Shown: piece after piece, positions 1 through 64,000 of the stretch
Layout: every line of letters starts with the position of its first letter
Position numbering within the stretch: the first letter of the stretch is position 1
From: Candidatus Liptonbacteria bacterium
Lineage (GTDB): Bacteria > Patescibacteriota > Minisyncoccia > UBA6257 > 2-01-FULL-56-20
DNA length: 64,000 bases
Assembly: GCA_016204335.1 (NCBI GenBank)
Contig: JACQKU010000008.1
Coordinates: forward strand, 10,913 to 74,912
Direction of reading: 5' to 3'
Position numbers and translations under genes: made by a program
The notes under the pieces: model-generated
What the model saw: the letters and a program-made list of their open reading frames with translations, nothing else
Database searches by the model: none
What the model was told of the DNA's origin: nothing

Positions 1-1240
1 TCGTGAGCTTGATGACGAGCTTGATGTCTTCCGAATAGCAGTGTCCGCTCGTGTGAATGTCGAGAAGTTGCGAATTGTGTATCTGGTCCACTTGCCGCGC
101 GATGTTGTCTTGCAGGCCCTGCACGCTTCGTTCGTTGCCGGGAATTACCGACGAAGAAAAGATGACAGTGTCTGTTTTTTTGAGCGCGACCAAGCGGTGT
201 TCGCCGTTTACAATTCGCATAAGGCCGGCATTCGGTTCTCCCTGCGCGCCGGTGGTGAGAAGAAGCACTTTTTCGTCCTTGTGCCTGTTGAGTTCTTCAA
301 GCGGAATAACCTGCCCTTTCTCCGTTTTAAGGTAGCCGAGCGAACGAGCCAATTCAACGTTGTCTTTCATCGAGCGGCCGTTCAGCGCGACTTTTCTGTC
401 GAGTTTCGCGGCGATTTTTATTATTTCGCCGATACGCGTAAGCATCGAGGAAAACGTGGCGACTATGATGCGTCCTTTGGCTTCGCGGAAAAGCCGTTCA
501 AGATTTTCTTCGACGACTCGTTCGGAAACGGAAAATCCTTCCCGGCGCGCGTTCGTGCTGTCCATAAAAACAGAGTGGATGTTGAGCGCGCCGAGCCGCT
601 CAAAAATTTCAAGATTCGTCGGCTTTCCTTCCTTCGTCATATCGAGCCGGAAGTCGCCGAAGTGGACCATTTTTCCCGCCGGCGTGTCCAAAATGAAACC
701 GAGCGCGTCGGGAATCGTGTGGCCGATGTCAAAAAACTCCGCTTTGAAATGTTCGGAAAGCGATACTTTGTCGCCGTTTTTCGCCACTTCGATCCGCGGT
801 TTCGGCAAATTCGGAAATTCCTGGAAGCGTTTTTCGATTATCGCCTTCGTGAGCGCGGCGGTGTAGATTACCGGATTGCCGAGTTTTTCGATGACGTAGG
901 GAAGCGCGTGGATGTGGTCGTAGTGGCCGTGAGTGAAAATGATGCCTTGAATGTGCTGTTTGCGCGGTTCCAGATAGGCGACATTCGGGATGATGTAATC
1001 CACGCCGGGCGTGTCTTCTTCCGGAAACTGGATGCCGACGTCCACAATCACGATTTCGTTTTTGTATTCGAAAAAGGCGCAGTTTCTGCCGATTTCTTCC
1101 AGTCCGCCGAGCGGGACGAAACGCAAAACATCCTCGCGTGGAGTTTGAGAAGTTGTTTCCGCCGCGGAATGTTTTTTCGGCTGGTGCTGGATTCCAGCCG
1201 GCCGTCTTGTGTTTCTTTGTTGCTGTTGCTGTCTTACCAT
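1..1240 (-). CDS. rnj: Ribonuclease J (metallo-beta-lactamase/beta-CASP), 5' part of gene; C-terminus lies beyond window start
   Basis: Reverse-strand translation from ATG (complement of 1238-1240) gives MVRQQQQRNT...GIIFTHGHYDHIHALP with the HxHxDH MBL motif and RNase J-like continuation. Absent from the ORF track only because it runs off the window edge. The 439-aa plus-strand ORF at 41-1360 is its antisense shadow. Confidence 0.85.
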   Translation of the reverse strand, partial: MVRQQQQQRNTRRPAGIQHQPKKHSAAETTSQTPREDVLRFVPLGGLEEIGRNCAFFEYKNEIVIVDVGIQFPEEDTPGVDYIIPNVAYLEPRKQHIQGIIFTHGHYDHIHALPYVIEKLGNPVIYTAALTKAIIEKRFQEFPNLPKPRIEVAKNGDKVSLSEHFKAEFFDIGHTIPDALGFILDTPAGKMVHFGDFRLDMTKEGKPTNLEIFERLGALNIHSVFMDSTNARREGFSVSERVVEENLERLFREAKGRIIVATFSSMLTRIGEIIKIAAKLDRKVALNGRSMKDNVELARSLGYLKTEKGQVIPLEELNRHKDEKVLLLTTGAQGEPNAGLMRIVNGEHRLVALKKTDTVIFSSSVIPGNERSVQGLQDNIARQVDQIHNSQLLDIHTSGHCYSEDIKLVIKLT

Positions 1241-1297
1241 TTCGGTTTATTAATGTTTATTTTTTTGAGAATTAGTTTTTGTATGTGCGACTTTTAT

Positions 1298-1534
1298 TTA
1301 ATTTCTTCTCTTCAAAAGAGTAAGTATTGCGATAAACCCCCAGACAAATTGTATTGCTAAAGACGGCCATGCATGTTGATAAAAAGCATTGATACCAACT
1401 CCAATAGCTCCGAATAGATTCATTGACTGGTAAATCTTGTTACTTCCATCAACTTTCTTATTTGAAATAAGTAAGTATGCAAGAACAACTAAAAATGCTC
1501 CTACCCAACCAATGATTTGCGCGAATATTTCCAT
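1298..1534 (-). CDS. Small hypothetical membrane protein (78 aa, 2 predicted TM helices)
   Basis: ORF with two hydrophobic stretches; no recognisable family. Confidence 0.35.
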   Translation of the reverse strand: MEIFAQIIGWVGAFLVVLAYLLISNKKVDGSNKIYQSMNLFGAIGVGINAFYQHAWPSLAIQFVWGFIAILTLLKRRN

Positions 1535-1622
1535 TTGGTTTTTAAGAGAATATTTGTGGGCAGGGAGGGACTCCCCGCCTTCGCTAAAGCTTCGGCGGGC
1601 AGGGAACCTCCCTATGCGCTTG

Positions 1623-1740
1623 CCCCCACACCAATGCCGTTTGTGCCGCGGGAGGGATTCGAACCCTCATGACCTTGCGGCCGCTAGCTCCTGAAGCTAG
1701 TGCGTCTGCCGATTCCGCCACCGCGGCATTGGTGTGGGGG
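1623..1740. repeat. Perfect 16-bp inverted repeat (CCCCCACACCAATGCC / GGCATTGGTGTGGGGG) bracketing the tRNA-Leu and extending its acceptor stem
   Basis: 1623-1638 and 1725-1740 are exact reverse complements. Additional G-rich hairpins lie at 1560-1620 and 1757-1800. Confidence 0.7.
1644..1727 (-). tRNA. tRNA-Leu (anticodon CAG), type II tRNA with long variable arm
   Basis: Reverse complement folds as acceptor GCCGCGG/CCGCGGC, D arm, anticodon stem CUAGC/GCUAG with loop UUCAGGA (anticodon CAG), variable stem GGCC/GGUC, T arm GAGGG-UUCGAAU-CCCUC, discriminator A. CCA is not encoded. Confidence 0.9.
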
Positions 1741-2148
1741 GTGAATTTGCCATTTCCTGCCTGCCCTGCCTATCGGCAGGCAGGCGGCAGGCAGGCACCA
1801 CCTGCCCTAGCGCATTAACTTTTTAAGTTAATCGATACTCTTCGTTTCCGCGGGGTCAACACGATTCAGTTTTGCCCAAAATATGTCGTCCAGTCCGCGA
1901 GCATAATTGTCCGCCGGGTTTTTTCAAATTTGCCGTTGTCGTTCAGTTTCAAGTTTAAAACAAATATTTCTTTTTCTCCAAAAAGTTTCCGGGTCAGCGA
2001 GTGTTCATGGATTTGACGTTCGTTAATTCAGATACCTTCAACCTGAATCCGGCGCCATGTGGAGTTGTTGCCAATGTGTAGAGTATCTTACCAGTGGTTT
2101 AGCTGGGCGTCAAGCCCCGCCGAGAAAGTCAATATATTTGGGGAACAC

Positions 2149-3798
2149 TTACTTCAGCACCCTTGCGGTTTTGAGATACCATTCGGAGACATTTTGGAAA
2201 CGGTCGGCCGGTTCGTCAATCAAGCCGGAACTCACGCCATATAAGTCCTTTCTCGTGAAATAAAAATAGTACGGCGAATAAAGGAAAATCGCCGGATGGT
2301 CGTTCGGGATTAGCGCCTGAAGCTCGGAGAGTTCTTTCCCGCGGAGAGATGCGTCGGGATTTTGGCGGATATCCGTCATCAGCCGGTCTGCTTTCGCGTT
2401 ATTGTAAAGCGACAGATTAAGTCCGGGGTAAAATCGTTGCGAAGAGTGCCAAAACGCGAATAAGTCGGAATCGGGGTTCAGCACGTTGCCGAAAAGAATC
2501 GCCTGGTAGTTTCTGTTTTTGATTATGTCGTTTGCCGTTTGTTCAAGCGGGACGAGGTCGATGTCGGCTTTAACTCCGATTTTCCGCCATTCTGCTTGAA
2601 GCTCTTTAGCCGTATCGACGAGAAAAGACACTTGCGGGACGGTTAACGTGAATTTTAAATCAACGGCAGTGTTTTTTATTCTTTTTTGGCGTATAGAACT
2701 CGATGAGTTTATGCGCCAGCCGTCGCTGTCCAGAATCCGGTTTGCGGATTCGAGAGACGCAGTACCCGATGCCGGTTGAATGTCGGAAGAAAGAAACGAA
2801 ACCGGCCCTCGACTTATGTTTCCTTTTCCGCCAAGCGCGACCGCAAGAATAGCGTTGCGGTCAACAGCCGCGTCCAGCGCCTCGCGGACTTTTCCGCTCT
2901 GAAGCGCCAAATTCTGATTTTGATTGAAGAACACCGCGTAGTAGCTCGGCATTGTAAAAGGGTATTCTTCATACGAGCGTTTGATGTTCGAGATATCGTC
3001 AGGTCCGATGCCCGCGAAGCCGTCAATTTGGCCCGTATTGAACGATTGTATAAGTTCGCCGGCGTTTGAAAAAAATTCCAGATTGAAATTGGTAATCATC
3101 GGCTTGGCCTTGAAGTAGCGTGGATTCGCTTTCAGACGATACCGCGTTATGAATCCGTCCGGCCTGTTTTCATACGAGGCGAACGCATACGGGCCGCTTC
3201 CGACCGGCTGGAGATTGTAGCGCGAGAGATTCCAGTTCGCCGCCGGCGTTTCGGCAAAAAGGTGTTTCGGCAGGATATGCAGATTTTTGAGATTTTCGGA
3301 AAAAAAAGCGTACGGGTTCGCCATTTTCAGCTGAATTTCAAGTTCGCTCATTCGTTGGGGAGTTATTCCCTGCCAGCTTGAAAAAAGAGGCGATTTTGTT
3401 TCCGGGTCGCGGATTTTTTGAATGGTGAAAATGATGTCGTCGCTTGTCAGTTTTTCGCCGTCAGACCAGAATATGTTTTCTTTGAGCCGGACATCCCACG
3501 TTTTGGCGTTTTGACTCGGAGTGACGTTGTCGGCAAGTTCGCTGAGATTCGCAAAAAGAAGCCGAACCAAAATTTTATCGGCTTCGGTGGAAGCAAGAAT
3601 CGGATTGATATACGCCGGCTGGCCGGCAATCCCTTCGGTATAATCTCCGCCGCTAGTCGGCACAACCGCTGTTTTCTGGGTTATGAAGATGAGGATTAAA
3701 CCGAGGGAGCTTCCGGCAATAAGGAAAAGCGCCGTCCAAAAGACAGGGCGCTCCCCGCGGGAAAACGCAAAAAAAATTTTCTTAAGTATGGTAATCAC
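2149..3798 (-). CDS. ABC transporter substrate-binding protein, family 5 (peptide/oligopeptide/nickel type)
   Basis: Long SBP_bac_5-like sequence. The ORF-track N-terminus (to 3951) overlaps secG; a GTG at 3796-3798 gives an N-terminal signal/TM segment (VITILKKIFFAF...) and avoids the overlap. Confidence 0.7.
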   Translation of the reverse strand: MITILKKIFFAFSRGERPVFWTALFLIAGSSLGLILIFITQKTAVVPTSGGDYTEGIAGQPAYINPILASTEADKILVRLLFANLSELADNVTPSQNAKTWDVRLKENIFWSDGEKLTSDDIIFTIQKIRDPETKSPLFSSWQGITPQRMSELEIQLKMANPYAFFSENLKNLHILPKHLFAETPAANWNLSRYNLQPVGSGPYAFASYENRPDGFITRYRLKANPRYFKAKPMITNFNLEFFSNAGELIQSFNTGQIDGFAGIGPDDISNIKRSYEEYPFTMPSYYAVFFNQNQNLALQSGKVREALDAAVDRNAILAVALGGKGNISRGPVSFLSSDIQPASGTASLESANRILDSDGWRINSSSSIRQKRIKNTAVDLKFTLTVPQVSFLVDTAKELQAEWRKIGVKADIDLVPLEQTANDIIKNRNYQAILFGNVLNPDSDLFAFWHSSQRFYPGLNLSLYNNAKADRLMTDIRQNPDASLRGKELSELQALIPNDHPAIFLYSPYYFYFTRKDLYGVSSGLIDEPADRFQNVSEWYLKTARVLK

Positions 3799-3826
3799 GA
3801 GCGCGCAAAAACCGGGGCGACGGGTT

Positions 3827-4042
3827 TTAGAATATGAGCTGGGCGATTGCCAGACAGACGAATATCGCCGCGGACACGATGGTGCCGATAAAAATGGCTT
3901 TTTCGGCTCCGCGCCTGGTCTGGTAAAACGCTCCGCCTTCGCCGCCGCCAAAGAGTCCGGAAAGACCAGCGGAACGCTCCTGTAGAAGAATCAGGACGAT
4001 TAAAACCACCGAAACGATTACTTGGCTGATTGCGATAATCAT
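3827..4042 (-). CDS. secG: Preprotein translocase subunit SecG
   Basis: 71 aa, two TM segments with a central Gly-rich loop (LLQERSAGLSGLFGGGEGGAF), typical of SecG. Confidence 0.75.
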   Translation of the reverse strand: MIIAISQVIVSVVLIVLILLQERSAGLSGLFGGGEGGAFYQTRRGAEKAIFIGTIVSAAIFVCLAIAQLIF

Positions 4043-4048
4043 TGTTCT

Positions 4049-4402
4049 TTATTTTTTTGTTGCGAGGTGAAATACGAAATTTACCGCGCCGACAATCAGG
4101 GACGAGTAAATTAGGGCGGTGACGGATTCAATGGTAAGATTTTTTGAAAAAATGTCAAGAATATAGAGAATCACGGCGTTTACCAGAATAAGACTGATGC
4201 CGAGAGTAAGGATTATTATCGGTCCGAAGAAAAGTTTGATAACCGGTTTCAGCACGAGATTGAGAACGGTGAGAGCGACGCCAAGCGCCAAAAGTTCCCG
4301 ATACCCGATGTTTAAATCAAACCCGGCGACGAAATATTCGGCAACAACCAAGCCGATTATGTTTCCAATAAGTGCGACCAGGATTTTTGAGGCCGCTTTC
4401 AT
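4049..4402 (-). CDS. Small 4-TM membrane protein, phage-holin-IV (PF04020)-like
   Basis: 117 aa with four hydrophobic helices; resembles the widespread 'phage holin family protein' annotation. Weak. Confidence 0.4.
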   Translation of the reverse strand: MKAASKILVALIGNIIGLVVAEYFVAGFDLNIGYRELLALGVALTVLNLVLKPVIKLFFGPIIILTLGISLILVNAVILYILDIFSKNLTIESVTALIYSSLIVGAVNFVFHLATKK

Positions 4403-4419
4403 TGGCGCATTATAGCATA

Positions 4420-5832
4420 TTAGGAGGGGGATAGAAAATTCTTGTTGCGCCGGACGCGGTGGAAGCGGATGGCGAAGTTATGGGTTTCGGTAATCACGGT
4501 CGGAATGATTTTTTGGAGCTCGGGCGGCGCTTCGCCAAGTTCTTTCGGATTTTTTTCCAGGCCGTAGACGAGCCGTCCGGGTTTTCCCAAAGAAAGAACG
4601 CGGATTTTTTTCGCGGCTTCGAACTGCCCGACAATTTCTTTCGCGGCGTTGAATTGCGCGAGGCCGCCGTCAATAATCATCATGTCGGGATACGGCCACT
4701 CCGGATGGTTCAGCCGCCGCGCCAAAGTTTCTTTTATTGCCGCCGGGTCGTCCGATGGTTTCGCGCTTCTGATTATGAATTTCCGCCAGAATTCTTTTCG
4801 CGGCCGTAGCGCAGTTTCGTTTCCGCTCGCGGCGGAAAATTCCCACGCGGTCATTCCCGCGACTGTTTCTTTGCCGGAAAGATGGGATATGTCGTAGCCC
4901 TCTATCCGAATCGCGGACTCACGCTGACTTGACCCTTCGACACGGCTCCCGTTCGAGGGCCTGAGCGGCCCCTCAGGGCTAGTCGAAGGCAGGGCAGGCG
5001 CGGAATCACGCGGACTATTTTCTGCGTATGTCTGCGTATGGTCTGCGTCACTCAGCGTTTCCAGAAAGTCGCGGTGCGCGAGGATTTTTTCAAGCGCCTC
5101 TTGCTCTCCGGGTTTGAGATTTTTTGCGAATTTTTTTATGGGTTTTCCGATAAGGAAGTTCTTTACGATAATTATATTTTTTCGATATGCGGTTATCTGT
5201 TTTTGAGTCGATGAACTTCCTTTTCGACAACAAAATCCGCCGCAATTTCCGATTTGCGCGTTGAGGCACAGCCGGAGATGCGGTTTTGGACAGGTGCAAT
5301 AAGGGAAATTCCTCCGGAGCATCCGGAGAACCAGTTTCAAAGCGCGGCCTTCGGTGAAGGGGCCGATGGAATTGGCAAGCGGTAGATGGTAGGTGGTAGG
5401 TAGTAGGTTTTTGTGAGTGACAAAAATACGTGGGAATTTTTCTTCGCTAATCGCCGCATAGAAATAGCTTTTGTCGTCGCGCCAGAGGACGTTATACGGC
5501 GGATGAAGCGTTTTAATCAGTTTTGCTTCTTCAATGAGCGCCTCGATTTCTGAGCGGAGAGGAATAAGTTTTAGATGAGTGGCGTTTTCTCGGAGACGTT
5601 CGCTTTTGCCGTCTGCGCCCTTTAGGTAGGATTGCAGGCGGTTTTTCAGGTTGGACGCCTTGCCGATATAGAGAGGTTTTTTGCCAGGCAGTAGAAATGC
5701 GACTTTCTTTGAATTTTTCGCTCGCCGTTGGCGAGCAGTCGCATTTTCACTGCCTGGTCCATAAAAAATATAAACGCCGGGCGTTTTCGGCGCGGTTTTT
5801 ATTTTTTCGCTGATTTTCTTCCAAGAGTTCAC
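4420..5832 (-). CDS. uvrC: UvrC-like excinuclease (GIY-YIG N-terminal domain plus UvrC endonuclease domain), short C-terminus, carrying two in-frame insertions
   Basis: GVYIFYG...LYIGKASNLKNRLQSY (GIY-YIG), HPPYNVLWRDDKSYFY, and RIEGYDISHLSGKETVAGM (UvrC C-domain motif). Extra segments at 5684-5767 and about 4912-5052 interrupt conserved spacing. Confidence 0.7.
   Translation of the reverse strand: MNSWKKISEKIKTAPKTPGVYIFYGPGSENATARQRRAKNSKKVAFLLPGKKPLYIGKASNLKNRLQSYLKGADGKSERLRENATHLKLIPLRSEIEALIEEAKLIKTLHPPYNVLWRDDKSYFYAAISEEKFPRIFVTHKNLLPTTYHLPLANSIGPFTEGRALKLVLRMLRRNFPYCTCPKPHLRLCLNAQIGNCGGFCCRKGSSSTQKQITAYRKNIIIVKNFLIGKPIKKFAKNLKPGEQEALEKILAHRDFLETLSDADHTQTYAENSPRDSAPALPSTSPEGPLRPSNGSRVEGSSQRESAIRIEGYDISHLSGKETVAGMTAWEFSAASGNETALRPRKEFWRKFIIRSAKPSDDPAAIKETLARRLNHPEWPYPDMMIIDGGLAQFNAAKEIVGQFEAAKKIRVLSLGKPGRLVYGLEKNPKELGEAPPELQKIIPTVITETHNFAIRFHRVRRNKNFLSPS
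4912..5052. repeat. GC-rich in-frame insertion within uvrC containing three tandem TCTGCGTATG-like 10-mers and short inverted repeats
   Basis: The region encodes SDADHTQTYAENSPRDSAPALPSTSPEGPLRPSNGSRVEGSSQRESA between conserved UvrC blocks. Composition is clearly higher in GC than the flanks. Repeats tctgcgtatg / tctgcgtatgg / tctgcgtcact. Confidence 0.5.
5684..5767. repeat. Palindromic element family B copy 1 (TIR CCAGGCAGTAGAAATGCGAC...GTCGCATTTTCACTGCCTGG), 84 nt, in-frame inside uvrC GIY-YIG domain
   Basis: Near-perfect 20-nt terminal inverted repeats. Related copies at 26456-26560 and 44778-44904. Confidence 0.6.
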
Positions 5833-5885
5833 ACAGATGTTATAGGTCTTTCACAAATTTTTGTAAAACAGCATTTTTTAGCGAT

Positions 5886-5941
5886 CAAAAGTTCTTCTCT
5901 ACAATCCTTACGATCGTAAAATTTGTAGAGAAGAACTTTTG
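5886..5941. promoter_or_regulatory. 19-bp perfect inverted repeat (CAAAAGTTCTTCTCTACAA...TTGTAGAGAAGAACTTTTG) with loop containing palindrome TTACGATCGTAA, in the uvrC upstream region
   Basis: Read directly from sequence. A CTTACGATCGTAAG palindrome recurs at 20066-20079 upstream of the GDPD gene. Confidence 0.55.
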
Positions 5942-5961
5942 TGTATTGTAAAAACAGAAAG

Positions 5962-5997
5962 CCCCGCGTACGAGAAAGCCGGAGCTTCTGTAGCGGG
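5962..5997 (-). terminator. Putative rho-independent terminator (GCCCCGC...GCGGGGC stem followed by T-tract on minus strand) after the 75-aa ORF
   Basis: 7-bp GC stem with a T-rich run on the minus strand at 5940-5960. Confidence 0.4.
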
Positions 5998-6020
5998 GCA
6001 AACTCGCCCGCAGTCTTACT

Positions 6021-6248
6021 TTACGACTTTACGAGCCGTAGCTTGATGGTTGCCAGGCTCTTTCCGGGGAGATCGGCTTTTTCTCGAGCGAGTACTTCGA
6101 TTTTTGCCTGGCACTTCCGTCCATCGGTGCAGATGATGTCGATGATCTCGTCGATACCCTCACGAACAGGAAGGGTCGCGAACACAGTCGTTGCTCTTCC
6201 TTCCTGGATCCAGCCGAAGATCATTTGGGATACTTCCAAGGTCGCCAC
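6021..6248 (-). CDS. Hypothetical small protein (75 aa)
   Basis: ORF followed by a terminator-like hairpin. No family recognised. Sits in a locally GC-richer segment. Confidence 0.3.
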   Translation of the reverse strand: MATLEVSQMIFGWIQEGRATTVFATLPVREGIDEIIDIICTDGRKCQAKIEVLAREKADLPGKSLATIKLRLVKS

Positions 6249-6335
6249 GCGACATCCTCCTTGTGATTGGGGTCAGGCAGGGGCTTTGTACTATGACAAA
6301 TATACTACATCATCTCTGTTTTTTACAAGCAGACC

Positions 6336-6425
6336 TTATATCAACTTCCTTATCAAGCTCTTCCCGTTCATTTCTTTCGGCTGTGGAATTTCCATCAGTT
6401 CCAGAATCGTCGGGGCGATATTCAT
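6336..6425 (-). pseudogene. Duplicated 3'-terminal fragment of gpmI (about 30 codons: ...PMNIAPTILELMEIPQPKEMNGKSLIRKLI*)
   Basis: About 90% identical to the genuine gpmI 3' end at 7002-7091 (...IAPMILELMEIPQPKEMTGKSLLREFI*). Forms a direct repeat bracketing the TA pair. Confidence 0.7.
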
Positions 6426-6679
6426 TGGTAAATATCATGGTCGCCGACCGAATGGAAATGCGCGATATTTTTTTCGGAGAACTCGAAAATAATTCTATAT
6501 TTGAAACCGATTGAAAACGACCAAAAATCTTTCAGGCGGCCATGGAGTTTATGCGTATCAAGCGTCGGTTCAAAAGGATTTTTTCTGAAAATTCCTTCTC
6601 GTTTTTCCGCGAGAGGTTTGACGGCTTTCGGCAGTTTCTTGTATTCTCTCGCGAACTTCGAAGTATAAATTATGTCCAT
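6422..6679 (-). CDS. Type II toxin, RelE/ParE family
   Basis: 85 aa; KFAREYKKLPKAVK...NPF...LHGRLKDFWSFSIGFKYRIIFEF...IAHFHSVGDHDIYQ matches the RelE/ParE fold signature. Confidence 0.8.
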   Translation of the reverse strand: MDIIYTSKFAREYKKLPKAVKPLAEKREGIFRKNPFEPTLDTHKLHGRLKDFWSFSIGFKYRIIFEFSEKNIAHFHSVGDHDIYQ

Positions 6680-6690
6680 AGCGCGGTGAG

Positions 6691-6906
6691 TTATCTTAAA
6701 TCTTTAAGCGATTTCAGGATTTTCCCCTTTCCGCGGACGATTTCTTTCTGGCTTCCCCGCAATTCCTGAAGCGTTTGTTCTTCTTTCCAAAGCCTGAGAA
6801 GGTCTCGGAAAAATTCGCTCTTCGTAGCGTATTGCCCGGTCCCCACCGCTTTTTCAACTTCCCGCTTTAGCTCTGCCGGGAGAGAAATGTTGACTATGTT
6901 TCTCAT
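6691..6906 (-). CDS. Ribbon-helix-helix antitoxin (ParD/CopG-like)
   Basis: 71 aa; NISLPAELKREVEKAVGTGQYATKSEFFRDLLRLW is an RHH signature. Immediately upstream of the toxin. A TGTAA-N9-TTACA palindrome sits in its promoter region (about 6945-6965). Confidence 0.7.
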   Translation of the reverse strand: MRNIVNISLPAELKREVEKAVGTGQYATKSEFFRDLLRLWKEEQTLQELRGSQKEIVRGKGKILKSLKDLR

Positions 6907-7001
6907 TGGTTTTTATTCTGAATACAATATGACCTTTATTCTATTGTAACAAATTATATTACAGAGTCAATGGGCAGAGCAAGAGAGATGGAACTAAGAT
7001 T

Positions 7002-8534
7002 TTATATAAACTCTCTCAGCAAACTCTTCCCGGTCATTTCTTTCGGCTGTGGAATTTCCATCAGTTCCAGAATCATCGGGGCGATGTCGGAAAGCACGCC
7101 GGTGACTTCCATTGAAAGATTTTTCCAGTTCACGAATTTTCTGCCTTTGAATTCCGGAGCGACGAGATACACGGGCACCGGATTCGGGTCGTGCTGGGTT
7201 TCCATTCTGCCTGTTTCCGGATTGAGCATTTCTTCGACATTCCCGTGGTCGGAAGAAATAACAATAATGGTTTCAGAATTAAGGCCGGCTTTCAGTACCC
7301 TCCCGATTTCTTTATCAATAACTTTGATTGTTTCAACCGCGGCTTCGAAATTGCCGGTGTGGCCAATCGTGTCGGGATTCGCGTAGTTCGCCAGAATAAA
7401 ATCGAACGAACGGCTTTCAATGGCTTGCACGAGGCGGTCGGTGATTGCGGACGCCATCATTTCCGGATGTTCGTCCGGATGGGGAGCGGTAAGCGAGGGA
7501 ATGAAAACCCGATATTCGTTTTTGAACACGGATTCGCGGTAGCCGTTGAAAAAATAGGTGACATGGGCATATTTGTATGTTTCAGCGAGCCGTAGCTGCG
7601 TCTTTCCCGCGTCGCTCAAAATTTTGCCGAGCGGCTCTTCAACGGCTTCCGGCGGATACGCGACCGGCACGGAAAACTTTTCTTCGTAGCGCGTCATTGT
7701 CGCAATATAGAGATTTTGGAATGTTTTGACCGGAAATTTGCCGAATTTTTTTTCGATAAACGCTTCGGCGAGCTGGCGGATGGAATCCTCGCGGAAGTTG
7801 AAAAAAATGAGAGCGTCATTGTCTTTGACCGTTCCGTCCCGCCCAACGCGAAGCGGGGGAAGAAATTCCTCGCTTATGCCGCGCGCATAGTTGTCTTTAA
7901 TCTCGGCTTCAATGTCGCCGGTCATTGGTTGCCGGTCATCGGTCATGCACTCATACGCCCGCCGGGTGACCTGCCAGTTTTGCGTTCTGTCCATAGCGTA
8001 GTATCTGCCGGTCAGCGTGGAGAGTTTTTCAATCGGGATTTCTTTGAGGAATTTTTCGAGCGAGCGCGGCGGACTGTCTTTTCCGTCGGCGAAGAGATGC
8101 AGTTTTACGTTTTCTACATTTTGCTCTTCCGCCATTTGAAGAAGCGCCTGAAGATGTTCGATGGACGCGTGAACGTTCGCGTTGGTAAGGAGGCCGACGA
8201 GATTTACTCCGGAATTATTTTTCCTTGCGTGCAAAAAAGCGTCTTTCAGCGCTTTATTTTCAAAAAAGCTTTTGTCCTGGATTCCGAGCGTAATACGCGG
8301 GAAATACTGGTAAATGACTTTTCCGGCGCCGATGGTCAAATGGCCGACTTCGCTGTTGCCGGTTTCGCCCCACGGCAGGCCCACGCCGATTCCCGATGCC
8401 TGCAAACTGCCCGTCGGAAAGTTTTCTTCGAGCATCCGGAAGCTTTCCGGCTTGACGGCGTGAATCGGATTCGAGGCGTCGTTTCTGCCGATGCCCCATC
8501 CGTCGAGGATGATAAGTACTACGGTTCGTTTCAT
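7002..8534 (-). CDS. gpmI: 2,3-bisphosphoglycerate-independent phosphoglycerate mutase
   Basis: 510 aa; N-terminal VVLIILDGWGIG...NSEVGHLTIGAG and full-length iPGM architecture. Confidence 0.9.
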   Translation of the reverse strand: MKRTVVLIILDGWGIGRNDASNPIHAVKPESFRMLEENFPTGSLQASGIGVGLPWGETGNSEVGHLTIGAGKVIYQYFPRITLGIQDKSFFENKALKDAFLHARKNNSGVNLVGLLTNANVHASIEHLQALLQMAEEQNVENVKLHLFADGKDSPPRSLEKFLKEIPIEKLSTLTGRYYAMDRTQNWQVTRRAYECMTDDRQPMTGDIEAEIKDNYARGISEEFLPPLRVGRDGTVKDNDALIFFNFREDSIRQLAEAFIEKKFGKFPVKTFQNLYIATMTRYEEKFSVPVAYPPEAVEEPLGKILSDAGKTQLRLAETYKYAHVTYFFNGYRESVFKNEYRVFIPSLTAPHPDEHPEMMASAITDRLVQAIESRSFDFILANYANPDTIGHTGNFEAAVETIKVIDKEIGRVLKAGLNSETIIVISSDHGNVEEMLNPETGRMETQHDPNPVPVYLVAPEFKGRKFVNWKNLSMEVTGVLSDIAPMILELMEIPQPKEMTGKSLLREFI

Positions 8535-8921
8535 GAGAGTAATCGCGAACCATTCGACAGGCTCATGATGATTCGGCGAATGATGGTGAGCAAGGTCGAA
8601 CCATAACGCGAATCAAAGAGGTAATAATGCGAATCCGGTATTGTTACTATTTTTCTAATGGGATTCATTACCTTTATATTGTAAGCGATTTTACCCTGTG
8701 TTATCCAGATGTCCCTCTTGACCGAAGTATCCTCGTCTTGCTATCATACAATCATTAAAGAGTCACCAAACAATTTTTCCTAAAAAACTCAAGGAGTAAT
8801 CGCGAATATCACGAATAAAAAGAGATAATAATGCGAATAGTACGTATAGTATTCGCGTTATTACTCGAAGATTCGCGTTATTAGCGAATACTGATTATGA
8901 AGAATTTAGGGATACAACAGT

Positions 8922-10445
8922 ATGGAAATTTCCATTCCGGCAGTTATCGGAGGGTTGGTTTTGGGTTTGCTCGTCGGGTACTTCGCGCGGCAGTTCTTTG
9001 CGGCGCGGCAGGCAGAGTCGGTTGAACATAAAAGCAGGCGGAAAGTCGAAGACGCGGAAGCGCAGGCCAGAAAAGTCGTTTTAAGCGCGGAGGAAAAAGC
9101 CGCTTCGATTCTCGCCGAGTCAAAAGAAGAGAGGAAAAAGCGCGAAGAGGAAATTAGGCAATCGGAAAAACATCTTCTCCAGCGCGAGGAGATTCTCGAC
9201 AAGCGGCTTTCTTCCATCGGCGAGGAAGAACAGACAATTAAAAACAAGACCGAAACTCTTAAGGCGAAAGAAGCGGAAGTCGCGGAACTGAAAAATAAAA
9301 TTCAGAGCGAGTTCGAAAAAATAAGCGGCCTTTCGCGCGAAGAGGCGCGTCAGGAGTTGTTCCGCGAAGTCAAAGAAAACAACCATAAGGAACTTGCCGA
9401 ACTTCTTCAAAAGTTCGACAAGGAACGGCGCGACGAGATTGAAAAGAAGTCGCTCGATATTCTGACGGTCGCACTTCAGCGCTACGCGCGCTCGCACGTT
9501 TCCGAACTTACCACGACGGTTTTTCCGCTCGGCGACGAGGAATTGAAAGGAAAAATAATCGGACGCGAAGGCAGGAACATTCGCGCGCTCGAACGCGCGA
9601 CCGGCGTGGAATTCGTGATTGACGAAACGCCGGACAGCGTCGTCATTTCCTCATTCGACCCGTTCCGGAGAGAAATCGCCAGAATCGCGCTCGGGAAATT
9701 GATAAAAGACGGCAGGATTCAGCCGGCTAAAATCGAAGAAAAAGTCGAGGAGGCGAAAGAGGAACTGAACAAACGAGTGCTTGAAATCGGAGAAGAAGCG
9801 TCGGCGGAAGTGGGAATTTACGATTTGCCGAAAGAGATACTACAATTGCTGGGCCGGCTGAATTTCCGCACCAGTTTCGGCCAGAATGTTTTGACGCACT
9901 CCGTTGAAATGGCGCATCTCGCGAGCATGATTGCGGCTGACCTAGGTCTGAACGTTCAGGTTGCCAAAAAGGGAGCGCTTCTTCACGACATCGGCAAAGC
10001 AATCGACCACGAGGTCGAAGGAACGCATGTGGAGATAGGGATGAAGCTTCTCAAAAAATACGAGATTGACGAGAAGGTGATTCAGGCGATGCAGTCGCAC
10101 CACGAAGAATATCCGTACGCGACTTCTGAGGCGTATGTCGTGACGGCGGTTGACGCGCTTTCTGCGGCGCGGCCCGGCGCGCGGCGGGGAACCCTTGAAA
10201 ACTATATCAAGCGGCTTGGAGACCTTGAAAAAATAGCCGGCGAGTTCCCGGCGGTCAAAAATGCCTATGCCATCTCGGCGGGACGCGAGCTTCGTGTATT
10301 CGTCATTCCGGAAAAGATAGACGATTTCGGAGCGCTGGAGCTCGCGAGGCAGATTGCCAACCGCATCCAATCCGAGTTAAAATATCCGGGCGAGATTAAA
10401 GTAAATGTAATCCGTGAAATGCGGGCGGTGGAATACGCAAAGTAA
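8922..10445 (+). CDS. rny: Ribonuclease Y (N-terminal TM, coiled coil, KH and HD domains)
   Basis: 507 aa; TM anchor, KH region GREGRNIRALE, HD motif LLHDIGKAIDHEVEGTHVEIG. Confidence 0.9.
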   Translation: MEISIPAVIGGLVLGLLVGYFARQFFAARQAESVEHKSRRKVEDAEAQARKVVLSAEEKAASILAESKEERKKREEEIRQSEKHLLQREEILDKRLSSIGEEEQTIKNKTETLKAKEAEVAELKNKIQSEFEKISGLSREEARQELFREVKENNHKELAELLQKFDKERRDEIEKKSLDILTVALQRYARSHVSELTTTVFPLGDEELKGKIIGREGRNIRALERATGVEFVIDETPDSVVISSFDPFRREIARIALGKLIKDGRIQPAKIEEKVEEAKEELNKRVLEIGEEASAEVGIYDLPKEILQLLGRLNFRTSFGQNVLTHSVEMAHLASMIAADLGLNVQVAKKGALLHDIGKAIDHEVEGTHVEIGMKLLKKYEIDEKVIQAMQSHHEEYPYATSEAYVVTAVDALSAARPGARRGTLENYIKRLGDLEKIAGEFPAVKNAYAISAGRELRVFVIPEKIDDFGALELARQIANRIQSELKYPGEIKVNVIREMRAVEYAK

Positions 10446-10547
10446 TCGCGAATAATGCGAATATAGGCGAAATAATGCGAATAAGATGCATTATTTTCTG
10501 GACAAATTCGCATTATTTGCTAAAATTAGCATTATTAGCGAACACTC

Positions 10548-11960
10548 ATGCTGTTAAAAATTTCCAAATCTTTTCTTTACTGCTCGGTTTTGAGCGTCCT
10601 TGTTGTTTTGAACGGCACTTTTTTCCCGTTCATCGGCGGCAAGAATTACTTTTACAGGGCCATAATTGAATTGGCGTTTATATTTTTTCTCTTATGGTGG
10701 GCGTTCGAGGCGCCGGTTGGCGAGGTTCTTGCCAGAATGAAGCGGTTATTGAAACAGCCGCTTTTTCTCGCCGTTTCGCTCTTTTTCATTTTTTTTATGC
10801 TCGCGACCGTATTCGCGTTTGATTCCCATGCCGCGTTTTGGTCAAATTACGAACGCGGAGAAGGCGGTTTTCAGATGCTTCATTATTACGGCTTTTTCTT
10901 TCTCGCAGTTCTTCTTTTTGACCGGAAAAAGGACTGGCAATGGATGTTTTGGGCGTCGCTTGCCGCGGGCATCGGGATGATTTTTTACGGTATTGCGGCG
11001 GCGATAGATTTTACGCCGATGTGGCGGAATCTCCTTCGTCCGGGTCAGGCGCCCCCGTTAAATTTTATAGGCCCTTATTTTCCGGGCGGAGCGCCCATAA
11101 AAGAGACGCTTATCGAACGTCTCTTCGCGAGCTCCAGATTTCAGGGTTCTCTAGGCAATCCGGCGTACGTGGCTCCCTATCTGATGTTTTCTCTTTTTTA
11201 TCTTGCCTGGCTTTGGGTTTCCGAGCATAGACGCACGCTTCTTAAAAATATTTCGTACGGCGTTCTTGCGGCTTTTTTTTCGGTGTTCTTTCTTGCTTCC
11301 CAAACGCGCGGCGCGTTCGTGGGCTTGGTTGCGGCGATTTTCGTATTCCTTGCCATATTGGTGATGAAGAATCAAGTATGGAGAAAATGGCTTATACTTC
11401 TTATCGCGGTTCTCGCGATGTTGCTGGGGACACTCATATATTATCGACAGAATGATTTTGTTAAAAAGCTTCCAGCCAGCCGGCTTTTTGACATCACTCT
11501 GAATAATCAAACATTCCAAACGCGGCTTTGGACATGGAACTCGGCGTGGCAGGGATTTAAAGACAGGCCTATCCTCGGGTGGGGTCCCGAAAATTTTTCC
11601 GCGGTCTTCGATAAATATTTCGACCCGCGCCATTTCGTTCCCGGCCAGCCGTCCGAGACATGGTTCGATTACGCTCACAGCGCAATCTTCGATTATCTTT
11701 CGGAAACGGGGATTCTCGGCCTTTTGAGTTATCTTGCCATCTTCGGAGTATTTTATTGGGAATGGTTCAGAAAGAAATTTAATTCTGGCAACGGGATACT
11801 GCTCTTCGCGCTTATGGCCGCAATTCCCATCGGATATCTTGTCCAGGGACTCGCGCTTTTTAACGTTCTTCCCATCTATATCAATCTGTTTTTGCTCTTA
11901 GCGTTCGCATGTTATGAATTTCGTCCTCATGCCGATAAGGCATCTCAGGATAAAATTTGA
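10548..11960 (+). CDS. Polytopic membrane protein, O-antigen ligase/Wzy_C-like
   Basis: 470 aa with 10 or more predicted TM helices and a central periplasmic loop, an architecture typical of O-antigen ligase family proteins. No catalytic motif verified. Confidence 0.45.
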   Translation: MLLKISKSFLYCSVLSVLVVLNGTFFPFIGGKNYFYRAIIELAFIFFLLWWAFEAPVGEVLARMKRLLKQPLFLAVSLFFIFFMLATVFAFDSHAAFWSNYERGEGGFQMLHYYGFFFLAVLLFDRKKDWQWMFWASLAAGIGMIFYGIAAAIDFTPMWRNLLRPGQAPPLNFIGPYFPGGAPIKETLIERLFASSRFQGSLGNPAYVAPYLMFSLFYLAWLWVSEHRRTLLKNISYGVLAAFFSVFFLASQTRGAFVGLVAAIFVFLAILVMKNQVWRKWLILLIAVLAMLLGTLIYYRQNDFVKKLPASRLFDITLNNQTFQTRLWTWNSAWQGFKDRPILGWGPENFSAVFDKYFDPRHFVPGQPSETWFDYAHSAIFDYLSETGILGLLSYLAIFGVFYWEWFRKKFNSGNGILLFALMAAIPIGYLVQGLALFNVLPIYINLFLLLAFACYEFRPHADKASQDKI

Positions 11961-11967
11961 AGCTACA

Positions 11968-12603
11968 ATGATGAATCCAACAATCAAAAAGGCAATCGCA
12001 ATATCGGCAAGCATTTTCATTCTGTTGATTGGTTATTACGGCTCGTATCTGCCGATGAGAAAATCCATGATTTTTATCGGCGTCATACAGAATACGGGAG
12101 GGATAAAGACCCTTGCCGATTTTGAACAGGCATTTTCCGAACCTCTTGATTATCCGTCGCCCATCGGCCAGGAAGAATTGGTGCGAAACACCGCGAATAT
12201 GACGGTAGGCAGTATTCAAAATATTTCTCCGGAAGGCGTCGACCAAATGGTGAATTATATCGAGAGCTATTACGAACCGATCATCAGCCGCGGCCGTGGC
12301 ATGAGTTTCGGGCAGAATCTCTATCTTCTCGGGGCTATCAACGAACTCGCCTTTTTGAAGACGCAAAAAACGAAGTATATTGACGATGCGGAAAAATACT
12401 TTACAAAAGCCCTTGATTTGGGGCCGAAACGGCCGCAGGGCCTGTACGGACTTTTTGACGTCTATCGCGTAAAAGGCGATATTCCGAACGCAACGAAAGT
12501 CGGGGAACAGATTCTCGGCCAGTGGCCAACCGACACGAAGATAAAGGAAACGCTTGATGCCATGTCCGCCGGCGCTTCTTCGGGCGCTGAAAAGAAGCGG
12601 TAA
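11968..12603 (+). CDS. Membrane-anchored protein with TPR-like C-terminal region
   Basis: N-terminal TM (AIAISASIFILLIGYYGSY) and C-terminal AEKYFTKALDLGPKRPQGLYGLFDVYRVKGD repeat-like segment. The antisense 258-aa ORF is rejected. Confidence 0.4.
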   Translation: MMNPTIKKAIAISASIFILLIGYYGSYLPMRKSMIFIGVIQNTGGIKTLADFEQAFSEPLDYPSPIGQEELVRNTANMTVGSIQNISPEGVDQMVNYIESYYEPIISRGRGMSFGQNLYLLGAINELAFLKTQKTKYIDDAEKYFTKALDLGPKRPQGLYGLFDVYRVKGDIPNATKVGEQILGQWPTDTKIKETLDAMSAGASSGAEKKR

Positions 12604-12607
12604 ATTT

Positions 12608-13633
12608 ATGCCGGAATCAGAAACGGGGAAAAAAGTCGCGCTCATTACCGGAGTCACGGGCCAGGATGGCAGCTATCTGGCGGAGCTTCTTTTGAAAAAA
12701 GGCTACGAGGTGCACGGCGTTATGCGCCGCGCTTCGACGTTCAATACGTACCGCATCGAGCATCTTTATCAGGATATTCACGAACAGAAAATTCCTTTTT
12801 TTCTTCATTTCGGCGACTTGGCCGACGCGAATACCATCCGCAAGCTTATTTATAAGATTCGGCCCGGCGAAATTTACAATCTCGGCGCGCAATCGCATGT
12901 ACGCGTGAGTTTCGACATCCCCGAATACACGGCGAATATCACCGGACTTGGAACTCTTCGCGTACTCGAAGCGATAAAGGACTTTGAAGAACAAACCGGC
13001 GGAAAAGTAAAATTCTACCAGGCGAGTTCGAGCGAAATGTTCGGTTCGGCGCCGCCGCCGCAAAACGAGCAGACGCCGTTTCAGCCCCGCAGTCCATACG
13101 GCATTTCGAAAGTATTCGCATTCCATACCGCCAAGAATTACCGGGACGCGTACGGAATTTTCGCGGTCAACGGCGTGCTTTTTAACCATGAGTCCGAACG
13201 GCGCGGCGAAACGTTTGTCACGCGGAAAATTACCCGTGGCATCGCGCGGATTCTCGCCGGACTCGATAAAAAAATTTATCTCGGCAATCTCGAGGCGAGG
13301 CGAGATTGGGGATACGCGCCCGAATATATGGAAGCCGCTTGGCTGATGATGCAGCAGGAAAAACCGGACGATTATGTGATTGGCACCGGCGAAAGCCATT
13401 CAGTGAGAGAATTCGCGGAAACCGCGTTCAAGCACGCGGGAATTTCCGATTGGGAGAAATATATCGGCATTGACACCCGTTATTATCGGCCTACCGAGGT
13501 TGAAAATCTTGTCGCAGACGCGAAAAAGGCGAAAGAAAAGCTGGGGTGGGAGGCGAAAACAAAGTTCAACGGACTCGTGACTATTATGGTTGACGCGGAG
13601 TTGAAGCACTATGGGCTGAAGAAAGGTTTCTAA
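12608..13633 (+). CDS. gmd: GDP-mannose 4,6-dehydratase
   Basis: [29 protein letters not shown]..., YxxxK region SPYGISK, and a typical GMD C-terminus. Confidence 0.9.
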
Positions 13634-13634
13634 T

Positions 13635-14567
13635 ATGGAGTTAAAAGAAAAAAAAATTTTAGTCACCGGCGGCGCGGGATTTTTGGGAAAATTTGTCATT
13701 GAGAAGTTAATCGGACGCGGAGTGGCGACAGAAAATATTTTCATACCCCGCGAGGCGGAATTCGATTTGCGGAATCGGGAACAATGTCTTCGCGCGACCG
13801 AAGGGCAAGACATTGTAATCCATCTGGCGGGCAAAGCCGGCGGCATCGGGTTCAACCGCGAGCGTCCCGGCGAACTTTTTTACGACAATATCGTTATGGG
13901 CGTCGAGTTGATGGAGGCGGCTCGGAAAGCCGGAGCCGGGAAATTCGTCGGCATCGCGTCGGTTTGTTCGTATCCGAAATTCACCCCTGTTCCGTTCAGG
14001 GAAGACGATTTGTGGAGCGGCTATCCCGAAGAAACGAACGCGCCGTACGGCCTCGCGAAGAAAATGCTTCTGGTGCAGGCGCAGGCGTATCGCGCCCAAT
14101 ACGGCATGAACGCGATTACCCTTTTCCCGGTTAATTTATACGGTCCCGGCGACAGTTTCGACCTTTCGCGGGCGCACGTTATTTCTTCATTGATTAAAAA
14201 AGTCGCGGATGCAAAAAAAGAGAATAACGGTTTTATTGAAGCGTGGGGAAGCGGCAAGCCGACCCGGGAATTTTTATACGTTGAAGATGCCGCCGAGGGA
14301 ATCGCGCTCGCGGCGGAAAAATACGACAAGCCGGAGCCGGTGAATTTGGGCTCGGGAAAAGAAATTTCGATAAAGGAACTCGCGGAGACGATATGCCGGC
14401 TGATGGATTTTCGGGGCGAACTGCGCTGGGACGCTTCCAAACCCGACGGTCAGCCGCGCCGCCAACTGGATGTGTCGCGCGCCGAGAAAGAATTCGGCTT
14501 CAAGGCAAAAACCGATTTTGAGACAGGGTTAAAGAAGACGATTGAGTGGTATATGTCCAATAATTGA
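13635..14567 (+). CDS. fcl: GDP-L-fucose synthase (GDP-4-keto-6-deoxy-D-mannose 3,5-epimerase/4-reductase)
   Basis: [40 protein letters not shown] and [19 protein letters not shown] blocks match Fcl/WcaG. Confidence 0.85.
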
Positions 14568-14584
14568 TACCGCGACTTCGCGGT

Positions 14585-15331
14585 TCATTTGATTCCTCTT
14601 AGCTTCGGTCCGTACTCAAGCGTAAACGACCCGTCGTTTTTTTCTTTATTGCGGATGATATGCACTTCGCGGCAAACTTCTTTTTGATTTAAAACCTCGT
14701 TCCATACGGCTTTTGCGACTTCAAGCGGTTCCATATATCCTGTCGTATCCTGCTTGGTGTCTTTGAATATCTCCGTTTTCATGCCGCCCGGGTAAAAAAT
14801 GGTTGCATGCGAGCCGGGCAGTTCCAGCGCCAATTCATCCGCGAAGTTTAAGACGAACACCGCTTGCGCGTCTTTTGAGGCGCAGTATACCGTTTCGTTT
14901 TTGCGAATGAGCCATGCGGAAGCCGATGAGATGGCGATGAGATGATACGGCTTTTTTTGTAATTCGCGCTTCTCGTGAAATCGATGAAGTACTTTCAGAG
15001 GCCCCGTAAAATTTGTGGCAGTTATATTGTCGATGTCAGCCGGCGAAAGTTCCCGAAATGATTTTCTGCCCGGCCACGTGCCGGCGTTCCAGAAAAAATA
15101 GTCGATTGCATCATACTCAAGAACGGACATTGCCTTATCAATACTCTCGTCGTCGGTGAGGTCCATCGCGATTCGTATTGCGTTTTCCGGAAGCGAGGCC
15201 TTGATATTCGGTTCTTCTACGGATCGGCCGGTTACAATCGGCTGAATATCTCTCTCTGCCGATTCCTTTGCGAGAGCGAGCCCAAGCCCTTTTGTGCCGC
15301 CTAAAATAAGTGAGCGTTTCATTGAAGGCAT
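14585..15331 (-). CDS. Short-chain dehydrogenase/reductase (SDR) family oxidoreductase
   Basis: N-terminal SLILGGTKGLGLALAK (Rossmann) and catalytic YCASK. Confidence 0.7.
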   Translation of the reverse strand: MPSMKRSLILGGTKGLGLALAKESAERDIQPIVTGRSVEEPNIKASLPENAIRIAMDLTDDESIDKAMSVLEYDAIDYFFWNAGTWPGRKSFRELSPADIDNITATNFTGPLKVLHRFHEKRELQKKPYHLIAISSASAWLIRKNETVYCASKDAQAVFVLNFADELALELPGSHATIFYPGGMKTEIFKDTKQDTTGYMEPLEVAKAVWNEVLNQKEVCREVHIIRNKEKNDGSFTLEYGPKLRGIK

Positions 15332-15386
15332 AGTAGCACATCGGTTGTCTTTTCTCCACTCATTATTTATGCTATAATTCAAATAT

Positions 15387-16358
15387 ATGATCTACGACGA
15401 TATCAAAAATTCCAGCAAACAATTTACATGGGAGCCGAAAATTGAGAATGCCTCCGCGCTAAAAAAATTTAAGAAATTTATTGTTGTCGGCATGGGCGGT
15501 TCGCATTTCCCCGCCGATATCATAAAAACATGGCGGCCCGATTTTCAGGTTATCTCGTGGTCAAATTACGGTCTGCCTCCGCTGCCCCCGAAAGAGCTTA
15601 AAGAACACCTTATTATCGCGAGTTCATATTCGGGGAACACCGAAGAAACGATTGACGGATTTGAGCTCGCGTTAAAAAAGAAATTGAATGTTGCCGTAAT
15701 GGCTTCAGGCGGAAAATTGGTCGCGATGGCGGAGATTCTTAAATTGCCCTATGCTAAAGTGCCGTCCGGGGTCCAACCGAGGTCCGCTCTGGGGTATATG
15801 CTCAAAGCCACTCTCGCGCTTATGGGCGAACGGCAGGCGCTAACAGACCTCAGCAAGCTTACAAAAACATTTCGCTCGAAGAGTTATGAAAAAAAGGGGA
15901 AAGAGCTCGCGAGGAAACTTAAAGGAAGCGTGCCAGCGATATACGCCTCGCCTCGGAATTATTCGATTGTTTACAACTGGAAAATACGATTCAATGAAAC
16001 GGGAAAAATTCCGGCGTTTTACAATCTGATACCGGAAATGAATCATAACGAGATGAGCGGTTTCGACGCGACTCGGAGCGCGGCGCCTCTCTCGCGGCAT
16101 TTCTATTTTATTTTCCTTAAAGACAAGGACGACCATCCGCAGATTATAAAAAGAATGGATGTAATGCGGAGAATTTTCACGAACCGCGGTTTTCGTTCGG
16201 AAGTTATATTGCTCGGCGGCAAAAATTGCTGGGAGAAAATTTTTTCATCGATTATGCTCGCGGACTGGACTTCGTATTACACGGGAAAGCAATACCACGC
16301 CGAGCCGGAAGCGGTTAAAATGATAGAGGAATTCAAGCGATTGGTTGCAAAGAGATAA
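15387..16358 (+). CDS. SIS-domain bifunctional phosphoglucose/phosphomannose isomerase-like protein
   Basis: About 320 aa with FIVVGMGGSHFPAD and the second SIS-like half SSYSGNTEET; resembles archaeal-type PGI/PMI. Confidence 0.6.
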   Translation: MIYDDIKNSSKQFTWEPKIENASALKKFKKFIVVGMGGSHFPADIIKTWRPDFQVISWSNYGLPPLPPKELKEHLIIASSYSGNTEETIDGFELALKKKLNVAVMASGGKLVAMAEILKLPYAKVPSGVQPRSALGYMLKATLALMGERQALTDLSKLTKTFRSKSYEKKGKELARKLKGSVPAIYASPRNYSIVYNWKIRFNETGKIPAFYNLIPEMNHNEMSGFDATRSAAPLSRHFYFIFLKDKDDHPQIIKRMDVMRRIFTNRGFRSEVILLGGKNCWEKIFSSIMLADWTSYYTGKQYHAEPEAVKMIEEFKRLVAKR

Positions 16359-16404
16359 GCGAAAAAGTGGACAAACTAGAATCGCGGTTTAGAATTAGAT
16401 TGCA

Positions 16405-17457
16405 ATGCGCGCTTTAATATTCCGGGGGCCAAACGATTATAGTGTCGAAGAAAAACCGATTCCGCAGATTGGCGAAGGAGAAATGTTGCTCAAAATTATC
16501 GCTTGCGGATTGTGCGGCACCGATGTGAAGGTTTTCGGCAACGGCCATCGCGCGATTACGCCGCCGAGGACAACTGGACATGAAATCGTGGGAACGGTTG
16601 CGGAATCAAAGTCCGACAAAGCAGGAGTCGTAAAGGGAGACAATGTTTTAGTCGTAGCGCCCATCGGATGTATGAAGTGCAGTTTCTGCCTCCGGGGAGA
16701 ACAGAATATCTGCCCGGTTGTCGTGGAGAAGGTACATGCGTTTGGCTACGATACCGACGGGGGATTTGCGGAGTATTTGCTAATTCCGAAAGAAGCCGCG
16801 GAACAGGGAGTCCTCATCAAGATTCCCGAAACCGAAATCCCGCTGACATTATTGGCGGTCGCGGAACCGTTGGCGTGCGTTTTGAACGGCCAGGAAAAGC
16901 TCCGCATCGGCCCCGATGATGTCGTTGTCGTAATCGGCGCAGGTCCCATCGGTTCTATGAATGTAATTGCGGCCCGCGCGGAGGGCGCGAAGAAAATTAT
17001 TCTTGCGGATATCGATTCCGCAAAGCTTGCGCTCGCTTCCGTTGTCCATCCGGATGTTTCGGTGGACAGTTCGAAAGAGAATCTTGTCGAGCGCGTCCGG
17101 AAAGAGACGGATGGACGGGGAGCCGATGTCGTGATTGTCGCGGCGCCCGCGCCTGCGCTTCAGACCGAGGCGATCGAAATGGCGGCGGTGCGCGCGCGTG
17201 TTTCATTCTTCGCCGGACTCGCGAAAGGAACCGTGTCGCCCATTATAGACACCAATAAGATCCATTATTGGGAGATCGAGGTTTATGGGGCTTTTGGCGC
17301 ATGCCGGAAGCAATACGAGAAAGCAATGCAGCTTATCATAAGCCGCCCTGCTGATTTCCAGGCGCTTGTCACACATACGATGCCTCTTGGAGACATTAAA
17401 AAAGCCGTGGATCTTATGAAAACAGGGCAGACGATCAAGGTAGTGATTGCGCCATAG
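16405..17457 (+). CDS. Zn-dependent medium-chain alcohol/polyol dehydrogenase (TarJ/threonine-dehydrogenase-like)
   Basis: CGLCGTDVK..GH (catalytic Zn), GCMKCSFCLRGEQNIC (structural Zn), and VIGAGPIGS Rossmann. Confidence 0.8.
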   Translation: MRALIFRGPNDYSVEEKPIPQIGEGEMLLKIIACGLCGTDVKVFGNGHRAITPPRTTGHEIVGTVAESKSDKAGVVKGDNVLVVAPIGCMKCSFCLRGEQNICPVVVEKVHAFGYDTDGGFAEYLLIPKEAAEQGVLIKIPETEIPLTLLAVAEPLACVLNGQEKLRIGPDDVVVVIGAGPIGSMNVIAARAEGAKKIILADIDSAKLALASVVHPDVSVDSSKENLVERVRKETDGRGADVVIVAAPAPALQTEAIEMAAVRARVSFFAGLAKGTVSPIIDTNKIHYWEIEVYGAFGACRKQYEKAMQLIISRPADFQALVTHTMPLGDIKKAVDLMKTGQTIKVVIAP

Positions 17458-17481
17458 TGGGAAAGGGAGAATAATGTAAAC

Positions 17482-18426
17482 ATGCCGGAACTACCCGAAA
17501 AACAAAATAATTCTGAAAGGGTTGAAAATCCGAAATTGGCGGAAGAAATGGCTTACATCGAAAAGCCGTATAGAGACGAGTCTTTTGAGCGAAAGGAGGA
17601 AACGCAGGCTCGCTACGATTTCATTCATTCGGATGCATATCGCGAGTATTTAAGAAAAATCCAGGAAGAACACCTAGAACGATTAAACTACCGCGCAAAT
17701 CACCTGGACGAAATAATTAAAGAAAGACTGGCAAGAGAGGAAGCATGGAAAAGAGAACGAGAAGTTTTGGAGAAGATGGATTTAGAAGAGCGTGGTAAGG
17801 AAATAGAGCGTTTCGGTAAAGAAGAAATGGAATTTGACGAGGAAAAAATTCAGGCGATAAAAGAGAGATATAAACGATTTTTAGAGAGATATTTGGCGTC
17901 GAGCGAACAAAGGCTAGATGAACTTTTTGAAGAAATGGTCAGAGGTCTTGATGAAGAGGAATTTAATGAAGATGAGCTTCGAGAAGCAAGGGAATATGCT
18001 GAAGGCCCAATTCCCACAGGGATAAAGAAAGCGGAAGATTATCAGCGTACTTATCTCAGGAGGGCCAAGCAGAAACCTCTATCCGAGCAAGAAGCCCTAA
18101 AAGAGGGCTCTTTGGTTCAAGAACAAGCCAGAGAACAGGTGGAATCTCTTCTTCCCTATGGCGAAATGATGACTCCGCTTGGTCCCAGAGAAGAATGGGG
18201 ATGGGAAGAGCTTACGCAATATAATGATGTAAGGAATTGGGTCAAGCAGCCGCTCGACGAGCATATTACTTCTGCAGACTATGATAAAGCACTTGAATAT
18301 ATCGAACGCTTGAAAGAAGTTAAACCTTCTGATTTGGTAACATGGCTTACTGCGAGATTGCAATTGAAGTCGCTCGAAATTAAGGCCTGGTTGCGGAATA
18401 AAAAAAAGGAAGCAGAAGGAACTTGA
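17482..18426 (+). CDS. Highly charged E/R/K-rich coiled-coil hypothetical protein
   Basis: 314 aa dominated by E, R and K with heptad-like periodicity. No known domain. Confidence 0.35.
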   Translation: MPELPEKQNNSERVENPKLAEEMAYIEKPYRDESFERKEETQARYDFIHSDAYREYLRKIQEEHLERLNYRANHLDEIIKERLAREEAWKREREVLEKMDLEERGKEIERFGKEEMEFDEEKIQAIKERYKRFLERYLASSEQRLDELFEEMVRGLDEEEFNEDELREAREYAEGPIPTGIKKAEDYQRTYLRRAKQKPLSEQEALKEGSLVQEQAREQVESLLPYGEMMTPLGPREEWGWEELTQYNDVRNWVKQPLDEHITSADYDKALEYIERLKEVKPSDLVTWLTARLQLKSLEIKAWLRNKKKEAEGT

Positions 18427-19149
18427 GTGGATATGAATATCGTAATTCCGTTAGCCGGCAAAGATCCGCGATATTTGGATTTGCCGAAACTTCTCACTGA
18501 TGTTCGCGGCAAACCTCTTCTCGCGTATGTTCTCGAACAGCTCCGCATTGAGCCGGAAGATAAATTGATTTTTGTCGTTCTACGGGAGTATGTCGAGAAA
18601 TTTTCCATCGATAAAATACTCAAGAGCGTTGCTGGAGAGAAAGCGATAATCCGGATTCTTCCGAATGTTACGGACGGCTCGCCGTGTTCGATTTTGGAAG
18701 CCGCGCGGGATTTGATTGATAACGAAACAGATCTTTTGGTTGAGCTCGGTGATGTGATCCGGGGACTCGATAATTTTTATGAAGATATAAAGACCCATCG
18801 GTCGGAGGTTTCGGGAATTATCCCGGTTGAGCGGCGCGATATGACGGGACGCCCTTTCGGTTATGTCAGGACTGATGAAAACGGTTTTACTGAAGCGCTT
18901 CTTGAAAAAGAACTAACCTACGTCGCTCCGTGGGCGACAATGGGACTCTATTATTTTTCTCATGGGAAGGACTTCGTCTGGGCCGCGGAGGAAATGATTA
19001 AGAATAAAAGTTTCGTTTATCATGATATGTTTTTCGTCGGGCCGGTGTATAATGAGCTTATCAAACGAGGCGACAAAGTTATCATTTCGAAAAATATCAT
19101 CGAGATGATGCTGGGGACTCCGGAAGAAGTCAGTGCGTTCGGAGCATAG
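18427..19149 (+). CDS. MobA/IspD/TarI-like sugar(-alcohol)-phosphate nucleotidyltransferase (paralog 1)
   Basis: N-terminal VIPLAGKDPRY (P-loop-like AAGxGxR variant). Paralog of 21005-21745 with shared GPVYNELI and LGTPEE blocks. Confidence 0.5.
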   Translation: MDMNIVIPLAGKDPRYLDLPKLLTDVRGKPLLAYVLEQLRIEPEDKLIFVVLREYVEKFSIDKILKSVAGEKAIIRILPNVTDGSPCSILEAARDLIDNETDLLVELGDVIRGLDNFYEDIKTHRSEVSGIIPVERRDMTGRPFGYVRTDENGFTEALLEKELTYVAPWATMGLYYFSHGKDFVWAAEEMIKNKSFVYHDMFFVGPVYNELIKRGDKVIISKNIIEMMLGTPEEVSAFGA

Positions 19150-19266
19150 AGTATTTCAATAAAAAGAAAAGCGGCGCCGAGTGTTGTTACCCTGGCGCCG
19201 TTGTTGCTGATTGAGCGAGTGCCGTCTCTTGATGGCGGCGAGCCTCGCTGGTTCGGTGGGAAGCGG

Positions 19267-19902
19267 TCAGAACCGCGCTTCATGAATCACCTCCTGGCAG
19301 GAGAATCCTGTGCCAACTCGTCCTACGTGGACGCGGTCCACATGAAACTTTTCGGGCTTCGCCTTAAGTCCGCGCAAGCCCTCCTCGAACTTTTCTTCTT
19401 CATCCTCCCATCGGAAAGTTCCGAGCGTGAGGTGCGGAACGAAGTTGACTTGGGTCATCGGGGTTCCGTACGACCTGAAGCCGTTCCGCATGCCCGGGGT
19501 CATCTTTCCCCAGCGAGTCCTGATCTCTTCTCGCCTAGCCTCGTCGAAGAAATGGCGCAGTGCTTTGATGACCAGGAGATGGAGATCGGATAGCCACTTC
19601 GGTTTGTCGGTGGTAAGGAAAACAGCTCGATGGATCCGTCGCACGGAAACACCAGTGAGTCGGAGATCTCCGCCACGGAAGCCACATACCACGTCGTCGA
19701 GTGCGCCGGTGAACTCCCTGAACTTCTCCGGGCGCACAGGCAAGTGATACAGCGAGAGGTGCGGTAAGAACTCCTCCGCGCCGAGTTTCCATGGCGAGCC
19801 GTTTTCGTGAAGCCAGGCACTCAGCTTGATCGCCTGTCGCTGAATCGGTTCCGGCGGCAGGATGATGATGTCGTAGAAGCCGGGCCAAATCTCGGCCATC
19901 AC
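19267..19902 (-). CDS. 2H phosphoesterase superfamily protein (LigT/2'-5' RNA ligase-like)
   Basis: Two H-x-[ST]-x motifs (PHLSLYHL and PHLTLGTF) at the expected spacing. Gene lies in a clearly GC-richer segment (about 19190-19910). Confidence 0.55.
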   Translation of the reverse strand: MMAEIWPGFYDIIILPPEPIQRQAIKLSAWLHENGSPWKLGAEEFLPHLSLYHLPVRPEKFREFTGALDDVVCGFRGGDLRLTGVSVRRIHRAVFLTTDKPKWLSDLHLLVIKALRHFFDEARREEIRTRWGKMTPGMRNGFRSYGTPMTQVNFVPHLTLGTFRWEDEEEKFEEGLRGLKAKPEKFHVDRVHVGRVGTGFSCQEVIHEARF

Positions 19903-20149
19903 GCACTCCTTTTCTTAATTCGCAGGATTCACTGCGTTATTCGTATTTTCAAGCGTTGATCCGGGCCAATCCCGAACCAGCGCGAAAGTTGTTGAACTTC
20001 CGATGCTACCGTAAGTAAAGCATAAAACTTACAAAAAAGTCAAGTTTTTTTGTTTACTATGATAACTTACGATCGTAAGATATAATAGTAGATACAAGCG
20101 TTGCAGTAGCTGCGGTAGCGGTTGATTTCTGGATATCCATCATGTCATA

Positions 20150-20926
20150 ATGGTTGCTATGGAAATCTTCGCCCATCGCGGACTTCTCGACGAATATCCC
20201 CAAAACAGTTTGCCGGCAATGCGAGAGAGTTTTCGGCGCGGGTTCGGCATTGAAACCGATTTGCGGCTCACAAAAGACAATGATTTTTTGATTATTCATG
20301 ATGATACGTTTTTGAAGGATGCGAATGTGCGCCGCCGGGTTCTGGATGCGACGCTTGCCGAAGCGGAGGCGATTACCTATTTGCATTCGAACGAGCATCT
20401 GATATCACTTAGGACGTTTTTGGAAATGGCAGCGAAAGAAAACAAAAGTAACCAGATGGCGCTCCAACTCAAGAACACGAGCCAGAACGAAACGGGACTT
20501 CAGCTCCTCGCGCGGTATTGGGAAGAGTTCAATCTCTATGACACCGCGTTTACGTTTGACCTTACCAAAGAAGCCGCAACCCGGCTCAAAGAAATAGACC
20601 CGAATATAAAAATCGCACTCATTGTTTCCGAATTCAAATTCGAGCCAACCATTTATTTGTGGGAAGAAGTGAAAAATTTCAAGCCGATGGATATCGTGTG
20701 GGCCGCCGAATATGTGAAGTTCTACAGCAAAGAATTTTTTGATGTGGCAAAAGCAAGCGGGAGGATTGTGTATGCGATGTCGCCGGATGTGCACTGGATT
20801 TTGGGTCACCCCCTGGCTTACGAGGGATATGAGAAGGTTTGGGAAAATCTTATTGCCTGGGGCGCTGAAGGAATCTGTACGGATTATCCGGAAAAGCTCA
20901 AAAAGCGATTAAGTCAAAAACAGTAA
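20150..20926 (+). CDS. Glycerophosphodiester phosphodiesterase (GDPD) family
   Basis: EIFAHRG...ENSLPAMRESFRRGFGIETDLRLTKDNDFLIIHDDT matches the GDPD catalytic N-terminus. Confidence 0.75.
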   Translation: MVAMEIFAHRGLLDEYPQNSLPAMRESFRRGFGIETDLRLTKDNDFLIIHDDTFLKDANVRRRVLDATLAEAEAITYLHSNEHLISLRTFLEMAAKENKSNQMALQLKNTSQNETGLQLLARYWEEFNLYDTAFTFDLTKEAATRLKEIDPNIKIALIVSEFKFEPTIYLWEEVKNFKPMDIVWAAEYVKFYSKEFFDVAKASGRIVYAMSPDVHWILGHPLAYEGYEKVWENLIAWGAEGICTDYPEKLKKRLSQKQ

Positions 20927-20950
20927 AATAGCTACGAAATACGAAACAAT

Positions 20951-20976
20951 ACGAATATACGAATTCGTATATTCGT
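20951..20976. promoter_or_regulatory. Perfect 26-bp AT-rich palindrome ACGAATATACGAATTCGTATATTCGT nested in a 67-nt imperfect palindrome (20930-20996) between the GDPD gene and the nucleotidyltransferase paralog
   Basis: Read directly. Outer arms are GCTACGAA / TTCGTAGC. Confidence 0.55.
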
Positions 20977-21004
20977 AAAAATTCGTAATTCGTAGCCCAG
21001 TATC

Positions 21005-21745
21005 ATGAAGATTGTTATGCCAATGGCGGGACGGGGCTCGCGGTTCACAAAAATCGGGGTCACGACGCCGAAGCCGCTCATCGAGGTCTTGGGAAAGACG
21101 ATGGTGCAGTGGTCTATTGAAGGGATGAGGCACACGCGCCCTGAAATCAAAGACAGCGATTTTGTGTTTATCTGCCACGCGGACCACGAGCGGGATTACG
21201 GCATCAGCGCCCGGCTTCAACGTATTGCGCCCGGCGCAACAGTGCTTTTCACGCCGGTCGTGACCGAAGGCGCGGCGTGCACCGTGCTCCTTGCCAAAAG
21301 GTACATCGATGACGAAGAAGATATGCTGATGGTCGACTCCGACCATTTTGTGGTGTGCCCGGAATTCAGAAAACACCGCGAGCTCGCAATAAAAAATGAC
21401 TGGGGCGGCTTAATTCCCACATTCGAGAGAACGGCCCCGAACTATTCCTACGCGAGGATTGACGAACAAGGCAATGTGGTTGAAACCCGCGAGAAACAGG
21501 TCATTTCAACCCACGCCGCAGTAATGTATTACTTCACGAAATGGAAGTATTTCGTGTCCGCAGCGGAAGCGATGATTCAAAAAAATATCCGCTACAACAA
21601 TGAATTTTATATGTGTCCGGTATACAACGAGGTTATCGCGCAGGGTCATATAGTGCGAACCATTCCGGTCGAACTTGCCATGCATCTTGGCACGCCGGAA
21701 GAATTGCAGTACTTTATCGAACACGTGCCGGAAAAATATCGGTAG
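21005..21745 (+). CDS. MobA/IspD/TarI-like nucleotidyltransferase (paralog 2)
   Basis: MKIVMPMAGRGSRF N-terminus; shares CPVYNEVI and LGTPEE blocks with 18427-19149. Confidence 0.55.
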   Translation: MKIVMPMAGRGSRFTKIGVTTPKPLIEVLGKTMVQWSIEGMRHTRPEIKDSDFVFICHADHERDYGISARLQRIAPGATVLFTPVVTEGAACTVLLAKRYIDDEEDMLMVDSDHFVVCPEFRKHRELAIKNDWGGLIPTFERTAPNYSYARIDEQGNVVETREKQVISTHAAVMYYFTKWKYFVSAAEAMIQKNIRYNNEFYMCPVYNEVIAQGHIVRTIPVELAMHLGTPEELQYFIEHVPEKYR

Positions 21746-21780
21746 TTGCGAAAAAAACATAAATCGCATAGCATACGCGC

Positions 21781-22638
21781 ATGCGATTAGGCAGATTGAT
21801 TCTCACCCATCGGGAGAAATACGTCGGCCGGCTCAAAGAGTTTTATCTTGACAGCGGCCGCACGGAATTTTTAGTGGTTGCGTATAATAAAAAAACCGTC
21901 GATCCCTCCAAGCTCAAAGCGACTGATTCATTCAAATTGGCGCCTTACTGCGTAGGCGAGGAATGCAGCGCGACAGGCCAGCAGTATCGCGTCTGGGTGG
22001 ATGTCGTGCGGCAATTTCCGGAAATCGAGGGCTGGGTGGTGCATGATTACGATTTTGTCTGCCGCGTGCCCGACGAGGAAATTTTTTCCCATATCGGCGC
22101 GGGCGAGTACGCGATGGTCGGGAAAGCGTTTCCCATCTGGCAGGAGGGAATGAAAGAAGCGGGAGTTGACACGTATCCTTTTGCGCAAGACCATCAGCAT
22201 TGGCACAACGATAATCCTCCGAATCCCATACGGCTAAAGGTGGACGAGATACTTTTCCGCTCGTTCCCTTATTTTTTTCAAAACATTAAAACGTTCTTCG
22301 GTGGGTACAGCGATTTTATCGCTACGACGAGCGGGAATTTTTTATTACTTGACGACCCGGCAATCAGGGAATTGGAGCGCGGCGGAATTGAACAGGTGCC
22401 ACACAGCATCTGGGCCGCCAAAGGAGTTAAGCCCGTTGATATGCGTCCGTGGTACACGATGAAAGTGCTTTTGGACGTAATGTACGTTCCCATGGATGAG
22501 CGCTACCAGATGATTCACCCCGCGAAAGTTTGGGAAGGAGAACCCGTGTCGTTCAAAGACCGCCTCAGGAATTCAAAACGGAAATTCAAAAATTTCGTTA
22601 AATGGCTCATAGGATATCAGGGCTGGAAACGGATATAA
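21781..22638 (+). CDS. Hypothetical protein (285 aa) conserved within the glycan locus
   Basis: Long ORF in a coding-dense operon. No family recognised. Confidence 0.35.
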   Translation: MRLGRLILTHREKYVGRLKEFYLDSGRTEFLVVAYNKKTVDPSKLKATDSFKLAPYCVGEECSATGQQYRVWVDVVRQFPEIEGWVVHDYDFVCRVPDEEIFSHIGAGEYAMVGKAFPIWQEGMKEAGVDTYPFAQDHQHWHNDNPPNPIRLKVDEILFRSFPYFFQNIKTFFGGYSDFIATTSGNFLLLDDPAIRELERGGIEQVPHSIWAAKGVKPVDMRPWYTMKVLLDVMYVPMDERYQMIHPAKVWEGEPVSFKDRLRNSKRKFKNFVKWLIGYQGWKRI

Positions 22639-22665
22639 CGGCAAATAAATTTACCCATTCTTTTT

Positions 22666-23832
22666 ATGAAGCATACAGAGCGTCTCGACACACTGCTGAA
22701 TACGCGGCGATGCACCCTGCTTGGCGTTGGGCCAATGAGCAAGAATTGCGTGGATGCCGCGATTGAACTTGCGAACGACGTAAGCGCCCCCATTATCCTT
22801 ATCGCTACCCGCCGGCAGATTGAAACGGCGGAATCAGGAGGCGGTTACGTCAATAACTGGACGACAGAAGCCTTCGCGAAATACGTGCGCGAACGCGACC
22901 TGCGCGGGAATGTTGTATTGGCGCGCGACCACGGCGGCCCGTGGCAGAATTACCTCGAGGTTAAACAGCGCATGAACTTGAAAGACGCGATGGAATCCTC
23001 CAAGCGCTCGTATCTCGCCGACATTCAAGCCGGCTTCGATATGATTCACATCGACCCCTCGATTGATATATATAAAAAACCTTCGTTCGAGGAAGTCCTC
23101 GAACGGCTTTTTGAACTGTATATTTTTTGCGTCGAAAAAGCCCGCGCGCTGGGGCGCGACGTTTTTTTTGAGTTTGGCACCGATGAACAGAGCGAGGGGT
23201 TGCACGATGCCGAAGAACTTGAAGCGCTTACCGAAGAAATAATAAATTTTTGCGAAAAAAACCGCCTGCCCAAGCCGTATTTTGTAGTCGCGCAAACGGG
23301 AACGAAAGTCAAGGAAACGACAAACGTCGGCATTCTGGCAAAGCCCGAGGAATCCCGCCAGGCAAAAGCGCATTTAAAGAAACTCGTGGAAATTTGCAAC
23401 CGCTACGGCGTCCGCCTCAAAGAGCATAACGCCGATTATCTCTCGGACGAAGTTCTGCGTTGGCATCCCGAAGCTGGAATTCACGCCATTAACGTCGCGC
23501 CGGAGTTCGGAGTGGTTGAGACGAGGCACATTCTGAGTATTTGCAAAGACCTGAACCTCGGCGAAGAACGAGACCGGTTCCTGGCTTTGGCTCATGCGTC
23601 AAACAAATGGGACAAATGGCTGCTTTCTGATACGAAAACAACCGATTATGACAGAGCTGTCATTGCGGGACATTATGTTTTTTCCGCGCCGGAGTTCGAG
23701 AAAATAAAAGCGCGAATCGCCGCGGCGTGCCGCGCGCGCGGTTTTGACCTTGACGAGAGCATCAAACAGGCGTTAAAGTCAGCCATTATGCGTTATTCGC
23801 GCAATTTAAATTTACACGATGACCATCGTTGA
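22666..23832 (+). CDS. GatZ/KbaZ-like protein (tagatose-bisphosphate aldolase accessory subunit / tagatose-6-P kinase family)
   Basis: LLGVGPMS...IILIATRRQIETAESGGGYVNNWTTEAFAKYV...LARDHGGPWQN parallels the GatZ IEATSNQV..GGYTGMTP...GGDHLGPNxWQ blocks. Confidence 0.5.
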   Translation: MKHTERLDTLLNTRRCTLLGVGPMSKNCVDAAIELANDVSAPIILIATRRQIETAESGGGYVNNWTTEAFAKYVRERDLRGNVVLARDHGGPWQNYLEVKQRMNLKDAMESSKRSYLADIQAGFDMIHIDPSIDIYKKPSFEEVLERLFELYIFCVEKARALGRDVFFEFGTDEQSEGLHDAEELEALTEEIINFCEKNRLPKPYFVVAQTGTKVKETTNVGILAKPEESRQAKAHLKKLVEICNRYGVRLKEHNADYLSDEVLRWHPEAGIHAINVAPEFGVVETRHILSICKDLNLGEERDRFLALAHASNKWDKWLLSDTKTTDYDRAVIAGHYVFSAPEFEKIKARIAAACRARGFDLDESIKQALKSAIMRYSRNLNLHDDHR

Positions 23833-24298
23833 GTATCTACATTCATTATTCGGCGGCGAGGAAACCGGAACGCCGAAAGACGCGCAGCCCGGTTTTCTCG
23901 TGAGAAGTTTTTCCAACATAAAAAAAGTGACGAAGCCATGGGGGTTTGAGCTGTGGCTTTCGGATGCCACGGAAACGCCGTACGCGTTGAAAATTATCTA
24001 TATAAAAAAAGGGACCAAGACGAGTTTGCAGGTTCATAGAAAGAAGGCGGAGCATAATACTATTTTTTTCGGCAAAGCGCGATTTTATTATGAGAACGCG
24101 GACAAAGAGCTGAAGACCGTTGATATGGGTCCGGGCCATGTAATCACGATTTTACCCAATACCGTGCATCGCCTTGAGGCGCTCACGGACCTGGTTCTTT
24201 TCGAGGGGTCAACCGGCGAGCTTGACGACGTGATACGCCTTGCCGATGATTACCAAAGACCGGACGGAAAAATTTTATCTGAACATGATGGGGCGTAA
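23819..24298 (+). CDS. Cupin-domain protein, mannose-6-phosphate isomerase type II C-terminal-like
   Basis: KPWGFELWL...KIIYIKKGTKTSLQVHRKKAEH...TVHRL and a DDVIRLADDYQR tail match the PMI-II/ManC cupin. Confidence 0.65.
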   Translation: MTIVEYLHSLFGGEETGTPKDAQPGFLVRSFSNIKKVTKPWGFELWLSDATETPYALKIIYIKKGTKTSLQVHRKKAEHNTIFFGKARFYYENADKELKTVDMGPGHVITILPNTVHRLEALTDLVLFEGSTGELDDVIRLADDYQRPDGKILSEHDGA

Positions 24299-24318
24299 GA
24301 CCTGTTTTTTTCTTTCGG

Positions 24319-24336
24319 GCATGCCCCGTAGGAAAT
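24319..24336. repeat. Motif D copy (GCATGCCCCGTAGGAAAT), left arm of an inverted pair with 24601-24618
   Basis: Reverse complement of ATTTCCTACGGGGCATGC. See findings. Confidence 0.5.
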
Positions 24337-24437
24337 GGCGAGAAAATATGAAAATATTTTCGAGACAAAACCAAGTATTCCATACTACGAAATATCTGCT
24401 TGCTATAACCTGTGAATTACGAAACTCCTCTGCAACC

Positions 24438-24537
24438 GTCATTGCGAGGACCGCGAGCGAAGCATGGCGGGACGAAGCAATCCAGTAAACGATATGTAAG
24501 AACTGGATTGCCGCGCCCCTTTGGGGCTCGCAATGAC
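24438..24537. repeat. Palindromic element family A copy 1 (TIR GTCATTGCGAG...CTCGCAATGAC), nested inside a longer IR GAATTACGAAAC / GTTTCGTAATTC (24411-24561)
   Basis: 11-nt perfect termini plus internal GCAATCCAG...CTGGATTGC palindrome. Confidence 0.6.
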
Positions 24538-24600
24538 GACAAAAAAGTGTTTCGTAATTCAAAGTATAAAGTCCAAGCAAAAGGCAACGGAAAATATTTA

Positions 24601-24618
24601 ATTTCCTACGGGGTATGC
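24601..24618. repeat. Motif D copy ATTTCCTACGGGGTATGC; its ATG (24615) is the start codon of the Fcl-like gene
   Basis: Sequence read directly. The ORF begins ATGCTCGAT (MLDLKNKKILVAGG). Confidence 0.55.
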
Positions 24619-25559
24619 TCGATTTAAAAAATAAAAAAATACTCGTTGCGGGCGGCAGCGGATTTATGGGTTCTCATGTGGTAGCCGCGCTGAAGTCGCG
24701 CGGAGTTTCGGATGAAAAGATCGTTGCGCCAAATTCGGCGGAGTGCGATTTGCGGGTTTTCGCGGATTGCCAAAAAGCCGTCAAGGGAATAGACGTGGTA
24801 TTCGACTGCGCGGCAGTGCCGGGAGACATCCTGATGCGGGAGAAAATTCCCGGCCAGCTCTTTTATGAAAATCTTTTAATGGGAATCCAGCTTCTTGAGG
24901 CGGCGCGGCAGGAAGGAGTCGGGAAAGCCGTGGTGATCGGAAGCGCTACGGAATACCCGGCGGATGCGCCGACACCGTTGAACGAAGAATCTCTTTGGAA
25001 CGGACTTCCGTCGTCGGGCAATATTCCATACGGCATGTCGAAACGCATCGTGGGAATTCAAGGGGCGATGTACCGCCGCGAGTCCGGATTCAACGCCATT
25101 CATCTCCTTCTCACGAATTCCTACGGGCCGGGCGAGAAATTCGAGAGCGGTTATATGGTTCCCTCGCTCATACAAAAAATCATGAATGCGAAAGCGCGCG
25201 GAGAACAAGAAATCGAAGTATGGGGAACCGGACAGGCGCTCCGCGATCTCATGTACGTCGAAGATGCGGCGGAAGGAATCGTCCGCGCCGCGGAACGGTA
25301 TGACGATGCGGCGCCGCTCAACATCGGCTCCGGCGCCGGAATTTCGGTGAAAGATTTGGTAATGCTCCTCTCGAAACTTATCGGATTCGAAGGAACGATT
25401 CGCTGGGATACGACAAAACCGGAAGGCGACTTGAAGCGGCTCTTGGATGTAAGCCGCGCCGAACGCACGATCGGATTCAAAACGAAAACTCCGCTCGAGG
25501 AAGGGCTGAAAAAAACGATTGAGTGGCATAGGGAACAATCTTCCGTTACCCAAGTATAA
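24615..25559 (+). CDS. Fcl-family NAD(P)-dependent GDP-6-deoxy-4-keto-hexose epimerase/reductase (paralog 2)
   Basis: [59 protein letters not shown]. Confidence 0.75.
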   Translation: MLDLKNKKILVAGGSGFMGSHVVAALKSRGVSDEKIVAPNSAECDLRVFADCQKAVKGIDVVFDCAAVPGDILMREKIPGQLFYENLLMGIQLLEAARQEGVGKAVVIGSATEYPADAPTPLNEESLWNGLPSSGNIPYGMSKRIVGIQGAMYRRESGFNAIHLLLTNSYGPGEKFESGYMVPSLIQKIMNAKARGEQEIEVWGTGQALRDLMYVEDAAEGIVRAAERYDDAAPLNIGSGAGISVKDLVMLLSKLIGFEGTIRWDTTKPEGDLKRLLDVSRAERTIGFKTKTPLEEGLKKTIEWHREQSSVTQV

Positions 25560-26427
25560 ACCGATGGTGGAATCTCTTGAACCTACAAACGAACCGTTCA
25601 ACCCGGATGAGCTGTATAGAAAAGCGCTCGCGGATCACACCGACTACGGAAATTTGCCCGAGAGCGAAATTAAGGCCTTGATTACCGAAATTGCACAGGA
25701 GATAAAGCAACTCGAAGAGGTTGGCGAAAAAGAAAAAGCGAGAATTGAGATGCCCGCGGAAACGGCGAAGAAAATCGGCGCGATCTGGGTGAACTCCGGA
25801 GTGGGAACCTACGATACGCCTCTTAAAGAAAAAGAGCGGGGTGTGTATAAAAATCTTCCCTGGATTCAGTGGGCAGACCGGCAACGGTTGAATCACGCGG
25901 CGATTCTTGCGCGGAAAGTGGCGGAAGCAAGAAGCGGAGAAAATTTTGACAGGGGCTCTCTTGCGAGCATCAAAGAGCGGAAAGCAAAAATCAAAGAGAT
26001 GATTGGGAGGTACGGCCCCAAAATCATCTATAACGGCACGGAACTTGAAGACGATACCGTTGCTGACGTGCTTTCGCGGGAAGGAACTATTATTCCGGAA
26101 GATGATGTAATTATCATACGAGGTTCTGTCGAACGTCCAATTATCAACACGCTTGATACCGTAAAAACGCTCAAACTGCCTCCCGAGTTCAGAGATGACC
26201 AGGAGCTCGCAATTGTCGCTCATGCTCCCCATCTTGCGCGAATCATGCGTATGCTCAACAAACAACCGCCGTTCCCGAGAACCACAAAGGTAAGATTGTT
26301 TCCCGTGCCTACGCCCGAAGCAGGGAAAAAAGAATACGCCGAGCTCGAAATACTCGGAATTCTGAATTATGTATTGCGGCGAGGAGTCGCGGAGAAGGAG
26401 TCGTATCCTTATGTCATGAACGAGTAA
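25519..26427 (+). CDS. Hypothetical protein (possibly DUF218/YdcF-like C-terminal region)
   Basis: ORF with an ELAIVAHAPHLARIMRML segment reminiscent of DUF218. The start may be the downstream Met at 25564. Confidence 0.35.
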   Translation: MSGIGNNLPLPKYKPMVESLEPTNEPFNPDELYRKALADHTDYGNLPESEIKALITEIAQEIKQLEEVGEKEKARIEMPAETAKKIGAIWVNSGVGTYDTPLKEKERGVYKNLPWIQWADRQRLNHAAILARKVAEARSGENFDRGSLASIKERKAKIKEMIGRYGPKIIYNGTELEDDTVADVLSREGTIIPEDDVIIIRGSVERPIINTLDTVKTLKLPPEFRDDQELAIVAHAPHLARIMRMLNKQPPFPRTTKVRLFPVPTPEAGKKEYAELEILGILNYVLRRGVAEKESYPYVMNE

Positions 26428-26455
26428 TTTTTTTCCCAAGCTTTATCCGGTTAGC

Positions 26456-26560
26456 CAGGTAGTGAAAATTCGACTTGCAGGGTAGCGAAGCCAAGCTCTA
26501 CCACCCTGCTTGTCGCCAACTGCGGCAGATAAGTCTTTCAGTCGAATTTCTACTACCTGG
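26456..26560. repeat. Palindromic element family B copy 3 (CCAGGTAGTGAAAATTCGAC...GTCGAATTTCTACTACCTGG)
   Basis: 20-nt near-perfect inverted termini. Intergenic. Followed by a partial motif-C-like palindrome at about 26636-26690. Confidence 0.5.
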
Positions 26561-35870: not shown

Positions 35871-37142
35871 ATGGCAAAAACGGGTAAAAAAAGAAAAAAA
35901 ACGGTGGAAACGAGAACGACATGCCGCATCTGCGGGAGTTCCAATCTCGCGCGGTTTTTGAGTTTGGGAGAAACGCCGCTCGCGGACGCTTTCGTCGAAC
36001 GGGAAAATCTCGATAAGCCGGAGAAAAAATTTCCGCTTGACGTGGCGGTCTGCGCCGATTGCAATCTGGTGAAACTTGTGAACATCGTCGACCCCGAGTT
36101 GCTCTTCGGAGACAACTACGCGTTCTATACGTCGGCATCGCCGCAAGCTGTAATTCATTTCCGAAAATACGCGCACGAGGTGATGCGGAGATTTCCCAAA
36201 CTCGCGAAGAAGCTCACCGTCGATATCGCGTCGAATGACGGCGTGCTCCTCCGGCCAATGAAAGAGCTCGGGGCGAAAGTGCTCGGCGTTGACCCGGCGA
36301 AGAACGTCGTACCGGTCGCGCGCGCCGCCGGAATAGAAACGATAAACGATTTTTTCGGCGAGCGGTGCGGGGCGACCATTGTCAAGAAGTACGGGAGAGC
36401 GGGGCTCGTTCTTGCGAATAACGTTCTCGCGCACGTGGACGACGTGCATGATTTTATCAAAGGCGTACGATTGCTCCTTGACCCGAGGGGCGTTTTTATT
36501 TTTGAAACGCAGTATTTCCCGGCTCTATTTTTTAAGAACCAATTCGACAACGTGTATCACGAGCATCATTCGTTTTTTGCTTTGCGTCCGCTTATACGCC
36601 TGCTTGAGGCGAACAATATGAAGATATTCGATGTTGAGAAAATTGACACCCAGGGCGGGTCGATTCGGGTGTACGCCGAACATAAAAAAGGTCCGCATAA
36701 CATCCGGCCGATTGTCGGAAAAATGGTTCGTGCGGAACTTGATATGGGGCTTGACAGGGTAGAGACATACAAAGGGCTTCAGGAGCGCGCGCAGTATGTA
36801 AAAAAAGAGCTTTTGCGGATTCTCACGGATTTGAAGCGGCGGGGGAAAAAAATCGTCGGATACGGCGCGCCCGCGAAAGGCAACACGCTCCTCAACTTTT
36901 GCAAAATAGGCCCGGAACACCTCGATTACATTATTGACAAAACGTACTTCAAGCACGGGAAGTTCACGCCCGGCACGCACATTCCCGTGTTCCCGGTGGA
37001 AAAAATACAGGAGGACGGTCCGCCGGATTATTATCTTCTGCTTGTCTGGAATTACGCGCCGGGAATTTTGAAGCAAGAGAAAGAATTCAGGAAGAGAGGA
37101 GGTAAATTCATTATTCCGATTCCAGAGCCGGTCATTGTTTAA
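35871..37142 (+). CDS. NDP-hexose C-methyltransferase (TylC3/TcaB9-like: Zn-ribbon + SAM MTase + C-methyltransferase C-terminal domain), paralog 1
   Basis: CRICGSSNLARFLSLGETPLADAF (Cys4-type Zn ribbon), SAM-binding VDIASNDGVLL, and the C-terminal IVGYGAPAKGNTLLNFC domain. Confidence 0.75.
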   Translation: MAKTGKKRKKTVETRTTCRICGSSNLARFLSLGETPLADAFVERENLDKPEKKFPLDVAVCADCNLVKLVNIVDPELLFGDNYAFYTSASPQAVIHFRKYAHEVMRRFPKLAKKLTVDIASNDGVLLRPMKELGAKVLGVDPAKNVVPVARAAGIETINDFFGERCGATIVKKYGRAGLVLANNVLAHVDDVHDFIKGVRLLLDPRGVFIFETQYFPALFFKNQFDNVYHEHHSFFALRPLIRLLEANNMKIFDVEKIDTQGGSIRVYAEHKKGPHNIRPIVGKMVRAELDMGLDRVETYKGLQERAQYVKKELLRILTDLKRRGKKIVGYGAPAKGNTLLNFCKIGPEHLDYIIDKTYFKHGKFTPGTHIPVFPVEKIQEDGPPDYYLLLVWNYAPGILKQEKEFRKRGGKFIIPIPEPVIV

Positions 37143-37156
37143 TTTCTTGTTATTTT

Positions 37157-38245
37157 ATGCAAGGCGTAAAAAGAATATTTTTCATACCGCCGGGCTCGTC
37201 CGCCCGCACCGGCAAACATTTACTTGAAGACCTCAATTTGGTTTTTTTGGACAAAACATTTTTTGATTTTTTTCGGGAGCGTGGAATGGAACTTTATACG
37301 ATAGACGCCTGGAGGCCGGAATCCCACAACGATAAAGAAGACGCGCTTGCGGTTTTCAACCATCCGGACGAAGGGTTCCTTCTTCGCGCGTTCTATTATC
37401 TGAAATTCGCCGGAAAAGGGAGGGGAAAATATTCGGTCGACAAAAAAACGCTTAACGTTCTCCTTGGCGCGTTTTCGCGGAAAATTCTTTTTCAGGCAGA
37501 GCCGCCGATTGTCATGCCGTGGCCGTACCGGCATATGAAAAAACTGAAAAAAGAATACAGCTCTGTTTTTTCGACCATTCATCTCGAAAGCGAAGGAGTC
37601 AAGTATTTTATTCTCCCATACAATTACACCGACAGGTTCGGAAAAAATAAAATCGGGGAACACTTCGACGCGCCCAAAGAAAAATTTCTCGTGATGATTA
37701 ACTCCAACGCAAGGCCGCATGGCTACTTCAAATATGAGCTCTATTCGGAGCGTCTGCGCGCCATAAAATATTTTTGCGACAAGCCGGGATTCGACCTTTA
37801 CGGAGTGCGCTGGGACAGGAAGCCGTTTCTGCATTGGAGCTACGCGCCATACGTGAAAAAGGTCTGGCGCGGGAGCATTCCCGGGGATAATATCGAGAGT
37901 AAGCTTCCCACGCTCGCCATGTACAAGTTCACGCTGCTTTTTGAAAACAGCACTTTCCCGGGTTATGTGGATATAAAACTTCTCGACCCGCTGGTTACGG
38001 GGACCGTCCCTGTGTATTTGGGAGCGCCCGATATTGCGAATTATATTCCCAAAGGATGTTTTATTGACATGCGTGATTTCAGAACCTATAATGAACTGGA
38101 AAAATATCTCCGCGCGATGAGTGATACGGAGCGGGAACGGTATCGTTCGAACATCCGCGATTTTTTCCGTTCGGAACAGGCAAAGGTTTTTACTCCGCGT
38201 TATTTCGCGGAAGTCGTGCATCGGGCCGTTCAGGAAGTTTTTTGA
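37157..38245 (+). CDS. GT10-family alpha-1,3/4-fucosyltransferase-like glycosyltransferase
   Basis: YKFTLLFENSTFPGYVDIKLLDPLVTGTVPVYLGAP matches the GT10 FxLxFENS...TEK...IPVxxG motifs. Confidence 0.7.
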   Translation: MQGVKRIFFIPPGSSARTGKHLLEDLNLVFLDKTFFDFFRERGMELYTIDAWRPESHNDKEDALAVFNHPDEGFLLRAFYYLKFAGKGRGKYSVDKKTLNVLLGAFSRKILFQAEPPIVMPWPYRHMKKLKKEYSSVFSTIHLESEGVKYFILPYNYTDRFGKNKIGEHFDAPKEKFLVMINSNARPHGYFKYELYSERLRAIKYFCDKPGFDLYGVRWDRKPFLHWSYAPYVKKVWRGSIPGDNIESKLPTLAMYKFTLLFENSTFPGYVDIKLLDPLVTGTVPVYLGAPDIANYIPKGCFIDMRDFRTYNELEKYLRAMSDTERERYRSNIRDFFRSEQAKVFTPRYFAEVVHRAVQEVF

Positions 38246-38260
38246 GATAGAATGAGATGA

Positions 38261-38384
38261 ATCCCGTTAGAAACAACAGCTCCATGATTTTTACTACAAT
38301 GTTTCATATTTCAAACAAAAAAGTCGATTCAACTAAAATCGTTGATGTACGGTCGCCCGGGGCGGCCCGCTTCTAATGGGATGA
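38261..38384. repeat. Motif C module 1: ATCCCGTTAGAAACA - 92-nt spacer - TCTAATGGGATG (ATG = GT4 start)
   Basis: 15-nt terminus after the GT10 stop. A degenerate inverted copy supplies the GT4 start codon. Confidence 0.5.
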
Positions 38385-39607
38385 AAGTCGCTTTGGTTTG
38401 TTACAACTTGAAATGGGAAGGCGGGGGACAGCGCCTGATTTACGACTTGGCTCACGTTCTAACAGATACGGGCCACCGCGCGACGGTTTTTGCTCCGGAT
38501 ACCGAATATGAACCCAATGCCTACGCGGAGCTTCAGCGCGGCGTCGATATCCGGCTGGTCAAAATGCCCTCTCCATACAATTGGGCTCCGCTTCGCGCCA
38601 ATGCGTTCCGCCGCATGCTGTACAAATTTAAAAAGGAGCGGTGGCTCATCAACGCGGCGCGCATAATGGCAGCGCAGTTTCCGGTCGGCGAGTACGATGT
38701 TATAAATCTTCACGACCAGGCGTATAAATTCGCCTATTTTTACCGCAAACGCGAGCCGAACATCCGCATCGTCTGGACGAATAACGATGCGCAGTATTTA
38801 TATTTACCGCATCCGGAGAGCGTGATTTACGATTGGGGCAGTTGGATTTACAATAAATTCAAAGATTATGCCGAATCGCGGTTTTTCAAGGTATTCGATG
38901 CGGTTCAGGTTATCGAACTTGTGAACGCGCGCTGGACGGAAGAACGCGGAATGAAAGCGAACATTATCCGCCCCGGCGTCGATTTCGAAAAATTTTACGA
39001 CCCGGTTCGCGATGTCACATCCAGGGCAAAACAGAAAAAAGTCCAGATTCTCGGGTTCGGGAATCTTAATCCTTCGCGGCGTTATGAAAATATCGTCGAA
39101 GCGGTAAAAATTCTCCGCGACCGCGGCTATGACGCAAACGCCAAAATCGTTTGCCGCGATTTGTGGAAGAACGCGGCGCTCCGCGAAAAGCTTCTTACGC
39201 TCACCAAGGACTGGGGTCTCGACATAGAATTCAATTTTAACGGCGTGAGCGAGGAGAGAGCCCGGGCGTTGAGACATGAGAGCGACGTGATGGTACTTGC
39301 CATCCATCTGCCGCCGCCGAGGGACGGATTCCCCTGGCAGCTTATCGGCATCGAAGGAATGGCCGCAGGTCTGCCCCTCGTTCTTTCTAGAAAAAACGGC
39401 CTTTGCGAGGTTCTTACCGACGGAGAGAACGCTCTCTTTTTTGAACCGCTCCACGCCGAGCAAATTGCGGATAAAGTGCAATTTTTAGTCGATAATCCGG
39501 AACGACGGAATGAAATCGCGAAAAACGGCCAAGAATTTGTGCGCAAAGAACTTCAATGGAGCCACTATACGAAAGAAATACTGCGGCTTTTTGAGGGAAA
39601 GAGTTAA
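38381..39607 (+). CDS. GT4-family (group 1) glycosyltransferase
   Basis: C-terminal EGMAAGLPLVLSRKNGLCEVLTDGENALFFEP (E-x7-E-like GT4 motif). Confidence 0.8.
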   Translation: MKVALVCYNLKWEGGGQRLIYDLAHVLTDTGHRATVFAPDTEYEPNAYAELQRGVDIRLVKMPSPYNWAPLRANAFRRMLYKFKKERWLINAARIMAAQFPVGEYDVINLHDQAYKFAYFYRKREPNIRIVWTNNDAQYLYLPHPESVIYDWGSWIYNKFKDYAESRFFKVFDAVQVIELVNARWTEERGMKANIIRPGVDFEKFYDPVRDVTSRAKQKKVQILGFGNLNPSRRYENIVEAVKILRDRGYDANAKIVCRDLWKNAALREKLLTLTKDWGLDIEFNFNGVSEERARALRHESDVMVLAIHLPPPRDGFPWQLIGIEGMAAGLPLVLSRKNGLCEVLTDGENALFFEPLHAEQIADKVQFLVDNPERRNEIAKNGQEFVRKELQWSHYTKEILRLFEGKS

Positions 39608-39614
39608 CGTTTTC

Positions 39615-39629
39615 TGTTTCTAACGGGAT
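39615..39629. repeat. Motif C copy TGTTTCTAACGGGAT followed by ATG (start of NUDIX gene 39628)
   Basis: Perfect reverse complement of 38261-38275. It lies 7 nt after the GT4 stop. Confidence 0.6.
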
Positions 39630-40092
39630 GAAAAAGTATTCTGTCGTCCGAAAAAGAATTCCCGAAAAGATTTATAAGGAAATCCACCGTTCATTGCCGA
39701 TAGTTTGCACGGACCTCGTCGTAACCGATGGAAAGCGGTTTTTTCTGGTAAGACGGAAAAATAAACCCGAAGCCGGCCGGTGGTGGTTTCCGGGCGGCAG
39801 AATTTTTAAAAATGAACTGTTAAAAAATGCGGCGCTAAGATTTTTAAAGCGCGAAACCGGGCTCAAAGGAAGTAAGCCAAGCCTATTGGGATTTTACGAG
39901 TACTTTGCGACGCCGGGGTATTTCCCCCGGATAAGTTCACATACCGTCATTTTTGTATTTAAAATAAAAGCTTCTTCAAATTTAAAATTCCGCCTGGATA
40001 GACAAAGCTCGGCCGCCAAATGGTTTTCAAGAATTAATCCGGCGTGGCATCCATACATCAAAACCTTTTTAAGGAAAGCTGGTTTAGAGTAA
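39628..40092 (+). CDS. NUDIX hydrolase, GDP-mannose mannosyl hydrolase (Gmm/NudD)-like
   Basis: RWWFPGGRIFKNELLKNAALRFLKRETGL parallels the Gmm variant Nudix box ([29 protein letters not shown]). Confidence 0.6.
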   Translation: MKKYSVVRKRIPEKIYKEIHRSLPIVCTDLVVTDGKRFFLVRRKNKPEAGRWWFPGGRIFKNELLKNAALRFLKRETGLKGSKPSLLGFYEYFATPGYFPRISSHTVIFVFKIKASSNLKFRLDRQSSAAKWFSRINPAWHPYIKTFLRKAGLE

Positions 40093-40138
40093 TGACATTA
40101 TGAAAATTCTCAGCTTGGCGCAATAAGATTTATATTCA

Positions 40139-40642
40139 ATGACAACGCTCGTCTTCAAAAGATTTTTTTGTAAAATCGCGTATCCGCTTGCCGCCTGGAT
40201 TCTTTGGCGGGTTAGGCCGGATGCCTCGGCCTCTGCCTGCGCGATCGCGACAAACGGGAAATTGCTTTTAATTCAGCGTTCGTACGGGCCAGGCATGTGG
40301 GATCTTCCCGGAGGGAGAATCGGCAATAAGGAAACACCGGAAGAAACCGTGCGGCGTGAAGTTGAGGAGGAAGTTGGCGTCACTCTTGGGACGGTAAAAC
40401 TGTTCGGTGAGCATTTTTTTCTTCGCGATGATGGCATTAAGCGCGGCGTGGTGCATTGTTTTTACATTGAAGTGCCGAACGAGAATTTTATCCTAAAAAG
40501 CGGGGAAATCGCCGCGGCGAAATGGGTTGCCTTAGATAGCATTCCCGAATTTCATACTCAGTCGGTTGACACCACGCTCAGATTTTTGGACCCTCAAAGG
40601 CCCTGCCCGCCGTCAATTTCCAAGCACATCACGATTTTTTGA
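40139..40642 (+). CDS. NUDIX hydrolase (canonical Nudix box)
   Basis: GGRIGNKETPEETVRREVEEEVGV = GX5EX7REVXEEXGV. Confidence 0.7.
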   Translation: MTTLVFKRFFCKIAYPLAAWILWRVRPDASASACAIATNGKLLLIQRSYGPGMWDLPGGRIGNKETPEETVRREVEEEVGVTLGTVKLFGEHFFLRDDGIKRGVVHCFYIEVPNENFILKSGEIAAAKWVALDSIPEFHTQSVDTTLRFLDPQRPCPPSISKHITIF

Positions 40643-40675
40643 AACGGCTATCCTTAATGGCTATATAAGTCGGCG

Positions 40676-41737
40676 CTAAATATAATTTAACTCGTTAAGG
40701 CGTTCAATGACGCCAGTCGAATTGTTTTTTTGTTGTATAGCGAGGACGACCTCGGCTTCCGACACAATTTTTCTTAACGTACCCAAAATTTTTACCGGGT
40801 TTTTGCCCACTGCGGTTTCCGAAGAAAGAATCAGGCCATTCACGCCGTCGAGTACAAGGTTGATTATATCGTTGACTTCGCCTCTTGTAGGTTTGTCTTT
40901 GTGGAGCATGTTTTCAAGGAGGTGAGTAGCCACGAAAATAGGTTTCCTTTCTTTAACGCACTGTTTAGTGATGAGTTTCTGAACAAACGGTATTTTTTCG
41001 TAACCGATTTCCGTTCCGAGATCGTTTCTGTCGATAAGAATAGTGTCGCTTGCCGCGATTAGAGAATCAAGATTGTTAATTGCCCGGCGCGTTTCGATTT
41101 TCGAGGAAATCAGGATATTTTTTTTGCCGATAAATCGCCGTACTTCCTCCACATCTTTCGCGGCGCTGACGTACGACAGGGAAATCTCGGAGATTCCGTA
41201 TGGGAGAGCTTTTTTTATTACCAAACGGTCTGCGTCGGTAAGCATCGTTTTCGGTTCAATCTTTTTTTCGAGTCGGATGTTTTTTGGCACGCTCATTTCG
41301 CCTCCGCGCACTATCACGCACTCCAGCCGCGGGGACGGATCTTTTTTTCGCCCCAATACTTTTAGCACGATCCGGTTGTCGTCTATGGATATTTTTTCGC
41401 CTCTCGGGATGGCGGCGATGAATTCGGGGCGCGTGATCCATAAGGATTTTGATTGCATCGAAGAACCAAACGGTATTATTGAGATATGTTCGCGGCGTTT
41501 CAATATCGCCGTTTTTCCGAAAGGAGCCATCATTCTTGTTTCTTTTCCCTGGGTGTCAATGATGATGGGAATTTTCTTCGAGAGCGCGCGAATGTCCTCG
41601 ATAAGCTTTATCGCGCGTTCAGGGGGGGTGTGGCTAAGATTGATGCGAAGCGCATCGGTTTTTTTCCTTATGAGACCGGAAAGGGTTTTTGCGGAATCGG
41701 ACTTCGGTCCTATTGTGCAAATAATTTTTGTTTTCAT
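40676..41737 (-). CDS. Pyruvate kinase-like protein (barrel and cap domains only; lacks the usual C-terminal domain)
   Basis: MKTKIICTIGPKS...RINLSHT, ISKIETRRA, DRNDLGTEI, VATHLLENM...PTRGEVNDI follow the PK barrel. 353 aa versus about 470 for typical PK. Confidence 0.6.
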   Translation of the reverse strand: MKTKIICTIGPKSDSAKTLSGLIRKKTDALRINLSHTPPERAIKLIEDIRALSKKIPIIIDTQGKETRMMAPFGKTAILKRREHISIIPFGSSMQSKSLWITRPEFIAAIPRGEKISIDDNRIVLKVLGRKKDPSPRLECVIVRGGEMSVPKNIRLEKKIEPKTMLTDADRLVIKKALPYGISEISLSYVSAAKDVEEVRRFIGKKNILISSKIETRRAINNLDSLIAASDTILIDRNDLGTEIGYEKIPFVQKLITKQCVKERKPIFVATHLLENMLHKDKPTRGEVNDIINLVLDGVNGLILSSETAVGKNPVKILGTLRKIVSEAEVVLAIQQKNNSTGVIERLNELNYI

Positions 41738-41752
41738 GGTTATAATTATGCG

Positions 41753-43144
41753 CTATATCAATGGTTTTCCGGAGAGTTTTTTATACTCTTTTATCCCGAG
41801 CGCCTTGAGAATTGTAGGGGCGATTTGAACGGTTTCGACCTGCCCGAGGTTTCCTAAGGGGCCGCCTTCTTTTTTTAATATAATGACGCCTTCGGGAGCA
41901 TGCCCGGCATCGTCGGTCCCGACAGTAGTTCCTTCGGAATACAGCCCTTTATTCCCGATATCGTTATTGGTTCCGTAGCGAAGGTTGTCGAAATACACTA
42001 CTGCGTCAGGGGCTTTATCGCCTTTTTTCCTGTAAATTTTTGAAGTATCGTATACCTTTGTATTCAATTTTTCGCCTTTTACGCCTCTAATTAGCGGAAG
42101 TTCTTTACTAATCCGTCTCAAAATTTTCACCCTGTTTTTTTTGTCGTAAATATAAACATTTGCCTGATATCCTTCAGTGGCTATGACACTCGTTTTATCC
42201 CAGTCTATGGTTTCGTAGTCGAGTCGTTTCGGGCCGTTTGCGTAAAAATCCGCAAATTCTTTTTTTACGGCCAAAAAACCTTTTTCCCGCAGCCAGTCAT
42301 TTAAATTTATCCGGCGAATCATGTGGTCCATTCCATGGTCGGACACCACCATCACCGTTGTTCCGGAATCCATTTTTGAATGTTTCATAAATTTTCCGAA
42401 CTCCCCATCCACGTATTTATAGAAATCCAATACCGCGTTTTTGTAGGGTGAATTTTTGACGTAGCGTTCATGAGTGGGGTCAATATGCGCCCAGAACATA
42501 TGGTGAAGTCGGTCTGTGCCGATAGTCACAAAATCAAAAAGGTCCCAATCCATTTTTTCAAAAAGATAGCGGGCAATTTTGAAATGCTGTTTGGTCATTT
42601 TATAACTTTGCGAGATGAGAAAATCCAAATTCATTTTCTTATATCCCAGAAATCCGGCCACATCAAACATGTAATCTTTGCCGAAAAGAAGTTCTTGGAT
42701 TTTCTTCTTGAAAGAAACCGGATAGACGCTCTTATCGTCAAAGCTTGGAGTCAAAAAATCGGTTACCATTACCCCGTTAATTTTTTTTGCGGGATAGGTG
42801 AGAGGGATATTGAGCGCAATTGTCTTCTTTCCTTTTCTGCTCAGCATATCCCAAAGCAGAGGAGTTTTTATATCGGTAGATGTAACGAGCGAAGGAGTGC
42901 GGTAATGGCGTCCTTGTTTTGCCATATAACTTTGAATACCGGTTTCTCCGGGGTCCCTGCCGCTGTTGATAGAAGTCCAGGCGACGGTTGAAGTCGGCGG
43001 AACGGTGGAGTTCAAGATTCCGTAAGAACCTTCTTCGATAAGACAGGAAAAGTTGGGCAATTGGTTTCTATAACGCCCGAATACCAGTTTAGGGACAAAT
43101 CCATCTATGCCGAAAAGAAATACTTTTTGCTTTTTGGGTTTCAT
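41753..43144 (-). CDS. Alkaline-phosphatase-superfamily type I phosphodiesterase / nucleotide pyrophosphatase (PF01663-like)
   Basis: FLFGIDGFVP...STVPPTSTVAWTSINSGRDPGETG (metal-binding T/S nucleophile region) and MVVSDHGMD. Confidence 0.65.
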   Translation of the reverse strand: MKPKKQKVFLFGIDGFVPKLVFGRYRNQLPNFSCLIEEGSYGILNSTVPPTSTVAWTSINSGRDPGETGIQSYMAKQGRHYRTPSLVTSTDIKTPLLWDMLSRKGKKTIALNIPLTYPAKKINGVMVTDFLTPSFDDKSVYPVSFKKKIQELLFGKDYMFDVAGFLGYKKMNLDFLISQSYKMTKQHFKIARYLFEKMDWDLFDFVTIGTDRLHHMFWAHIDPTHERYVKNSPYKNAVLDFYKYVDGEFGKFMKHSKMDSGTTVMVVSDHGMDHMIRRINLNDWLREKGFLAVKKEFADFYANGPKRLDYETIDWDKTSVIATEGYQANVYIYDKKNRVKILRRISKELPLIRGVKGEKLNTKVYDTSKIYRKKGDKAPDAVVYFDNLRYGTNNDIGNKGLYSEGTTVGTDDAGHAPEGVIILKKEGGPLGNLGQVETVQIAPTILKALGIKEYKKLSGKPLI

Positions 43145-43149
43145 CGCAG

Positions 43150-44289
43150 TTATACGAATAATTTTTTTTCTTTAAGCAGTATCCTTGATATCTCGCGTCT
43201 TAGCATTTCCGCGGGAGGGGCTTTACCAATCGTAAGCATGTTCCGTATGAGCGTACCAGAGGAGTGCACGCGATACTTTTCTCCGTGCGGGCAGGCGTCC
43301 TCGAATGCGGTAGTCTTGCAACGCGTGCAGTAAAAGGCTTTTCCAAAATGGAAAATTTTTATGCCCATTGCGCGGTTATATTTTCCAATCATAAAGGCGT
43401 AATTTTGAAGCGTGTAAAAGTTTCCGACGCCCGTGTGGTCGCGCCCGACGATAAAATGCGTACAGCCGAAATTTTTGCGGATAACGGCGGTTAAAAGAGC
43501 CTCGCGCGGCCCCGCGTAGTAGGCATTGTAGGGAAGAAAGCTCAAGACGGCTTTCCCGCGCGGAAGAATGTGCGCCACAAAATAACGATAAGCTTTTGCC
43601 ACGACCTCATTCCGGAAATCGCCTTTCTTTTTAGAACCGATTAACGGATGCACAAGAATGCCGTCGGTTTTTTTAAGACCTTCCTTCTGGATGTGTTCAT
43701 GCCCAAGATGAGGCACATTCCTGGTATGAAACGCGACAATCTGTTTCCAATGCTTTTTTTGAAAAAGAGTTCTTGTTTCGCGCGGAGTCAGATACGGAAG
43801 TAATGTTCGAAGCGGTTTTCCGATCCAGGTAATATCTCCGCCGATAAGATACGGTTTTGCGCGTTTAAGTTTCGCCACGCCGGGATGCGCGACATCTGTC
43901 GTGCCGAATACTTTTTTTGCGAAAAGCGTTTTGGGAAAAGGATATATTTCTGAAATTTCGAGAAGCCCTATGATTTTTCCGGAAAAGTTCTTAAGAAATA
44001 TCTCCTTTTCTTTGAAAATTTTTTTTCGTTCGTCGGCATCAATATCAAGGATAATCGGGATAGGCCAGAAGACGTTGTTTTTCAGAGACAAATGATTGAG
44101 CACAGACAGGAAATCTTTTTTATTCAAGAATCCACTAAGGGGACTGTATGCTCCCGTTGCGATATTCCACAGTTCAACGATTTTTTCGTGAGCTATCGGA
44201 AGCGACCGAAGTTTTTGCGCCAAAAGCCGTCTCTTTTCTTTTGGAGACGCGATACGATTAATCAGCTTGTTGCCCAGAGGTTTATTCAT
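43150..44289 (-). CDS. sat: Sulfate adenylyltransferase (ATP sulfurylase)
   Basis: AFHTRNVPHLGHEHI (QTRNxxHRAHE-type motif) and IVGRDHTGVG (GRDHAG motif). Confidence 0.85.
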   Translation of the reverse strand: MNKPLGNKLINRIASPKEKRRLLAQKLRSLPIAHEKIVELWNIATGAYSPLSGFLNKKDFLSVLNHLSLKNNVFWPIPIILDIDADERKKIFKEKEIFLKNFSGKIIGLLEISEIYPFPKTLFAKKVFGTTDVAHPGVAKLKRAKPYLIGGDITWIGKPLRTLLPYLTPRETRTLFQKKHWKQIVAFHTRNVPHLGHEHIQKEGLKKTDGILVHPLIGSKKKGDFRNEVVAKAYRYFVAHILPRGKAVLSFLPYNAYYAGPREALLTAVIRKNFGCTHFIVGRDHTGVGNFYTLQNYAFMIGKYNRAMGIKIFHFGKAFYCTRCKTTAFEDACPHGEKYRVHSSGTLIRNMLTIGKAPPAEMLRREISRILLKEKKLFV

Positions 44290-44292
44290 GGA

Positions 44293-44511
44293 TTAAAGAT
44301 ATCCGAGTTTTTTCAGATGCTCGCGGATTTGCGTTTCTTCAGCAAAGAGCGGCTTATCGGTTTTTTCCAAAAGAAGTTCGCGCAAAATAAAGGCGACAAA
44401 AGCGGATACAGACACAAAGCCCGTGCCGTCGATTGTTTTTTCTATCCGGGCGTGAAGCGAACGGGGGATTGAGACAGTCGTGTAATCATTCCGTTTCTTT
44501 TTGATAGCCAT
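44293..44511 (-). CDS. Ribbon-helix-helix (CopG/NikR-like) DNA-binding protein
   Basis: TVSIPRSLHARIEKTI...GFVSVSAFVAFILRELL is an RHH signature. First gene of the sat operon. Confidence 0.6.
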   Translation of the reverse strand: MAIKKKRNDYTTVSIPRSLHARIEKTIDGTGFVSVSAFVAFILRELLLEKTDKPLFAEETQIREHLKKLGYL

Positions 44512-44777
44512 AGTGTAATTATGGGTAATTACAATTTGGTGTCAAGGGGTGGCTGTGGATAAACGTATTGGGTTAACAAAATGCCGATATAAGGCCTGTT
44601 TTATTGCTTATCCAGCCGGATTTTGCTAATATACGGCAATGATAAAGAAAAAATCTTCAAAAAAGCGGGTGCCAGAAAAAGAAGCGGGGAACGCCGACAT
44701 AGAAAAGCGGAAGGAGGGGGAGCGGAAAAAAGTTATGGAACAGTTGCGCGCGCTGGGATATATTTAGGGAACCAATG

Positions 44778-44904
44778 CCAGGCAGTAGAACTGCGACATT
44801 GGCAGTTCGTAATTTCAATGATTCATATCGCGAGAAAGGTCTTTTTTACTTTAGAAACTTGTAACAAGTCAGCCGCAGGCTGAAGTCGCAGTTTCACTGC
44901 CTGG
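44778..44904. repeat. Palindromic element family B copy 2 (CCAGGCAGTAGAACTGCGAC...GTCGCAGTTTCACTGCCTGG)
   Basis: Ends 2 nt before the ATG of the sulfatase-like gene. Confidence 0.5.
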
Positions 44905-44905
44905 T

Positions 44906-46300
44906 ATGCCTTCACAGAAAAGGAGAACAAAGCCCAACGTCATTTTTATTGTCATCGACGGACTGCGCGCCGACCATCTCGGCTCGTTCGGCTACCGCCG
45001 CCCCACGAGCAGATTTTTGGATGCGTTCGCGAAAAACTCGGTTAATTTCCGTTCGCACTTTTCAAACAGTTCTCAATCGGCGCCGGGATTTTTTTCTATT
45101 TTTGCATCGGCATATCCTTTTATGCGGAGCGATTGGACGACGACCAAGGGTCCTTATGAATTTTTAAGTGAAGTTTTTCGAAAAAACGGTTACAAAACTG
45201 CAGGATTCGCCTGTTCTCCTTATATCTCTTCATTCTTCGGCTATGACCGCGGGTTCGACGATTTTTATTATTCCGGATGCCATGATGATTCGGATGCGGT
45301 GAAAAAAACCATAAAGTCGACATTACCCTCGCGGATGTTCGAAATGCTCAAGAAGTTTGTTAAAACCACCACTATCGGAAAAATGATGAATCGTATCAGA
45401 TTCCGTTTTTTAATGCAGCCCGCTTACAGCAATTCGGAAGCAATCAATGAAATCGTGGAAAATCATCTTTCTCGTAGCGATTGCAATGACAGGCCTCTTT
45501 TCGCGTGGATCCACTACTTGGATGCGCATGTTCCTTTTAGAAGCAAAAAAAATGATATTCGGGCGGTGGGAGGACGCTTTGGCGCGCGGCGCGCAAATTT
45601 TTTGGACCGTAAAGTATTCAGCTTTACACTCCTCAATCCTTTTGTCGATGAAGAACGGATGACCGTTCAAGAACTCAAAGACCTTGAGCTATGTTATGAC
45701 GCGCAAATTTACCGCGCCGATCGCAATCTCGAAAAATTGTTTTCAATGCTTTCGGAGAACGGTATCTCCCGGGAGAATTCCGTAATCGCGATTACCGCCG
45801 ACCACGGAGAGGGATTCGGGGAACACTTCGGCATAGGGCATACTATGCGTCTTTATGATGAGTTGGTGCATGTTCCTTTCTTTTTATCAGTACCGGGAGG
45901 AAAACCGCGCGAAGTTTATGATCTCACCAATCATATCGATATTGTGCCGACACTCGCCGCATCCGCGGGAATTTCTTTGCGAAGCCGTTTCATCAAAGGC
46001 AAAAATGTGCTTAAGGGTTCGGATACAAAGTATGTCTTTAGCGAAGTCGCGCCGAACCTCGGCGGCATGCTCTCTAAAATAGATTTTTCAAGAAGCGTGT
46101 TTTCCGTCCGCGGAAAGGAATGGAAATATATCAAGGATTATGCAAGGGAAAGAGAGGAACTTTACCATTTATCGGAAGATCCTGACGAGTTGAAAGATCT
46201 GTCGCAAACGGAAGTAGACGTTAAAAACAAACTTTGGAATTTGTTGAGAGTACATATCAAGAGGAAAACGAAAGCGGTGCCGTATCTTAAGGATGTCTAG
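44906..46300 (+). CDS. Sulfatase-like hydrolase/transferase (alkaline phosphatase superfamily); canonical C/S-x-P-x-R sulfatase motif not evident
   Basis: NVIFIVIDGLRADHLGSFGY (metal site), TADHGEGFGEHF and overall sulfatase-domain layout, but NSSQSAPG in place of CxPxR. Confidence 0.65.
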   Translation: MPSQKRRTKPNVIFIVIDGLRADHLGSFGYRRPTSRFLDAFAKNSVNFRSHFSNSSQSAPGFFSIFASAYPFMRSDWTTTKGPYEFLSEVFRKNGYKTAGFACSPYISSFFGYDRGFDDFYYSGCHDDSDAVKKTIKSTLPSRMFEMLKKFVKTTTIGKMMNRIRFRFLMQPAYSNSEAINEIVENHLSRSDCNDRPLFAWIHYLDAHVPFRSKKNDIRAVGGRFGARRANFLDRKVFSFTLLNPFVDEERMTVQELKDLELCYDAQIYRADRNLEKLFSMLSENGISRENSVIAITADHGEGFGEHFGIGHTMRLYDELVHVPFFLSVPGGKPREVYDLTNHIDIVPTLAASAGISLRSRFIKGKNVLKGSDTKYVFSEVAPNLGGMLSKIDFSRSVFSVRGKEWKYIKDYAREREELYHLSEDPDELKDLSQTEVDVKNKLWNLLRVHIKRKTKAVPYLKDV

Positions 46301-46333
46301 TTCTCTAGGCTTCAAAGGTTCCTTCAATAGTAC

Positions 46334-47149
46334 TCAATCTTTCCCTTTCCAAAAAAATGTATTGTTAAGATCGACTATTTTGTGAACGTATCCCATTTTT
46401 TCTAATTTTTGCGTAATGAAGGGTGTCGGGTCTTCTATGAGAAGTTTTATATCGGGGTTGCGCCGTATTGTTTCCATTGCGCCCCGAAATACGGGGTCAA
46501 CTACGCCCTCAACGTCAATCTTTATAAAGTCAGCGCGCTGGGGGCTTATATCGTCTATCCGGACCGCATCGACACGATACTCGCGTATTGTCTTATCGTC
46601 ATCTTTGCCGAAATTCGATCCTATTTTATGTTCATAATCTTTTCTTGGATCTTCCATACTTGACCATGTCCACGCATCTCCGACAACATACAGAGTTTTC
46701 TTCTCTTGAGAATCAGACGCGGCGGCTTGCTTTGAAGACACAACATTCTCGAAGCCATTTTCTTTAATGTTTTTGGTAAGAAGCGCGAAGCTGTTTGGTT
46801 CCGGCTCTATTGCAACTACCTTTCCCGTTTCACCCACCAATTTCGCCGCAATGAGCGTGAACCATCCTATTGATGCTCCGATATCAATGAATACCCCACC
46901 CTCTTGCAAGTTCTTAAAAAGTAATTGAGTGGACTCCGGTTCTTTGGCACCGAATTTTTCCGCCAATGATTCACGTGGGTCAAGCCAAATTTTTAGTCCG
47001 TGCTTGTGCACAAACGATTCTTTTTTGCCTTTCAAAAATTTCTCGAAACGAACATTTAAATTTCGTATCCATGTAATTTTACTAAGACCCAAGCCGCGCA
47101 CTATATGGCGGCGGAAAAATATATAAATTTTGATTAAGATTTTTTTCAT
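46334..47149 (-). CDS. FkbM-family methyltransferase
   Basis: VFIDIGASIGWFTLIAAKLVGETGKVVAIEPEPNSFALLTKN. Confidence 0.7.
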   Translation of the reverse strand: MKKILIKIYIFFRRHIVRGLGLSKITWIRNLNVRFEKFLKGKKESFVHKHGLKIWLDPRESLAEKFGAKEPESTQLLFKNLQEGGVFIDIGASIGWFTLIAAKLVGETGKVVAIEPEPNSFALLTKNIKENGFENVVSSKQAAASDSQEKKTLYVVGDAWTWSSMEDPRKDYEHKIGSNFGKDDDKTIREYRVDAVRIDDISPQRADFIKIDVEGVVDPVFRGAMETIRRNPDIKLLIEDPTPFITQKLEKMGYVHKIVDLNNTFFWKGKD

Positions 47150-47245
47150 TTTTTATCGCGCATTCGGTTGTCCCTTGTCCATTTTTTATTCCATTTATTT
47201 TGTTATATTGGTGATGATAATGTGCAAGCGTTATGCGCCCATTAA

Positions 47246-48355
47246 TTATGAATTCGCGTAAAACTCTTTTATTTTTTCAATAACCTCATCTTTTTGTTCT
47301 TTGGTGATATGCGATGCTGACGGAAGTTGGAGCCCGTTCGCGCCGTAGTGGTCAGCCCACTTGAAATCACCCTTGTCGTTGTAAATCGGCTGGGCATGCA
47401 TGGGGATAAAGAATGTCCTTGTTTCTATCCCGTTCTTCGCAAGATATTCCATTAGCTCGTCGCGCCGCGGCGCCAAGAGTCCGAACATCCAAAATACGCA
47501 AAAAGTGTTTAGTGGTTCGGGAAAGAACCTTAATCCGGGGATATTTTTTAGGCCGTTCAGGTAATATTTCGCATTCGCCCTTCTTTTCAGAACCAATTCA
47601 TCAAGCCGCTTTAGTTGCGCAAGACCAAGTGCGGCACCTAACGCGGACATTCTAAGATTCCAGGCGATCGTTTTATGCCAGAAGTGTTTTTCATCATCAA
47701 AGTCATAACCTCGTATGTGGCGGAGCTTGTCGGTTAATTCGTAGTTATTCGTAAGGATCATACCTCCTTCTCCTGTGGTCATTATTTTGTTGGCATAAAA
47801 AGAAAAACAACTTGCTTCGCCGAATGTTCCCATAAGTTTTCCTTTGTATTTTGCGCCGTGTGCTTCGGCTGTGTCTTCGATAACAAGTAGATTATGTTTT
47901 TTAGCGATATCCATTATTTTGGACATGTCGCATGGTTCGCCGTATGCATGCACAGGCATGATGGCGCGCGTTTTTACAGTTATTTTTTCCTCAATTTTAC
48001 TTGGGTCGATGTTGAAACTTTTTTCGCTGGAGTCCACGAAAACAGGTGTCGCGCCGCAGTGGCTTACGGCTCCAGCGGTTGCCACCATTGTAAAACTTGG
48101 CATAATCACCTCATCGCCAGGAACAATTCCAAGCGCTTTCAGAGTCAAAAAAAGCGCGGAGCCGCCGGAATTCACGGCCACTGCATACTTCATCCCGAAT
48201 TTTTCCGCAAATGCGTCTTCCAGTTTTCCAACCGGCGAGGCTATCGAAGAGATTTCTTTGTTTTTTATGGCATCAACCACATAATTTATCTCAAGCTCTG
48301 ATATGTCCGGTTCGCAGACGCGGATTTTCACCGGATATTTATTGACACTGGGCAT
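47246..48355 (-). CDS. DegT/DnrJ/EryC1/StrS-family PLP-dependent sugar aminotransferase (GDP-perosamine synthase-like by context)
   Basis: VIEDTAEAHGAKYKGKLMGTFGEASCFSFYANKIMTTGEGGMI with the Schiff-base Lys region. Confidence 0.85.
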   Translation of the reverse strand: MPSVNKYPVKIRVCEPDISELEINYVVDAIKNKEISSIASPVGKLEDAFAEKFGMKYAVAVNSGGSALFLTLKALGIVPGDEVIMPSFTMVATAGAVSHCGATPVFVDSSEKSFNIDPSKIEEKITVKTRAIMPVHAYGEPCDMSKIMDIAKKHNLLVIEDTAEAHGAKYKGKLMGTFGEASCFSFYANKIMTTGEGGMILTNNYELTDKLRHIRGYDFDDEKHFWHKTIAWNLRMSALGAALGLAQLKRLDELVLKRRANAKYYLNGLKNIPGLRFFPEPLNTFCVFWMFGLLAPRRDELMEYLAKNGIETRTFFIPMHAQPIYNDKGDFKWADHYGANGLQLPSASHITKEQKDEVIEKIKEFYANS

Positions 48356-48369
48356 ATAAGTTTGTTATC

Positions 48370-49338
48370 TTATTTAGATTTTTTTTGCAAGTCGGCCAAA
48401 TCTGCTTCCACCATTAGCTTCACAAGTTCTTTGAATTTTATTTTTGGACTAAAACCAAATGCGTTTTGCGCTCTTGAGATATCGCCTACGAGTGCCGTGT
48501 TTTGCGCCGGCCTTAAAAATTTCGGATTTATTTTGACATATTTTTGAGAGTCAAGTCCGACGGTGGCAAAGGCCTCGTCTACGAATTCTTGCACCGAGTG
48601 CGCTTCTCCGGTGCAAATGATATAGTCATCCGCTTTTGGCTGTTGCATGATGTTCCACGCCGCCTCCATGTATTCTTCGGCGTAGCCCCAGTCGATTTTA
48701 GCCGAGAGGTCACCCAATTCAAGAACATCCTGGAGGCCGAGCGAAATTCGAGCGACGGACTTGGTTATCTTTCTTGTGACGTATTCGTCTGGTCTCCGCG
48801 GCGATTCGTGATTGTAAAAAATGGCAGTGGCAACGAACATGTCATACGCTTCGCGATAAAAGCGGCTTACGACGTAGGCCAGGACTTTAGCGCATGCATA
48901 GGGGCTCTGCGGCCGAAACGGAGTGTTCTCGTTCTGCGGATGTTCCGTTGCCTTGCCGAAGACATTCGAAGTGATGGGCTGGAAGAATTTTATGTCCGGA
49001 TTTACTTGTTTTACGATTTCAAGAATTTTTCCGACAGCCACGCCGGTAACATTATATTGATATTCCACGATGTCAAAACTCCAGCCAGCGTGGTCCTGGT
49101 CGGCTTCGTTGTAGATTTCTTCCGGATTAACTTCGCGGATTACCTTCCAGAGCGAGTTCGTGTCCAAAAGGTCGCCGCGATGAAGTATCAAAGAGTCCTT
49201 TATGTGTTCAATGTTTTTGGTGTTGCCGGTCGCGGTGCGCCGGATAAACCCGTGGACTTCGTATCCTTTTTCAAGAAGTATTTCGGCAAGATATGACCCG
49301 TCTTGCCCCGTGATGCCTAAAATGAGAGCTTTTTTCAT
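48370..49338 (-). CDS. GDP-mannose 4,6-dehydratase paralog
   Basis: [40 protein letters not shown]; about 60% similar in motif pattern to gmd at 12608. Confidence 0.8.
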   Translation of the reverse strand: MKKALILGITGQDGSYLAEILLEKGYEVHGFIRRTATGNTKNIEHIKDSLILHRGDLLDTNSLWKVIREVNPEEIYNEADQDHAGWSFDIVEYQYNVTGVAVGKILEIVKQVNPDIKFFQPITSNVFGKATEHPQNENTPFRPQSPYACAKVLAYVVSRFYREAYDMFVATAIFYNHESPRRPDEYVTRKITKSVARISLGLQDVLELGDLSAKIDWGYAEEYMEAAWNIMQQPKADDYIICTGEAHSVQEFVDEAFATVGLDSQKYVKINPKFLRPAQNTALVGDISRAQNAFGFSPKIKFKELVKLMVEADLADLQKKSK

Positions 49339-49411
49339 GCTTGTCAATTTTACCATCTTATCAACTCTTGAGAAAATATGAAAGAGGAGATGGATTGTCC
49401 TGCCCCGTTAT

Positions 49412-49921
49412 TCATTTCCTCCGGCGCCGATTATGAAAATGCCGCGCGATAAATCGGCGATGGATGGTAATCATCTTTCGCGGCAGGCGCGATGCGTCCC
49501 AAAATTTCATGTCCGCGGTTTCCCGAACCGTTTTCCTTGGCTCGCAAAGAACGTACACCGAGAGCGGTCGTCCGTAGGGATGTTCGCCTTCGCGCCATTT
49601 ATCGGCATCGAGGACTTCGAGATACTTCACATCGAAATCCAACTCGCGTTTTGCGACGCGCGAGCAGGTTTCCTGGATCGTTTCATTCCAGATATTATAG
49701 CCGCCAGGAATGTGCCAATAGCCGCGCGCGAATTTCCCCTGATAGGGCGTGAGAAGTATCTCGGCGCCATGCGTGCGTTTGCGGAGGATCACGAGTTCCG
49801 GCGCCCACATTGAAACCGCGCCATGGAGCGGTTCGAACGCTTCATCGGGAATAAAAAAATTTTGCTCGGGTATTTTTTTGAGGAGCCGCGCCAGTGTTTG
49901 CGCTTCTTTTTTCGTCATCAT
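49412..49921 (-). CDS. Divergent NUDIX-like hydrolase
   Basis: WHIPGGYNIWNETIQETCSRVAKRELD is a degenerate Nudix box. Confidence 0.4.
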   Translation of the reverse strand: MMTKKEAQTLARLLKKIPEQNFFIPDEAFEPLHGAVSMWAPELVILRKRTHGAEILLTPYQGKFARGYWHIPGGYNIWNETIQETCSRVAKRELDFDVKYLEVLDADKWREGEHPYGRPLSVYVLCEPRKTVRETADMKFWDASRLPRKMITIHRRFIARHFHNRRRRK

Positions 49922-50162
49922 GTCGTTCTCATCATAACCGATTTACCGAAGAATGAAAAAAAGGATGTGGTTCGCTCTTCCGTGAATCGAAAACTCCTCG
50001 CTAAATTGTGAGCAATTTCTTCTCCGTTTCCATCGCGGTGATTTGGAGGTGCCTTCTTTTAAAAATGGAAGAGGGGAACGCGGCGATGTCGTCGCGTCCC
50101 CCTCGGTGCTTCCCCGCGCGTCCTCCTGGTGCCGGGGTTTTCTGACCATATCGGCCGGTGCT

Positions 50163-50885
50163 CTAGTCGCCGAACGGGTAAGGTATGATTCCCTCCTCCT
50201 CGAGCTGGTCGCGGAGGCCGTCCGTGACCAGGCGGAAGATCGCGGCCCGCTTCGCGGCGAGGAGCTTCCCGAGCTGGGTGCGGATGCACACGCCCGACTC
50301 GGAATCGACCCAGTCGAGCGAGTAGGCGATGTCCCGGAACACCGTCCTCGGTGCCTGGTACGTTGCCTCAGGGTCGTCGAGGAAGTGTTTGTAGTCGACG
50401 ACCGGCAGATCCGCATAGTGCTGACCGGACCTTGCGAAAAGATCGCCGTCCAAGTTCACGATCCGGTCGGCGTCCATCAGCGCGATGAGCACCGGCGAGT
50501 CGTTCGAAGAGTTCTTGCCGTCGTGGCCGAGGACTGCGGCCACGATAGCATCCACTTCGGGGCCGTAGTAGCCGAAGACCGGCTCCGGGACGTGCCCATA
50601 CGCGGATGGGCGAGTCTCGGTCATAAGCCAGCTCTTGACGAGCCGGCTCGTTTCGTCAGTGGGCACTTCGCGCCGGCCAACGCCGAGCTTCTTCTGTATC
50701 ACCTTGTCGGCGTTGTGGCAGAGCCCGGCTACACCGGCGAGCTCAGCGGTCTGCTTGTCGGTCTCGTTGAGGCCGATCTGGTAGGCGATCTGGCCTACCC
50801 GCGCGGCGTGCACCCAATCGTGGTGCCCGACGAGACCGACTTCCTCGTGGCTCTTGTGGACTGCAGCGAACAAATCGGGGAACAT
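50163..50885 (-). CDS. HD-domain metal-dependent phosphohydrolase-like protein, paralog 1 (GC-rich xenolog)
   Basis: Shares ordered blocks with the next two genes (LAGVAGLCHNADKV / DADRIVNL / IIPYPFGD). Own SD (GGAGGGG) and terminator hairpin at about 50085-50115. GC content far above the window average. Confidence 0.6.
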   Translation of the reverse strand: MFPDLFAAVHKSHEEVGLVGHHDWVHAARVGQIAYQIGLNETDKQTAELAGVAGLCHNADKVIQKKLGVGRREVPTDETSRLVKSWLMTETRPSAYGHVPEPVFGYYGPEVDAIVAAVLGHDGKNSSNDSPVLIALMDADRIVNLDGDLFARSGQHYADLPVVDYKHFLDDPEATYQAPRTVFRDIAYSLDWVDSESGVCIRTQLGKLLAAKRAAIFRLVTDGLRDQLEEEGIIPYPFGD

Positions 50886-51119
50886 CTCCCAGATTCTCAC
50901 TTGCCCCTCCCTTCGGGTTAGAGTCGTTGCAAGAGCAGTTCGTCGGCAGAGATACACTCCGCCGTCAAACCGCCGGTTTTCGGTAAGGACGATACACATA
51001 CTTCCTTTCTTCAGTCGTATTCACTTTTCAAGGGCTGATATAGCGAAAGGGGCCAGGTCCGCCGAACTGCTTTTAGTGAAACATAAATCAAAAGATATGT
51101 CAAATCACCGCTCCCCCCG

Positions 51120-51821
51120 TTAATTCTTTTTTCGCGAAAACGGATACGGCCGAAGGCGGCTTTCCTTCAGCTGGTTTTCTATGTCCTGCATGAATATTTT
51201 GAGAAATGCGAACCGCTTCGCGCCGATTTTTTTTGCCTTGGGGAGCCGGAGCCATTTTTTCCACTCAAGCGAGTATGAGATGTCTTTTCCGACTGACTCG
51301 GGATGACGATAACTCGATGAGGGATGGTGGAACAGATGAATATAGTCAAGAACTGGAAGGTGTTCGAGCTCCTTCGCGCTCCGAAGGCACAGGAGCGCGC
51401 CGACATTCGCGAGACGATCCGCGTCTTTGAGCGCTACGGTTACTTTGCTGTCGCGCGGATCGTTTCGTTTGCGATGCTCCATTACTGCTTCGATCACCAA
51501 TTGTTTGTCGTTATGGTTGAGTGTGGTGTATTGTAAATATTGGATAAGTTTTTTCCGGACAAGAGTATCAAGGGTATGCTTTTTTCGGAAATGTTCCGGA
51601 ACGAGACCTCGTTCGATAAGATGATCCGTATTGTGGCATATTCCGGCAACCCACGCGAGTTTGGCTGTTCGCGCGTCGTCTGCGATGCGAACGCTGTAAT
51701 TCGCGACCATCAGCGCGTGCTCAAAGTCATGCCCGCTCTCGCTTGCCCTCACTTTTTCGTGATCGCGAATGACCATAGTAAGAAGTTCCGTGTATTTTTT
51801 GATGAGTGTTTCGATGGACAT
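51120..51821 (-). CDS. HD-domain phosphohydrolase-like protein, paralog 2
   Basis: RDHEKVR..GHDFEHAL...LAWVAGICHNTDHL...ALKDADRLANVGA...RPYPF. Confidence 0.6.
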   Translation of the reverse strand: MSIETLIKKYTELLTMVIRDHEKVRASESGHDFEHALMVANYSVRIADDARTAKLAWVAGICHNTDHLIERGLVPEHFRKKHTLDTLVRKKLIQYLQYTTLNHNDKQLVIEAVMEHRKRNDPRDSKVTVALKDADRLANVGALLCLRSAKELEHLPVLDYIHLFHHPSSSYRHPESVGKDISYSLEWKKWLRLPKAKKIGAKRFAFLKIFMQDIENQLKESRLRPYPFSRKKN

Positions 51822-51829
51822 GATTTATA

Positions 51830-52528
51830 TTATAGGAGGTGCTTGTATGTTGCGGGAAGCGGATACATCCCGATTGATTTCAATTGGCGCATAATATCGT
51901 TGAGCGCTTGGCGCATAAACTCGGCGCCCGGTTTGGAAATATGTTTTGCTTTCAGAAGCCGAATTTTCACCGATGGCTTCTCGGTCCATTCCAAAACATA
52001 GGTCAAATCTTCCACTGCTGTTTTTTCTTTGCCGAACGAATTTTTCAAGCGCATTGGCGAAACAAAATCGAAGAGCGACCTATTGTGATAATATTGCCCA
52101 ATGCGAAGGAGTACAATCGCGCCGAAATCCGCGATTCTGTCCGCGTCTTTCAGCGTTACGGTTACCCTATCATCGTTCGGATCATTTTTTTTCGTGTGAT
52201 TCATCACTGCCCGGAAAACGATTTCTTTTTCTGAAGCCGTGAGGGGAGTTTTTTGAAGATGCGCCTTAAGTATTCGCGGGGTGTTTCTGTTTCCGAACAA
52301 GCGGTCAGTGTTGTGGAGAATTGCCGCCAGCCAGGCAAGCCGCGCGGTTTTTTTATCCGGAGCGATTTTGAGCGCGGTGTTTGCCACGCGGAACGTATGC
52401 CCGATGTCGTGATGATGCCCCACTTTTTTCACTCGCGTTTTATGATCGCGCGATACTCGAGCAAGAAGCAGATGAAATTCTTTTCCCAAAGAAGGAAGCA
52501 GATAGGTAAAATCTTTCGAATTTCTCAT
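51830..52528 (-). CDS. HD-domain phosphohydrolase-like protein, paralog 3
   Basis: RDHKTRV..GHHHDIGHTF...LAWLAAILHNTDRL...TLKDADRIADFGA...MYPLP. The start codon is embedded in motif C (52528-52542). Confidence 0.6.
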   Translation of the reverse strand: MRNSKDFTYLLPSLGKEFHLLLARVSRDHKTRVKKVGHHHDIGHTFRVANTALKIAPDKKTARLAWLAAILHNTDRLFGNRNTPRILKAHLQKTPLTASEKEIVFRAVMNHTKKNDPNDDRVTVTLKDADRIADFGAIVLLRIGQYYHNRSLFDFVSPMRLKNSFGKEKTAVEDLTYVLEWTEKPSVKIRLLKAKHISKPGAEFMRQALNDIMRQLKSIGMYPLPATYKHLL

Positions 52529-52647
52529 CCCGTTAGAGACAGGTCGCCTCGGGCGACCGTAATTCAGCGGTTTTTACTGCAATCGCTTTTGGGACGGCAA
52601 GATAAGACATAGTTTAGAAATCATAGTATTGTTGTCTCTAACGGGAT
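52528..52647. repeat. Motif C module 2: ATCCCGTTAGAGACA - spacer with GGTCGCCTCGGGCGACC hairpin - TGTCTCTAACGGGAT
   Basis: 15-nt perfect inverted termini bracket the C-MT2 stop / HD3 start junction. Confidence 0.6.
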
Positions 52648-53855
52648 TTCTTCCCGATAATTCTGAATCGAGGAATCGGGACGATGAATTTTCCTCCGTT
52701 TTTGAGCCAGATTTGCTCGCGCTTCACGAATGTATCCGTGAACGCCCACGGCAAAATCAAAAAATAGTCGGGATTTTTTTTGCGCGCTTGTTCCTCGGAA
52801 ACGATAGGAATGTTTGTGCCAACGGTGAACTTGCCCCATTTTACTTTGTCTTTGTCGGCGGCGGCTGTGATTAACTTTGACGTGAGTCCATAGTATTGGA
52901 GAATGGTGTTGCCTTTTGTTGACGCGCCGTAGGCATAAACTGTTTTGCCTTTTTCAACTTCGCGTTTGATGAACTCAACGCACTTCCTTTTGTTTTCTTC
53001 GAGTCGCTTTGCGAAAGCGGGGTAATCGAATTTCGGCTCCGGATATTTGACGCTTCCCTTGTTTAGTTTTCGCGCGAACAAACGATAACTTCCTCCGTTT
53101 ATGGAATTTTCTTCGACTTTGAATATCTCGAGGCCGTTTTTCTCAAACAGGTACATCAGCGACGGATAAGAATAAAATTCAAGATGTTCGTGGCAAATGT
53201 TGCCGACGTCGTTTTTTTCGATCATGGGTTTCAGCGTCATCAGTTGCGCGATGAATACGCCGTCGTCGGCAAGGGCTTGAGCGGCGTCGCCGACGAACTG
53301 CCCCGGATTTTCCATATCGTAAAACATTCCGATGGCGGTGATGATTTTCGCTTTTGGAATCCCGAGTTTTTTATACGCCGCGTACGACCAGAAATCGTGA
53401 ATGATTTTGTCGGCGTGTTTTTTAAGCTTCGCTTGGAGATTGTTCGCGGGTTCGCAGGCGGCACGGATATAGTTCGGAGAGAAAAATTTCAAGAGCGTGC
53501 CGTCGTTCGCGCCGATATCCAAAACAACATCGTCTTTCTTGAGCTCCGCGAGTTTTTGGGAAACGCGGGCAATTTCTTTCAAATCGCTCACGATAACCGG
53601 ATTGACGGCGGACTGATACCAATAATGCCGTGAGTACATTATTTCTTGCGGGGCGGTATGTTTCAGTTGAAGCAAGCCGCACTTTGAATTTGAGCACAGA
53701 ACCAATTCCAGCGGCGCAAGTATCGGCTTTTTAGATTGTTTGGTTACGAAATCGGAAACCGCCAACTTCCCCAAAGAAAGAATTTTTTTGAGTTTTTTGC
53801 CTCCGCAGAGGCGGCAGGTTTTTCTTGTGATGTAAGATAGTTTTATTGCCTTCAT
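52638..53855 (-). CDS. NDP-hexose C-methyltransferase (TylC3-like), paralog 2
   Basis: CRLCGGKKLKKILSLGKLAVSDF Zn-ribbon, VLDIGANDGTLL, and C-terminal TVYAYGASTKGNTILQYY domain. Confidence 0.75.
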   Translation of the reverse strand: MKAIKLSYITRKTCRLCGGKKLKKILSLGKLAVSDFVTKQSKKPILAPLELVLCSNSKCGLLQLKHTAPQEIMYSRHYWYQSAVNPVIVSDLKEIARVSQKLAELKKDDVVLDIGANDGTLLKFFSPNYIRAACEPANNLQAKLKKHADKIIHDFWSYAAYKKLGIPKAKIITAIGMFYDMENPGQFVGDAAQALADDGVFIAQLMTLKPMIEKNDVGNICHEHLEFYSYPSLMYLFEKNGLEIFKVEENSINGGSYRLFARKLNKGSVKYPEPKFDYPAFAKRLEENKRKCVEFIKREVEKGKTVYAYGASTKGNTILQYYGLTSKLITAAADKDKVKWGKFTVGTNIPIVSEEQARKKNPDYFLILPWAFTDTFVKREQIWLKNGGKFIVPIPRFRIIGKKSR

Positions 53856-53932
53856 TTTGATCGTAAGATACTGTATCATATTATTAATCTGCCGTTAAGC
53901 CAAGCGAGCTTTTCACGACACATTTTGCTTAA

Positions 53933-55129
53933 ATGAAAATAGGAATTGTAAATTTTGATCTCGGCGCGCCCATGGGGGATACGAGGTGCACCGGCTCTTT
54001 TGCCCGCGCTTTAAAAAAATCGGGTCATGAAGTTATTGTCTATACCACAGATTTCAACCCTGGACTTTTTTACGACTTGTGGAGCGGCATTGAGGTAAAA
54101 GTTTTTCCGCAAAAACCGCCGCTCGAAAAGATTCTTCTCGGCTCGTCAGGGATTTTCGCGAGGGCGTTGAGAAAAGTTCGGACAAACCTCTGGGCCCGGC
54201 GCGCCGCGCGCGATTTCAGCGGCAAAATAGATCCCGATTTAGACATTCTTGATTGCCACAATTGGTACACGTATAAGATTGCTCCGCTTTACCGCAAAAT
54301 AAATTCGCGAGCGCGGATTATTTGGACGATGCACGATCCGCCGTTCAATTACCGCCCTAAAAAAAACCCAATTTTAAACTTACTAGCGCTTATCCAGTTT
54401 TACGTTGAGCCGTTGTACGAGAAACGGTTTTACTCGTGCGTCGATGAAATTATCGTCATGGACGAGAGAAGTCGCAACATTGCCAAAGATTACTCTCCTA
54501 AAGTGCGCCTGCTTTATTTGGGCATTGACTATGACCATTTTTATATGCCGCCCCGCAAGCGCGATCGCAAAAAGCGCCTCCGACTTTTAGGCGTTGGCTC
54601 AATGAGTCCCTACCGCCGCTTCGAAGATATTATCGAAGCAACTCGTCAAATGCGCGAGAACGGATTGGATGCTTTGGCGACTATTGTTTGCCGTGATTTT
54701 TGGGGAGATAAGGCTTATCAAGAAAGCTTTTTATCGGCGATGAAGAATTCCGGAATAGAAAAATTTTTGGATTCGCGTCAAGATGGCGTAAGCGAAGAAG
54801 AGCTCTTAAAAATTTTCCGCGAAAGTGACGTTTACGTGTTCCCGAATCACATCCGCATTTGGGGCATGGCAGCCTTCGAAGCTATGGCTGCCGGTTTGCC
54901 TCTTATTGTTTCAAACATAACCAGCGCCTCCGAAGTTCTTAAGGACGGTGAAAATGCCCTTTTTGTTGACCCGCTAAGGCCTGATCAGATAGCGCAACAG
55001 GCCAAAAAACTTTCCGAGGATGATGGTTTTTATCGAAAGATAGCGGGAAATGGACAAAAGTTTGTCCGCGACAATTTGACTTGGGAAAATTACGCCAAGA
55101 ATTTTTTAAGTGATTCAGCGTCACAATGA
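53933..55129 (+). CDS. GT4-family glycosyltransferase
   Basis: FEAMAAGLPLIVSNITSASEVLKDGENALFVDP. N-terminal half resembles the GT4 at 38381. Confidence 0.8.
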   Translation: MKIGIVNFDLGAPMGDTRCTGSFARALKKSGHEVIVYTTDFNPGLFYDLWSGIEVKVFPQKPPLEKILLGSSGIFARALRKVRTNLWARRAARDFSGKIDPDLDILDCHNWYTYKIAPLYRKINSRARIIWTMHDPPFNYRPKKNPILNLLALIQFYVEPLYEKRFYSCVDEIIVMDERSRNIAKDYSPKVRLLYLGIDYDHFYMPPRKRDRKKRLRLLGVGSMSPYRRFEDIIEATRQMRENGLDALATIVCRDFWGDKAYQESFLSAMKNSGIEKFLDSRQDGVSEEELLKIFRESDVYVFPNHIRIWGMAAFEAMAAGLPLIVSNITSASEVLKDGENALFVDPLRPDQIAQQAKKLSEDDGFYRKIAGNGQKFVRDNLTWENYAKNFLSDSASQ

Positions 55130-55256
55130 ATCCCATTAGAGACAACTTTGCTATGAATTCAAGATTTACAAAATGCAATAAGGTAAGCCAAAAGTCGAAG
55201 CAATGCGGCTTAATCACGGGTATGCTCTTAGGCATACCCTGTCTCTAAACGGGATG
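55130..55256. repeat. Motif C module 3: ATCCCATTAGAGACA - spacer with GGGTATGC..GCATACCC hairpin - TGTCTCTAAACGGGATG (ATG = start of next gene)
   Basis: Begins the nucleotide after the GT4 TGA stop. The right terminus carries the ATG of the CgeB-like gene. Confidence 0.6.
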
Positions 55257-56333
55257 AAGATAATTTACTCCGGTCTTCGAGTGGAAAATTATAATCCGAA
55301 ACGTTCTCCAAGCTTCGAATATACCAACTTTTATTTAACATTGAAATCGCTGTTCAGCGCGGAGGTGATTGAATATCCGTTCGATAATATTCTGAAAGTT
55401 GGCAAGCGGTGGTTTAATAAAAACCTTCTCGATCTCATTCTGCGCGAGAAGCCGGATCTTTTTTTCGCATTCATGTACACAGACGAATTGGACGTTGAAA
55501 CGCTTGATGCGATAAAGCGAAAAACGAAAACCATCGCGTGGTTCGCGGACGACCATTGGAGGATTTGGAATTATTCACGCCATTACGCGCCGCACTTTAC
55601 ATGGGGCGCGACCACCTGGTCCATGGCGCCGGCGATATACGCAAGGTACGGAATTAAAAATATAATCCGTTCGCAGTGGGCGTGCAGTCCGCGAGAGCGG
55701 GAACCCTTCGACTTCGCTCAGGACAAGCTCTTCGACGTGGCTCAGGGTAAGCCGCTTAATAAAGATATAAACGTGAGTTTTGTGGGCCAGCGCACCGAGA
55801 AACGAGCGAATATCATTGAAGAATTGCGCCGGGCCGGAATAAATATTTACGTTCGCGGCTGGGGTTGGCCCGAAGGCAGAGTATCAGAAGAAGAAGCGGT
55901 GAAGATATTTTCGCGAAGTAAAATAAACTTGAATATCAACGATTCGCCGAATTTGTTTAAGCCGAAATATCTGGCGCGGCTGTTTCTGCGGCGGTCAATG
56001 AATCGTTTTGTTCCCAGTTTGAATTTTTTGGACAATTTTCAGTCGTGGAGAGGAATGTCCGTCCCGCAGATTAAGGCAAGACCATTCGAACTTTCCGCCC
56101 GCGGCGCGTTCGTTATTTCCGGCTACGCCGACGATATGGACGCGTATTACGAAGAAAACGAAGAAATGATTTTTTATCGTTCGTCCGCCGAGCTTGCCCA
56201 AAAAATAGCATATTATTTGGAGCGCGGCGATGAGCGGGAAAAAATCGCCGAAGCCGGGTATCAGCGAACCCTGCGCGAACATACGTACAAAAAAAGGTTC
56301 GAAGAGATATTTGAGAAAATCGGTTTACGTTGA
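55254..56333 (+). CDS. CgeB-family (Glyco_trans_1_2 / DUF3880-like) putative glycosyltransferase
   Basis: About 360 aa with FVGQRTEKRANIIEEL...GYADDMDAYYEENEEMIFY pattern typical of CgeB-like proteins. Moderate. Confidence 0.45.
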   Translation: MKIIYSGLRVENYNPKRSPSFEYTNFYLTLKSLFSAEVIEYPFDNILKVGKRWFNKNLLDLILREKPDLFFAFMYTDELDVETLDAIKRKTKTIAWFADDHWRIWNYSRHYAPHFTWGATTWSMAPAIYARYGIKNIIRSQWACSPREREPFDFAQDKLFDVAQGKPLNKDINVSFVGQRTEKRANIIEELRRAGINIYVRGWGWPEGRVSEEEAVKIFSRSKINLNINDSPNLFKPKYLARLFLRRSMNRFVPSLNFLDNFQSWRGMSVPQIKARPFELSARGAFVISGYADDMDAYYEENEEMIFYRSSAELAQKIAYYLERGDEREKIAEAGYQRTLREHTYKKRFEEIFEKIGLR

Positions 56334-56379
56334 AGGGTGTCGAAGCCAGTATCGGCCGTCGGCTTACGTTATTTAGTTC

Positions 56380-56788
56380 ATGGATGAAACAAAAAAACCT
56401 AAAATAAAGTCATTTCGCGATTTAGATGTTTATCGAAATGCTTATGATGCAATGCTGATTGTGGCGCAGAAATTATTACCGCAATTGCCAGCCAGCGAAA
56501 AATTCGATCTTCGAGATCAATTATCGCGCTCCACAAAAGCAGTTCCGCGCCTTATTGCTGAAGGATATGTCAAGAAACACCAGAAATTTGGTTTCAAAAA
56601 AATATCTTGATGATGCGATGGCCGAAGCCAATGAAACTATTGTTGGCGTTGAACAATGCCGCGATATTTACCAAATAAATAAAGAACTTTGCGATGATTT
56701 GGTTGATAGATATGATAAAATTGCTTGCCAGCTTTATCGACTTTCTGAATCATGGGATAATTTCAGCCGTAAGACGAAAAACGAATAA
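56380..56788 (+). pseudogene. Four-helix-bundle protein (TIGR02436, 'S23 ribosomal protein/23S rRNA IVS protein' family) interrupted by a frameshift near an A7 run
   Basis: Frame 1 gives FRDLDVYRNAYDAMLIVAQ...RDQLSRSTKAVPRLIAEGYVKKHQK then stops at 56610. The family continues in another frame (...YLDDAMAEANETIVGVEQCRDIYQ). The frame break maps at about 56575-56600 around CAAAAAAATA. Confidence 0.55.
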
Positions 56789-56817
56789 CGATACGGGCTT
56801 CGCTAACGTACAACCTT

Positions 56818-57792
56818 ATGATAACGGCAAAAGTTTCCATAATTATTCCTTCGTATAACGCGGGGGCATACGTCAAAGAAGCGGTGGATTCGGCGCTTGC
56901 CCAAACCTATCCGCACTGTGAAATAATCGTGGTCGACGACGGGTCAACCGACGATACCCAAGAAATTCTGGCGCCGTATGCGGAAAAAGGAAGCGTGCAG
57001 TATGTCTATCAGGACAATAAAGGCCTGGCGGGCGCCCGGAATACAGCCATAAAAATCGCTCGCGGCGAATATATCGCGTTTCTCGACGCCGACGACGTTT
57101 TTATACCGCAAAAAATGGAACGGCAGGTTCAGTATCTCAAAGACCATGCCGAGTGCGATGTTTCCTATTGCGACCTGTATCATTTTTGGGACGGCCGGCC
57201 CGAGACATTGCTGAAGCTGGATTACCGTTATTATTCCGGAGACGAAGTCTTGCCGAATCTGATAAAACGGGATTTCATAGCGCCGCTCTCGATGCTTGTC
57301 AGAAAATCGGTTTTTGAAAAATTCGGATTGTTCGACGAACATTTCCGCCGTTCGGAGGACCTGGAATTTTTGGTCAGAATTCTCCGCGGCGGCGCGAGAA
57401 TTTGTTTTCTCGATGAAATCCTGGCGAAGCTCCGCCTGCGCCGGACTTCCAACCTCCAGGGTTTTTTGAGCCAGCCGGAAGTCAAGAAAACGGGGCTGGC
57501 TGTTTTTGAAAATCTTTATGACAATATCGGCCCCGAAGAGCGGGAACGGCTGAAGCTTAAAAAATATCTGGCACTGTACCGCCTGAAAGTCGGGCTGGCG
57601 TACTTGGAAAACAATAATAAGATGGAAGCAAAGAAATTTATGTACGATAGTTTTTCAGGTTTTAGGGGCGGGTATGTCTTTGGTCGACTCTTCTGGTTTT
57701 TAATCGTCATCACGCCCGGCAGTTTACTTTCCTCGTTTATTCGGTATTATCACTTAAAGAAGCAGGATTCTAACCTTGAAGAAATAACATGA
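56818..57792 (+). CDS. Family 2 glycosyltransferase
   Basis: VSIIIPSYNAGAYVKEAVDSALAQTY...IIVVDDGSTDDT...FLDADD. Confidence 0.85.
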   Translation: MITAKVSIIIPSYNAGAYVKEAVDSALAQTYPHCEIIVVDDGSTDDTQEILAPYAEKGSVQYVYQDNKGLAGARNTAIKIARGEYIAFLDADDVFIPQKMERQVQYLKDHAECDVSYCDLYHFWDGRPETLLKLDYRYYSGDEVLPNLIKRDFIAPLSMLVRKSVFEKFGLFDEHFRRSEDLEFLVRILRGGARICFLDEILAKLRLRRTSNLQGFLSQPEVKKTGLAVFENLYDNIGPEERERLKLKKYLALYRLKVGLAYLENNNKMEAKKFMYDSFSGFRGGYVFGRLFWFLIVITPGSLLSSFIRYYHLKKQDSNLEEIT

Positions 57793-58883
57793 GAGAGAAA
57801 GTTCTAATCACCGGCGGCGCGGGATTTATCGGTTCTCATACCGCCGACGCTTTGTCAAAACACGGCTATCGGATAAGAATTTTGGACAATCTGCAGCCGC
57901 CCGTTCACAGCGGCAAGTGGCCGGCTTACGTATTGAACAAAGGATTCGAGTTGGTTCGCGGCGACGTTCGCAAAAAAGCGGATTTCCTGAAAGCGTTGCG
58001 GGGGGTTTCCTATGTCTATCATCTTGCGGCGTATCAGGACCAGCGTCCGGATTTCAGCAAGTTTTTCGAAACGAATACCGTCGGCACGGCACTTCTCTAC
58101 GAACTTATTGTCGAAAAAAAACTTCCTATCAAAAAAGTGATTCTCGCGAGTTCGCAGTTCGCGTACGGAGACGGCAAGTATCAGTGCGTTCATAACGCCC
58201 ATCCTTCGCCAATGCTTCGGAGGACAAGAAAGTTTTTTTATCCCGAGCCGAGAACCGAACGACAGTTCAAATCAAAAAAATTCGATATTCTGTGCAGTCA
58301 CGGCAGGATAGCGAAATTTTTTCCGTTCCGCGAGGAACAGCCGCTTGTCCCGACGAACTCCTACGGACTTTCCAAAGAGGCGCTGGAACGCTTGGCCTTC
58401 CGGCTCGGCAAAACCTACGGTATTCCGACAACGGCTCTCCGGTATTCGGTTGTCCAGGGGCCACGGCAGTCGCCGAAGAATCTTTATTCCGGCGCGCTTC
58501 GAATTTTCACGGTTCAGGCGCTTTCCGGAAAACCCATTACCGTATACGAAGACGGTCTGCAGACCCGCGATTTCGTGAACGTGAACGATGTGGTTTCAGC
58601 GAATATTTTAGCGTTAAAGAATCCCAGGACAAACTTTTCCGCCTTCGGCGGAGAAGTTTTTAACGTAGGCGGCGGCAAAGCGTACAGGGTTTTGGATTTT
58701 GCGAAACTCGTCAAGAAAATAACCGGGTCCTCTTCGCCGATTCTCATCGGCGGTTTCCGGAGAACCGACACGCGCCACGCGGTTTCTGACATCGGCAAGC
58801 TCAAAAAACTCGGCTGGCGGCCGCGGTTCGCGCCGGAAAAGTCGGTTCGCGATTATGTCGAGTGGTATCAAGAAAATTTTTGA
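57789..58883 (+). CDS. NAD-dependent epimerase/dehydratase family protein with long internal insertion
   Basis: KVLITGGAGFIGSHTADAL; catalytic YGLSK. About 60-aa insertion between the Rossmann and catalytic blocks. Confidence 0.7.
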   Translation: MREKVLITGGAGFIGSHTADALSKHGYRIRILDNLQPPVHSGKWPAYVLNKGFELVRGDVRKKADFLKALRGVSYVYHLAAYQDQRPDFSKFFETNTVGTALLYELIVEKKLPIKKVILASSQFAYGDGKYQCVHNAHPSPMLRRTRKFFYPEPRTERQFKSKKFDILCSHGRIAKFFPFREEQPLVPTNSYGLSKEALERLAFRLGKTYGIPTTALRYSVVQGPRQSPKNLYSGALRIFTVQALSGKPITVYEDGLQTRDFVNVNDVVSANILALKNPRTNFSAFGGEVFNVGGGKAYRVLDFAKLVKKITGSSSPILIGGFRRTDTRHAVSDIGKLKKLGWRPRFAPEKSVRDYVEWYQENF

Positions 58884-58952
58884 CCGAAGATATGTCGTGC
58901 TTTTATCTGCGCGCTTTTGACATCAAGCCGTTCTTTTTTTATACTGCTTGGT

Positions 58953-59972
58953 ATGATTGTTGTTCGCGCTCCTCTTCGCATCAGCTTTGTCGGCGGCGGC
59001 ACGGACCTACCGGATTTTTACCGGCGTTCGCCCGGCCGCGTGATTTCGACCGCGATCGATAAATTTGTTTATGTAGTCATCAATCGGACGCCGCTCATCG
59101 ACAAAGTGTCGGCGCGGTACTCAATTGCCGAAACAGTCAATCATCCGAGCGAACTCAAGCATACCCGCATTAAGGCCGCGCTTCTTGACCTCGGGATTCA
59201 TAAAAATATCGAAATCGCGTCGTTCGGAACACTGCCTGCGAAAACGGGCCTTGGCTCTTCGTCGTCCTTTTCGGTCGCTCTTATGAGAGGACTTCACGGT
59301 TTTCTCGGCAGGAAAATTGATAAACGGCAAACTGCCGAAGCCGCGAGCCGTCTTGAAATCGAGCTTGTCGGCGAACCGATCGGCAAACAAGACCAGTATG
59401 CGGCATCGTTCGGCGGCTTTAATGTTTTGCAGTTCAACCCAGATGAATCGGTGGACGTTGACCCGGTATTGCTTCACTACAAAACACAGCTCGGCCTTGA
59501 GGACCACTTGCTGCTTTTTTTCACCGGAATTACCCGCAATGCTTCGGAAGTCCTTGCGGAGCAGAAAACGAATATAGGGAAAAAAGTGGACACCCTGAAA
59601 GAAATGGCCGAATCGGTTCATGAATTTAAGGAGAAACTTCTCAACGGGAATTTCAGGGGGATGGCGGAGATGCTTCACGCAAGATGGCTCAAAAAGAAGA
59701 CCCTTGCGTCGAATGTTTCGAATTCGACGATAGACGAATTATATGAAGCCGGCATTTCTTCAGGCGCGTGGGGCGGCAAAGTGCTCGGGGCAGGCGGAGA
59801 CGGCTGTATTATGTTTATAGCGCCGCCCGAAAAAAAGAACGATATCAGGCATGCGCTCAAAAAGATTGTCAGTGAAAAGAAAATCGCCGATTTTCAGGAA
59901 ATACCCGTAAAATTCGTACAAGCGGGCGCGGAAATTCTTTATAACGGCGACTACGTTCATAATTTCGGATAA
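58953..59972 (+). CDS. GHMP-family sugar kinase, D-glycero-D-manno-heptose 7-phosphate kinase (HddA)-like, paralog 1
   Basis: MIVVRAPLRISFVGGGTDLPDFY N-terminus and GHMP ATP-binding loop GTLPAKTGLGSSSSF. Confidence 0.7.
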   Translation: MIVVRAPLRISFVGGGTDLPDFYRRSPGRVISTAIDKFVYVVINRTPLIDKVSARYSIAETVNHPSELKHTRIKAALLDLGIHKNIEIASFGTLPAKTGLGSSSSFSVALMRGLHGFLGRKIDKRQTAEAASRLEIELVGEPIGKQDQYAASFGGFNVLQFNPDESVDVDPVLLHYKTQLGLEDHLLLFFTGITRNASEVLAEQKTNIGKKVDTLKEMAESVHEFKEKLLNGNFRGMAEMLHARWLKKKTLASNVSNSTIDELYEAGISSGAWGGKVLGAGGDGCIMFIAPPEKKNDIRHALKKIVSEKKIADFQEIPVKFVQAGAEILYNGDYVHNFG

Positions 59973-59978
59973 AATCAA

Positions 59979-60581
59979 ATGGAAGAATTCATCAGAAAAT
60001 TCGGAGAACGCGCCGCAGAACTGCTTAAGCGTCTTCCTGCCGGTGAAATCGCGAAGGCGCTGAGTATTTTGCAGGCGACGTACGAACGCGACGGGCGTAT
60101 TTATGTTTTTGGGAACGGCGGTTCGTGGGCGATTGCCGGACACTGGGTGACCGATTTCAATAAAACCGTGTTCAGCGCGCATCTTGACGAACACCACCGG
60201 CGCTTCCGTATCAGCAGAGTGCCCGATACCGCAGAGGAACTTACCGCGTGGGCGAACGATATCGGTTACGACATGATTTTCGCCGGCCCGCTTGCGAACG
60301 TTCTTGAAGATACCGACGTGGTCATCGCAATTTCAAGTTCGGGGAATTCCTCGAACATAATCAAGGCGGTCGAGGTCGCGAAAAAAAAGAACGTGCCGGT
60401 CATAGGGCTTTCCGGTTTCGACGGCGGGAAACTGAACCAGCTCGCGGACGTAAAAATTCTGGTTCCGACATTGAAGGGAGATTACGAACTTGTTGAGAGC
60501 ACTCACGACACAATTATGCATCTGATGACCGTGTATTTCCGCGAATATTTCGCGCACCTCGCCGAGACGAATCAATCATGA
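59979..60581 (+). CDS. gmhA: Phosphoheptose isomerase (sedoheptulose-7-phosphate isomerase), SIS domain
   Basis: GRIYVFGNGGSWAIAGHWVTDF...VVIAISSSGNSSNIIKAVEVAKKKNVPVIGLSGFDGG. Confidence 0.8.
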   Translation: MEEFIRKFGERAAELLKRLPAGEIAKALSILQATYERDGRIYVFGNGGSWAIAGHWVTDFNKTVFSAHLDEHHRRFRISRVPDTAEELTAWANDIGYDMIFAGPLANVLEDTDVVIAISSSGNSSNIIKAVEVAKKKNVPVIGLSGFDGGKLNQLADVKILVPTLKGDYELVESTHDTIMHLMTVYFREYFAHLAETNQS

Positions 60582-61546
60582 TTATCGCCCGTGTTCCTTT
60601 AAGGCTTGAATTTCTTGGTGGAAGCACCGATATCGCCTCATTCTATAAGCGTTATCCAGGCCACATCCTAAATACCACCATTGACAAGTATATTTATGTG
60701 ATTGTGAAATCGGCTCCGGGGCGCGGCGTGACACTGGTGCACGAAAAAACGGAACGAGTTTCGGATCGGGACAAGTTAACACACGCGCGGACTCGAGCGG
60801 TGCTTACGCATTTCGGTTTGAGGAACGGCGTTGAAATTATTTCGTTGTCTGATGTATTTGGCGGTTCTGGGCTCGGCTCGTCGAGTGCTTTTGTTGTCGG
60901 CTTAGTTCAAGCGCTTGCTGTCTATACCGGCAGGCGGATGTCAAAGCGTGCTATCGCCGAACTTGCCGCGCATATCGAAATCAATGTGCTTGGGGAACCT
61001 ATAGGGAAACAAGACCATTATGCCGCGGCATTCGGCGGTTTGACCGTAACGACCTATCAAAAAAACGGGTTTGTTGATGTCCAGCCAATCCGACTCCCGC
61101 CCAAAATTATGGAAGCTCTCCAGAATCACCTGCTGCTGTTTTATTCAGGAGAAAAGCGTTCGGCGTCTAAAATTTTAAGAAGTCAGAGTAAACAGAATAA
61201 AGAAAATTTTTCGTATCTTGTTCAAATGTCTGATATTGTTGAACCGGCGACGAAAGCACTCAAGCGCGGAAACCTCAAGCGTTTTGCGGAGTATCTTTTC
61301 GAAGAGTGGACTATCAAGAAAAATTTGTCTTCCGGTGTTACGACACGAAAGTTGGAAGATATGTATGCGACAGCGGTGCGTGCCGGCGCGTGGGGCGGCA
61401 GAGTGAGCGGCGCAGGCGGCGGCGGATTTATTTTTTTCTTCGCGCCGCCATCGCGGCACGCGGCGATACGGAAAGCGCTCAAAAACTACGAAGAATTTCC
61501 ACTCCGTTTCACCGAAGAAGGGAGTGAGGTACTTTACAGTTCTTGA
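60578..61546 (+). CDS. GHMP-family sugar kinase, HddA-like, paralog 2
   Basis: MIIARVPLRLEFLGGSTDIASFY; SDVFGGSGLGSSSAF. Confidence 0.7.
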   Translation: MIIARVPLRLEFLGGSTDIASFYKRYPGHILNTTIDKYIYVIVKSAPGRGVTLVHEKTERVSDRDKLTHARTRAVLTHFGLRNGVEIISLSDVFGGSGLGSSSAFVVGLVQALAVYTGRRMSKRAIAELAAHIEINVLGEPIGKQDHYAAAFGGLTVTTYQKNGFVDVQPIRLPPKIMEALQNHLLLFYSGEKRSASKILRSQSKQNKENFSYLVQMSDIVEPATKALKRGNLKRFAEYLFEEWTIKKNLSSGVTTRKLEDMYATAVRAGAWGGRVSGAGGGGFIFFFAPPSRHAAIRKALKNYEEFPLRFTEEGSEVLYSS

Positions 61547-62241
61547 AGAAGTTCTGCGAGATTAACACTTTTCCAGTCCAGGAAAACTTTGGAGGCGCCG
61601 GCTTTCCAAAGGGCATCAATCGTTTCAGATCTTTTATAAACCGGCATGCCAATTGCTTTTGACCCGGCGGTGAGCGCCGCTTGTACGCCACGTGGCGAGT
61701 CCTCAAAAACAAGTTGTTCATTTGGAGAAATATTCATCCGCCGTGCGGTTTCGAGAAACACGTCGGGGGCGGGCTTCAAATTTTTCACATGCTCTTCGAG
61801 GGTAATTCGTTCCATGGGGAAGAGTTTCAAAAGCCCTGAATGTTCAAGGAGTTTTGTTGCTTGATTTTTAGGCGTGAGTGATCCGATGGCAATTTCAAGG
61901 CCATGTCGCTGTGCCGTTTCGAGGAAATCTAAAAATCCCGGCCGCGGAGCAATCGTGAGCGAGGCCAGAAATTCCTCATAGTATTCGTCACCCCTTTGGA
62001 GCATCGCTTCGGGAGATAGGCTCTTATTTGAGAGGTCGTACAGTTCTTGCATAAGAACCTTGCCGGGTCCGCCGATGAAATGCGGAATTTTCAGGATCGC
62101 CTCGTCGAGCGTGAGCAACACGCCCGCATCCCGCGCTACGTTCAAATGCGCCTTATGGTGCGCTTCTTCAACGTCAATCACTGTCCCTTCAAGATCGAAT
62201 GCGATTCCTTTTATCATGATATCGTCTATGTTATTATGCAT
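61534..62241 (-). CDS. HAD-superfamily hydrolase, subfamily IA (beta-phosphoglucomutase-like phosphatase)
   Basis: GIAFDLEGTVID (motif I variant) and later HAD motifs. Candidate sugar-phosphate phosphatase of the heptose module. Confidence 0.6.
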   Translation of the reverse strand: MHNNIDDIMIKGIAFDLEGTVIDVEEAHHKAHLNVARDAGVLLTLDEAILKIPHFIGGPGKVLMQELYDLSNKSLSPEAMLQRGDEYYEEFLASLTIAPRPGFLDFLETAQRHGLEIAIGSLTPKNQATKLLEHSGLLKLFPMERITLEEHVKNLKPAPDVFLETARRMNISPNEQLVFEDSPRGVQAALTAGSKAIGMPVYKRSETIDALWKAGASKVFLDWKSVNLAELLQEL

Positions 62242-62266
62242 TTTGACTTTTGTCGAACATACTTTT

Positions 62267-63001
62267 ATGCAAAATCAGCCAATTAAACAGGCAGTGATTC
62301 TTTCGGCGGGGCTCGGCACTCATTTACGGCCTTTGACGGATAACATTCCGAAAGTAATGGTGCCGCTCGGCGGAAAGCCGCTTTTGGAACATCACATCGA
62401 ACAGTTTAAAAAACACGGCGTCACGGATTTTTTTATCAACCTTCACTATCTCCCGGATGCAATTACTAATTACTTCGGTGACGGTTCGCAATGGGGAGTA
62501 AAGATTACCTATACCCTTGAAAAACCGGATATTCGGGGGACAGCCGGCGGGATGAAAAATTTTGAACCGTATCTTCATGAACCATTTTTTGTTATTTATG
62601 GAGATATGTTTAGCATGTTGGATTACACGGCAATGGCAAATGAGTTTATGCGGCATCCGGACAATATTGGCATGATGCTCATCGGTCCGGCAAATCATCT
62701 CCACGATTCCGATCTTGTCGAAGTGGATGACAAGTTTGATTTCGTGAAGCTGTATTTAAAACCGCATAGTATTTTGCCGGCCACGGAAATGACCCTTCTT
62801 GCAACTTATATTTTTACTCCAAAGATTTTGTCTTATATCCCTGTGAATGCGTATTACGAAATAGACCACCAGCTTTTGCCGGATATTCTCGCTCACGGCG
62901 AAAAGTTTTCTGGATACACTTCATCGGATTATATTTTGGATATCGGTACGATGGAACGATATCAGAAAGTTCAGGAGTATTTGAAAAGTTTGAAGAAATA
63001 A
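62267..63001 (+). CDS. Sugar-1-phosphate nucleotidyltransferase (HddC / mannose-1-P guanylyltransferase-like)
   Basis: AVILSAGLGTHLRPLTDNIPKVMVPLGGKPLL N-terminal NTP-transferase signature. About 245 aa. Confidence 0.7.
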   Translation: MQNQPIKQAVILSAGLGTHLRPLTDNIPKVMVPLGGKPLLEHHIEQFKKHGVTDFFINLHYLPDAITNYFGDGSQWGVKITYTLEKPDIRGTAGGMKNFEPYLHEPFFVIYGDMFSMLDYTAMANEFMRHPDNIGMMLIGPANHLHDSDLVEVDDKFDFVKLYLKPHSILPATEMTLLATYIFTPKILSYIPVNAYYEIDHQLLPDILAHGEKFSGYTSSDYILDIGTMERYQKVQEYLKSLKK

Positions 63002-63002
63002 A

Positions 63003-63917
63003 ATGCAATCTCCGAAAGTAAGTATTTTAATGGCAACATACAATCGTGCCGGTTTCATCGGCCCGGCGATTGAAAGTGTCAGAAAGCAGACACGTAAAGA
63101 TTGGGAATTGATTATCGCGGACGACGGTTCGAGCGACGCTACTTCGGAAGTCGTAAAAAGCTGGGAGAAAAAAGAATCTCGAATTGTCTACGCGCGGAGC
63201 GAGATAAATCAGGGCATTTCCAAAAACTACAACCGCGGCCTGCGGCTCGCGAAAGGGGAATACGTCGCGATGATTGACGACGACGACCCGTGGCTGGATG
63301 ACGGAAAGCTCGAAAAGCAGATTAAATTTCTGGACGGCAATCCCGATTACGTCGGCTGCGGCGGCGGAGTGATTGTGGTTGGTCCTTCGGCCGTCATTGC
63401 GAGCGAAGCCGAGTCAGACTCGGCGAAGCGAAGCAATCTCGGGATTGCTTCGTCGTTTGAAACTCCTCGCAATGACGTGAAAGAACTCTATCGTTATTTG
63501 AAACCAGAGAAAGACGAAGAAATCAGAAAATACATGCTTTTCTCGAATCCGATGGCGAACAGCACGACCGTTTTCAGGAAAGCCGCCGGCGAGAAAGTCG
63601 GCTGGTACGACGAATCGACGAGATACTCGGGCGACCGCGATTTCTGGCTCAAAATGGGGCTTGTCGGAAAGTTATACAACTTTCCGGAATACTTTTCCTA
63701 TTACACGATGAGCGACAGCAATACCTCCGTTCAAAAAATCAGGCCGCATCTCAAGGCGTCGCTGATGATTATGAAGCGGTACAAAGGAAAATATCCGGGC
63801 TATGTTTCCGCTCTTGCGTTCAACGAGCTCCAGTATTTTTATTCTTTTCTGCCGGAGAAAATCAGAAAGCCGATACACTTTGCTCTCGCTAGGATGAAGC
63901 GCCGGACATTAGGATAG
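63003..63917 (+). CDS. Family 2 glycosyltransferase carrying an in-frame palindromic-element insertion
   Basis: VSILMATYNRAGFIGPAIESVRKQT...LIIADDGSSDAT...IDDDD. Family A element at 63393-63476 encodes AVIASEAESDSAKRSNLGIASSFETPRND in frame. Confidence 0.8.
   Translation: MQSPKVSILMATYNRAGFIGPAIESVRKQTRKDWELIIADDGSSDATSEVVKSWEKKESRIVYARSEINQGISKNYNRGLRLAKGEYVAMIDDDDPWLDDGKLEKQIKFLDGNPDYVGCGGGVIVVGPSAVIASEAESDSAKRSNLGIASSFETPRNDVKELYRYLKPEKDEEIRKYMLFSNPMANSTTVFRKAAGEKVGWYDESTRYSGDRDFWLKMGLVGKLYNFPEYFSYYTMSDSNTSVQKIRPHLKASLMIMKRYKGKYPGYVSALAFNELQYFYSFLPEKIRKPIHFALARMKRRTLG
63393..63476. repeat. Palindromic element family A copy 3 (GTCATTGCGAGCGAAGC...CTCGCAATGAC), 84 nt, in-frame within GT2 CDS
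   Basis: Perfect 11-nt termini. Internal palindromes GCCGAGTCAGACTCGGC and GAAGCAATCTCGGGATTGCTTC. Confidence 0.6.
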
Positions 63918-64000
63918 CTTTCAGGTCTCTTAGCAAGGACTCACCGAGTATTTGAAGGAGGGCAATGTATACCGCCGAAGCGCCCATGAGAGCAAAAATC

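Follow-up and report, generated by a model that had tools for sequence, protein, structure and literature searches.

The C-methyltransferases TylC3, EryBIII and AviG1 are of the same enzyme type as MtmC, TcaB9 and KijD1. The latter three, from Streptomyces argillaceus, Micromonospora chalcea and Actinomadura kijaniata, respectively, are solved antibiotic-pathway dTDP-4-keto-sugar C3-methyltransferases (PDB), and members of the family can also be ketoreductases, as in the case of MtmC (PMC3539893). For the lipopolysaccharide of Coxiella burnetii, a route to GDP-beta-D-virenose was proposed in silico, in which GDP-mannose is converted by Gmd (CBU0689), C3-methylated by a TylC3-like enzyme (TylCIII-like CBU0691) and processed by an Fcl-like epimerase/reductase to a C-methyl 6-deoxyhexose for the surface polysaccharide (PMC3539893, PMC3204966). 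Capsular heptoses of Campylobacter jejuni are modified by oxidation at C4, a change beside the keto group and then reduction, involving the GDP-heptose C4-dehydrogenase Cj1427, the epimerase Cj1430 and the Fcl-like C4-reductase Cj1428, together with HddA, GmhA and HddC (PMC10680097). No characterised GDP-sugar C-methyltransferase was found in the searchable literature.

Identification of two C-methyltransferase homologs

The window analysed here is a 64,000-nucleotide stretch from a Candidatus Liptonbacteria bacterium (Patescibacteria). An earlier note had described two paralogous TylC3-like enzymes in a surface-glycan island of a reduced genome, and both the setting and the type of host were borne out. 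The two ORFs were present where it had placed them, MT-A at 35871..37142 (plus strand) and MT-B at 52638..53855 (minus strand). MT-A (423 aa) has the same sequence as NCBI protein MBI4085852.1. MT-B is 405 aa long when read from 53855, and an alternative start at 53879 gives the 413 aa of MBI4085869.1; ortholog lengths (mostly 397–410 aa) make the shorter form the slightly better choice.

The predicted three-domain make-up, a Cys4 zinc ribbon, a SAM-binding Rossmann fold and a C-methyltransferase C-terminal domain, was recovered in both proteins by a Pfam scan: PF08421 (E = 1e-22 in MT-A and 4e-12 in MT-B), the class I methyltransferase domain PF13489 (4e-15 and 2e-11) and PF08484 (2e-57 and 2e-38). 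The last of these would be lacking in the O- or N-methyltransferase clade that the note had considered as the contrary outcome. In the comparison with TcaB9-like enzymes, which the note had suggested along with a domain scan, MtmC, KijD1 and TcaB9 were matched over the full length. MT-A was 38% identical to MtmC (E = 1e-90) and 33–34% to KijD1 and TcaB9; MT-B was 27% identical to MtmC (E = 2e-43) and 23–27% across the three. The AlphaFold model of MT-B (pLDDT 93) superposed on MtmC with a TM score of 0.90, and its only full-length matches in the PDB were MtmC, KijD1 and TcaB9 (TM 0.87–0.90), the next being at ~0.3. By sequence similarity far beyond chance, MT-A and MT-B were confirmed as predicted full-length TylC3/TcaB9-type sugar-nucleotide C-methyltransferases.

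MT-A and MT-B were 28% identical over the full length (E = 1e-53) and fell into two separate clades of the tree, MT-A being sister to the characterised dTDP-sugar enzymes. Judged from the alignment and tree, their paralogy is ancient, and a recent duplication was rejected. At 50% identity the family was made up of about 4,236 clusters and is thus not especially rare; more than one paralog per glycan locus was also seen among the fetched loci (L008, L023 and L042). The presence of two paralogs in a glycan island stood, but the case for rarity had been overstated.

Active-site residues

Residues Y76, H181, Y222, E224 and H225 of the TcaB9 pocket were taken as reference, being mutagenesis targets in PDB mutant entries. 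The four zinc cysteines were kept in both proteins (C18, C21, C61 and C64 in MT-A). MT-A held all five pocket residues (Y83, H188, Y229, E231 and H232), as did 117 of its 118 aligned relatives, the lone exception having Q at E224. In MT-B, H181 was replaced by D and Y222 by C, while Y76, E224 and H225 were retained, as they were in its 119 aligned relatives, and the SAM-binding motif LDIGANDG was intact. The D was found in 119/119 and the C in 116/119 sequences of the clade alignment, and the fetched loci contained 25 ORFs of the MT-B type, every one of which had both. With two of the five pocket positions changed, MT-B may have a different regiochemistry or treat its substrate in another way. 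H181 and Y222 mattered enough in TcaB9 to be chosen for mutation, and an Asp next to the enolate oxygen has no obvious fit in MT-B.

Genes adjacent to MT-A

The plus-strand block of MT-A opens with an Fcl-like (GDP-L-fucose-synthase-like) SDR of the 4-keto epimerase/reductase type (33058..34062), which matched NCBIfam GDPFucSynFcl at E = 3e-62, under the cut-off, and GDP-fucose synthases of the PDB at E = 5e-48. Fcl-like genes were found upstream of MT-A orthologs, either adjoining or one ORF away, in L006, L028, L029, L032, L034, L035 and L036. Next is a short SDR-like protein of 263 aa (34040..34831, plus strand; Pfam Epimerase, E = 2e-9), whose 53% ortholog in L009 has an Fcl-like gene as its partner. 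The next gene, adjoining MT-A, encodes a Cj1427-like SDR (34794..35798, plus strand), which was 43% identical over 306 aa (E = 2e-81) to PDB 6vo6/6vo8; 6vo6 was established as Cj1427 via a published primer sequence. In L005 the MT-A ortholog has a 66% ortholog of this SDR beside it; the MT-A-like genes of L045 and L046 also have a homolog as neighbour, though a weaker one. Among the top 150 cluster representatives 25 were long proteins, and SDR fusions were detected in eight of the ten scanned; in the two nearest to MT-A (48–51% identity), the SDR domain was best matched by Cj1427 when the window SDRs and Cj1427 were the queries.

Directly 3′ of MT-A and co-directional with it, the Fcl-like reductase and the Cj1427-like SDR is a GT10-like (alpha-1,3-fucosyltransferase-like) glycosyltransferase (37157..38245; PF00852, E = 5e-15; Helicobacter pylori FucT 2nzw, E = 9e-12), which recurs near MT-A and MT-B orthologs and is a candidate for the transferase of a GDP-activated product. 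A GT4 glycosyltransferase (38342..39607, plus strand; Pfam) has 37–39% homologs directly after MT-A orthologs in L006, L028, L029, L032 and L034. The NUDIX hydrolase after it (39628..40092, plus strand) is of the GDP-mannose mannosyl hydrolase (Gmm-like) type (NCBIfam NF011963, E = 2e-14, under the cut-off), and in many other genomes a homolog separates MT-B from Gmd.

The closest MT-A orthologs (83–87% identity; L028, L029 and L036) follow Fcl-like genes, in L036 together with Gmd and a NUDIX gene, but none had a Cj1427-like neighbour, so the source of the MT-A substrate is ambiguous. Putative GDP-heptose supply genes, encoding an HddA-like kinase, a GmhA-like isomerase, a second HddA-like kinase and a sugar-1-phosphate nucleotidyltransferase, occupy 58917..63001 (plus strand). 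Their best NCBIfam matches were all under cut-off: HddA (E = 2e-45 and 8e-48), GmhA (1e-26) and, for the nucleotidyltransferase, MurU (2e-33) and mannose-1-phosphate guanylyltransferase (4e-33), with HddC sixth (1e-18). A dTDP-glucose 4,6-dehydratase-like (RmlB-like) SDR (27670..28728, minus strand; PDB dTDP-glucose 4,6-dehydratases, E = 2e-60) would be an alternative source of a 4-keto sugar.

Linkage of MT-B to Gmd

The minus-strand block of MT-B includes a gene (48370..49356) for Gmd, the GDP-mannose 4,6-dehydratase whose product is GDP-4-keto-6-deoxy-D-mannose. It matched TIGR01472 at E = 3e-108 (362 bits against a cut-off of 415), and its named top PDB matches were GDP-mannose 4,6-dehydratases (E about 1e-89), the best match, 5uzh, bearing a code name only. 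Between MT-B and Gmd lie 3.3 kb of sequence with three HD-like genes and a gene for a NUDIX-domain protein, the latter upstream of Gmd (49412..49921, minus strand; Pfam NUDIX, E = 1e-5). A Gmd ortholog (56–81% identity) follows the MT-B ortholog in 19 of 21 species-representative loci, a linkage seen across Patescibacteria, Lentisphaerae, Aminicenantes and DPANN archaea. Two DPANN archaea have the pair fused into a single ORF, of 759 aa in L019 and 831 aa in L020.

Adjacent to Gmd is a GDP-perosamine-synthase-like PLP aminotransferase (47246..48355, minus strand; Pfam DegT, E = 5e-113), best matched by Caulobacter perosamine synthetase 3bn1/3dr4 (E = 2e-89), and homologs of at least 40% identity occur in 13 of the 21 loci. 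The Aminicenantes locus L024 has the MT-B and Gmd pair but no aminotransferase, which argues that a keto sugar, not an amino sugar, is the substrate of MT-B. The block also contains an FkbM-family methyltransferase (46334..47149, minus strand; PF05050, E = 5e-17; TIGR01444 above cut-off) with a weak RfbT-like match (PF05575, E = 2e-4).

Proposed pathways and alternatives

The note had likened both enzymes to those of antibiotic deoxysugar biosynthesis. The family was right, but the gene context (Gmd, Cj1427-like and perosamine-synthase-like neighbours) makes GDP-4-keto sugars the likelier substrates and dTDP antibiotic-type sugars less so. Our main reading, to which we give a probability of about 0.6, is that both act on GDP-activated 4-keto sugars and serve two branches. 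The analysis established the family, the fold, the conserved residues and the gene linkage; the nucleotide carrier, step order, methylated position and products are inferred from these. In catalysis, the NDP-4-keto sugar would be bound, the His/Glu pair of the HEH motif would take a proton from the carbon beside the keto group, and the enolate would attack the methyl group of SAM to give a C-methyl branch. In the MT-B branch, Gmd would convert GDP-mannose to its 4-keto-6-deoxy product, which MT-B would methylate at C3 by family precedent, or possibly at C5 given the two changed pocket residues; the aminotransferase would then turn the 4-keto group into an amine, giving C-methyl-perosamine, which the FkbM methyltransferase might later O-methylate. 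In the MT-A branch, the Cj1427-like C4-dehydrogenase would oxidise GDP-heptose or GDP-mannose to a GDP-4-keto sugar with no 6-deoxygenation, unless such a sugar is borrowed from Gmd; C3-methylation by MT-A, reduction by the Fcl-like SDR and transfer by the GT10-like and GT4 enzymes would follow. Since each methyltransferase lies near an enzyme making the needed keto sugar, the host cell probably builds branched sugars without prior chemical description.

MT-A might instead be a classical dTDP-sugar C3-methyltransferase, like TylC3, EryBIII and MtmC, fed dTDP-4-keto-6-deoxy-D-glucose by the RmlB-like enzyme, its adjacency to the Cj1427-like gene being incidental. Dependence on dTDP sugars is common to all characterised relatives (PDB entry titles; PMC3539893), to which MT-A is sister in the tree. 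However, the RmlB-like gene, 7 kb upstream, belongs to another block and is read from the other strand, whereas MT-A's own block has the Cj1427 homolog, the GDP-fucose-synthase-like SDR, the GDP-fucose-type GT10-like transferase and the Gmm-like NUDIX hydrolase, and a close ortholog shares one block with Gmd (L036). An RmlC-like (dTDP_sugar_isom) gene in the L005 MT-A cluster does not imply dTDP, because the RmlC-like cupin Cj1430 of C. jejuni works on GDP-heptose (PMC10680097). No RmlC-like gene was found in the window, nor an RmlA (glucose-1-phosphate thymidylyltransferase) among the genes scanned, where only unassigned NTP_transferase-family genes turned up, at 21005–21745 and 62060–63001. 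We consider a dTDP-dependent MT-A unlikely.

It is similarly improbable that MT-B is not a C-methyltransferase, the changes at H181 and Y222 marking N-methylation (e.g. of GDP-perosamine), O-methylation, ketoreduction or scaffolding of Gmd. These changes run through essentially the whole clade, an Asp would suit amine binding, and bifunctional MtmC is a precedent within the family, but the proposed base pair E224/H225, Y76 and the SAM motif are unchanged, and we know of no N- or O-methyltransferase in this three-domain family. A perosamine-synthase-like gene does accompany MT-B in most loci, yet the constant partner is Gmd (19/21 loci and the two fusions) rather than the aminotransferase, which L024 lacks. 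Redundancy of MT-A and MT-B, both methylating the same carbon of the same Gmd product to give one branched sugar, would account for the single clear Gmd in the window and for the MT-A ortholog in the Gmd operon of L036. It is very unlikely in view of their 28% identity, differing pocket residues, membership of two clades that are conserved independently and keep neighbours of their own, separate strand blocks and different tailoring enzymes (a reductase for MT-A, an aminotransferase for MT-B). The reading of two GDP-sugar branches is preferred.

Comparison with known systems

MT-A and MT-B share the three-domain architecture, zinc Cys4 site, SAM motif and HEH catalytic motif of MtmC, TcaB9 and KijD1, but occur in a Patescibacteria MAG within a surface-glycan island instead of a secondary-metabolite cluster, among GDP-sugar genes (Gmd, Cj1427-like, Fcl-like and perosamine-synthase-like), and MT-B differs from TcaB9 in having D/C for H181/Y222. 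The GDP-perosamine pathway of Caulobacter, Vibrio cholerae O1 and E. coli O157 is resembled by the adjacent, same-strand Gmd and aminotransferase genes, together with a NUDIX gene and the RfbT-like/FkbM methyltransferase; here, in addition, a C-methyltransferase homolog is tied genomically to Gmd across phyla. To our knowledge, a C-methyltransferase is not part of described perosamine pathways. With the C. jejuni heptose system the window has in common the Cj1427 homolog (43%), an Fcl-like SDR and best matches to HddA and GmhA, HddC being a lower-ranked match of the nucleotidyltransferase, with all of these genes in a single island. It differs in that its heptose genes are under family cut-offs, that it is without an RmlC-like cupin epimerase, and that the Campylobacter system has no C-methyltransferase as described in PMC10680097, where the word "methyltransferase" does not occur. 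The closest precedent, itself only proposed, is the Coxiella GDP-virenose route, compared here by its scheme: all three of its enzyme types are present in the window, where a second, divergent methyltransferase, coupled to a transaminase, and a dehydrogenase of the Cj1427 type occur as well.

Domains and fold of the two methyltransferases

Two genes, MT-A (35871-37142, + strand) and MT-B (52638-53855, - strand), lie on one contig of 87 kb, from a MAG of Candidatus Liptonbacteria (Patescibacteria). MT-A encodes 423 aa, identical to NCBI protein MBI4085852.1, and MT-B 405 aa, with a start possibly at 53879, as NCBI has it in MBI4085869.1; the NCBI labels are generic methyltransferases only. The earlier note had claimed that both were TylC3-like C-methyltransferases, each with a Cys4 zinc ribbon, a SAM-binding Rossmann fold and a C-methyltransferase C-terminal domain. 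Both ORFs proved real. The HMM scan which that note had proposed detected all three domains in both proteins, above the Pfam gathering scores: the zinc-binding domain PF08421 (E 1e-22 in MT-A and 4e-12 in MT-B), the class I SAM Rossmann domain PF13489 (4e-15 and 2e-11) and PF08484, the nucleotide-binding C-methyltransferase domain at the C-terminus (2e-57 over profile positions 2-160 in MT-A; 2e-38 over positions 43-160 only in MT-B).

By alignment, the four zinc cysteines of both proteins correspond to C13, C16, C54 and C57 of TcaB9. They were kept in 116-118 of 118 MT-A-clade and 118-119 of 119 MT-B-clade members, the misses being gaps in truncated sequences. The SAM motif, of the (E/D)xGxNDG type, reads VDIASNDG in MT-A, LDIGANDG in MT-B and VEIGCNDG in TcaB9, and its residues N117, D118 and G119 were invariant in the alignment (A1).

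MT-A and MT-B aligned end to end with 28% identity (E 1e-53). The best full-length PDB matches of both were MtmC, KijD1 and TcaB9 (E 1e-90 for MT-A and 2e-43 for MT-B), with identities of 38, 34 and 33% for MT-A and 27, 26 and 23% for MT-B, respectively; the alignment of MT-A with MtmC (E 1e-90) also ran end to end. An AlphaFold model of MT-B (pLDDT 93, pTM 0.89) superposed on the three solved enzymes at TM 0.84-0.90, MtmC giving 0.90, and all other PDB matches of the model covered the Rossmann domain only (TM ~0.3).

Clades and sugar pockets

A neighbour-joining tree was built from 15 sampled relatives per clade and from MtmC, TcaB9 and KijD1; these three PDB enzymes were its only references. 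The MT-A clade was the sister of MtmC/TcaB9/KijD1, and MT-B fell in a deep, separate clade. The pair stems from two clades and did not arise by recent duplication.

TcaB9 is represented in the PDB by the mutants Y76F, H181N, Y222F, E224Q and H225N, and these five positions were taken as an experimentally probed sugar pocket; the roles that we assume for the residues come from these entries. MT-A holds all five (Y83, H188, Y229, E231 and H232), as do 117 of 118 aligned relatives, the remaining one having Q at E224. With pocket and zinc cysteines kept, MT-A is a canonical member of the TylC3/TcaB9-type family. MT-B and 119 relatives retain the zinc cysteines and Y76, E224 and H225 of TcaB9, whereas Asp replaces H181 (119/119) and Cys replaces Y222 (116/119); the MT-B residues are D180 and C221 in the 405-aa numbering. 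This split, H/Y versus D/C, was valid for every homolog in 49 fetched loci of other genomes. MT-B, with the same predicted fold and a clade-wide D/C substitution, is true to the family in structure and belongs to an uncharacterised sub-family whose pocket is altered throughout.

The family is by no means small: 4,236 clusters at 50% identity matched MT-A at E <=1e-30, MT-B has thousands of close relatives, and two family members recur in one locus (L008, L023 and L042 of the fetched set). The argument from rarity in the earlier note was thus overstated, and its core reading stands.

Linkage of MT-B to GDP-mannose 4,6-dehydratase

MT-B is the first gene of a minus-strand co-directional block. 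It is followed by three HD-like genes (50163-52528, -), a NUDIX gene (-), a GDP-mannose 4,6-dehydratase gene (Gmd, 48370-49356, -), a DegT-family aminotransferase gene (47246-48355, -) and an FkbM/RfbT-like methyltransferase gene (46334-47149, -). Gmd matched TIGR01472 (E 3e-108); its named top PDB matches were GDP-mannose 4,6-dehydratases (~1e-89), the very best match, 5uzh, having only a code name. The best solved relatives of the aminotransferase were Caulobacter GDP-perosamine synthetases (E 2e-89).

MT-B relatives were sampled at one genome per species, and their loci were searched by tblastn with the window proteins. The 21 loci span Patescibacteria, Lentisphaerae, Aminicenantes and several DPANN archaea, and in 19 of them a Gmd ortholog (56-81% identity to the window Gmd) lay just downstream of the MT-B ortholog, often with a Gmm-like NUDIX gene in between. 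A perosamine-synthase-like gene was found in 13 of the 21. In two DPANN archaeal MAGs the MT-B-type protein and Gmd were fused as a single ORF with all four Pfam domains (L019:9953-12229, 759 aa; L020:9977-12469, 831 aa). These neighbours and fusions indicated that the constant partner of MT-B is the maker of GDP-4-keto-6-deoxy-D-mannose, which is exactly the kind of substrate needed by this family. In one Aminicenantes locus MT-B and Gmd close an operon that lacks any aminotransferase. This linkage argues for an order in which the keto sugar is C-methylated first and transaminated second, rather than N-methylated later.

The three tandem HD-like paralogs sit in the GC-richest part of the window (0.547), and homologs occupy the corresponding position in L007, L008, L009 and L021. 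Unassigned ORFs lying between MT-B and NUDIX had no Pfam match, even at E 5; the third (50163-50999) carries HD-like motifs in its sequence and likewise no Pfam match. B12-binding radical SAM enzymes recurred no more than a few kb away from MT-B orthologs in Lentisphaerae, Woesearchaeota and Aminicenantes loci (L001:15129-16529, L003:10367-11815 and L024:7313-8971), and may provide further methylation chemistry for the same glycans.

The MT-A block and its Cj1427-like SDR

MT-A lies in a block of eight co-directional genes, in the order Fcl-like (GDP-L-fucose-synthase-like) SDR, short SDR, Cj1427-like SDR, MT-A, GT10-like, GT4 and two NUDIX genes. The Fcl-like SDR (33058-34062, +) matched solved GDP-fucose synthases (E 5e-48), and the GT10-like protein matched alpha-1,3-fucosyltransferases in the donor-binding region. 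The SDR directly upstream of MT-A (34794-35798, +) had 6vo6/6vo8 as its sole strong PDB match (E 2e-81; next match 8e-28). Primer Cj1427cF918, published for Campylobacter jejuni Cj1427 (PMC3546167), encodes, when reverse-complemented, RAFKMMKV, which in the 6vo6 chain forms the C-terminal segment. Thus 6vo6 was identified as C. jejuni Cj1427, a GDP-heptose C4-dehydrogenase, with which the window SDR shares 43% identity over 306 residues (E 9e-92).

In locus L005 a 66% ortholog of this SDR adjoins an MT-A ortholog (55%), and an RmlC-like cupin and other SDRs are encoded there as well. Of the top 150 cluster representatives, 25 were long proteins, and 8 of the 10 long ones scanned were an MT-A-like domain fused to an SDR. 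With the window SDRs and Cj1427 as queries, the SDR domain of the two fusions nearest MT-A matched Cj1427 best (32-33%). The closest MT-A orthologs (83-87%) are without a Cj1427-like neighbour, and a strict pairing of the Cj1427-like SDR with MT-A was therefore dropped. Their upstream genes are Fcl-like, and in L036 also Gmd and NUDIX, the order there being Gmd, NUDIX, three Fcl-like genes, a ~310-aa ORF and the MT-A ortholog. The substrate link of MT-A is less clean than that of MT-B.

The SDR that directly precedes the MT-A ortholog in L005, and likewise in L006, is a different gene from the SDR next to MT-A in the window: the Cj1427-like ortholog of L005 lies downstream, and the upstream neighbour in L006 is Fcl-like. 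The ~310-aa conserved ORF preceding the closest MT-A orthologs (L028:9029-9985, L029:1057-1986 and L036:6695-7624) had no similarity to the window proteins used as queries. A perfect TTGACA-17-TATAAT promoter consensus (38064-38092, +) falls within the 3'-terminal part of the GT10-like gene, ahead of GT4; scanning the MT-A block for promoters and terminators was uninformative.

Putative keto-sugar supply and other genes of the island

Three candidate makers of NDP-4-keto sugars are encoded in the window: Gmd, the Cj1427-like SDR and a dTDP-glucose 4,6-dehydratase-like (RmlB-like) SDR (27670-28728, -), the last on the strand opposite to the MT-A block. A tblastn search of the window with the RmlC-like protein of L005 found no RmlC-like C3/C5 epimerase of the Cj1430 type (best E 0.4). 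At 58917-63001 (+) lie two HddA-like kinases, a GmhA-like isomerase and a sugar-1-phosphate nucleotidyltransferase, all below the curated cut-offs. HddA (twice) and GmhA were the best NCBIfam matches of kinases and isomerase, the two GHMP kinase paralogs flanking the SIS isomerase (58917-61546); the sugar phosphate that they handle is uncertain, since all three fall below family cut-offs. For the nucleotidyltransferase, HddC was only the sixth match, after MurU and mannose-1-P guanylyltransferase.

Mid-island, at 43150-44289, lies a sulfate adenylyltransferase (ATP sulfurylase) that scored above its NCBIfam cut-off. It is flanked on one side by a pyruvate-kinase barrel-only protein (40676-41737) and a type I phosphodiesterase/nucleotide pyrophosphatase (41753-43144), and on the other by a sulfatase-family protein (44906-46300); these genes (40676-46300) may point to sulfated glycans. 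A 364-aa SDR (57789-58883) matched the Epimerase profile in two stretches (residues ~5-153 and 180-294), which suggests, at the sequence level, an insertion in its Rossmann domain. The island has three further genes for SAM methyltransferases, two of generic class I (26795-27523 and 32291-33019) and one of FkbM type (46334-47149), which with MT-A and MT-B makes five in ~27 kb.

Proposed chemistry and alternatives

By homology, each enzyme would bind SAM together with an NDP-4-keto sugar; the carbon beside the keto group would lose its proton to the conserved His/Glu pair (HEH motif), and the enolate would then be methylated. The substrate of MT-B would most likely be the Gmd product, GDP-4-keto-6-deoxy-D-mannose, and transamination of the methylated sugar would give a C-methyl-perosamine-type sugar, perhaps with later O-methylation. 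MT-A would take a GDP-4-keto sugar made either by Gmd or by the Cj1427-like dehydrogenase next to it, and the product of MT-A would be reduced by the Fcl-like SDR and transferred by the GT10-like and GT4 enzymes. To this combined account, in which both enzymes C-methylate GDP-4-keto sugars, we give a probability of about 0.6. It builds on family membership, fold, residues and gene linkage. We infer the GDP carrier (more strongly for MT-B), the order of steps, methylation at C3 or at C5 and the final sugars.

The classical alternative for MT-A is a dTDP-sugar. To our knowledge every characterised enzyme of the family uses one, the MT-A clade is the sister of three such enzymes, and the window encodes an RmlB-like SDR; the genes that share the MT-A block include those of Fcl and Cj1427 type, and we consider this substrate improbable. 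For MT-B, its replaced pocket residues could fit a role other than C-methylation, such as N-methylation after transamination. Against the latter stand Gmd as the constant partner and the Aminicenantes pair without an aminotransferase; Y76, E224 and H225 are retained, and another role is unlikely. A third alternative is mere redundancy between MT-A and MT-B; the separate clades, pockets and neighbours speak for distinct functions, and we regard redundancy as very unlikely.

A broader reading, tentative as a whole and rather doubtful in its full extent, combines several proposals. The MT-B clade would comprise phylum-spanning, Gmd-coupled and sometimes Gmd-fused GDP-4-keto-6-deoxymannose C-methyltransferases, in which the exchange of His181 and Tyr222 for Asp and Cys would lead to a regio- or stereochemistry unlike that of TylC3, e.g. 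C5 methylation. With the perosamine-synthase-like enzyme MT-B would then yield a C-methyl-4-amino-4,6-dideoxyhexose that no described glycan is known to contain, and MT-A, acting with the Cj1427-type dehydrogenase, would turn a GDP-4-keto-heptose or -mannose, without 6-deoxygenation, into a C-methylated and hence branched heptose or mannose. If all this were true, branched sugars new to glycochemistry would be common on the surfaces of CPR bacteria and DPANN archaea.

Overall, the original observation was confirmed and its interpretation supported with refinements. What is new is the D/C sub-family coupled to Gmd and, for MT-A, the pairing with a Cj1427-type dehydrogenase; current understanding is not overturned by either enzyme. 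The MT-B-Gmd tie across bacterial and archaeal phyla, the natural fusions and the place of MT-A beside a Cj1427-type dehydrogenase give concrete hypotheses of GDP-sugar C-methylation that are cheap to test, and linkage and fusions make both this reaction and its regiochemical control directly testable. For the control of methyl position, nature already offers an experiment in the two pocket variants, D/C and H/Y. These hypotheses bear on the surface make-up of uncultivated small-genome bacteria and archaea, and the enzymes could serve for making branched GDP-sugars.

Comparison with known systems

Antibiotic deoxysugar pathways are the familiar home of this kind of enzyme (TylC3, EryBIII, AviG1, MtmC, TcaB9 and KijD1). 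C-methyl-branched sugars are, as far as we know, almost confined to antibiotic deoxysugars and a few lipopolysaccharides.

The Campylobacter heptose pathway follows a logic of oxidation, modification and reduction, and its description makes no mention of a methyltransferase (PMC10680097). The window has a Cj1427 homolog and best matches to HddA and GmhA, all its putative heptose genes being below cut-offs; the Cj1430-type RmlC-like epimerase of Campylobacter had no counterpart in the window by tblastn with the L005 protein.

For Coxiella virenose, a GDP-linked surface-polysaccharide version has been proposed in silico, with Gmd, the TylCIII-like CBU0691 and an Fcl-like reductase (PMC3539893, PMC3204966). 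We found no biochemical test of the GDP-linked C-methylation step in the searchable literature. All three types of this scheme, Gmd, TylCIII-like and Fcl-like, are encoded in the window too, and L036 unites Gmd, Fcl-like genes and an MT-A ortholog in one block.

Follow-up and report, generated by a model that had tools for sequence, protein, structure and literature searches.

Short intergenic units in a 64-kb stretch of a Candidatus Liptonbacteria (CPR) MAG, hereafter the window, are best read as relics of a start-codon-targeting mobile element that is common in Patescibacteria and that inserts with duplication of the start codon; judging from sequence comparison, we put the probability of this reading at about 0.8. 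The units had been listed as "Motif C modules" in a preliminary description of this DNA, whose suggestion of a novel intergenic mobile module that transplants start signals was essentially right, in that they would derive from a mobile element duplicating the start codon at insertion. The duplicated start codon leaves both neighboring genes intact.

Inverted-arm units at gene junctions of the window

Three ~120-nt units with 15-nt inverted arms lie in the window, each between a stop codon and the next ATG, and a solitary arm (39615–39629) occupies the GT4–Nudix junction, all as described before. With up to 3 mismatches allowed, the window contains 8 copies of the arm sequence ATCCCGTTAGAGACA, where 1.17 would be expected (8 was reached in 0 of 100 shuffles). 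The units and their parts are as follows.

38257–38385, plus strand: unit J1, short MITE-like form between GT10 and GT4
38261–38275, plus strand: J1 left arm, ATCCCGTTAGAAACA
38351–38367, plus strand: J1 inner hairpin (hairpin 3), GGTCGCC-CGG-GGCGGCC, from fold and family covariation
38368–38382, plus strand: J1 right arm, decayed, CGCTTCTAATGGGAT, 3 mismatches, overlapping the GT4 ATG at 38381
39587–39632, plus strand: S4, 5′-truncated relic of the long (GIY-YIG-coding) form, from a long-form profile match
52524–52651, minus strand: unit J2, short form between the C-methyltransferase and HD genes, with perfect 15-nt arms
52633–52647, minus strand: J2 left arm, containing TAG 52640–52638, the stop of the upstream C-methyltransferase
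52542–52558, minus strand: J2 inner hairpin, GGTCGCC-CGA-GGCGACC in gene orientation, from fold and family covariation
52527–52541, minus strand: J2 right arm, TGTCTCTAACGGGAT, overlapping the HD start codon
55126–55258, plus strand: unit J3, short form of a divergent subfamily, between GT4 and a CgeB-like GT
55130–55144, plus strand: J3 left arm, ATCCCATTAGAGACA
55218–55239, plus strand: J3 inner hairpin, GGGTATGC-loop-GCATACCC, from fold and family alignment
55240–55255, plus strand: J3 right arm, TGTCTCTAAACGGGAT, 1 mismatch and a 1-nt insertion
26635–26649, plus strand: possible solo left-end relic, TAAATCCCGTTAGAA, in a convergent intergenic region (uncertain; profile positions 2–16 only)
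8650–8667, minus strand: possible left-end relic, TGAATCCCATTAGAA (uncertain; profile positions 2–16 only, E 0.049 in a 583-nt search)

Pfam supports the gene identities given earlier (GT10, GT4, Nudix, C-methyltransferase, HD, CgeB-like), and the geometry of the junctions was likewise borne out. In gene orientation the right arms end in ...CGGGATG, the ATG of which opens the next ORF (38381, 39628, 52528 on the minus strand, and 55254, where NCBI protein P0001 also begins); the upstream stop lies 15 nt before the left arm in J1 (TGA 38243–38245), inside it in J2 and directly against it in J3 (TGA 55127–55129). The GC hairpin adjoining the right arm is real and conserved. ATGAA flanks J1 on the left (38257–38261) and on the right (38381–38385, the GT4 start); in J3 the left ATGAA (55126–55130) includes the GT4 stop and the right one (55254–55258) is the CgeB-like start; in J2 the left ATG copy is lost (AGAA) and the right ATGAG is the HD start (52528–52526).

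An nhmmer profile built solely from units of other genomes and then run on the window matched J1 over its full length (38257–38384, E 6.8e-19), J2 at 52648–52525 (E 6.6e-27; fold z-score −5.2) and J3 at 55126–55257 (E 6.6e-15). S4, which holds the solo right arm (TGTTTCTAACGGG, then ATG), corresponds to long-form profile positions 240–286 (E 3.9e-4), and the short-form profile matches its 3′ end only. The window copies are mutually diverged (interior identity 0.34–0.60), tblastn found no nuclease gene in the 64-kb window, and the four copies are old and decaying. Some details of the preliminary description did not survive: its shared "TTTTTACTRCAAT core" is not a homologous block, lying on the opposite strand relative to the unit in J2 and having no counterpart in the family alignment. 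At its "partial" copy (26637, where the exact 12-mer ATCCCGTTAGAA is present) and at its "degenerate copy upstream of rny" (8650–8664, minus strand), only ~15 nt of the left end is matched; the latter faces a minus-strand gene (7002–8534), ~115 nt upstream of its start, and not rny.

A long form encodes a small GIY-YIG nuclease

Units of the window type are present in dozens of Patescibacteria MAGs. Searching GTDB genomes with the paired-arm pattern gave 60 loci, several of them per genome, and all but one belong to MAGs titled Patescibacteria/CPR or just "bacterium"; these searches demanded exact or near-exact arms, such that arm conservation across genomes is in part ascertainment. Across 1.3 Mb of loci the spacing of arm pairs falls into only two size classes, ~100–150 nt (84) and ~250–300 nt (136), and no larger element with another gene between these arms was seen there.

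The long form measures 281 bp, has arms like those of the short units and carries a 94-aa ORF (Pfam GIY-YIG, E 1.8e-16) whose termini are the arms themselves, the left encoding MNPVRDN and the right (F)LSLTG and the stop, a TGA that overlaps the host start (ATGA). A protein search with this ORF returned 3535 database proteins at E ≤ 1e-5, and among the best 120 most are exactly 94 aa long, with the N-terminus MNPVRD... and the C-terminus FLSLTG in 96. The nuclease motifs YvY, YTG, R, H and E are conserved. The predicted product is a GIY-YIG nuclease with a single domain, of the UPF0213/Ssn-like small-nuclease type, and the ORF is under strong purifying selection. One long form sits inside mreB-mreC-(151-aa ORF)|GIY|PBP2 with 4-nt overlaps on both sides, and of 47 intact long forms, 11 have the TGA of the left ATGA as the stop of the upstream gene.

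Insertion at the start codon and evidence for mobility

On either side of the units the host start codon (ATGRA) is present as a direct repeat of 4–5 bp. Where a left ATG exists (115 units), the two sides agree in 112 at base 4 (A/A 96, G/G 14, C/C 2; 3 mismatches) and in 112 at base 5 (A/A 107, G/G 5; 3 mismatches), and long forms reading ATGAG|TCCCG have ATGAG on the right in 3 of 3 cases. Information in the reconstructed target is confined to ATG-R-A. The right-hand ATG opens long ORFs (100–900 aa) in nearly all units, whose orientation is almost always that of the downstream gene; the left arm has stops in the two other frames (TGA, TAG), so that an upstream gene reading into it ends immediately. 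There is no relation among the host genes, some of which are essential (gyrA, dnaN, topA, ychF, bipA); PBP2 and glycosyltransferases are also among them.

Comparison of related loci suggests that the units are mobile. One relative (L206, GT4 89% identical) has no unit at the J1 junction, its ATG aligning with 38381, and its S4 junction is occupied by a GIY-YIG N-terminus; in an orthologous locus (L070), the homologous GT4|CgeB pair is without a unit and retains an uninterrupted 4-nt overlap, ccAATGAaaataattta (AATGA), these empty-site comparisons being between orthologs at 59% and 89% protein identity rather than isogenic strains. An exact-junction search found no empty J3 site. Non-coding interiors are 80–93% identical between loci of one MAG, of the 25 most similar pairs 15 join loci of a single genome, and tandem insertions occur. 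In several MAGs short units are more numerous than long forms, and it is as short forms that they multiply within genomes.

Short units retain a covarying inner stem

Long and short forms align over ~97 nt at the 5′ end and over the final ~25 nt; the short units have lost a loop of ~150 nt with the bulk of the catalytic core, among it the conserved YYE glutamate, and retain the arms and inner stem. The alignment shows them to be internal-deletion, MITE-like non-coding derivatives of the 281-bp element. In the long form the LRKRF and LKRF codons pair in a long-range helix of 13 bp, in which 96.4% of cells are paired and 6 pairs carry compensatory changes, located at synonymous sites (e.g., AU 23/GC 19). 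Hairpin 3 of the short form is this helix retained: all 8 of its pairs have changes on both sides and pairing stands at 92.6%, values reached in 0 of 500 shuffles. Pairing of the inner helix is conserved and its sequence is not. Host-level function could be an alternative cause of hairpin conservation in the non-coding copies.

Proposed mechanism

Sequence comparison shows the element at the ATGRA of a start codon, in the orientation of the gene, with the pentanucleotide on both sides. The left copy preserves an overlapping TGA stop of the upstream gene, where one existed, and in the long form doubles as the nuclease start codon, borrowing the initiation signals of the host gene; the right copy restores the host start, and the nuclease TGA overlapping it would permit termination–reinitiation coupling. 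In cis, mobility would require the arms and the inner stem in a folded, single-stranded state; a full-length copy would provide in trans an Ssn-like nuclease, which might recognize this fold and nick near the ATGRA boundaries, with host replication and repair finishing the transfer. That mobility is driven by such an ssDNA/nuclease mechanism is a tentative proposal, to which we give somewhat under even odds; it draws support from the conserved pairing of the inner helix, from the excess of A.C over G.T among its mismatches (32 versus 16) and from the small nucleases described next. In the window the present effect would be passive, once-adjacent cistrons being spaced by ~120 nt of strongly folding sequence with stops and starts preserved.

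The closest known system is that of the Ssn ssDNA nucleases with their flanking hairpin repeats. These 94-aa enzymes cut only ssDNA next to hairpins, tolerating any loop and also a stem made of two separate strands (PMC11893778). The element nuclease is 40% identical (E 2e-12) to a small GIY-YIG protein of Sinorhizobium, the gene of which is flanked by ATCCCTGTG/CACAGGGAT hairpins; the published Ssn SRM search pattern does not match the units (1 of 69 short, 0 of 45 long). In the literature that we found, neither targeting of start codons nor their duplication nor a miniature derivative is described. The idea of a folded single-strand recombination site in the preliminary description may be right in spirit, given that the inner stem is kept by covariation and that the closest characterized nucleases cut hairpin-bearing ssDNA only.

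Alternative explanations

GIY-YIG nucleases hydrolyze DNA and, to our knowledge, have no known strand-transfer activity, and this does not account for the 5-bp duplication. A DDE enzyme would account for it, terminal inverted repeats with a fixed-length target duplication being the hallmark of DDE transposition; the arms might then be moved by another transposase of this or a similar kind, the GIY-YIG ORF being cargo or serving otherwise, for example in Ssn-like restriction of incoming ssDNA. In keeping with this, what has been shown for SsnA of Neisseria is modulation of transformation and not movement of DNA (PMC11893778). We consider such a conventional transposon unlikely in view of the two arm spacings seen in 1.3 Mb of loci, of a nuclease ORF that fills the element from arm to arm under strong purifying selection, and of the covarying inner stem. 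Base-paired stems of this kind are, as far as we know, not a feature of DDE substrates. Trans-mobilized MITEs would be unnecessary if each short unit were an independent in-situ decay of a full-length insertion, through recurrent loop deletion between the inner-stem halves: the deletion endpoints coincide with a replication-slippage-prone structure, and S4 is a long form decayed in place. This has a small chance of being correct, since the interior identity between loci of one genome extends to changes away from coding sequence, shared changes that imply copying of the short form itself, and since short units exceed long forms in several MAGs. Free-standing homing endonuclease genes, such as the T4 seg/mob genes, spread by double-strand-break repair; spread only in this manner between homologous loci, with no transposition, could be argued from the weak resemblance of the GIY-YIG domain to group I intron endonucleases (TIGR01453, E 1.7e-4), from insertion in intergenic regions or at gene boundaries and from an identical nuclease protein at one locus in many samples. 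It is highly improbable here, the nuclease having no DNA-binding domain and ATGRA alone being common to targets that precede many unrelated genes; inverted arms, target duplication and miniature derivatives are not homing features known to us.

The preliminary description had also suggested a gene-cassette array. On an integron reading the units would be attC sites between promoterless cassettes, shuffled by an IntI integrase encoded elsewhere. The core GTTAGAG/CTCTAAC fits GTTRRRY/RYYYAAC, the units are of attC size and separate co-oriented genes, and the arms fold into a stem. In attC sites, however, RYYYAAC comes first after the cassette ORF and GTTRRRY at the end, the reverse of the order relative to the genes here (GTTAGAG first, CTCTAAC last), and only structure is conserved, whereas these units conserve primary sequence throughout across dozens of genomes. 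The start codon is duplicated at their flanks, the same ends bound a GIY-YIG ORF and not a cassette, the folds have no conserved extrahelical bases of the attC type, and the units precede housekeeping genes (gyrA, dnaN, topA) or sit inside the mreBCD–pbp2 operon, not in arrays. Core order, conservation, duplicated start codon and GIY-YIG long form already contradict attC identity, to which we attach almost no weight. A cis-acting RNA device kept by host selection instead of mobility (an RNase III site, or a translational-coupling or occlusion element) would suit the strong folds (z-scores −2.5 to −5.2), which sequester the AU of the start codon, the covarying inner hairpin, and an arm helix of 15 bp that, stacked on hairpin 3, would make a duplex of RNase III size. 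It would also suit a remnant ORF that, in 23 of the 52 units having a left ATG, reaches a stop no more than 5 nt away from the host ATG (in J1 and J3 it has 38–40 codons, from the left ATG to a TAA 4–5 nt before the host ATG). Yet a stop directly follows the left arm in ~20 units, such that coupling is not general; the host genes have no common function, orthologous junctions are without units, no Rfam family matches, and the duplicated ATGRA and nuclease-coding long form are left unexplained. Inner-helix mismatches are A.C in 32 cases versus G.T in 16, a poor fit to a sense-strand RNA, in which G.U pairs would be favored. We hold this reading very unlikely as an account of the units, of which the host may make secondary use.

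Results

Inverted arms and the gene junctions of the window

The preliminary description had reported inverted pairs of a 15-mer at three gene junctions, with a solitary copy in front of a Nudix gene; we find this layout in the window, the right arm supplying the ATG of the next gene in each case, and Pfam agrees with the gene names used there. Allowing up to 3 mismatches, the 15-mer ATCCCGTTAGAGACA occurs 8 times in the window against 1.17 expected, a number reached in none of 100 shuffles. The three paired units (J1–J3) and the solo arm (S4) are as follows.

38257–38385, + strand: J1, left arm with 1 mismatch, right arm with 3
52651–52524, − strand: J2, both arms perfect
55126–55258, + strand: J3, left arm with 1 mismatch, right arm with a 1-nt insertion
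39615–39629: S4, solo right arm abutting the Nudix ATG at 39628

Read in gene orientation, each of J1–J3 opens with a left arm, continues through an interior of ~90 nt and a GC hairpin, and closes with a right arm whose final CGGGATG supplies the start ATG of the next ORF at all three junctions. The upstream gene ends 15 nt before the left arm at J1, at a TAG within the left arm at J2, and at a TGA touching the arm at J3. The TTTTTACTRCAAT “core” said to be common to the spacers did not survive comparison: relative to the unit, its strand in J1 is opposite to that in J2, and it corresponds to no conserved block of the family. The degenerate and partial copies noted near 8650 and 26637 share ~15 nt with the left end and nothing beyond that. 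An invertible promoter, prompted by the presence of TTTTTACTGCAAT on the other strand in J2, was likewise discarded: in every unit the hairpin keeps its place beside the right arm, and the “core” is not conserved as a block.

Judging by their sequence, the copies in the window are old. The arms of J1 and J3 are degrading, the left ATG of J2 is gone, J1 and J2 share an interior identity of 0.60 and J3 and the others one of 0.34–0.39, and tblastn found no nuclease gene in the 64-kb window. Each unit adds ~120 nt with fold z-scores of −2.5 to −5.2, in which the AU of the start codon is paired; the present effect of the units is probably passive, RNase III processing of the putative arm helix being possible. 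In J1 and J3, a remnant ORF of 38–40 codons stops 4–5 nt before the host ATG, so near that it could preserve translational coupling. Gene callers (Logan contigs L001/L002) begin GT4 at ATG 38345 inside J1, giving 420 aa; the ortholog in the related genome L206 favors a start at ATG 38381 (408 aa), and the call at 38345 is an annotation artefact due to J1.

A family of units in CPR genomes

Searching GTDB contigs (one genome per species) with the paired-arm pattern returned 60 loci, 59 of which lie in MAGs titled Patescibacteria/CPR or plain “bacterium”, often with several loci per MAG (CPR titles include Jorgensen-, Harrison- and Saccharibacteria, Paceibacteria, and Microgenomates). The sole exception, in a Woesearchaeota-titled MAG, is probably mis-binned. 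The same long-plus-short tandem, with identical short-unit sequence and flanks, is seen in this MAG (L032, 5260–5657) and in a Saccharibacteria MAG (L040, 5–402), an identity that points to mis-binning or recent transfer. A metagenome scan yielded 113 further stretches. A protein of the window is 100% identical to NCBI P0001, encoded on an 87-kb Candidatus Liptonbacteria contig.

A profile HMM of the short unit, built from the units of other genomes only, matches J2 (E 6.6e-27), J1 (6.8e-19), and J3 (6.6e-15) over their full length, and homology therefore spans the interior as well as the arms. Conserved blocks in the family alignment are ACAAC after the left arm, YATGAWTT, AAAAGTCG, and TTACGG-hairpin-CCTGTCTC. 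Rfam at the gathering threshold recognized only a tRNA in the window, leaving the units unmatched, as they also were at E ≤ 1 in four unit-bearing loci. Patterns for the short and long forms were both absent from viral contigs, a scan that gives no evidence of phage carriage. Full-text literature searches did not find this element described; GIY-YIG ORFs have been reported in non-intron insertions of CPR rRNA genes, beside many unexplained insertions of < 200 bp (PMC11270868), and these rRNA-gene insertions may belong to the same element family.

Flanking repeats and orientation

Ahead of the left arm lies ATGA, ATGG or occasionally ATGC, letters that recur after CGGG at the other end. In the 115 distinct units that have a left ATG, the 4th base is shared between left and right in 112 (A/A 96, G/G 14, C/C 2), as is the 5th, again in 112 (A/A 107, G/G 5); long forms beginning ATGAG-TCCCG carry ATGAG on the right too (3/3). 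These flanks are direct repeats by which the inverted repeat is not extended, and in reconstructed “empty” targets the information is confined to ATG-R-A. In nearly all units a long ORF (100–900 aa) starts at the right-hand ATG, so that unit and host gene share one orientation. As read from these alignments, the element sits at a start-codon ATGRA, oriented with the gene, the pentanucleotide being duplicated on both sides.

Duplication of ATGRA at both ends means that the upstream stop and the downstream start are both kept. Each of the two frames other than that of the ATG meets a stop at the left arm (TGA within ATGA, TAG within GTTAGAG), and several upstream genes end at one or the other, in the window the TGA at J3 and the TAG at J2. 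Tandem units are also present, in which ...CTAACGGGATGA is joined directly to ATCCCG.... A few units, in loci L042, L046, and L062, have interiors inverted relative to the host gene. At 411–1562 of L042 (− strand), the ORF that follows the dimeric unit is a phosphoglucomutase with domains II–IV only, and the unit there may have split a gene by inserting at an ATG within it.

The long form and its GIY-YIG protein

Arm pairs 273–274 nt apart enclose a 94-aa ORF that runs from the left ATG and whose termini are the arms themselves, MNPVRDN on the left and FLSLTG plus stop on the right, with the TGA stop overlapping the host ATG as ATGA. The nuclease ORF of this long form begins at the host's original start codon. 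Its sole Pfam domain is GIY-YIG (PF01541, E 1.8e-16, 60.6 bits against a cutoff of 22.6), and the consensus of 95 proteins (..YvYvl.S.K...WYTG.t.DLRKRF.eHn...liYYE..) holds the GIY and YIG motifs together with the conserved Arg, His, and Glu, placing the protein in the GIY-YIG nuclease superfamily. Both the catalytic motifs and the basic C-terminal region, REkYLKsGMGKRYLkNRLKRF, are strongly conserved. Of 3535 proteins recovered in a protein search, the top 120 mostly share the exact length of 94 aa and the MNPVRDN and FLSLTG termini, with FLSLTG at the end of 96 of them. In CPR MAGs they carry the label “GIY-YIG nuclease family protein” or the erroneous “excinuclease ABC subunit C”. Among solved structures, the nearest in sequence are the UPF0213 proteins 1zg2 (BH0048, E 2.4e-9) and 1ywl (EF2693, E 9.4e-4), of the same size and likewise single-domain; these two have no known function and no reported association with inverted arms, whereas the termini of the CPR proteins are encoded by the arms and their basic C-terminal region is distinct.

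The loci retrieved contain 89 long forms in total, 47 of them distinct and intact. The flanking repeat is perfect (5/5) in 34 of these 47, and the TGA of the left ATGA is the upstream stop in 11. In one context the GIY-YIG gene lies between mreB-mreC-(151-aa ORF) and PBP2, with 4-nt overlaps on both sides; in another, it separates an HTH gene from one for an NTP-transferase. Stand-alone small GIY-YIG genes without the MNPVRDN/FLSLTG termini were also observed (L049, 5083–5334; L050, 3340–3594) in MAGs that hold short units as well, and these unarmed genes could encode nucleases that act in trans, or the armed form could descend from them.

An inner stem shared by long and short forms

Within the long form, two complementary segments lie ~150 nt apart, ACGGAAGCGCTTCAA (codons LRKRF) and TTGAAGCGCTTCC-T-GT (codons LKRFL), the second of which adjoins the right arm. 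The resulting 13-bp helix is 96.4% paired across 45 long forms, with shuffled and slid controls far lower, and in six of its pairs both partners vary, at synonymous positions (e.g., 106–274, AU 23/GC 19; 112–268, UA 23/CG 14). The short form corresponds to the first ~97 nt of the long form, followed by the same helix closed by a 3–10-nt loop (hairpin 3) and the right arm. Across 69 short units, hairpin 3 displays double changes in 8/8 pairs and 92.6% of cells paired, the observed value being reached in 0/500 shuffles; the arms of the 69 units are paired in 98.9% of cells, a figure biased by arm-based searches that favor intact 15-nt arms.

Short units measure 112–121 nt between arm ends and retain ORFs of 7–42 codons that lack the GIY/YIG residues; the remnant (MNPVRDN...ADLRS...CL and stop) is a degenerate N-terminal fragment of the nuclease. 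We considered a conserved micro-ORF or leader peptide and rejected it, about half of the units being in frame and ~20 stopping after 7 codons. Across 1.3 Mb of retrieved loci, the spacing of arm pairs takes only two ranges, ~100–150 nt (84) and ~250–300 nt (136), and no larger arm-bounded element carrying another gene was found there. The short units are deletion derivatives of the long form that retain a stem.

Evidence for mobility

The evidence for mobility is all comparative. At the GT4/CgeB-like junction, the relative L070 displays a plain overlap, ccAATGAaaataattta, where the window reads cacAATGA-J3-ATGAagataattta; in L206 (GT4 89% identical), the GT10/GT4 spacer is 51 nt, the unit is absent, and the ATG aligns with 38381. 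These empty sites are seen in orthologs at 59% and 89% identity, not in isogenic strains, and the exact J3 empty site gave 0 matches in JGI metagenomes. Where the window has S4, an ORF of L206 opens with MFYVYIINSTKNGQLY..., the N-terminus of a GIY-YIG protein (E 1e-6 against protein P0143); of a long form, the window itself retains only the last ~45 nt here (long-form profile positions 240–286, E 3.9e-4). The left arm of J1 and the right arm of S4 share the same A-variant (GAAACA/TGTTTC) and lie 1353 nt apart with the whole of GT4 between them (38261–39629), the sole widely spaced arm pair in the 1.3 Mb. The two may be the ends of a composite that once carried GT4; they are best read as belonging to two separate elements.

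Copies reach 6–8 per MAG, and the non-coding interiors of short units are 80–93% identical across different contigs of one MAG. Within-genome pairs account for 15 of the 25 most similar pairs, and median interior identity is 0.55 within genomes versus 0.40 between them. The host genes are functionally unrelated (gyrA, dnaN, topA, ychF, bipA, dprA, PBPs, pilM, glycosyltransferases), which excludes a regulon-specific RNA, and because some are essential, insertion must be near-neutral for expression. The short unit is below ~500 bp without an intact transposase ORF, has terminal inverted repeats and a target duplication, is multicopy at unrelated loci with greater similarity within genomes, and is present or absent at orthologous sites; on every structural criterion tested it would be classed as a MITE, and we infer the GIY-YIG protein to be its mobilizing enzyme.

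Relationship to known systems

The units had been likened in the preliminary description to integron attC sites, with which they share imperfect inverted repeats, a similar size, co-oriented genes, a GTTRRRY-like core, and a plausibly folded single strand. In gene orientation, however, GTTAGAG comes first and CTCTAAC last, the reverse of the RYYYAAC 5′/GTTRRRY 3′ order of attC. Conservation of structure over sequence, as in attC, is contradicted by unit sequences that are conserved throughout across genomes, and no extrahelical bases are common to the folds. The unit differs further in its duplicated start codon, nuclease-coding full-length partner, and non-array distribution; the integron reading fails on core orientation, sequence conservation, and context. 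Correia elements of Neisseria, an example of bacterial MITEs, resemble the unit in being non-coding, 100–150 nt long, bounded by terminal inverted repeats with a short duplication, and multicopy in intergenic positions near gene starts; transcripts of both can form a long hairpin. Correia elements duplicate TA and have no known cognate transposase gene with matching ends; the CPR unit differs from them in its start-codon target, in an orientation that follows the host gene, and in having a putative autonomous partner, the 281-bp GIY-YIG gene. With IS200/IS605, REP/RAYT, and PATE elements, the units have in common a tiny size, oriented insertion beside a 4–5-nt target, non-autonomous hairpin-only derivatives and, probably, ssDNA hairpin cis-signals. 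IS200/IS605-type elements use an HUH Y1 transposase and have neither terminal inverted repeats nor a target duplication, and membership of the IS200/IS605/PATE group fails on the 15-nt inverted arms, the 5-bp duplication, and the GIY-YIG protein.

The system nearest to the CPR element is that of the Ssn nucleases, the one group of such proteins to have been characterized, which are 94 aa long with a single GIY-YIG domain and occur together with hairpin repeats of the NTS/SRM type (Chenal et al, Nat Commun 2025; PMC11893778). Ssn cuts only ssDNA, a few nt upstream of the hairpin repeat and irrespective of the loop, and is active when the stem consists of two separate strands; the authors remark that the repeat–gene–repeat layout resembles an insertion sequence and also draw the parallel with IS200/IS605-REP/RAYT-type systems (PMC11893778). 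The CPR element shares with Ssn systems a protein of ~94 aa containing GIY-YIG only, stem-forming inverted repeats around the gene, and many scattered repeat copies next to genes; Ssn stems begin ATTCCC/ATCCC, much as the CPR arms begin ATCCCG, and the CPR arms, pairing from the two ends of the element, would form a two-strand stem of the sort on which Ssn works. A Sinorhizobium homolog is 40% identical to the CPR protein (E 2e-12 pairwise) and is flanked by ATCCCTGTG/CACAGGGAT hairpins. Its locus in S. meliloti pSymB (L208) has these features.

592–882: CDS for a 96-aa GIY-YIG protein
410–432, 495–517, and 913–941: ATCCCTGTG/CACAGGGAT-type hairpins

This layout is that described for Ssn, and its stems begin ATCCC like the CPR arms. 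Whereas Ssn systems place a local 20–50-nt hairpin on each flank, the CPR element has one 15-bp stem split to both ends and lying inside the ORF. It differs, too, in its second inner stem, start-codon siting with ATGRA duplication, defined 116-nt deletion derivative, presence/absence between relatives, and CPR hosts. The published degenerate SRM pattern matches 1/69 short and 0/45 long units, and a term search of PMC11893778 found none of these features, no Patescibacteria/CPR example and no mention of start codons.

A possible autonomous element

These comparisons raise the possibility, to which we assign a probability of about 0.4, that the 281-bp long form acts as an autonomous transposon whose sole product, a 94-aa Ssn-like nuclease, recognizes its own arms and inner stem in ssDNA and inserts at ATGRA start codons. 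The smallest IS elements are ~700 bp, making the 281-bp form far smaller. Given an asymmetric 5-nt target and selection against disrupted genes, only gene-oriented start-codon insertions would survive. The arms and inner stem are probably cis-signals, because their pairing is kept in both the coding long and the non-coding short forms, and as signals for mobility they would be read in a folded single strand. Mismatches number 32 for A·C against 16 for G·T, an excess that opposes a sense RNA and hints weakly at folding of the bottom DNA strand; a reading at the DNA level fits the Ssn nucleases, since these cut ssDNA beside stems made of two separate strands. By this route the element would take the host translation start for itself and return it through the ATGA stop/start overlap.

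The “cassette array” reading gives way to that of a selfish element that duplicates start codons, accompanied by miniature derivatives and abundant in streamlined CPR genomes: a MITE with a small GIY-YIG/hairpin-repeat partner. For such GIY-YIG/hairpin-repeat units, of which the Ssn paper had noted only the insertion-sequence-like look (PMC11893778), the comparative evidence for mobility now comprises target duplication, empty sites, within-genome proliferation, and a deletion derivative. The parasitism is economical, in that the unit sits inside operons and before the essential genes gyrA, dnaN, and topA without silencing them. For annotation, it follows that 120-nt “intergenic” spacers in CPR operons are not by default regulatory regions. 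If the 281-bp form were truly autonomous, it would constitute a new transposon class, and GIY-YIG nucleases a new class of prokaryotic mobilization enzyme; the Ssn family would gain an ancestral selfish-element function, and the spread of NTS/dRS3-type hairpin repeats would be explained. The 94-aa protein and its defined stem are also a candidate compact ssDNA tool.

Other repeats in the window

A second inverted-repeat family, CCAGGCAGTAGAAnTGCGAC.../...GTCGCAnTTTCACTGCCTGG, was observed at three positions.

5684–5757: copy of the second family
26452–26563: copy of the second family
44775–44907: copy bracketed as aATG-CCAGG...CCTGGt-ATGcc, the right ATG (44906) being the start of a sulfatase ORF

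This may be another family of start-codon-adjacent elements. Separately, a perfect 17-nt inverted repeat, CCCCCACACCAATGCCG/CGGCATTGGTGTGGGGG, surrounds the tRNA-Leu(CAG) gene (1643–1727) at 1623–1740.

Follow-up and report, generated by a model that had tools for sequence, protein, structure and literature searches.

A conserved gene module of ATP sulfurylase, a short pyruvate kinase and alkaline-phosphatase-superfamily enzymes in a Candidatus Liptonbacteria genome: a candidate system for PEP-coupled glycan sulfation

The analysed DNA is a 64-kb stretch (the window) of a Candidatus Liptonbacteria MAG; the source is a CPR bacterium. The five open reading frames on which the original prediction was built were all found in place. 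On the minus strand, genes for an RHH-like small protein, ATP sulfurylase (Sat), an AlkP-like enzyme and a short pyruvate kinase (PK) follow in this order, and because the intergenic gaps are only 3, 5 and 15 nt the four were taken to form one operon; open reading frames, domains and tight spacing thus bear out the operon that had been proposed. A sulfatase-fold gene lies divergently on the plus strand. The locus is enclosed by a glycan-biosynthesis island of ~54 kb (window ~10.5 to 64 kb), with Pfam matches to Wzy, glycosyltransferases (GTs), GDP-mannose dehydratases, DegT, C- and FkbM-methyltransferases and YfhO, and with a GDPD and several nucleotidyltransferases. The flanking minus-strand genes for an FkbM methyltransferase, a DegT aminotransferase and a GDP-mannose 4,6-dehydratase (46334..49356; Pfam) probably supply the acceptor sugar, and AlkP-like genes have the same glycan-tailoring neighbours in L004, in L012 and in Singulisphaera (L092). 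No APS kinase (APSK), CysQ, PQ-loop transporter or L007-type sulfotransferase was detectable by tblastn in the 64 kb, and the Pfam annotation of the window held no PAPS reductase or sulfotransferase family.

The first gene of the operon (44293..44511, minus strand) encodes a 72-aa protein ending in ...IREHLKKLGYL. Its assignment to the RHH family was only moderately supported, by weak but consistent matches: RHH_1 was hit at E = 0.029 (8 of 16 orthologues matched, one of them above Pfam's cut-off), and in a PDB profile search NikR RHH domains were the most consistent family at E = 0.3-0.6, non-significant alone. The family adjoins an AlkP-like gene in 29 of 80 species-representative loci, and the protein is a probable autoregulator or adaptor. 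A promoter-like site (TTGACA-16-CATAAT, 11/12 consensus match; 44508..44545, minus strand) is overlapped by a palindrome with 14-nt arms (44508-44521 and 44526-44539), a candidate operator judging from its sequence. Between the divergent genes, upstream of the sulfatase-fold gene and in the same orientation, an ORF overlooked in the original prediction encodes a 42-aa Lys/Glu-rich peptide, ...VMEQLRALGYI (44639..44767, plus strand), which is kept at the equivalent position in L004, L005 and L012 (tblastn E 1e-6 to 1e-7). It is followed by a leader hairpin (44775..44907, plus strand; 23-nt arms, inverted repeat 87% complementary) that covers the sulfatase-fold start codon and is predicted to sequester it; the RNA fold reached -54 kcal/mol (z = -5.0), with 0 of 200 shuffles equally stable. 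The hairpin was absent in L004, L005 and L012, in which the spacer is only ~23-53 nt.

The identification of sat was upheld: the 379-aa product (43150..44289, minus strand; PUA_2 and ATP-sulfurylase domains, homo-oligomeric type) scored 403 bits against NF003166, over the cut-off of 387, and its best PDB match was the M. thermolithotrophicus ATPS (8a8d, E = 2e-101). Its active site carries the variants F-H-TRN and GRDH-T-G, and this His/Thr variant is common to all seven PK-linked Sats examined and to 40/40 readable PK-fused representatives. Among the 150 closest Sat cluster representatives, 43 contain a PK domain, and the Gln of QTRN is replaced by His in 40/40 readable PK-fused Sats versus 20/97 unfused ones (Fisher p = 7e-20).

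The short PK (353 aa, ...VIERLNELNYI; 40676..41737, minus strand) consists of A and B domains only, matching PF00224 over residues 2-316 (E = 8e-63), and Pfam found no C-terminal allosteric domain (PF02887) in it, in agreement with the truncation originally claimed. Against TIGR01064 it scored 262.8, under the cut-off of 306.4. It falls in a tight clade (P0001-P0013) and keeps the PEP/Mg/K-site motifs RINLSH, DTQG, KIET, NDLG, ATH and SSETA, with the lid K-[HG]-V-N-L-P-G of 102 canonical PKs (Asn in 100, Pro in 101) changed to K-N-I-R-L-E-K. Both lid residues are lost in 13 stand-alone module PKs and in 5 other short PKs; in fusion PK domains (n = 45) the Asn is gone wherever readable and the Pro is kept in 4.

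A match to PF01663 Phosphodiest (E = 7.5e-34) agreed with the proposed type I phosphodiesterase/NPP-family identity of the AlkP-like enzyme (463 aa; 41753..43144, minus strand), an NPP-fold member of the alkaline-phosphatase (AP) superfamily. No PDB sequence relative was found; the AF2 model (pLDDT 94.6) was closest in fold to ENPP1/3 and Xac NPP (TM ~0.55, 13% identity), and places Ser52 at a helix N-terminus. Residues D14, D211, H215, D269, H270 and H415 are invariant. Inspection of the sequence showed neither a hydrophobic nor a membrane region at the N-terminus, and the protein appears cytoplasmic; it is a candidate sulfuryl-transfer or sulfonucleotide-processing enzyme.

The sulfatase-fold protein (464 aa; 44906..46300, plus strand; PF00884, E = 2e-37) was correctly predicted to be without C/S-x-P-x-R: the formylglycine position reads S-A-P-G-F, and it is Ser or Thr in 13/13 orthologues, none of which has the Cys or Arg of the motif, while the metal ligands are conserved. 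The closest PDB sequences were promiscuous sulfatases/PMHs and the 2-O GAG sulfatase BT1596, and the protein likewise appears soluble and cytoplasmic, lacking an N-terminal hydrophobic stretch. Grouping with LtaS, suggested earlier as a check, was not supported: the score was 22.9 bits against a cut-off of 970, the membrane region is missing and the protein is closer to true sulfatases. By analogy, the protein is a candidate glycan sulfotransferase of the kind of Agl30 and Agl31, sulfatase-like AP-superfamily proteins that sulfate N-glycan sugars in Halobacterium, as proven genetically in 2025 (PMC11980604); this precedent covers the PF00884 sulfatase fold only and not the PF01663 NPP fold.

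A C-terminal tail, RLxxLGY[IL], is common to the PK, APS kinase, RHH-like protein and 42-aa peptide. Among the 633 ORFs of the window the only 3 that end in it belong to the module (chance ~5e-7); it is also present on 10/10 short PKs, 34 of the top 120 APS kinases and both AlkP-PK fusions, and is mostly missing at covalent PK-Sat junctions. One locus with a tail-bearing APS kinase (L095) had no AlkP gene within 8 kb. The tail probably tethers its carriers, without a covalent bond, to one shared partner (Sat or the AlkP-like enzyme); an assembly that is fused in cis in many relatives would thereby form in trans.

The module is conserved across numerous uncultured prokaryotes, among them CPR bacteria and DPANN archaea, and APS kinase frequently accompanies it. 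The Patescibacteria L004, L005 and L013 and the Diapherotrites archaeon L011 all have the set sulfatase, tail peptide, RHH, (PQ-loop), Sat, AlkP, PK, (APSK). PK and NPP had been remarked on as odd companions of sat; they form the core of a widespread and often fused module. Likewise, the reported lack of an APS kinase holds for the window, and for the core module of L005 and L009, but sister clusters carry the gene directly after PK. Sat and/or APS kinase adjoin an AlkP-like gene in 12 of the 80 loci (CPR, DPANN, Armatimonadota, Chloroflexota, Nitrospinota, Omnitrophota, Hydrothermota, Hermodarchaeota), and such adjacency extends to at least seven phyla outside CPR/DPANN. L093 has RHH-Sat-AlkP-APSK-TauE adjoining the archaeal oligosaccharyltransferase STT3/AglB, a flippase and GTs; in L094, CysDN and a sulfate ABC transporter have three AlkP paralogues and APS kinase as neighbours. 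The only PAPS_reduct-family match among the window and the related loci, in L094, adjoins a GTP_EFTU (CysN-like) gene and was read as CysD. Every component pair is linked by some fusion, in two parts (PK-APSK, P0116; AlkP-PK, P0180/P0185; PK-Sat, L016; Sat-AlkP, L067 and P0415) or in three (AlkP-PK-Sat, P0390; PK-Sat-APSK). Among loci retrieved via PK or APSK, with none retrieved via AlkP, AP-superfamily proteins and Sulfotransfer domains have a complementary distribution: the former occur with no Sulfotransfer domain in the window, L004, L005, L093 and L094, Sulfotransfer_1/2 occurs with no AlkP in L007 and L096, and the two occur together in none.

We lean, with modest confidence, towards PEP-coupled sulfate activation that feeds glycan sulfation, with both AP-superfamily enzymes acting as sulfotransferases. 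We infer the following steps: Sat would adenylate sulfate to APS, and the short PK would use PEP to supply or regenerate ATP where sulfate is activated, recycling, in relatives with an APS kinase, the ADP released from APS to PAPS conversion. The AlkP-like and sulfatase-fold proteins, with Ser/Thr nucleophiles, would stand in for canonical sulfotransferases, with APS or PAPS as sulfuryl donor and sugars of the surface glycan made by the surrounding island as acceptors, under probable autoregulation by the RHH-like protein. The role given to PK follows the logic of engineered PAPS cascades, in which ATP sulfurylase and APS kinase are combined with a pyrophosphatase and PK/PEP (PMC9885120). Against this reading, the window and L005 are without APS kinase, and an APS donor would yield AMP, which a normal PK cannot recycle; the consistent remodelling of the PK lid and of the sulfate pocket of Sat may also point to more than plain ATP regeneration. 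Against the AlkP-like enzyme as transferase, its fusion with enzymes of donor synthesis would be more usual for a pathway enzyme, such as a pyrophosphatase or PAP phosphatase, than for an acceptor-specific transferase, and the chemistry for which a two-metal NPP site is made is phosphoryl and not sulfuryl.

An alternative that we regard as unlikely but of some weight is a PAPS/APS factory in which the sulfatase-fold protein is the sole sulfotransferase and the AlkP-like enzyme a helper that would pull or clean the pathway by hydrolysing PPi from the Sat reaction or PAP/AMP-type by-products. Sat, APS kinase, the AlkP-like enzyme and PK would then match the components of the engineered cascade one-to-one (PMC9885120). 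The AlkP-like gene is inserted between those for Sat and APSK, and fusions join it to Sat or to PK, an arrangement usual for pathway enzymes; the NPP fold with its full two-metal site suits hydrolysis of pyrophosphate bonds. Eukaryotic Sat-APSK-PPase fusions offer a parallel for a pyrophosphatase. However, AlkP-like genes also occur in glycan clusters with no Sat/APSK nearby, as in L012, many DPANN loci and Singulisphaera L092, in which the gene lies between GDP-mannose dehydratase and FkbM + GT4 genes. At least two paralogues are present in 27/80 loci, and the three of L094 stand beside GTP-driven CysDN, which needs no PPi pull. A PAP-phosphatase role is at odds with the clusters without APSK (window, L005, L009), and large-genome hosts would be expected to own an ordinary PPase and CysQ.

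It is improbable that Sat is simply a neighbour and that the sulfatase-fold protein, perhaps together with the AlkP-like one, has no part in sulfur chemistry but transfers phosphoglycerol, phosphoethanolamine or a similar phospho-substituent. LtaS, EptA and OpgB are AP-superfamily members with a Ser/Thr nucleophile and without C/S-x-P-x-R, a resemblance joined by weak NCBIfam matches to YejM, LtaS and EptA and by the GDPD and nucleotidyltransferases of the island; yet LtaS and EptA score far under their cut-offs while true sulfatases match best, both proteins appear soluble and cytoplasmic, and in many phyla the genes repeatedly adjoin, or are fused with, those for Sat, APSK, CysDN or sulfate transporters.

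Similarly improbable is a neofunctionalised PK and Sat making another activated compound for the AP-superfamily enzymes: PK might move the APS sulfuryl group to enolpyruvate (a sulfoenolpyruvate donor) or phosphorylate AMP besides ADP, or the His-type Sat might adenylate another anion. The changed sulfate-pocket residue co-varies perfectly with PK fusion, lid loss is near-universal in sulfation-linked PKs that keep their PEP-side residues, the core module is without APSK in three clusters, and PK-Sat and AlkP-PK fusions would join consecutive steps if APS passed from Sat to PK to AlkP. Rabbit PK reportedly catalyses slow sulfuryl transfer from sulfoenolpyruvate, but we know of no natural sulfoenolpyruvate pathway. 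PK-APSK and PK-Sat-APSK fusions, and APSK directly after PK, are consistent with PAPS synthesis of the ordinary kind in which ADP is recycled, and His-type Sats occur together with canonical APSK, so that APS is presumably still produced.

Ordinary sulfur metabolism, with Sat as the first step of assimilatory sulfate reduction or running in reverse, is hardly tenable. Sat is a true homologue of the assimilatory M. thermolithotrophicus enzyme, and sat of CPR/DPANN is counted among sulfur-cycling genes in surveys (PMC12153355). However, neither the window nor any related locus of the same architecture has a gene for PAPS/APS reductase, sulfite reductase or Apr, the context is always glycan biosynthesis, fusion of Sat to APS kinase and PK is sensible only in the forward, PAPS-forming direction, and the suggested reverse reaction (APS + PPi to ATP, for energy) was unsupported because there is no APS source and orthologous clusters carry or fuse an APS kinase that consumes APS forward.

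Glycan sulfation, at which the original prediction had hinted, gains from the non-random gene combination, the glycan island, conservation in other glycan clusters and the Agl30/31 precedent (PMC11980604). If this reading is true, the module adds sulfate to surface glycans by a route not previously described.

The five ORFs named in the original prediction were all present in the window at the positions predicted for them. On the minus strand, the genes for an RHH-like protein of 72 aa (44293-44511), an ATP sulfurylase (Sat; 43150-44289, PUA_2 and ATP-sulfurylase domains), an NPP-fold protein of 463 aa (PF01663, here called AlkP-like; 41753-43144) and a short pyruvate kinase of 353 aa (PK; 40676-41737, matching the PK barrel family only) were separated by intergenic gaps of only 3, 5, and 15 nt, and a strong promoter-like site (TTGACA-16-CATAAT), overlapping a palindrome, was predicted directly 5' of the 72-aa gene. 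The sulfatase-fold gene (PF00884; 44906-46300, plus strand) was divergent, and a conserved ORF of 42 aa (44639-44767, plus strand), located 5' of this gene and co-oriented with it, had been overlooked. The leader of the sulfatase-fold gene (138 nt) contained an inverted repeat with 23-nt arms (44775-44907, plus strand), predicted to form an RNA hairpin (-54 kcal/mol, z = -5.0) that buries the start codon. The equivalent spacer was only ~23-53 nt in three related loci (L004, L005, and L012), and the hairpin leader is therefore lineage-specific; it could serve to control translation or be an inserted palindromic element. GC content dipped to 0.42-0.45 across 42-48 kb of the window, relative to ~0.48 elsewhere.

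By Pfam annotation of essentially all sizeable ORFs, the window from ~10.5 kb to its end (10548-64000, ~54 kb) was one glycan-biosynthesis island, which is unusually large for a CPR genome. It encoded a Wzy-type polymerase/ligase, three strong GDP-mannose-4,6-dehydratase matches together with many more genes of the NAD-dependent epimerase/dehydratase family, a DegT aminotransferase, FkbM- and two C-methyltransferases, glycosyltransferases of families GT2, GT4, and GT10 (the latter fucosyltransferase-like), YfhO, GHMP kinases, nucleotidyltransferases, and NUDIX and HD hydrolases, a content which implies a highly decorated polymer of deoxy, amino and methyl sugars. Three NUDIX hydrolases, including one resembling GDP-mannose mannosyl hydrolase, were encoded at separate places in the island, and two HD-domain proteins were encoded in tandem (NUDIX and HD genes at 39628-40642 on the plus strand and at 49412-49921 and 51120-52528 on the minus strand); a third, unannotated ORF (50163-50999) was GC-rich (0.55). 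Similar NUDIX and HD genes recurred in L004 and L012.

No APS kinase (APSK), CysQ, PAPS reductase, sulfite reductase or recognisable sulfotransferase was found in the window by tblastn (APSK, CysQ and an L007-type sulfotransferase) and Pfam annotation of the ORFs; neither a PAPS/APS reductase nor a sulfite reductase, by which assimilatory sulfate reduction would be recognised, was among the annotated ORFs. For APSK, tblastn queries included both a canonical kinase (from L004) and a divergent P-loop kinase (from L016), and an APSK profile search returned no Liptonbacteria protein among its best 120 matches. The predicted lack of an APS kinase thus held for the 64-kb window only; APSK was present in sister clusters (L004, L011, and L013) and on the contig of P0005. 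As a weak test, window ORFs without a family match were searched for the PAPS-loop motif of a cryptic sulfotransferase, and none carried it.

The neighbourhoods of the closest PK relatives contained, in order, a sulfatase-fold gene and a 44-47-aa peptide gene on one strand, followed on the other by RHH, in some cases a PQ-loop gene, Sat, AlkP-like and short PK. APSK directly followed the short PK in L004 and L013, and in a Diapherotrites archaeon (L011) AlkP-like, short PK, Sat and APSK were consecutive, with GT4 and DegT genes after them. The AlkP-like, short PK, Sat and RHH-tail proteins were 45-50% identical between CPR bacteria and DPANN archaea (window 41753-43144 versus L011) and had derived motifs in common, which indicates inter-domain transfer of the whole module. 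An AlkP-like profile scan of species-representative genomes gave 530 relatives, and in 12 of the best 80 loci, which were those analysed, Sat and/or APSK immediately adjoined AlkP-like. The gene order was Sat-AlkP-APSK in Armatimonadia, Anaerolineae and Hermodarchaeota; in a Chloroflexota locus (L067) Sat-AlkP was a single ORF followed by APSK, and other orders with Sat/APSK adjacency were found in Nitrospinota, Omnitrophota and Hydrothermota. Two further loci were reached independently, via APSKs bearing the C-terminal tail described below. One (L093) had RHH-Sat-AlkP-APSK-TauE beside an archaeal oligosaccharyltransferase (STT3/AglB), a flippase and glycosyltransferases, and the other (L094), in a glycan cluster, had APSK together with three paralogous AlkP-like genes next to CysDN and a sulfate ABC transporter. 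The association is therefore with sulfate activation as such, irrespective of the type of sulfurylase.

Several variants of these neighbourhoods were observed. In relatives (L004 7171-7470, L005 6967-7284, L013 8555-8827, L012 3881-4141, and L093 8595-9344), the module included small PQ-loop/SemiSWEET-like membrane proteins of 86-105 aa or a permease of the TauE family; these were absent from the window, and could import sulfate in such transporter-poor organisms. In L012 (Patescibacteria, 11395-13558) and 12 DPANN loci (L020-L036, Woese- and Nanoarchaeota), two paralogues of ~360 aa replaced Sat and PK beside RHH-AlkP-like. These had no Pfam or PDB match, just faint NTP_transf_2 similarity, and an invariant G-x-T/S-x-S-T-L-x-G...S-D-I-D motif, identified by eye, that resembles Pol-beta-type nucleotidyltransferases; they may make an alternative nucleotide-activated donor. 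In ~25 Poribacteria loci (L037-L085), AlkP-like was regularly located 1-2 kb 3' of a strong PF00884 sulfatase gene, with sugar-modifying neighbours (GFO oxidoreductase, UxuA-like, FemAB/GNAT, PhyH, DegT) and no Sat or APSK nearby. In an uncultured archaeon (L016), a 200-aa AAA_33/KTI12-like P-loop kinase (13641-14243) followed a PK-Sat fusion in place of a PF01583 APSK; it may be a non-canonical APS kinase, and it had no homologue in the window.

Every pair of module components was found fused somewhere: PK-APSK (P0116), AlkP-PK (P0180 and P0185), PK-Sat (L016, 749 aa) and Sat-AlkP (L067, 869 aa; also P0415), as well as a triple AlkP-PK-Sat fusion (P0390, 1151 aa). When 1.84 billion cluster representatives were searched exhaustively, the best 150 relatives of the window Sat comprised 92 stand-alone Sats, 37 PK-Sat, 4 PK-Sat-APSK, 1 Sat-PK, 1 AlkP-PK-Sat, 1 Sat-AlkP, 7 Sat-APSK and 7 APSK-Sat proteins, a PK domain thus being present in 43; the fusions in this census were metagenomic proteins. 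As in PAPS synthase-type fusions (Sat-APSK, APSK-Sat, and the eukaryotic Sat-APSK-pyrophosphatase), sulfate-activation enzymes are here fused or co-operonic, an arrangement that channels APS and pulls the unfavourable Sat step forward, but the recurrent partners in the module are a pyruvate kinase barrel (43/150 Sat representatives) and an NPP-fold enzyme. A limited literature search found no description of PK-Sat proteins, although an earlier one is possible, and a similarly limited search found nothing on a natural Sat-PK-AlkP module, the function of COG3379, or DUF7557.

The window Sat belonged to the homo-oligomeric type (PF14306, E 3e-43; PF01747, E 3e-73; NF003166, 403 bits, above the cut-off of 387). 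Among its active-site motifs, HxxH was kept (H-L-G-H), while QTRN was changed to HTRN and GRDHAG to GRDHTG; the two variant positions (the Gln and the Ala) are ones that we take, from yeast and Penicillium structures, to contact the sulfate of APS. F-H-TRN and GRDH-T-G were found in all seven Sats adjoining a short PK, and six AlkP-linked Sats without PK had the canonical FQ(T/V)RN and GRDHAG. Among the 150 best Sat cluster representatives, the His of HTRN was present in 40 of 40 readable PK-fused proteins versus 20 of the 97 that were unfused (Fisher p = 7e-20). Of the 14 classical Sat-APSK/APSK-Sat fusions, nine had the canonical Gln/Ala pocket, one each had His/Thr, Leu and Met, and two were not fully readable, unlike the PK-linked Sats, which had His, mostly with Thr. 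The ATP sulfurylase of Methanothermococcus thermolithotrophicus presumably serves in assimilatory sulfate reduction. Among solved structures, that of this enzyme (PDB 8a8d) is closest to the window Sat (E 2e-101), with the same PUA-like and catalytic architecture and the same RNVPHLGHE motif, but it has canonical FQTRN and GRDHAG in the alignment, whereas the window protein has FHTRN and GRDHTG and is encoded in a glycan operon with PK. The suggestion that the enzyme might run in reverse, making ATP from APS and PPi, was not supported.

The short PK (PF00224, E 8e-63) lacked the C-terminal alpha/beta domain (PF02887), being 353 aa relative to ~470, and scored below the cut-off of TIGR01064 (262.8 versus 306.4). 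According to an alignment with L. mexicana PK and clade alignments, the catalytic and metal residues (R, N, S / D, T / K, E / D / T / S, E) were all present, and the PEP/Mg/K-site residues were kept in module-linked PK domains. In the B-domain lid, the canonical motif [KR]-[HG]-V-N-L-P-G (Asn in 100 and Pro in 101 of 102 canonical PKs) was replaced in the window protein by K-N-I-R-L-E-K. The motif was also lost in 13 stand-alone module PKs and 5 other short PKs, and in 45 fusion PK domains Asn was not among the common residues at its position and Pro was kept in only 4. A short PK with its PEP-side residues kept and its lid remodelled represents a specialised lineage and not a degraded housekeeping gene. 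In its simplest role, PK would supply ATP from PEP where sulfate is activated and recycle the ADP of APSK; this would explain the PK-APSK and PK-Sat-APSK fusions well, and would fit less well with PK-Sat fusions without APSK, with AlkP-PK fusions, and with the APSK-less core of the window. Given the altered lid and Sat pocket, a different acceptor or donor is conceivable, with low probability. In a marine nonulosonic-acid cluster, a short PK of more distant relationship (P0093) accompanied APSK and a Sulfotransfer_2-like gene.

Three of the module's products ended alike: the short PK in ...VIERLNELNYI, the 72-aa protein in ...IREHLKKLGYL and the 42-aa peptide in ...VMEQLRALGYI. A regular expression for this tail (RLxxLGY[IL]) matched 3 of the 633 window ORFs of at least 30 aa, all three in the module. 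The tail was present on the 10 closest short PKs and both AlkP-PK fusions, on 34 of the best 120 APSKs, and, often as LGY[IL]D/E, on small RHH proteins adjoining AlkP-like in 29 of the best 80 loci; it was absent from every Sat, AlkP-like and sulfatase-fold protein examined. At covalent PK-Sat junctions, inspected by eye, it was clearly kept in ~9 of 42. The tail would act as a non-covalent tether, redundant once the partners are fused, with Sat, the AlkP-like enzyme or an AlkP-like paralogue as its receptor; loci with RHH-tail and AlkP-like and no Sat favour the AlkP side. A tail of the HbYX/proteasome type was rejected, since tail-bearing bacteria lack proteasomes. As for the 72-aa protein, regulation by an RHH protein, as originally predicted, is plausible, but the RHH_1 matches were marginal (E 0.029 in the window; 8 of 16 orthologues, the best, from L042, reaching 21.9 bits relative to a cut-off of 20.5), and a PDB profile search with the family gave NikR at E 0.3-0.6.

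The two-metal ligands of the AlkP-like enzyme (D14, D211, H215, D269, H270, and H415) were invariant in 31 sequences, and its structural model (pLDDT 94.6) placed Ser52 at the N-terminus of a helix (52-59). The best fold matches of the model in Foldseek were ENPP1/3 and the Xanthomonas NPP (Xac NPP) at E 1e-19; there was no PDB sequence match at E < 0.01 and no characterised close relative. These NPPs and the AlkP-like enzyme have in common their fold, a two-metal site and a nucleophile placed at the start of a helix. The AlkP-like enzyme differs in its low identity (~13%, TM ~0.55) and large insertions, in having Ser at the inferred nucleophile position where the NPPs have Thr, in an invariant Arg212 beside a metal ligand, in being read as cytoplasmic (ENPP1/3 and the Xanthomonas enzyme are secreted), and in its genomic context of sulfate activation and glycan synthesis. 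It is probably a second sulfuryl-transfer enzyme. The main alternative, that it hydrolyses PPi or PAP, is favoured by its fusion to donor-synthesis enzymes, and such a hydrolase would complete a natural version of the engineered in-vitro PAPS regeneration cascade of ATP sulfurylase, APS kinase, pyrophosphatase and pyruvate kinase/PEP (PMC9885120). The four kinds of activity and the thermodynamic reasons are alike in the two systems, although the engineered one is man-made from unrelated enzymes and the module is natural, genetically linked and fused, with matched sequence changes and a common docking tail. Against hydrolysis stand the presence of AlkP-like beside CysDN, its occurrence in loci without Sat (in Singulisphaera, L092, it lies between a GDP-mannose dehydratase gene and FkbM and GT4 genes, with no Sat nearby), and its paralogy, two or more copies being found in 27 of the best 80 loci, a pattern typical of tailoring transferases rather than housekeeping hydrolases. 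Clusters without APSK further speak against a main role in PAP dephosphorylation, and a futile cycle converting PEP and Pi to PPi was rejected, having no physiological rationale and conflicting with the APSK fusions.

A sulfation pathway requires a sulfotransferase. Canonical sulfotransferase families were found in no AlkP-containing locus with Pfam annotation, and none recurred among 99 flanking ORFs of eleven Sat/APSK-linked loci; of the loci reached via PK or APSK and not via AlkP, five had AP-superfamily proteins without a Sulfotransfer domain, two had Sulfotransfer without AlkP, and none had both. The sulfatase-fold protein had S-A-P-G-F at the formylglycine position, without the C/S-x-P-x-R motif, and its orthologues had Ser/Thr at this position (13/13), no motif Arg (0/13) and the metal ligands kept; despite its PF00884 fold, it is therefore not to be filed as a sulfatase. 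It started directly with the catalytic domain (MPSQKRRTKPNVIFIVIDG...), with no N-terminal multi-pass membrane domain, and scored 22.9 bits against LtaS (cut-off 970) and 18 bits against EptA (cut-off 561); the possibility raised earlier of an LtaS-type transferase was not borne out, the protein being closer to true sulfatases than to LtaS/EptA. The AlkP-like protein likewise began with its catalytic domain, and no N-terminal hydrophobic segment was seen by eye in either sequence, which suggests that both AP-superfamily proteins are cytoplasmic.

The closest precedent is provided by Halobacterium salinarum, in which the sulfatase-like AP-superfamily proteins Agl30 (VNG1056C) and soluble Agl31 (VNG1057C) add sulfate to N-glycan sugars, as shown by deletion and heterologous expression (Zaretsky et al. 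2025; PMC11980604). The donor, nucleophile and mechanism are not addressed in that work, and the portions of its text searched contain no mention of PAPS, a sulfate donor, or Sat, APSK or PK genes. In Haloferax, Agl7 (HVO_2046) is genetically linked to sulfation of dolichol-phosphate hexose. Like Agl30/31, the window protein is a sulfatase-like AP-superfamily member encoded in a glycan-assembly cluster lacking a canonical sulfotransferase; it appears soluble, as Agl31 is, and the glycosaminoglycan sulfatases that are the closest structural neighbours of Agl30/31 include BT1596 (5G2T/5G2U), which was also among its top PDB matches. Several paralogues per cluster are likewise common to both systems. 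The likeness, between a CPR bacterium and Halobacterium, is one of fold and gene context, and the NPP-fold (PF01663) partner has no counterpart in the Agl30/31 system. The missing canonical sulfotransferases, the complementary loci, the paralogy and this precedent together suggest that the sulfatase-fold protein is a glycan sulfotransferase of the Agl30/31 kind. The predicted link to glycan sulfation thus gained support from the glycan island, the conservation of the module and the Agl30/31 precedent.

Joining these observations, we tentatively propose, while judging it rather unlikely to be correct, that PK-Sat, whether or not joined by APSK and AlkP, is a widespread and hitherto undescribed PEP-driven sulfate-activating machine in which the Sat pocket (Gln to His, Ala to Thr) and the PK nucleotide lid have co-evolved, that the NPP-fold AlkP-like proteins are new APS/PAPS-dependent glycan sulfotransferases or sulfuryl-relay enzymes, and that the parts are wired together by fusion or by the RLxxLGY[IL] docking tail, also carried by the RHH regulator and micro-peptides. 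If so, the sulfate source of the sulfatase-fold sulfotransferases would be explained, and the tail on RHH and micro-peptides would couple enzyme assembly to gene regulation. The PK-Sat fusions constitute a large unannotated family with matched active-site changes, a natural counterpart of hand-built PEP-driven PAPS regeneration and a possible source of compact PAPS-generating enzymes, and the short C-terminal motif defined here may be a general assembly signal. The module ties the sulfatase-fold sulfotransferases reported in 2025 to sulfate activation, and makes the question of the donor testable. In the survey literature, sat genes of CPR and DPANN organisms are routinely counted under 'sulfur cycling'; their assignment instead to a surface-glycan sulfation module would alter the interpretation of these genomes, and suggests that episymbiotic ultrasmall cells have sulfated envelopes.

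Follow-up and report, generated by a model that had tools for sequence, protein, structure and literature searches.

A recurring Patescibacteria gene cassette, predicted to make a C-methyl-branched 4-amino sugar, carries a broken-dyad HD-fold family and an atypical GMD

Positions 46334-53879 of a 64,000-nucleotide stretch of DNA (the window) hold a gene cassette of which further copies exist in other genomes of the Patescibacteria (CPR). We estimate a probability of about 60% that its enzymes convert a GDP-linked 4-keto-hexose to a 4-amino sugar with a C-methyl branch, and that this 3-C-methyl-perosamine-like donor supplies a cell-surface glycan. Our reading starts from domain identities, nearest solved relatives, active-site substitutions, and a conserved neighborhood, all of which were observed directly; from these we infer the substrate, the product, the order of the steps, and the roles of the HD and Nudix proteins.

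Results

Eight minus-strand genes

The window is from a metagenome-assembled genome of Candidatus Liptonbacteria (CPR/Patescibacteria), an ultra-small bacterium of groundwater, and NCBI uses this name for proteins identical to the window's. Eight open reading frames, all on the minus strand, fully occupy the cassette region (Table 1). An earlier note on this DNA had listed eight genes with these domains, and they are present, except that the third HD protein (HD-C) has no Pfam match, unlike HD-A and HD-B. The note's core reading, a tailoring cluster for a nucleotide sugar of the GDP-6-deoxyhexose type, also holds, given the domains and the nearest solved relatives. The gaps between the genes range from 8 to 241 bp. 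Because the gaps on the two sides of HD-C measure 219 and 241 bp and its GC content is deviant (0.63 versus 0.42-0.49 in its neighbors, with 0.80 at third codon positions), a single eight-gene transcript is only predicted, and these features argue against one simple operon. The window also contains a separate plus-strand module (33058-40642) with an Fcl-like gene, SDRs, a C-methyltransferase, GT10, GT4, and two Nudix genes.

Table 1. Genes of the cassette and related genes elsewhere in the window.
Gene	Position	Strand	Best match or remark
C-methyltransferase	52638-53879	-	Pfam Methyltransf_13/23/14
HD-A	51830-52528	-	PF01966, 27.3 bits (cutoff 22)
HD-B	51120-51821	-	PF01966, 29.7 bits
HD-C (third HD paralog)	50163-50900 (ORF to 50999)	-	family HMM, 211 bits
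Divergent Nudix-fold protein	49412-49921	-	PF00293, 25.9 bits (cutoff 21.1)
N-type GMD paralog	48370-49356	-	PF16363, 347 bits
DegT, Per/RfbE-type PLP aminotransferase	47246-48355	-	PF01041, 378 bits
FkbM-family SAM methyltransferase	46334-47149	-	PF05050, 62.9 bits; TIGR01444, 90.7 bits
Canonical E-type GMD	12554-13633	+	TIGR01472, 505.6 bits (cutoff 415)
Fcl-like gene	13635-14567		directly after canonical GMD
Fcl-like gene of plus-strand module	33058-34062		
Second C-methyltransferase	35820-37142	+	Pfam Methyltransf_13/23/14
Gmm-like Nudix	39628-40092	+	NF011963, 53.8 bits

The aminotransferase and the methyltransferases

The phylogeny of the DegT protein had been proposed as a check, and its nearest solved relative is a GDP-perosamine synthase rather than an aminotransferase for UDP- or dTDP-sugars: it matches the Caulobacter perosamine synthetase (3bn1/3dr4) at 304 bits over residues 10-362, which is the full length, and the runner-up scores 251 bits. 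The PLP lysine is retained in the motif FSFYANKIMTTGEGG.

The C-methyltransferase (CMT) has a zinc-ribbon, a SAM domain, and a C-terminal domain, as in TylC3 and TcaB9, and its best solved relatives are the D-mycarose 3-C-methyltransferase 4rv9 (152 bits), TcaB9, and 5t64. By sequence it is a predicted NDP-hexose C-methyltransferase, nearest to solved sugar 3-C-methyltransferases, and the earlier label of "TylC3-like" was apt. All of these solved relatives act on dTDP-sugars, which counts against a role with a GDP-sugar. Orthologs are found in loci L011 (760 bits; this locus also has an ortholog of HD-A), L016 (677 bits), and L114 (74% identity), while the second C-methyltransferase of the window matches at 167 bits. 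The FkbM protein is a genuine member of its family, as had been claimed, and is probably a sugar O-methyltransferase; it has a sub-threshold match to RfbT of V. cholerae (PF05575, 21.4 bits).

An Asn replaces the catalytic Glu in the cassette's GMD

The cassette's GMD had been described as a second GMD. There is a canonical first copy in the window, with which it shares 49% identity, but the second copy is atypical: it scores 362 bits against TIGR01472, under the NCBIfam equivalog cutoff of 415, and it has the motif QPITSNVFG where all solved wild-type GMDs have Q-A-[ST]-[ST]-S-E, so that the catalytic Glu is replaced by Asn (TSN for TSE). All five proteins of its subclade share this Asn, and two further changes are specific to the subclade: AK[IL]D[WF]G for AKRDWG, and YNEADQDH in place of YNLGAQSHV. 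This N-type GMD retains the NADP site, the Thr/Tyr/Lys residues, and the GDP-binding segments. In the human GMD structure 6gpk, the position of the Asn is occupied by Gln, versus Glu in the wild type (6gpj); 6gpk is presumably the variant E157Q, which was designed to prevent turnover. The equivalent Glu of RmlB removes the proton from C5 (PMC9415975), and Glu157 of human GMDS is described in PMC8640046, which cites Pfeiffer et al., as shifting its protonation state along the reaction.

With the cofactor site and the Thr/Tyr/Lys residues kept and the Glu for dehydration gone, the protein should be one of two things: a dehydratase whose base has moved elsewhere, or a redox enzyme with an altered reaction. 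It may not produce the 4-keto-6-deoxy intermediate, and GDP-perosamine synthesis should therefore not be assumed from it; the earlier equation of GMD plus DegT with GDP-perosamine presumed an ordinary GMD and needs revision on this point. Both the window and L114 have a canonical E-type GMD besides the N-type copy, and L016 and L115 probably do as well. In the window, this canonical copy is likely to supply the cassette with GDP-4-keto-6-deoxymannose.

It is possible, though we think it less probable than not by some distance, that the N-type GMD has a new function: it might oxidize C-4 of a GDP-hexose while keeping the 6-hydroxyl, so that the resulting 4-amino-4-deoxy sugar would not be 6-deoxy, or it might work on the C-methylated intermediate, as a 4-ketoreductase or an epimerase. 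In both cases the product would not strictly be a perosamine derivative. The three motif changes, the intact cofactor site, the Gln at the same site of 6gpk, and the co-occurring canonical GMD all fit this idea. In the window, L016, and L114, genes for sulfate activation and sulfatase-like proteins adjoin the cassette, and, more speculatively, these could use a free hydroxyl. However, the new acidic residues of YNEADQDH could provide a relocated base, and an oxidase that does not dehydrate must exchange NADPH, unlike typical GMDs.

We consider it very unlikely that the substrate is GDP-D-glycero-D-manno-heptose instead of GDP-mannose, with a modified 6-deoxyheptose as the product. Genes for a GmhA-like SIS protein, two HddA-like kinases, a HAD phosphatase, and a nucleotidyltransferase do lie 5-9 kb from the cassette (58917-63001), but in other loci the recurrent neighbors of the HD/GMD/CMT cassette do not include SIS or GHMP-kinase genes, and the N-type GMD matches solved GMDs at about 303 bits versus 84 bits for the solved GDP-heptose 4,6-dehydratase (7us5).

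A family of HD-fold proteins with an altered dyad

HD-A and HD-B are 38-39% identical, and HD-C is 32% identical to HD-A. They belong to one small CPR family with the YpgQ/YedJ fold and the dyad H-[N/S]-x-D (LHNTD in HD-A and CHNTD in HD-B). The AF2 model of HD-B (pLDDT 96.3) has YpgQ (5dqw/5dqv), 2pjq, 2qgs, 3dto, and YedJ (3gw7) as its top Foldseek matches (TM 0.57-0.77), and the family profile matches the same YpgQ/YedJ-type proteins (E = 2e-11 to 2e-5). The family was met almost exclusively in CPR bins; one locus, L027, is in a bin named Gammaproteobacteria.

Structure prediction had been suggested as a way to examine the metal site. It gives the fold, and the family alignment shows that the dyad Asp is replaced: the position of YpgQ D59 is Asn or Ser in 165 of 184 family representatives, and a conserved Asp lies two residues further on. 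Equivalents of YpgQ H25, H29, H58, D124, and R136 are conserved, and H116, N120, D124, D66, and D133 are invariant or almost so in the family.

The three genes share a family, as the earlier note proposed, but they are not a simple tandem set. HD-C most likely starts at the GTG at 50900, which is preceded by the ribosome binding site GGGAGGGG, rather than at the ATG at 50999, and would then have 245 amino acids. Its homologs (up to 65% identical) form their own subfamily with the N-terminus M(K)RIWE, and its identity to the L114 counterpart is just 54%, versus 72-76% for the neighboring genes. We conclude that the three are two old paralogs and a GC-rich, more divergent copy, with no tandem triplication.

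YpgQ is an NTP diphosphatase (PMC8177086) and PenF is an Ara-AMP 5'-nucleotidase (PMC11592144). The family resembles the YpgQ/YedJ/PenF group in fold, profile, and conserved residues, but the identity is 15-19%, and the group's genomic context is of the RNase Y type, versus GMD, CMT, and Per genes here. We view the HD proteins as conserved accessory parts with a nucleotide-phosphohydrolase fold and an altered metal site, and their most likely role is to hydrolyze a pathway-linked guanine nucleotide or GDP-sugar, not to tailor the sugar.

Given that a metal-ligand Asp is replaced, they could be no hydrolases at all. They would then be oxygenases (compare the HD-domain proteins MIOX, PhnZ, and TmpB), non-catalytic subunits that bind a nucleotide or GDP-sugar, or regulators of the pathway. 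This is improbable, in our judgment. The family-wide change to Asn or Ser amid other near-invariant polar residues points in this direction, as does the varying copy number (one to three per locus), but the nearest folds are all YpgQ/YedJ-type hydrolases, and the phosphate-contacting Arg and His of YpgQ are kept. The family lacks the signature of dinuclear HD-domain oxygenases, H..HD..H..H..D (PMC8177086), because it has a single extra His on the way from the dyad to the DADR motif.

The cassette recurs in other CPR genomes

For statistics, we used 41 distinct loci (HD proteins under 90% identical, with at least 8 kb of flank). These were gathered with HD-derived peptide patterns and so describe the surroundings of HD genes; L113 has a GMD/CMT/Per cassette that lacks HD. 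In 33 of the 41 loci, a GMD, CMT, or Per-like gene lies within 10 kb of the HD gene (median about 1 kb), and eight loci have all three. Individually, GMD is nearby in 23 loci (median 1.1 kb), CMT in 19 (1.0 kb), and Per-like genes in 18 (1.6 kb), and FkbM genes are near an HD gene in 11. Glycosyltransferase clusters are at medians of 4-7 kb. HD and sugar genes often run in opposite directions (of the 23 loci with a GMD, 10 have the nearest one on the HD strand), and in eight loci no GMD, CMT, or Per gene is within 10 kb, as in L007 and L008, where HD is among housekeeping genes.

The full cassette recurs in L016, L114, L115, and L057. In L016, CMT, a PD-(D/E)XK insert, Nudix, HD, N-type GMD, and Per follow on one strand, with two divergent FkbM genes. 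L114 has CMT, a fragment of HD-B, Mem_trans, HD-C, N-type GMD, and Per, and its CMT, N-type GMD, and Per are 72-76% identical to the window's. L115 (Peribacter) has DegT and HD-C next to N-type GMD, CMT, and GT2, and L057 has the same cassette parts. Every version of the cassette that we saw holds at least one intact HD gene.

These neighborhoods bear on the alternative of ordinary GDP-perosamine synthesis, the route named in the earlier note. Here the N-type GMD would work as a standard 4,6-dehydratase, GDP-perosamine would be formed by Per and then modified by the methyltransferases, and the HD and Nudix proteins would be housekeeping nucleotide hydrolases that happen to be encoded nearby. 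We regard this as unlikely. It would account for the match of the N-type GMD to solved GMDs (about 300 bits), with its cofactor, Thr/Tyr/Lys, and GDP-binding segments kept, and for the similarity of Per to a GDP-perosamine synthase, and some HD members and the Nudix family do occur among housekeeping genes. But it does not fit the invariant Asn of the subclade alongside a retained canonical GMD, nor HD genes that are in most distinct loci far nearer to GMD or CMT than are the glycosyltransferases of the same islands, nor the intact HD gene in each version.

The cassette's Nudix protein is not a conserved partner

Co-occurrence of an HD-Nudix-CMT trio had been anticipated. HD genes do keep company with CMT, GMD, and Per, but a Nudix gene is near HD in only seven of the 41 loci, and the family of the cassette's Nudix is found elsewhere without HD, including among housekeeping genes; it is no conserved partner of the HD family.

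This protein has a reduced Nudix box (R-V-A-K-R-E-L for R-E-U-x-E-E-x) and weakly matches GDP-mannose mannosyl hydrolase (NF011963, 22.9 bits with a cutoff of 146; PDB 1rya, E = 0.046). Of the REUXEE residues, the Arg and the final Glu alone are retained (GGRVQKDETLEAAFERLTMAELGL), as in Gmm (the Gmm/NudD/WbdQ type; we take wbdQ of E. coli O157 to be a Nudix/Gmm gene). Foldseek with its AF2 model (pLDDT 92.9) gives generic Nudix matches; Gmm is among the top ones, at rank 5, but generic and even non-catalytic Nudix domains rank as high. A different gene of this genome, the plus-strand Nudix, is clearly Gmm-like and matches the L016 Nudix at 178 bits; its ortholog is inside the cassette in L016, directly upstream of HD, N-type GMD, and Per, and near the cassette in L057.

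Discussion

In the pathway that we propose, GDP-mannose would be converted to a 4-keto sugar by the canonical GMD or by the cassette's paralog, the TylC3-type methyltransferase would add a methyl group at C-3, beside the keto group, and the Per-type aminotransferase would turn the 4-keto group into a 4-amino group. The FkbM protein would O-methylate the sugar, probably after transfer, and the divergently transcribed GT4 and subsequent glycosyltransferases would install it.

Parts of this scheme have precedents. As in the GDP-perosamine pathway of V. cholerae O1, E. coli O157, and Caulobacter, a GMD-family gene is directly upstream of a Per-type aminotransferase, and the O157 cluster would share a Nudix gene as well if wbdQ is one. 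In contrast to that pathway, the adjacent GMD carries Asn at the position of the catalytic Glu, and the unit includes a C-methyltransferase and between one and three HD-fold genes as integral parts but neither ManB nor an N-acyltransferase. The known NDP-hexose C-3 methyltransferases (TylC3/EryBIII/MtmC 4rv9, TcaB9 3ndi, and 5t64) have the same three domains and methylate beside a 4-keto group, but the characterized ones belong to antibiotic pathways, whereas the cassette's CMT is among GDP-sugar enzymes in a surface-glycan island. N-acyl-kansosamine, from the lipooligosaccharide of Mycobacterium kansasii, is a 4-amino-4,6-dideoxy-3-C-methyl-2-O-methyl-mannose; it has the 4-amino, 3-C-methyl, and O-methyl decorations that we predict, but differs in organism and configuration. 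For virenose in Coxiella burnetii, an in-silico GDP route was proposed with GMD, a TylCIII-like methyltransferase, and GMER (PMC3539893). That route likewise places a TylC3-type C-methyltransferase on GDP-4-keto-6-deoxymannose, but it ends in reduction or epimerization instead of transamination and has no HD, Nudix, or N-type GMD genes; CPR loci with an AKR gene (L009, L013, and L019) are closer to it than the window is.

The earlier statement that no characterized pathway combines these parts is thus too broad, given gmd, rfbE, and wbdQ in the O157 O-antigen cluster (gmd-fcl-wbdQ-manC-manB-rfbE, where rfbE is per; PMC3158064) and GMD with a C-methyltransferase in the virenose proposal (PMC3539893), and it holds for the HD proteins and the N-type GMD, which alone lack precedent. 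What is new is the conserved closeness of the HD family to GMD, CMT, and Per genes and the recurrence of the cassette across CPR bacteria, with two conserved parts, the broken-dyad HD family and the Glu-less copy of GMD, that lie outside any described pathway.

Gene content and possible transcription units of the cassette

The earlier note described eight genes on the minus strand at 46334-53879, and all of these open reading frames are present and belong to the families that had been stated, according to Pfam and NCBIfam or, for the third HD gene, a family HMM (see table). Four groundwater contigs from Logan carry the same stretch. The start of the third HD gene (HD-C) needed revision: homologs of HD-C begin with M(K)RIWE, and the GTG at 50900 has GGGAGGGG ahead of it, so we consider the gene to begin there and to encode 245 amino acids.

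The gaps between the eight open reading frames are 109, 8, 120, 241, 55, 14, and 96 bp, and the revised start extends the gap upstream of HD-C from 120 to 219 bp. We found no terminator-like sites in minus-strand intergenic regions, and the overall number of such sites did not exceed what was expected from shuffled sequence. Directly upstream of the Nudix gene, there is one promoter-like site (49959-49931). Neither of these signals is strong. It is possible that all eight genes are on one transcript, and two or three transcription units are equally compatible with these data.

Features of the cassette, of the surrounding glycan island, and of related loci. CMT is the C-methyltransferase; HD-A, HD-B, and HD-C are three HD-fold paralogs; GMD* is the cassette's GMD paralog. 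Locations with a locus number (such as L009) are from other genomes or metagenomes.
Feature	Location	Strand	Evidence or contents
CMT, TylC3-type	52638-53879	-	Methyltransf_13/23/14
HD-A	51830-52528	-	PF01966, 27.3 bits (cutoff 22)
HD-B	51120-51821	-	PF01966, 29.7 bits (cutoff 22)
HD-C, third HD relative	50163-50900 (ORF 50163-50999)	-	family HMM, 211 bits
Weak Nudix	49412-49921	-	PF00293, 25.9 bits (cutoff 21.1)
GMD-family protein (GMD*)	48370-49356	-	PF16363, 347 bits
DegT aminotransferase	47246-48355	-	PF01041, 378 bits
FkbM methyltransferase	46334-47149	-	PF05050, 62.9 bits (cutoff 22.7); TIGR01444, 90.7 bits (cutoff 37.7)
Canonical GMD	12554-13633		TIGR01472, 505.6 bits (cutoff 415)
Ordinary GDP-6-deoxyhexose pair	12554-14567		canonical GMD, then Fcl-like gene (263 bits, cutoff 500)
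YfhO-family membrane protein	29710-32154		814 aa
Second CMT module	33058-40642	+	Fcl-like SDR, two more SDRs (one of 263 aa), second CMT, GT10 fucosyltransferase-like gene, GT4, Gmm-like Nudix, MutT-like Nudix
Gmm-like Nudix	39628-40092		NF011963, 53.8 bits
Sulfate-related genes	40676-46300; L016:2834-4447; L114:1895-6553; L011:1151-4469		ATP sulfurylase or APS kinase or PAPS-reductase-like/CysN-like gene; sulfatase-family gene; type I phosphodiesterase; barrel-only pyruvate kinase
GDP-heptose-like module	58917-63001		two HddA-like GHMP kinases, GmhA-like SIS isomerase, HAD phosphatase on the opposite strand, sugar-1-phosphate nucleotidyltransferase
Conserved 127-134 aa protein	L009:7450-7833; L013:7416-7799; L019:9465-9851; and relatives		no Pfam family
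Mem_trans gene after HD-B	L011:10813-11736; L114:8929-9834		auxin-efflux-carrier family
HD genes of other cassettes	L114:10001-10702; L115:10001-10675; L016:10004-10711		GC 0.53-0.56 (neighbours ~0.45)
PD-(D/E)XK nuclease-family gene	L016:8900-9310		PF13366
SDR epimerase/dehydratase with intein	L005:14095-16104		669 aa; PF14890

The aminotransferase and the methyltransferases

The DegT aminotransferase is of the GDP-perosamine synthase (Per or RfbE) type, as had been proposed. Its best solved match is the Caulobacter enzyme (3bn1/3dr4), which it matches from end to end at 304 bits; other solved proteins reach at most 251 bits, and it did not group with the UDP- or dTDP-sugar enzymes. The PLP-lysine motif is kept (FSFYANKIMTTGEGG aligns with FSFFGNKIITTGEGG). 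No Per-specific model in NCBIfam matches this protein, and its best match there is LegC (319 bits versus a cutoff of 420), which is a GDP-sugar 4-aminotransferase as well. From its closest solved relative, we predict that the protein is GDP-perosamine-synthase-like.

The C-methyltransferase has a Zn-ribbon, a SAM-dependent methyltransferase domain, and a C-terminal domain (PF08421, PF13489, and PF08484). Its closest solved proteins are sugar 3-C-methyltransferases: the MtmC-type 4rv9 (152 bits), TcaB9 (104 bits), and 5t64. The FkbM protein is, by its sequence, a clear member of its family. A comparison to solved structures found no informative relative, and the protein's resemblance to RfbT from Vibrio cholerae is below threshold. 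In V. cholerae of serotype Ogawa, RfbT is the enzyme that O-methylates perosamine.

A GMD paralog with an altered active site

What the earlier note called a second GMD does belong to the GMD family, as it matches the GMD domain over its entire length and scores 276-303 bits against 11 solved GMD sequences, and the window does contain another GMD. The copy in the cassette is not a typical member, however: GMD* scores 362 bits against TIGR01472, below the equivalog cutoff that the other GMD exceeds, and where the catalytic glutamate is expected in [ST]-S-E, it has T-S-N (within QPITSNVFG). All of the solved wild-type GMDs that we aligned have glutamate at this position. In the alignment, GMD* retains the glycines of the NADP-binding GxxGxxG, the catalytic Thr, and Tyr-x3-Lys (SPYACAK). 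Another change that is specific to the subclade is YNEADQDH, where other GMDs have YNLGAQSHV.

In dTDP-glucose 4,6-dehydratase, the glutamate that is homologous to the catalytic glutamate of GMD takes the C5 proton (PMC9415975). For human GMDS, a passage in PMC8640046, citing Pfeiffer et al., states that Glu157 and Tyr179 change protonation along the reaction. At the position of the asparagine in GMD*, a deposited human GMD (6gpk) has glutamine, whereas the wild type (6gpj) has glutamate. GMD* is a natural variant that bears the kind of substitution that enzymologists make to stop dehydration.

Beyond the window, we found GMDs with this asparagine (N-type) only in the loci L016, L057, L114, and L115. 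Every N-type GMD adjoins a C-methyltransferase and a Per-like gene. The window and L114 also keep a canonical (E-type) GMD close by, and L016 and L115 probably do so as well. This recurrence beside the same two genes, with a canonical GMD retained nearby, argues that GMD* is a conserved and specialised paralog, not a decayed copy. It may still be a dehydratase with a relocated base, or it may have another function.

A family of HD-fold proteins from CPR

A search of the PDB with the sequence of HD-B alone found no solved relative, so a family profile was needed to reach one. A profile of 41 HD sequences matched the YedJ/YpgQ group with E = 2e-11 to 2e-5. Also, the AF2 model of HD-B (pLDDT 96.3) gave 16 top hits in Foldseek that were all YpgQ/YedJ-type structures (TM 0.57-0.77 and 15-19% identity). 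HD-C has no hit in Pfam, but alignment (32% identity to HD-A) and the family HMM place it in the same family. The family contains 204 clusters at E <= 1e-30, or 358 at E <= 1e-10, among 1.84 billion representatives. The named sources are all CPR lineages, except for one bin that is labelled as Gammaproteobacteria.

YpgQ, a (d)NTP diphosphatase with a mononuclear Mn site, binds its metal through H29, H58, D59, and D124 (PMC8177086), and PenF, which shares this fold, is an Ara-AMP 5'-nucleotidase (PMC11592144). Across the HD family, the counterparts of H25, H29, H58, D124, and R136 of YpgQ are invariant or almost so. The H...HD...D motif is incomplete: the first His, the dyad His, and the final Asp are invariant, and the dyad Asp is replaced. 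All three copies in the window have Asn at the position of D59, and in 165 of 184 family representatives, the dyad Asp is replaced by N or S with a conserved Asp two residues on.

The HD-domain diiron oxygenases (MIOX/PhnZ/TmpB) use a six-ligand motif, H..HD..H..H..D (PMC8177086). The HD family lacks the dyad Asp of this motif, and the sole conserved His between the dyad and DADR is H116. From this ligand pattern, together with the closest folds, we rejected PhnZ/MIOX-type oxygenase chemistry for these proteins. We also rejected the idea that they stand in for GmhB, the phosphatase of a heptose pathway, since the neighbourhoods do not repeatedly contain SIS and GHMP-kinase genes. Most plausibly, the HD proteins hydrolyse a guanine nucleotide or a GDP-sugar species that is tied to the pathway. 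This view is tentative: given the altered metal site, the proteins may instead have a different chemistry or may serve only in binding.

HD-A and HD-B stem from an old duplication that is common to L011 and the window, and HD-C belongs to a separate subfamily. The HD-C gene has a GC content of 0.63 (GC3 of 0.80) while its neighbours are at 0.42-0.49, with the Nudix gene intermediate (0.53). Between the window and L114, HD-C is 54% identical, as compared to 72-76% for CMT, GMD*, and Per. The lower identity and the composition suggest that HD-C was replaced by a foreign copy. It is not a unique foreign insertion, as L114 and L115 also have a member of this subfamily next to their N-type GMD. In three other cassettes (L016, L114, and L115), the HD genes likewise exceed their neighbours in GC content, if less extremely so, which could reflect repeated transfer or a gene-specific bias. 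The number of HD copies per cassette ranges from one to three, with at least one intact copy in each. In L011 and L114, HD-B is followed by a Mem_trans gene; the window does not have this gene, and only the 219-bp gap separates HD-B from HD-C.

Conservation of the neighbourhood across CPR

Loci were gathered from both genomes and metagenomes and then thinned to 74 groups whose HD proteins are less than 90% identical. Neighbours were counted within 10 kb around the HD gene for the 41 groups with at least 8 kb of flanking sequence. The survey started from HD genes, so the counts run from HD to the sugar genes. A GMD was present in 23 of the 41 loci (median distance 1.1 kb), a C-methyltransferase in 19 (1.0 kb), and a Per-like aminotransferase in 18 (1.6 kb). 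At least one of these was present in 33 loci and all three were present in eight; another eight had no GMD, CMT, or Per within 10 kb. The HD gene is often on the strand opposite the sugar genes. Clusters of glycosyltransferases are found in the same islands, at a median distance of 4-7 kb from HD.

Some loci preserve most of the cassette. L016 has, on one strand, CMT, a PD-(D/E)XK gene, a Gmm-like Nudix, HD, an N-type GMD, and Per; apart from the inserted nuclease-family gene, the cassette is intact. It is surrounded by two divergent FkbM genes, a pyruvate-kinase barrel, APS kinase, GT10, and GT4. L114 has CMT, a truncated HD-B, the Mem_trans gene, HD-C, an N-type GMD, and Per. L115 (Peribacter) has DegT and HD-C, and then N-type GMD-CMT-GT2 on the opposite strand. 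The loci that are nearest by HD-B identity (L011 and L036, 85%) have only CMT-HD-A-HD-B at the corresponding place.

In 12 of the 41 loci, a conserved protein of 127-134 amino acids is encoded between an E-type GMD and the HD gene, and in these loci an AKR gene replaces Per. The small protein has a short cupin-like motif, which makes it a candidate sugar epimerase or ketoisomerase. We considered whether it was the operon's Nudix and rejected this (BLASTP E = 0.03; it looks cupin-like). Three loci from Nealsonbacteria (L005, L006, and L023) encode an SDR epimerase/dehydratase that contains an intein.

The Nudix protein

The AF2 model of the operon's Nudix protein has a confident Nudix fold, and its best matches to Nudix structures reach E = 8e-8. 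It does not have the full Nudix box, GX5EX7REUXEEXGU, but instead G-YNIWN-E-TIQETCS-R-V-A-K-R-E-L-D-F. Across its family (21 aligned sequences, all from CPR), REUXEE is reduced to its Arg and final Glu, and two of the three glutamates are gone. GDP-mannose mannosyl hydrolase (Gmm) from E. coli has the identical pattern of lost glutamates. The protein scores only 22.9 bits against the Gmm model NF011963 (cutoff 146), and when Foldseek was run with its model, Gmm came only fifth, in a list that includes generic Nudix domains and even some that are not catalytic. A different gene, outside the cassette, encodes the Nudix of this genome that clearly resembles Gmm; its ortholog is part of the cassette in L016 and lies close to it in L057.

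The earlier note had singled out a trio of HD, Nudix, and CMT, and this grouping did not hold. Only seven of the 41 HD loci have a Nudix hit at E <= 1e-3. Of the relatives of the operon's Nudix, one sits with cell-wall genes, another in a glycan island, and a third upstream of GMD-CMT, and there was no HD gene in these loci (L111-L113). Since these relatives never occur with HD and the Gmm-like Nudix lies elsewhere, HD-Nudix-CMT is not a conserved unit.

The surrounding glycan island

The cassette sits in a large glycan island. To its right are a divergent GT4, more glycosyltransferases, and a GDP-heptose-like module, whose genes all score well under the equivalog cutoffs. To its left are a sulfatase-like gene, ATP sulfurylase, a phosphodiesterase, and a pyruvate kinase that is cut to its barrel (353 amino acids; TIGR01064, 263 bits versus a cutoff of 306). 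Sulfate-related genes adjoin the cassette repeatedly, a hint that the glycan is sulfated and that the truncated kinase has an unusual role. The island also encodes a YfhO-family membrane protein and a second CMT module. Given this second module, the genome may make two different C-methylated GDP-6-deoxy sugars. An ordinary GDP-6-deoxyhexose pair is present in the window as well.

Proposed pathway and its implications

The cassette most likely encodes a pathway to a 3-C-methyl-perosamine-like sugar. The canonical GMD or the N-type paralog would supply the keto sugar. The GDP-linked 4-keto-hexose would be C-methylated beside the keto group and then transaminated at C-4, O-methylation would come later, and the resulting 3-C-methyl-perosamine-like residue would go into a surface glycan. 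This predicted pattern of decoration matches that of N-acyl-kansosamine from Mycobacterium kansasii. The combination of GMD with a C-methyltransferase has a precedent in an in-silico proposal for virenose (PMC3539893). In the published literature, we found no GDP-sugar C-methyltransferase characterised with perosamine, no biosynthesis of kansosamine, and no perosamine in CPR. This type of pathway is already known, and the predicted class of product has chemical precedent.

Another reading is that the cassette represents two new enzyme activities that co-evolved in CPR: an altered GMD-derived enzyme and a dedicated HD-fold family. We consider this unlikely, at roughly one chance in four. If so, the change from Glu to Asn may end the 4,6-dehydratase role of GMD*. 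One candidate function would be a non-dehydrating GDP-hexose 4-oxidase, which may feed C-methylation and transamination to yield a 4-amino-3-C-methyl hexose in which the 6-hydroxyl is retained. The HD family may act on a GDP-sugar or a guanine nucleotide and be needed for flux through the pathway. Our literature search found no description of a conserved link across CPR between the H-[N/S]-x-D HD family and GMD, CMT, or Per, or of a conserved GMD subclade without the dehydration glutamate.

CPR bacteria (Patescibacteria) are ultra-small, mostly uncultured, and host-dependent, and to our knowledge, their surface chemistry is almost unknown. The conservation of the cassette across several CPR classes suggests that a rare branched amino sugar recurs among their surface components. 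The HD-fold family has lost the aspartate that helps give the superfamily its name and is still retained beside GDP-sugar genes. Solving the function of either GMD* or the HD proteins would widen the range of reactions known for two superfamilies that have been studied very well, and would allow better annotation for a few hundred protein clusters that are now labelled "hypothetical" or "HD domain-containing."
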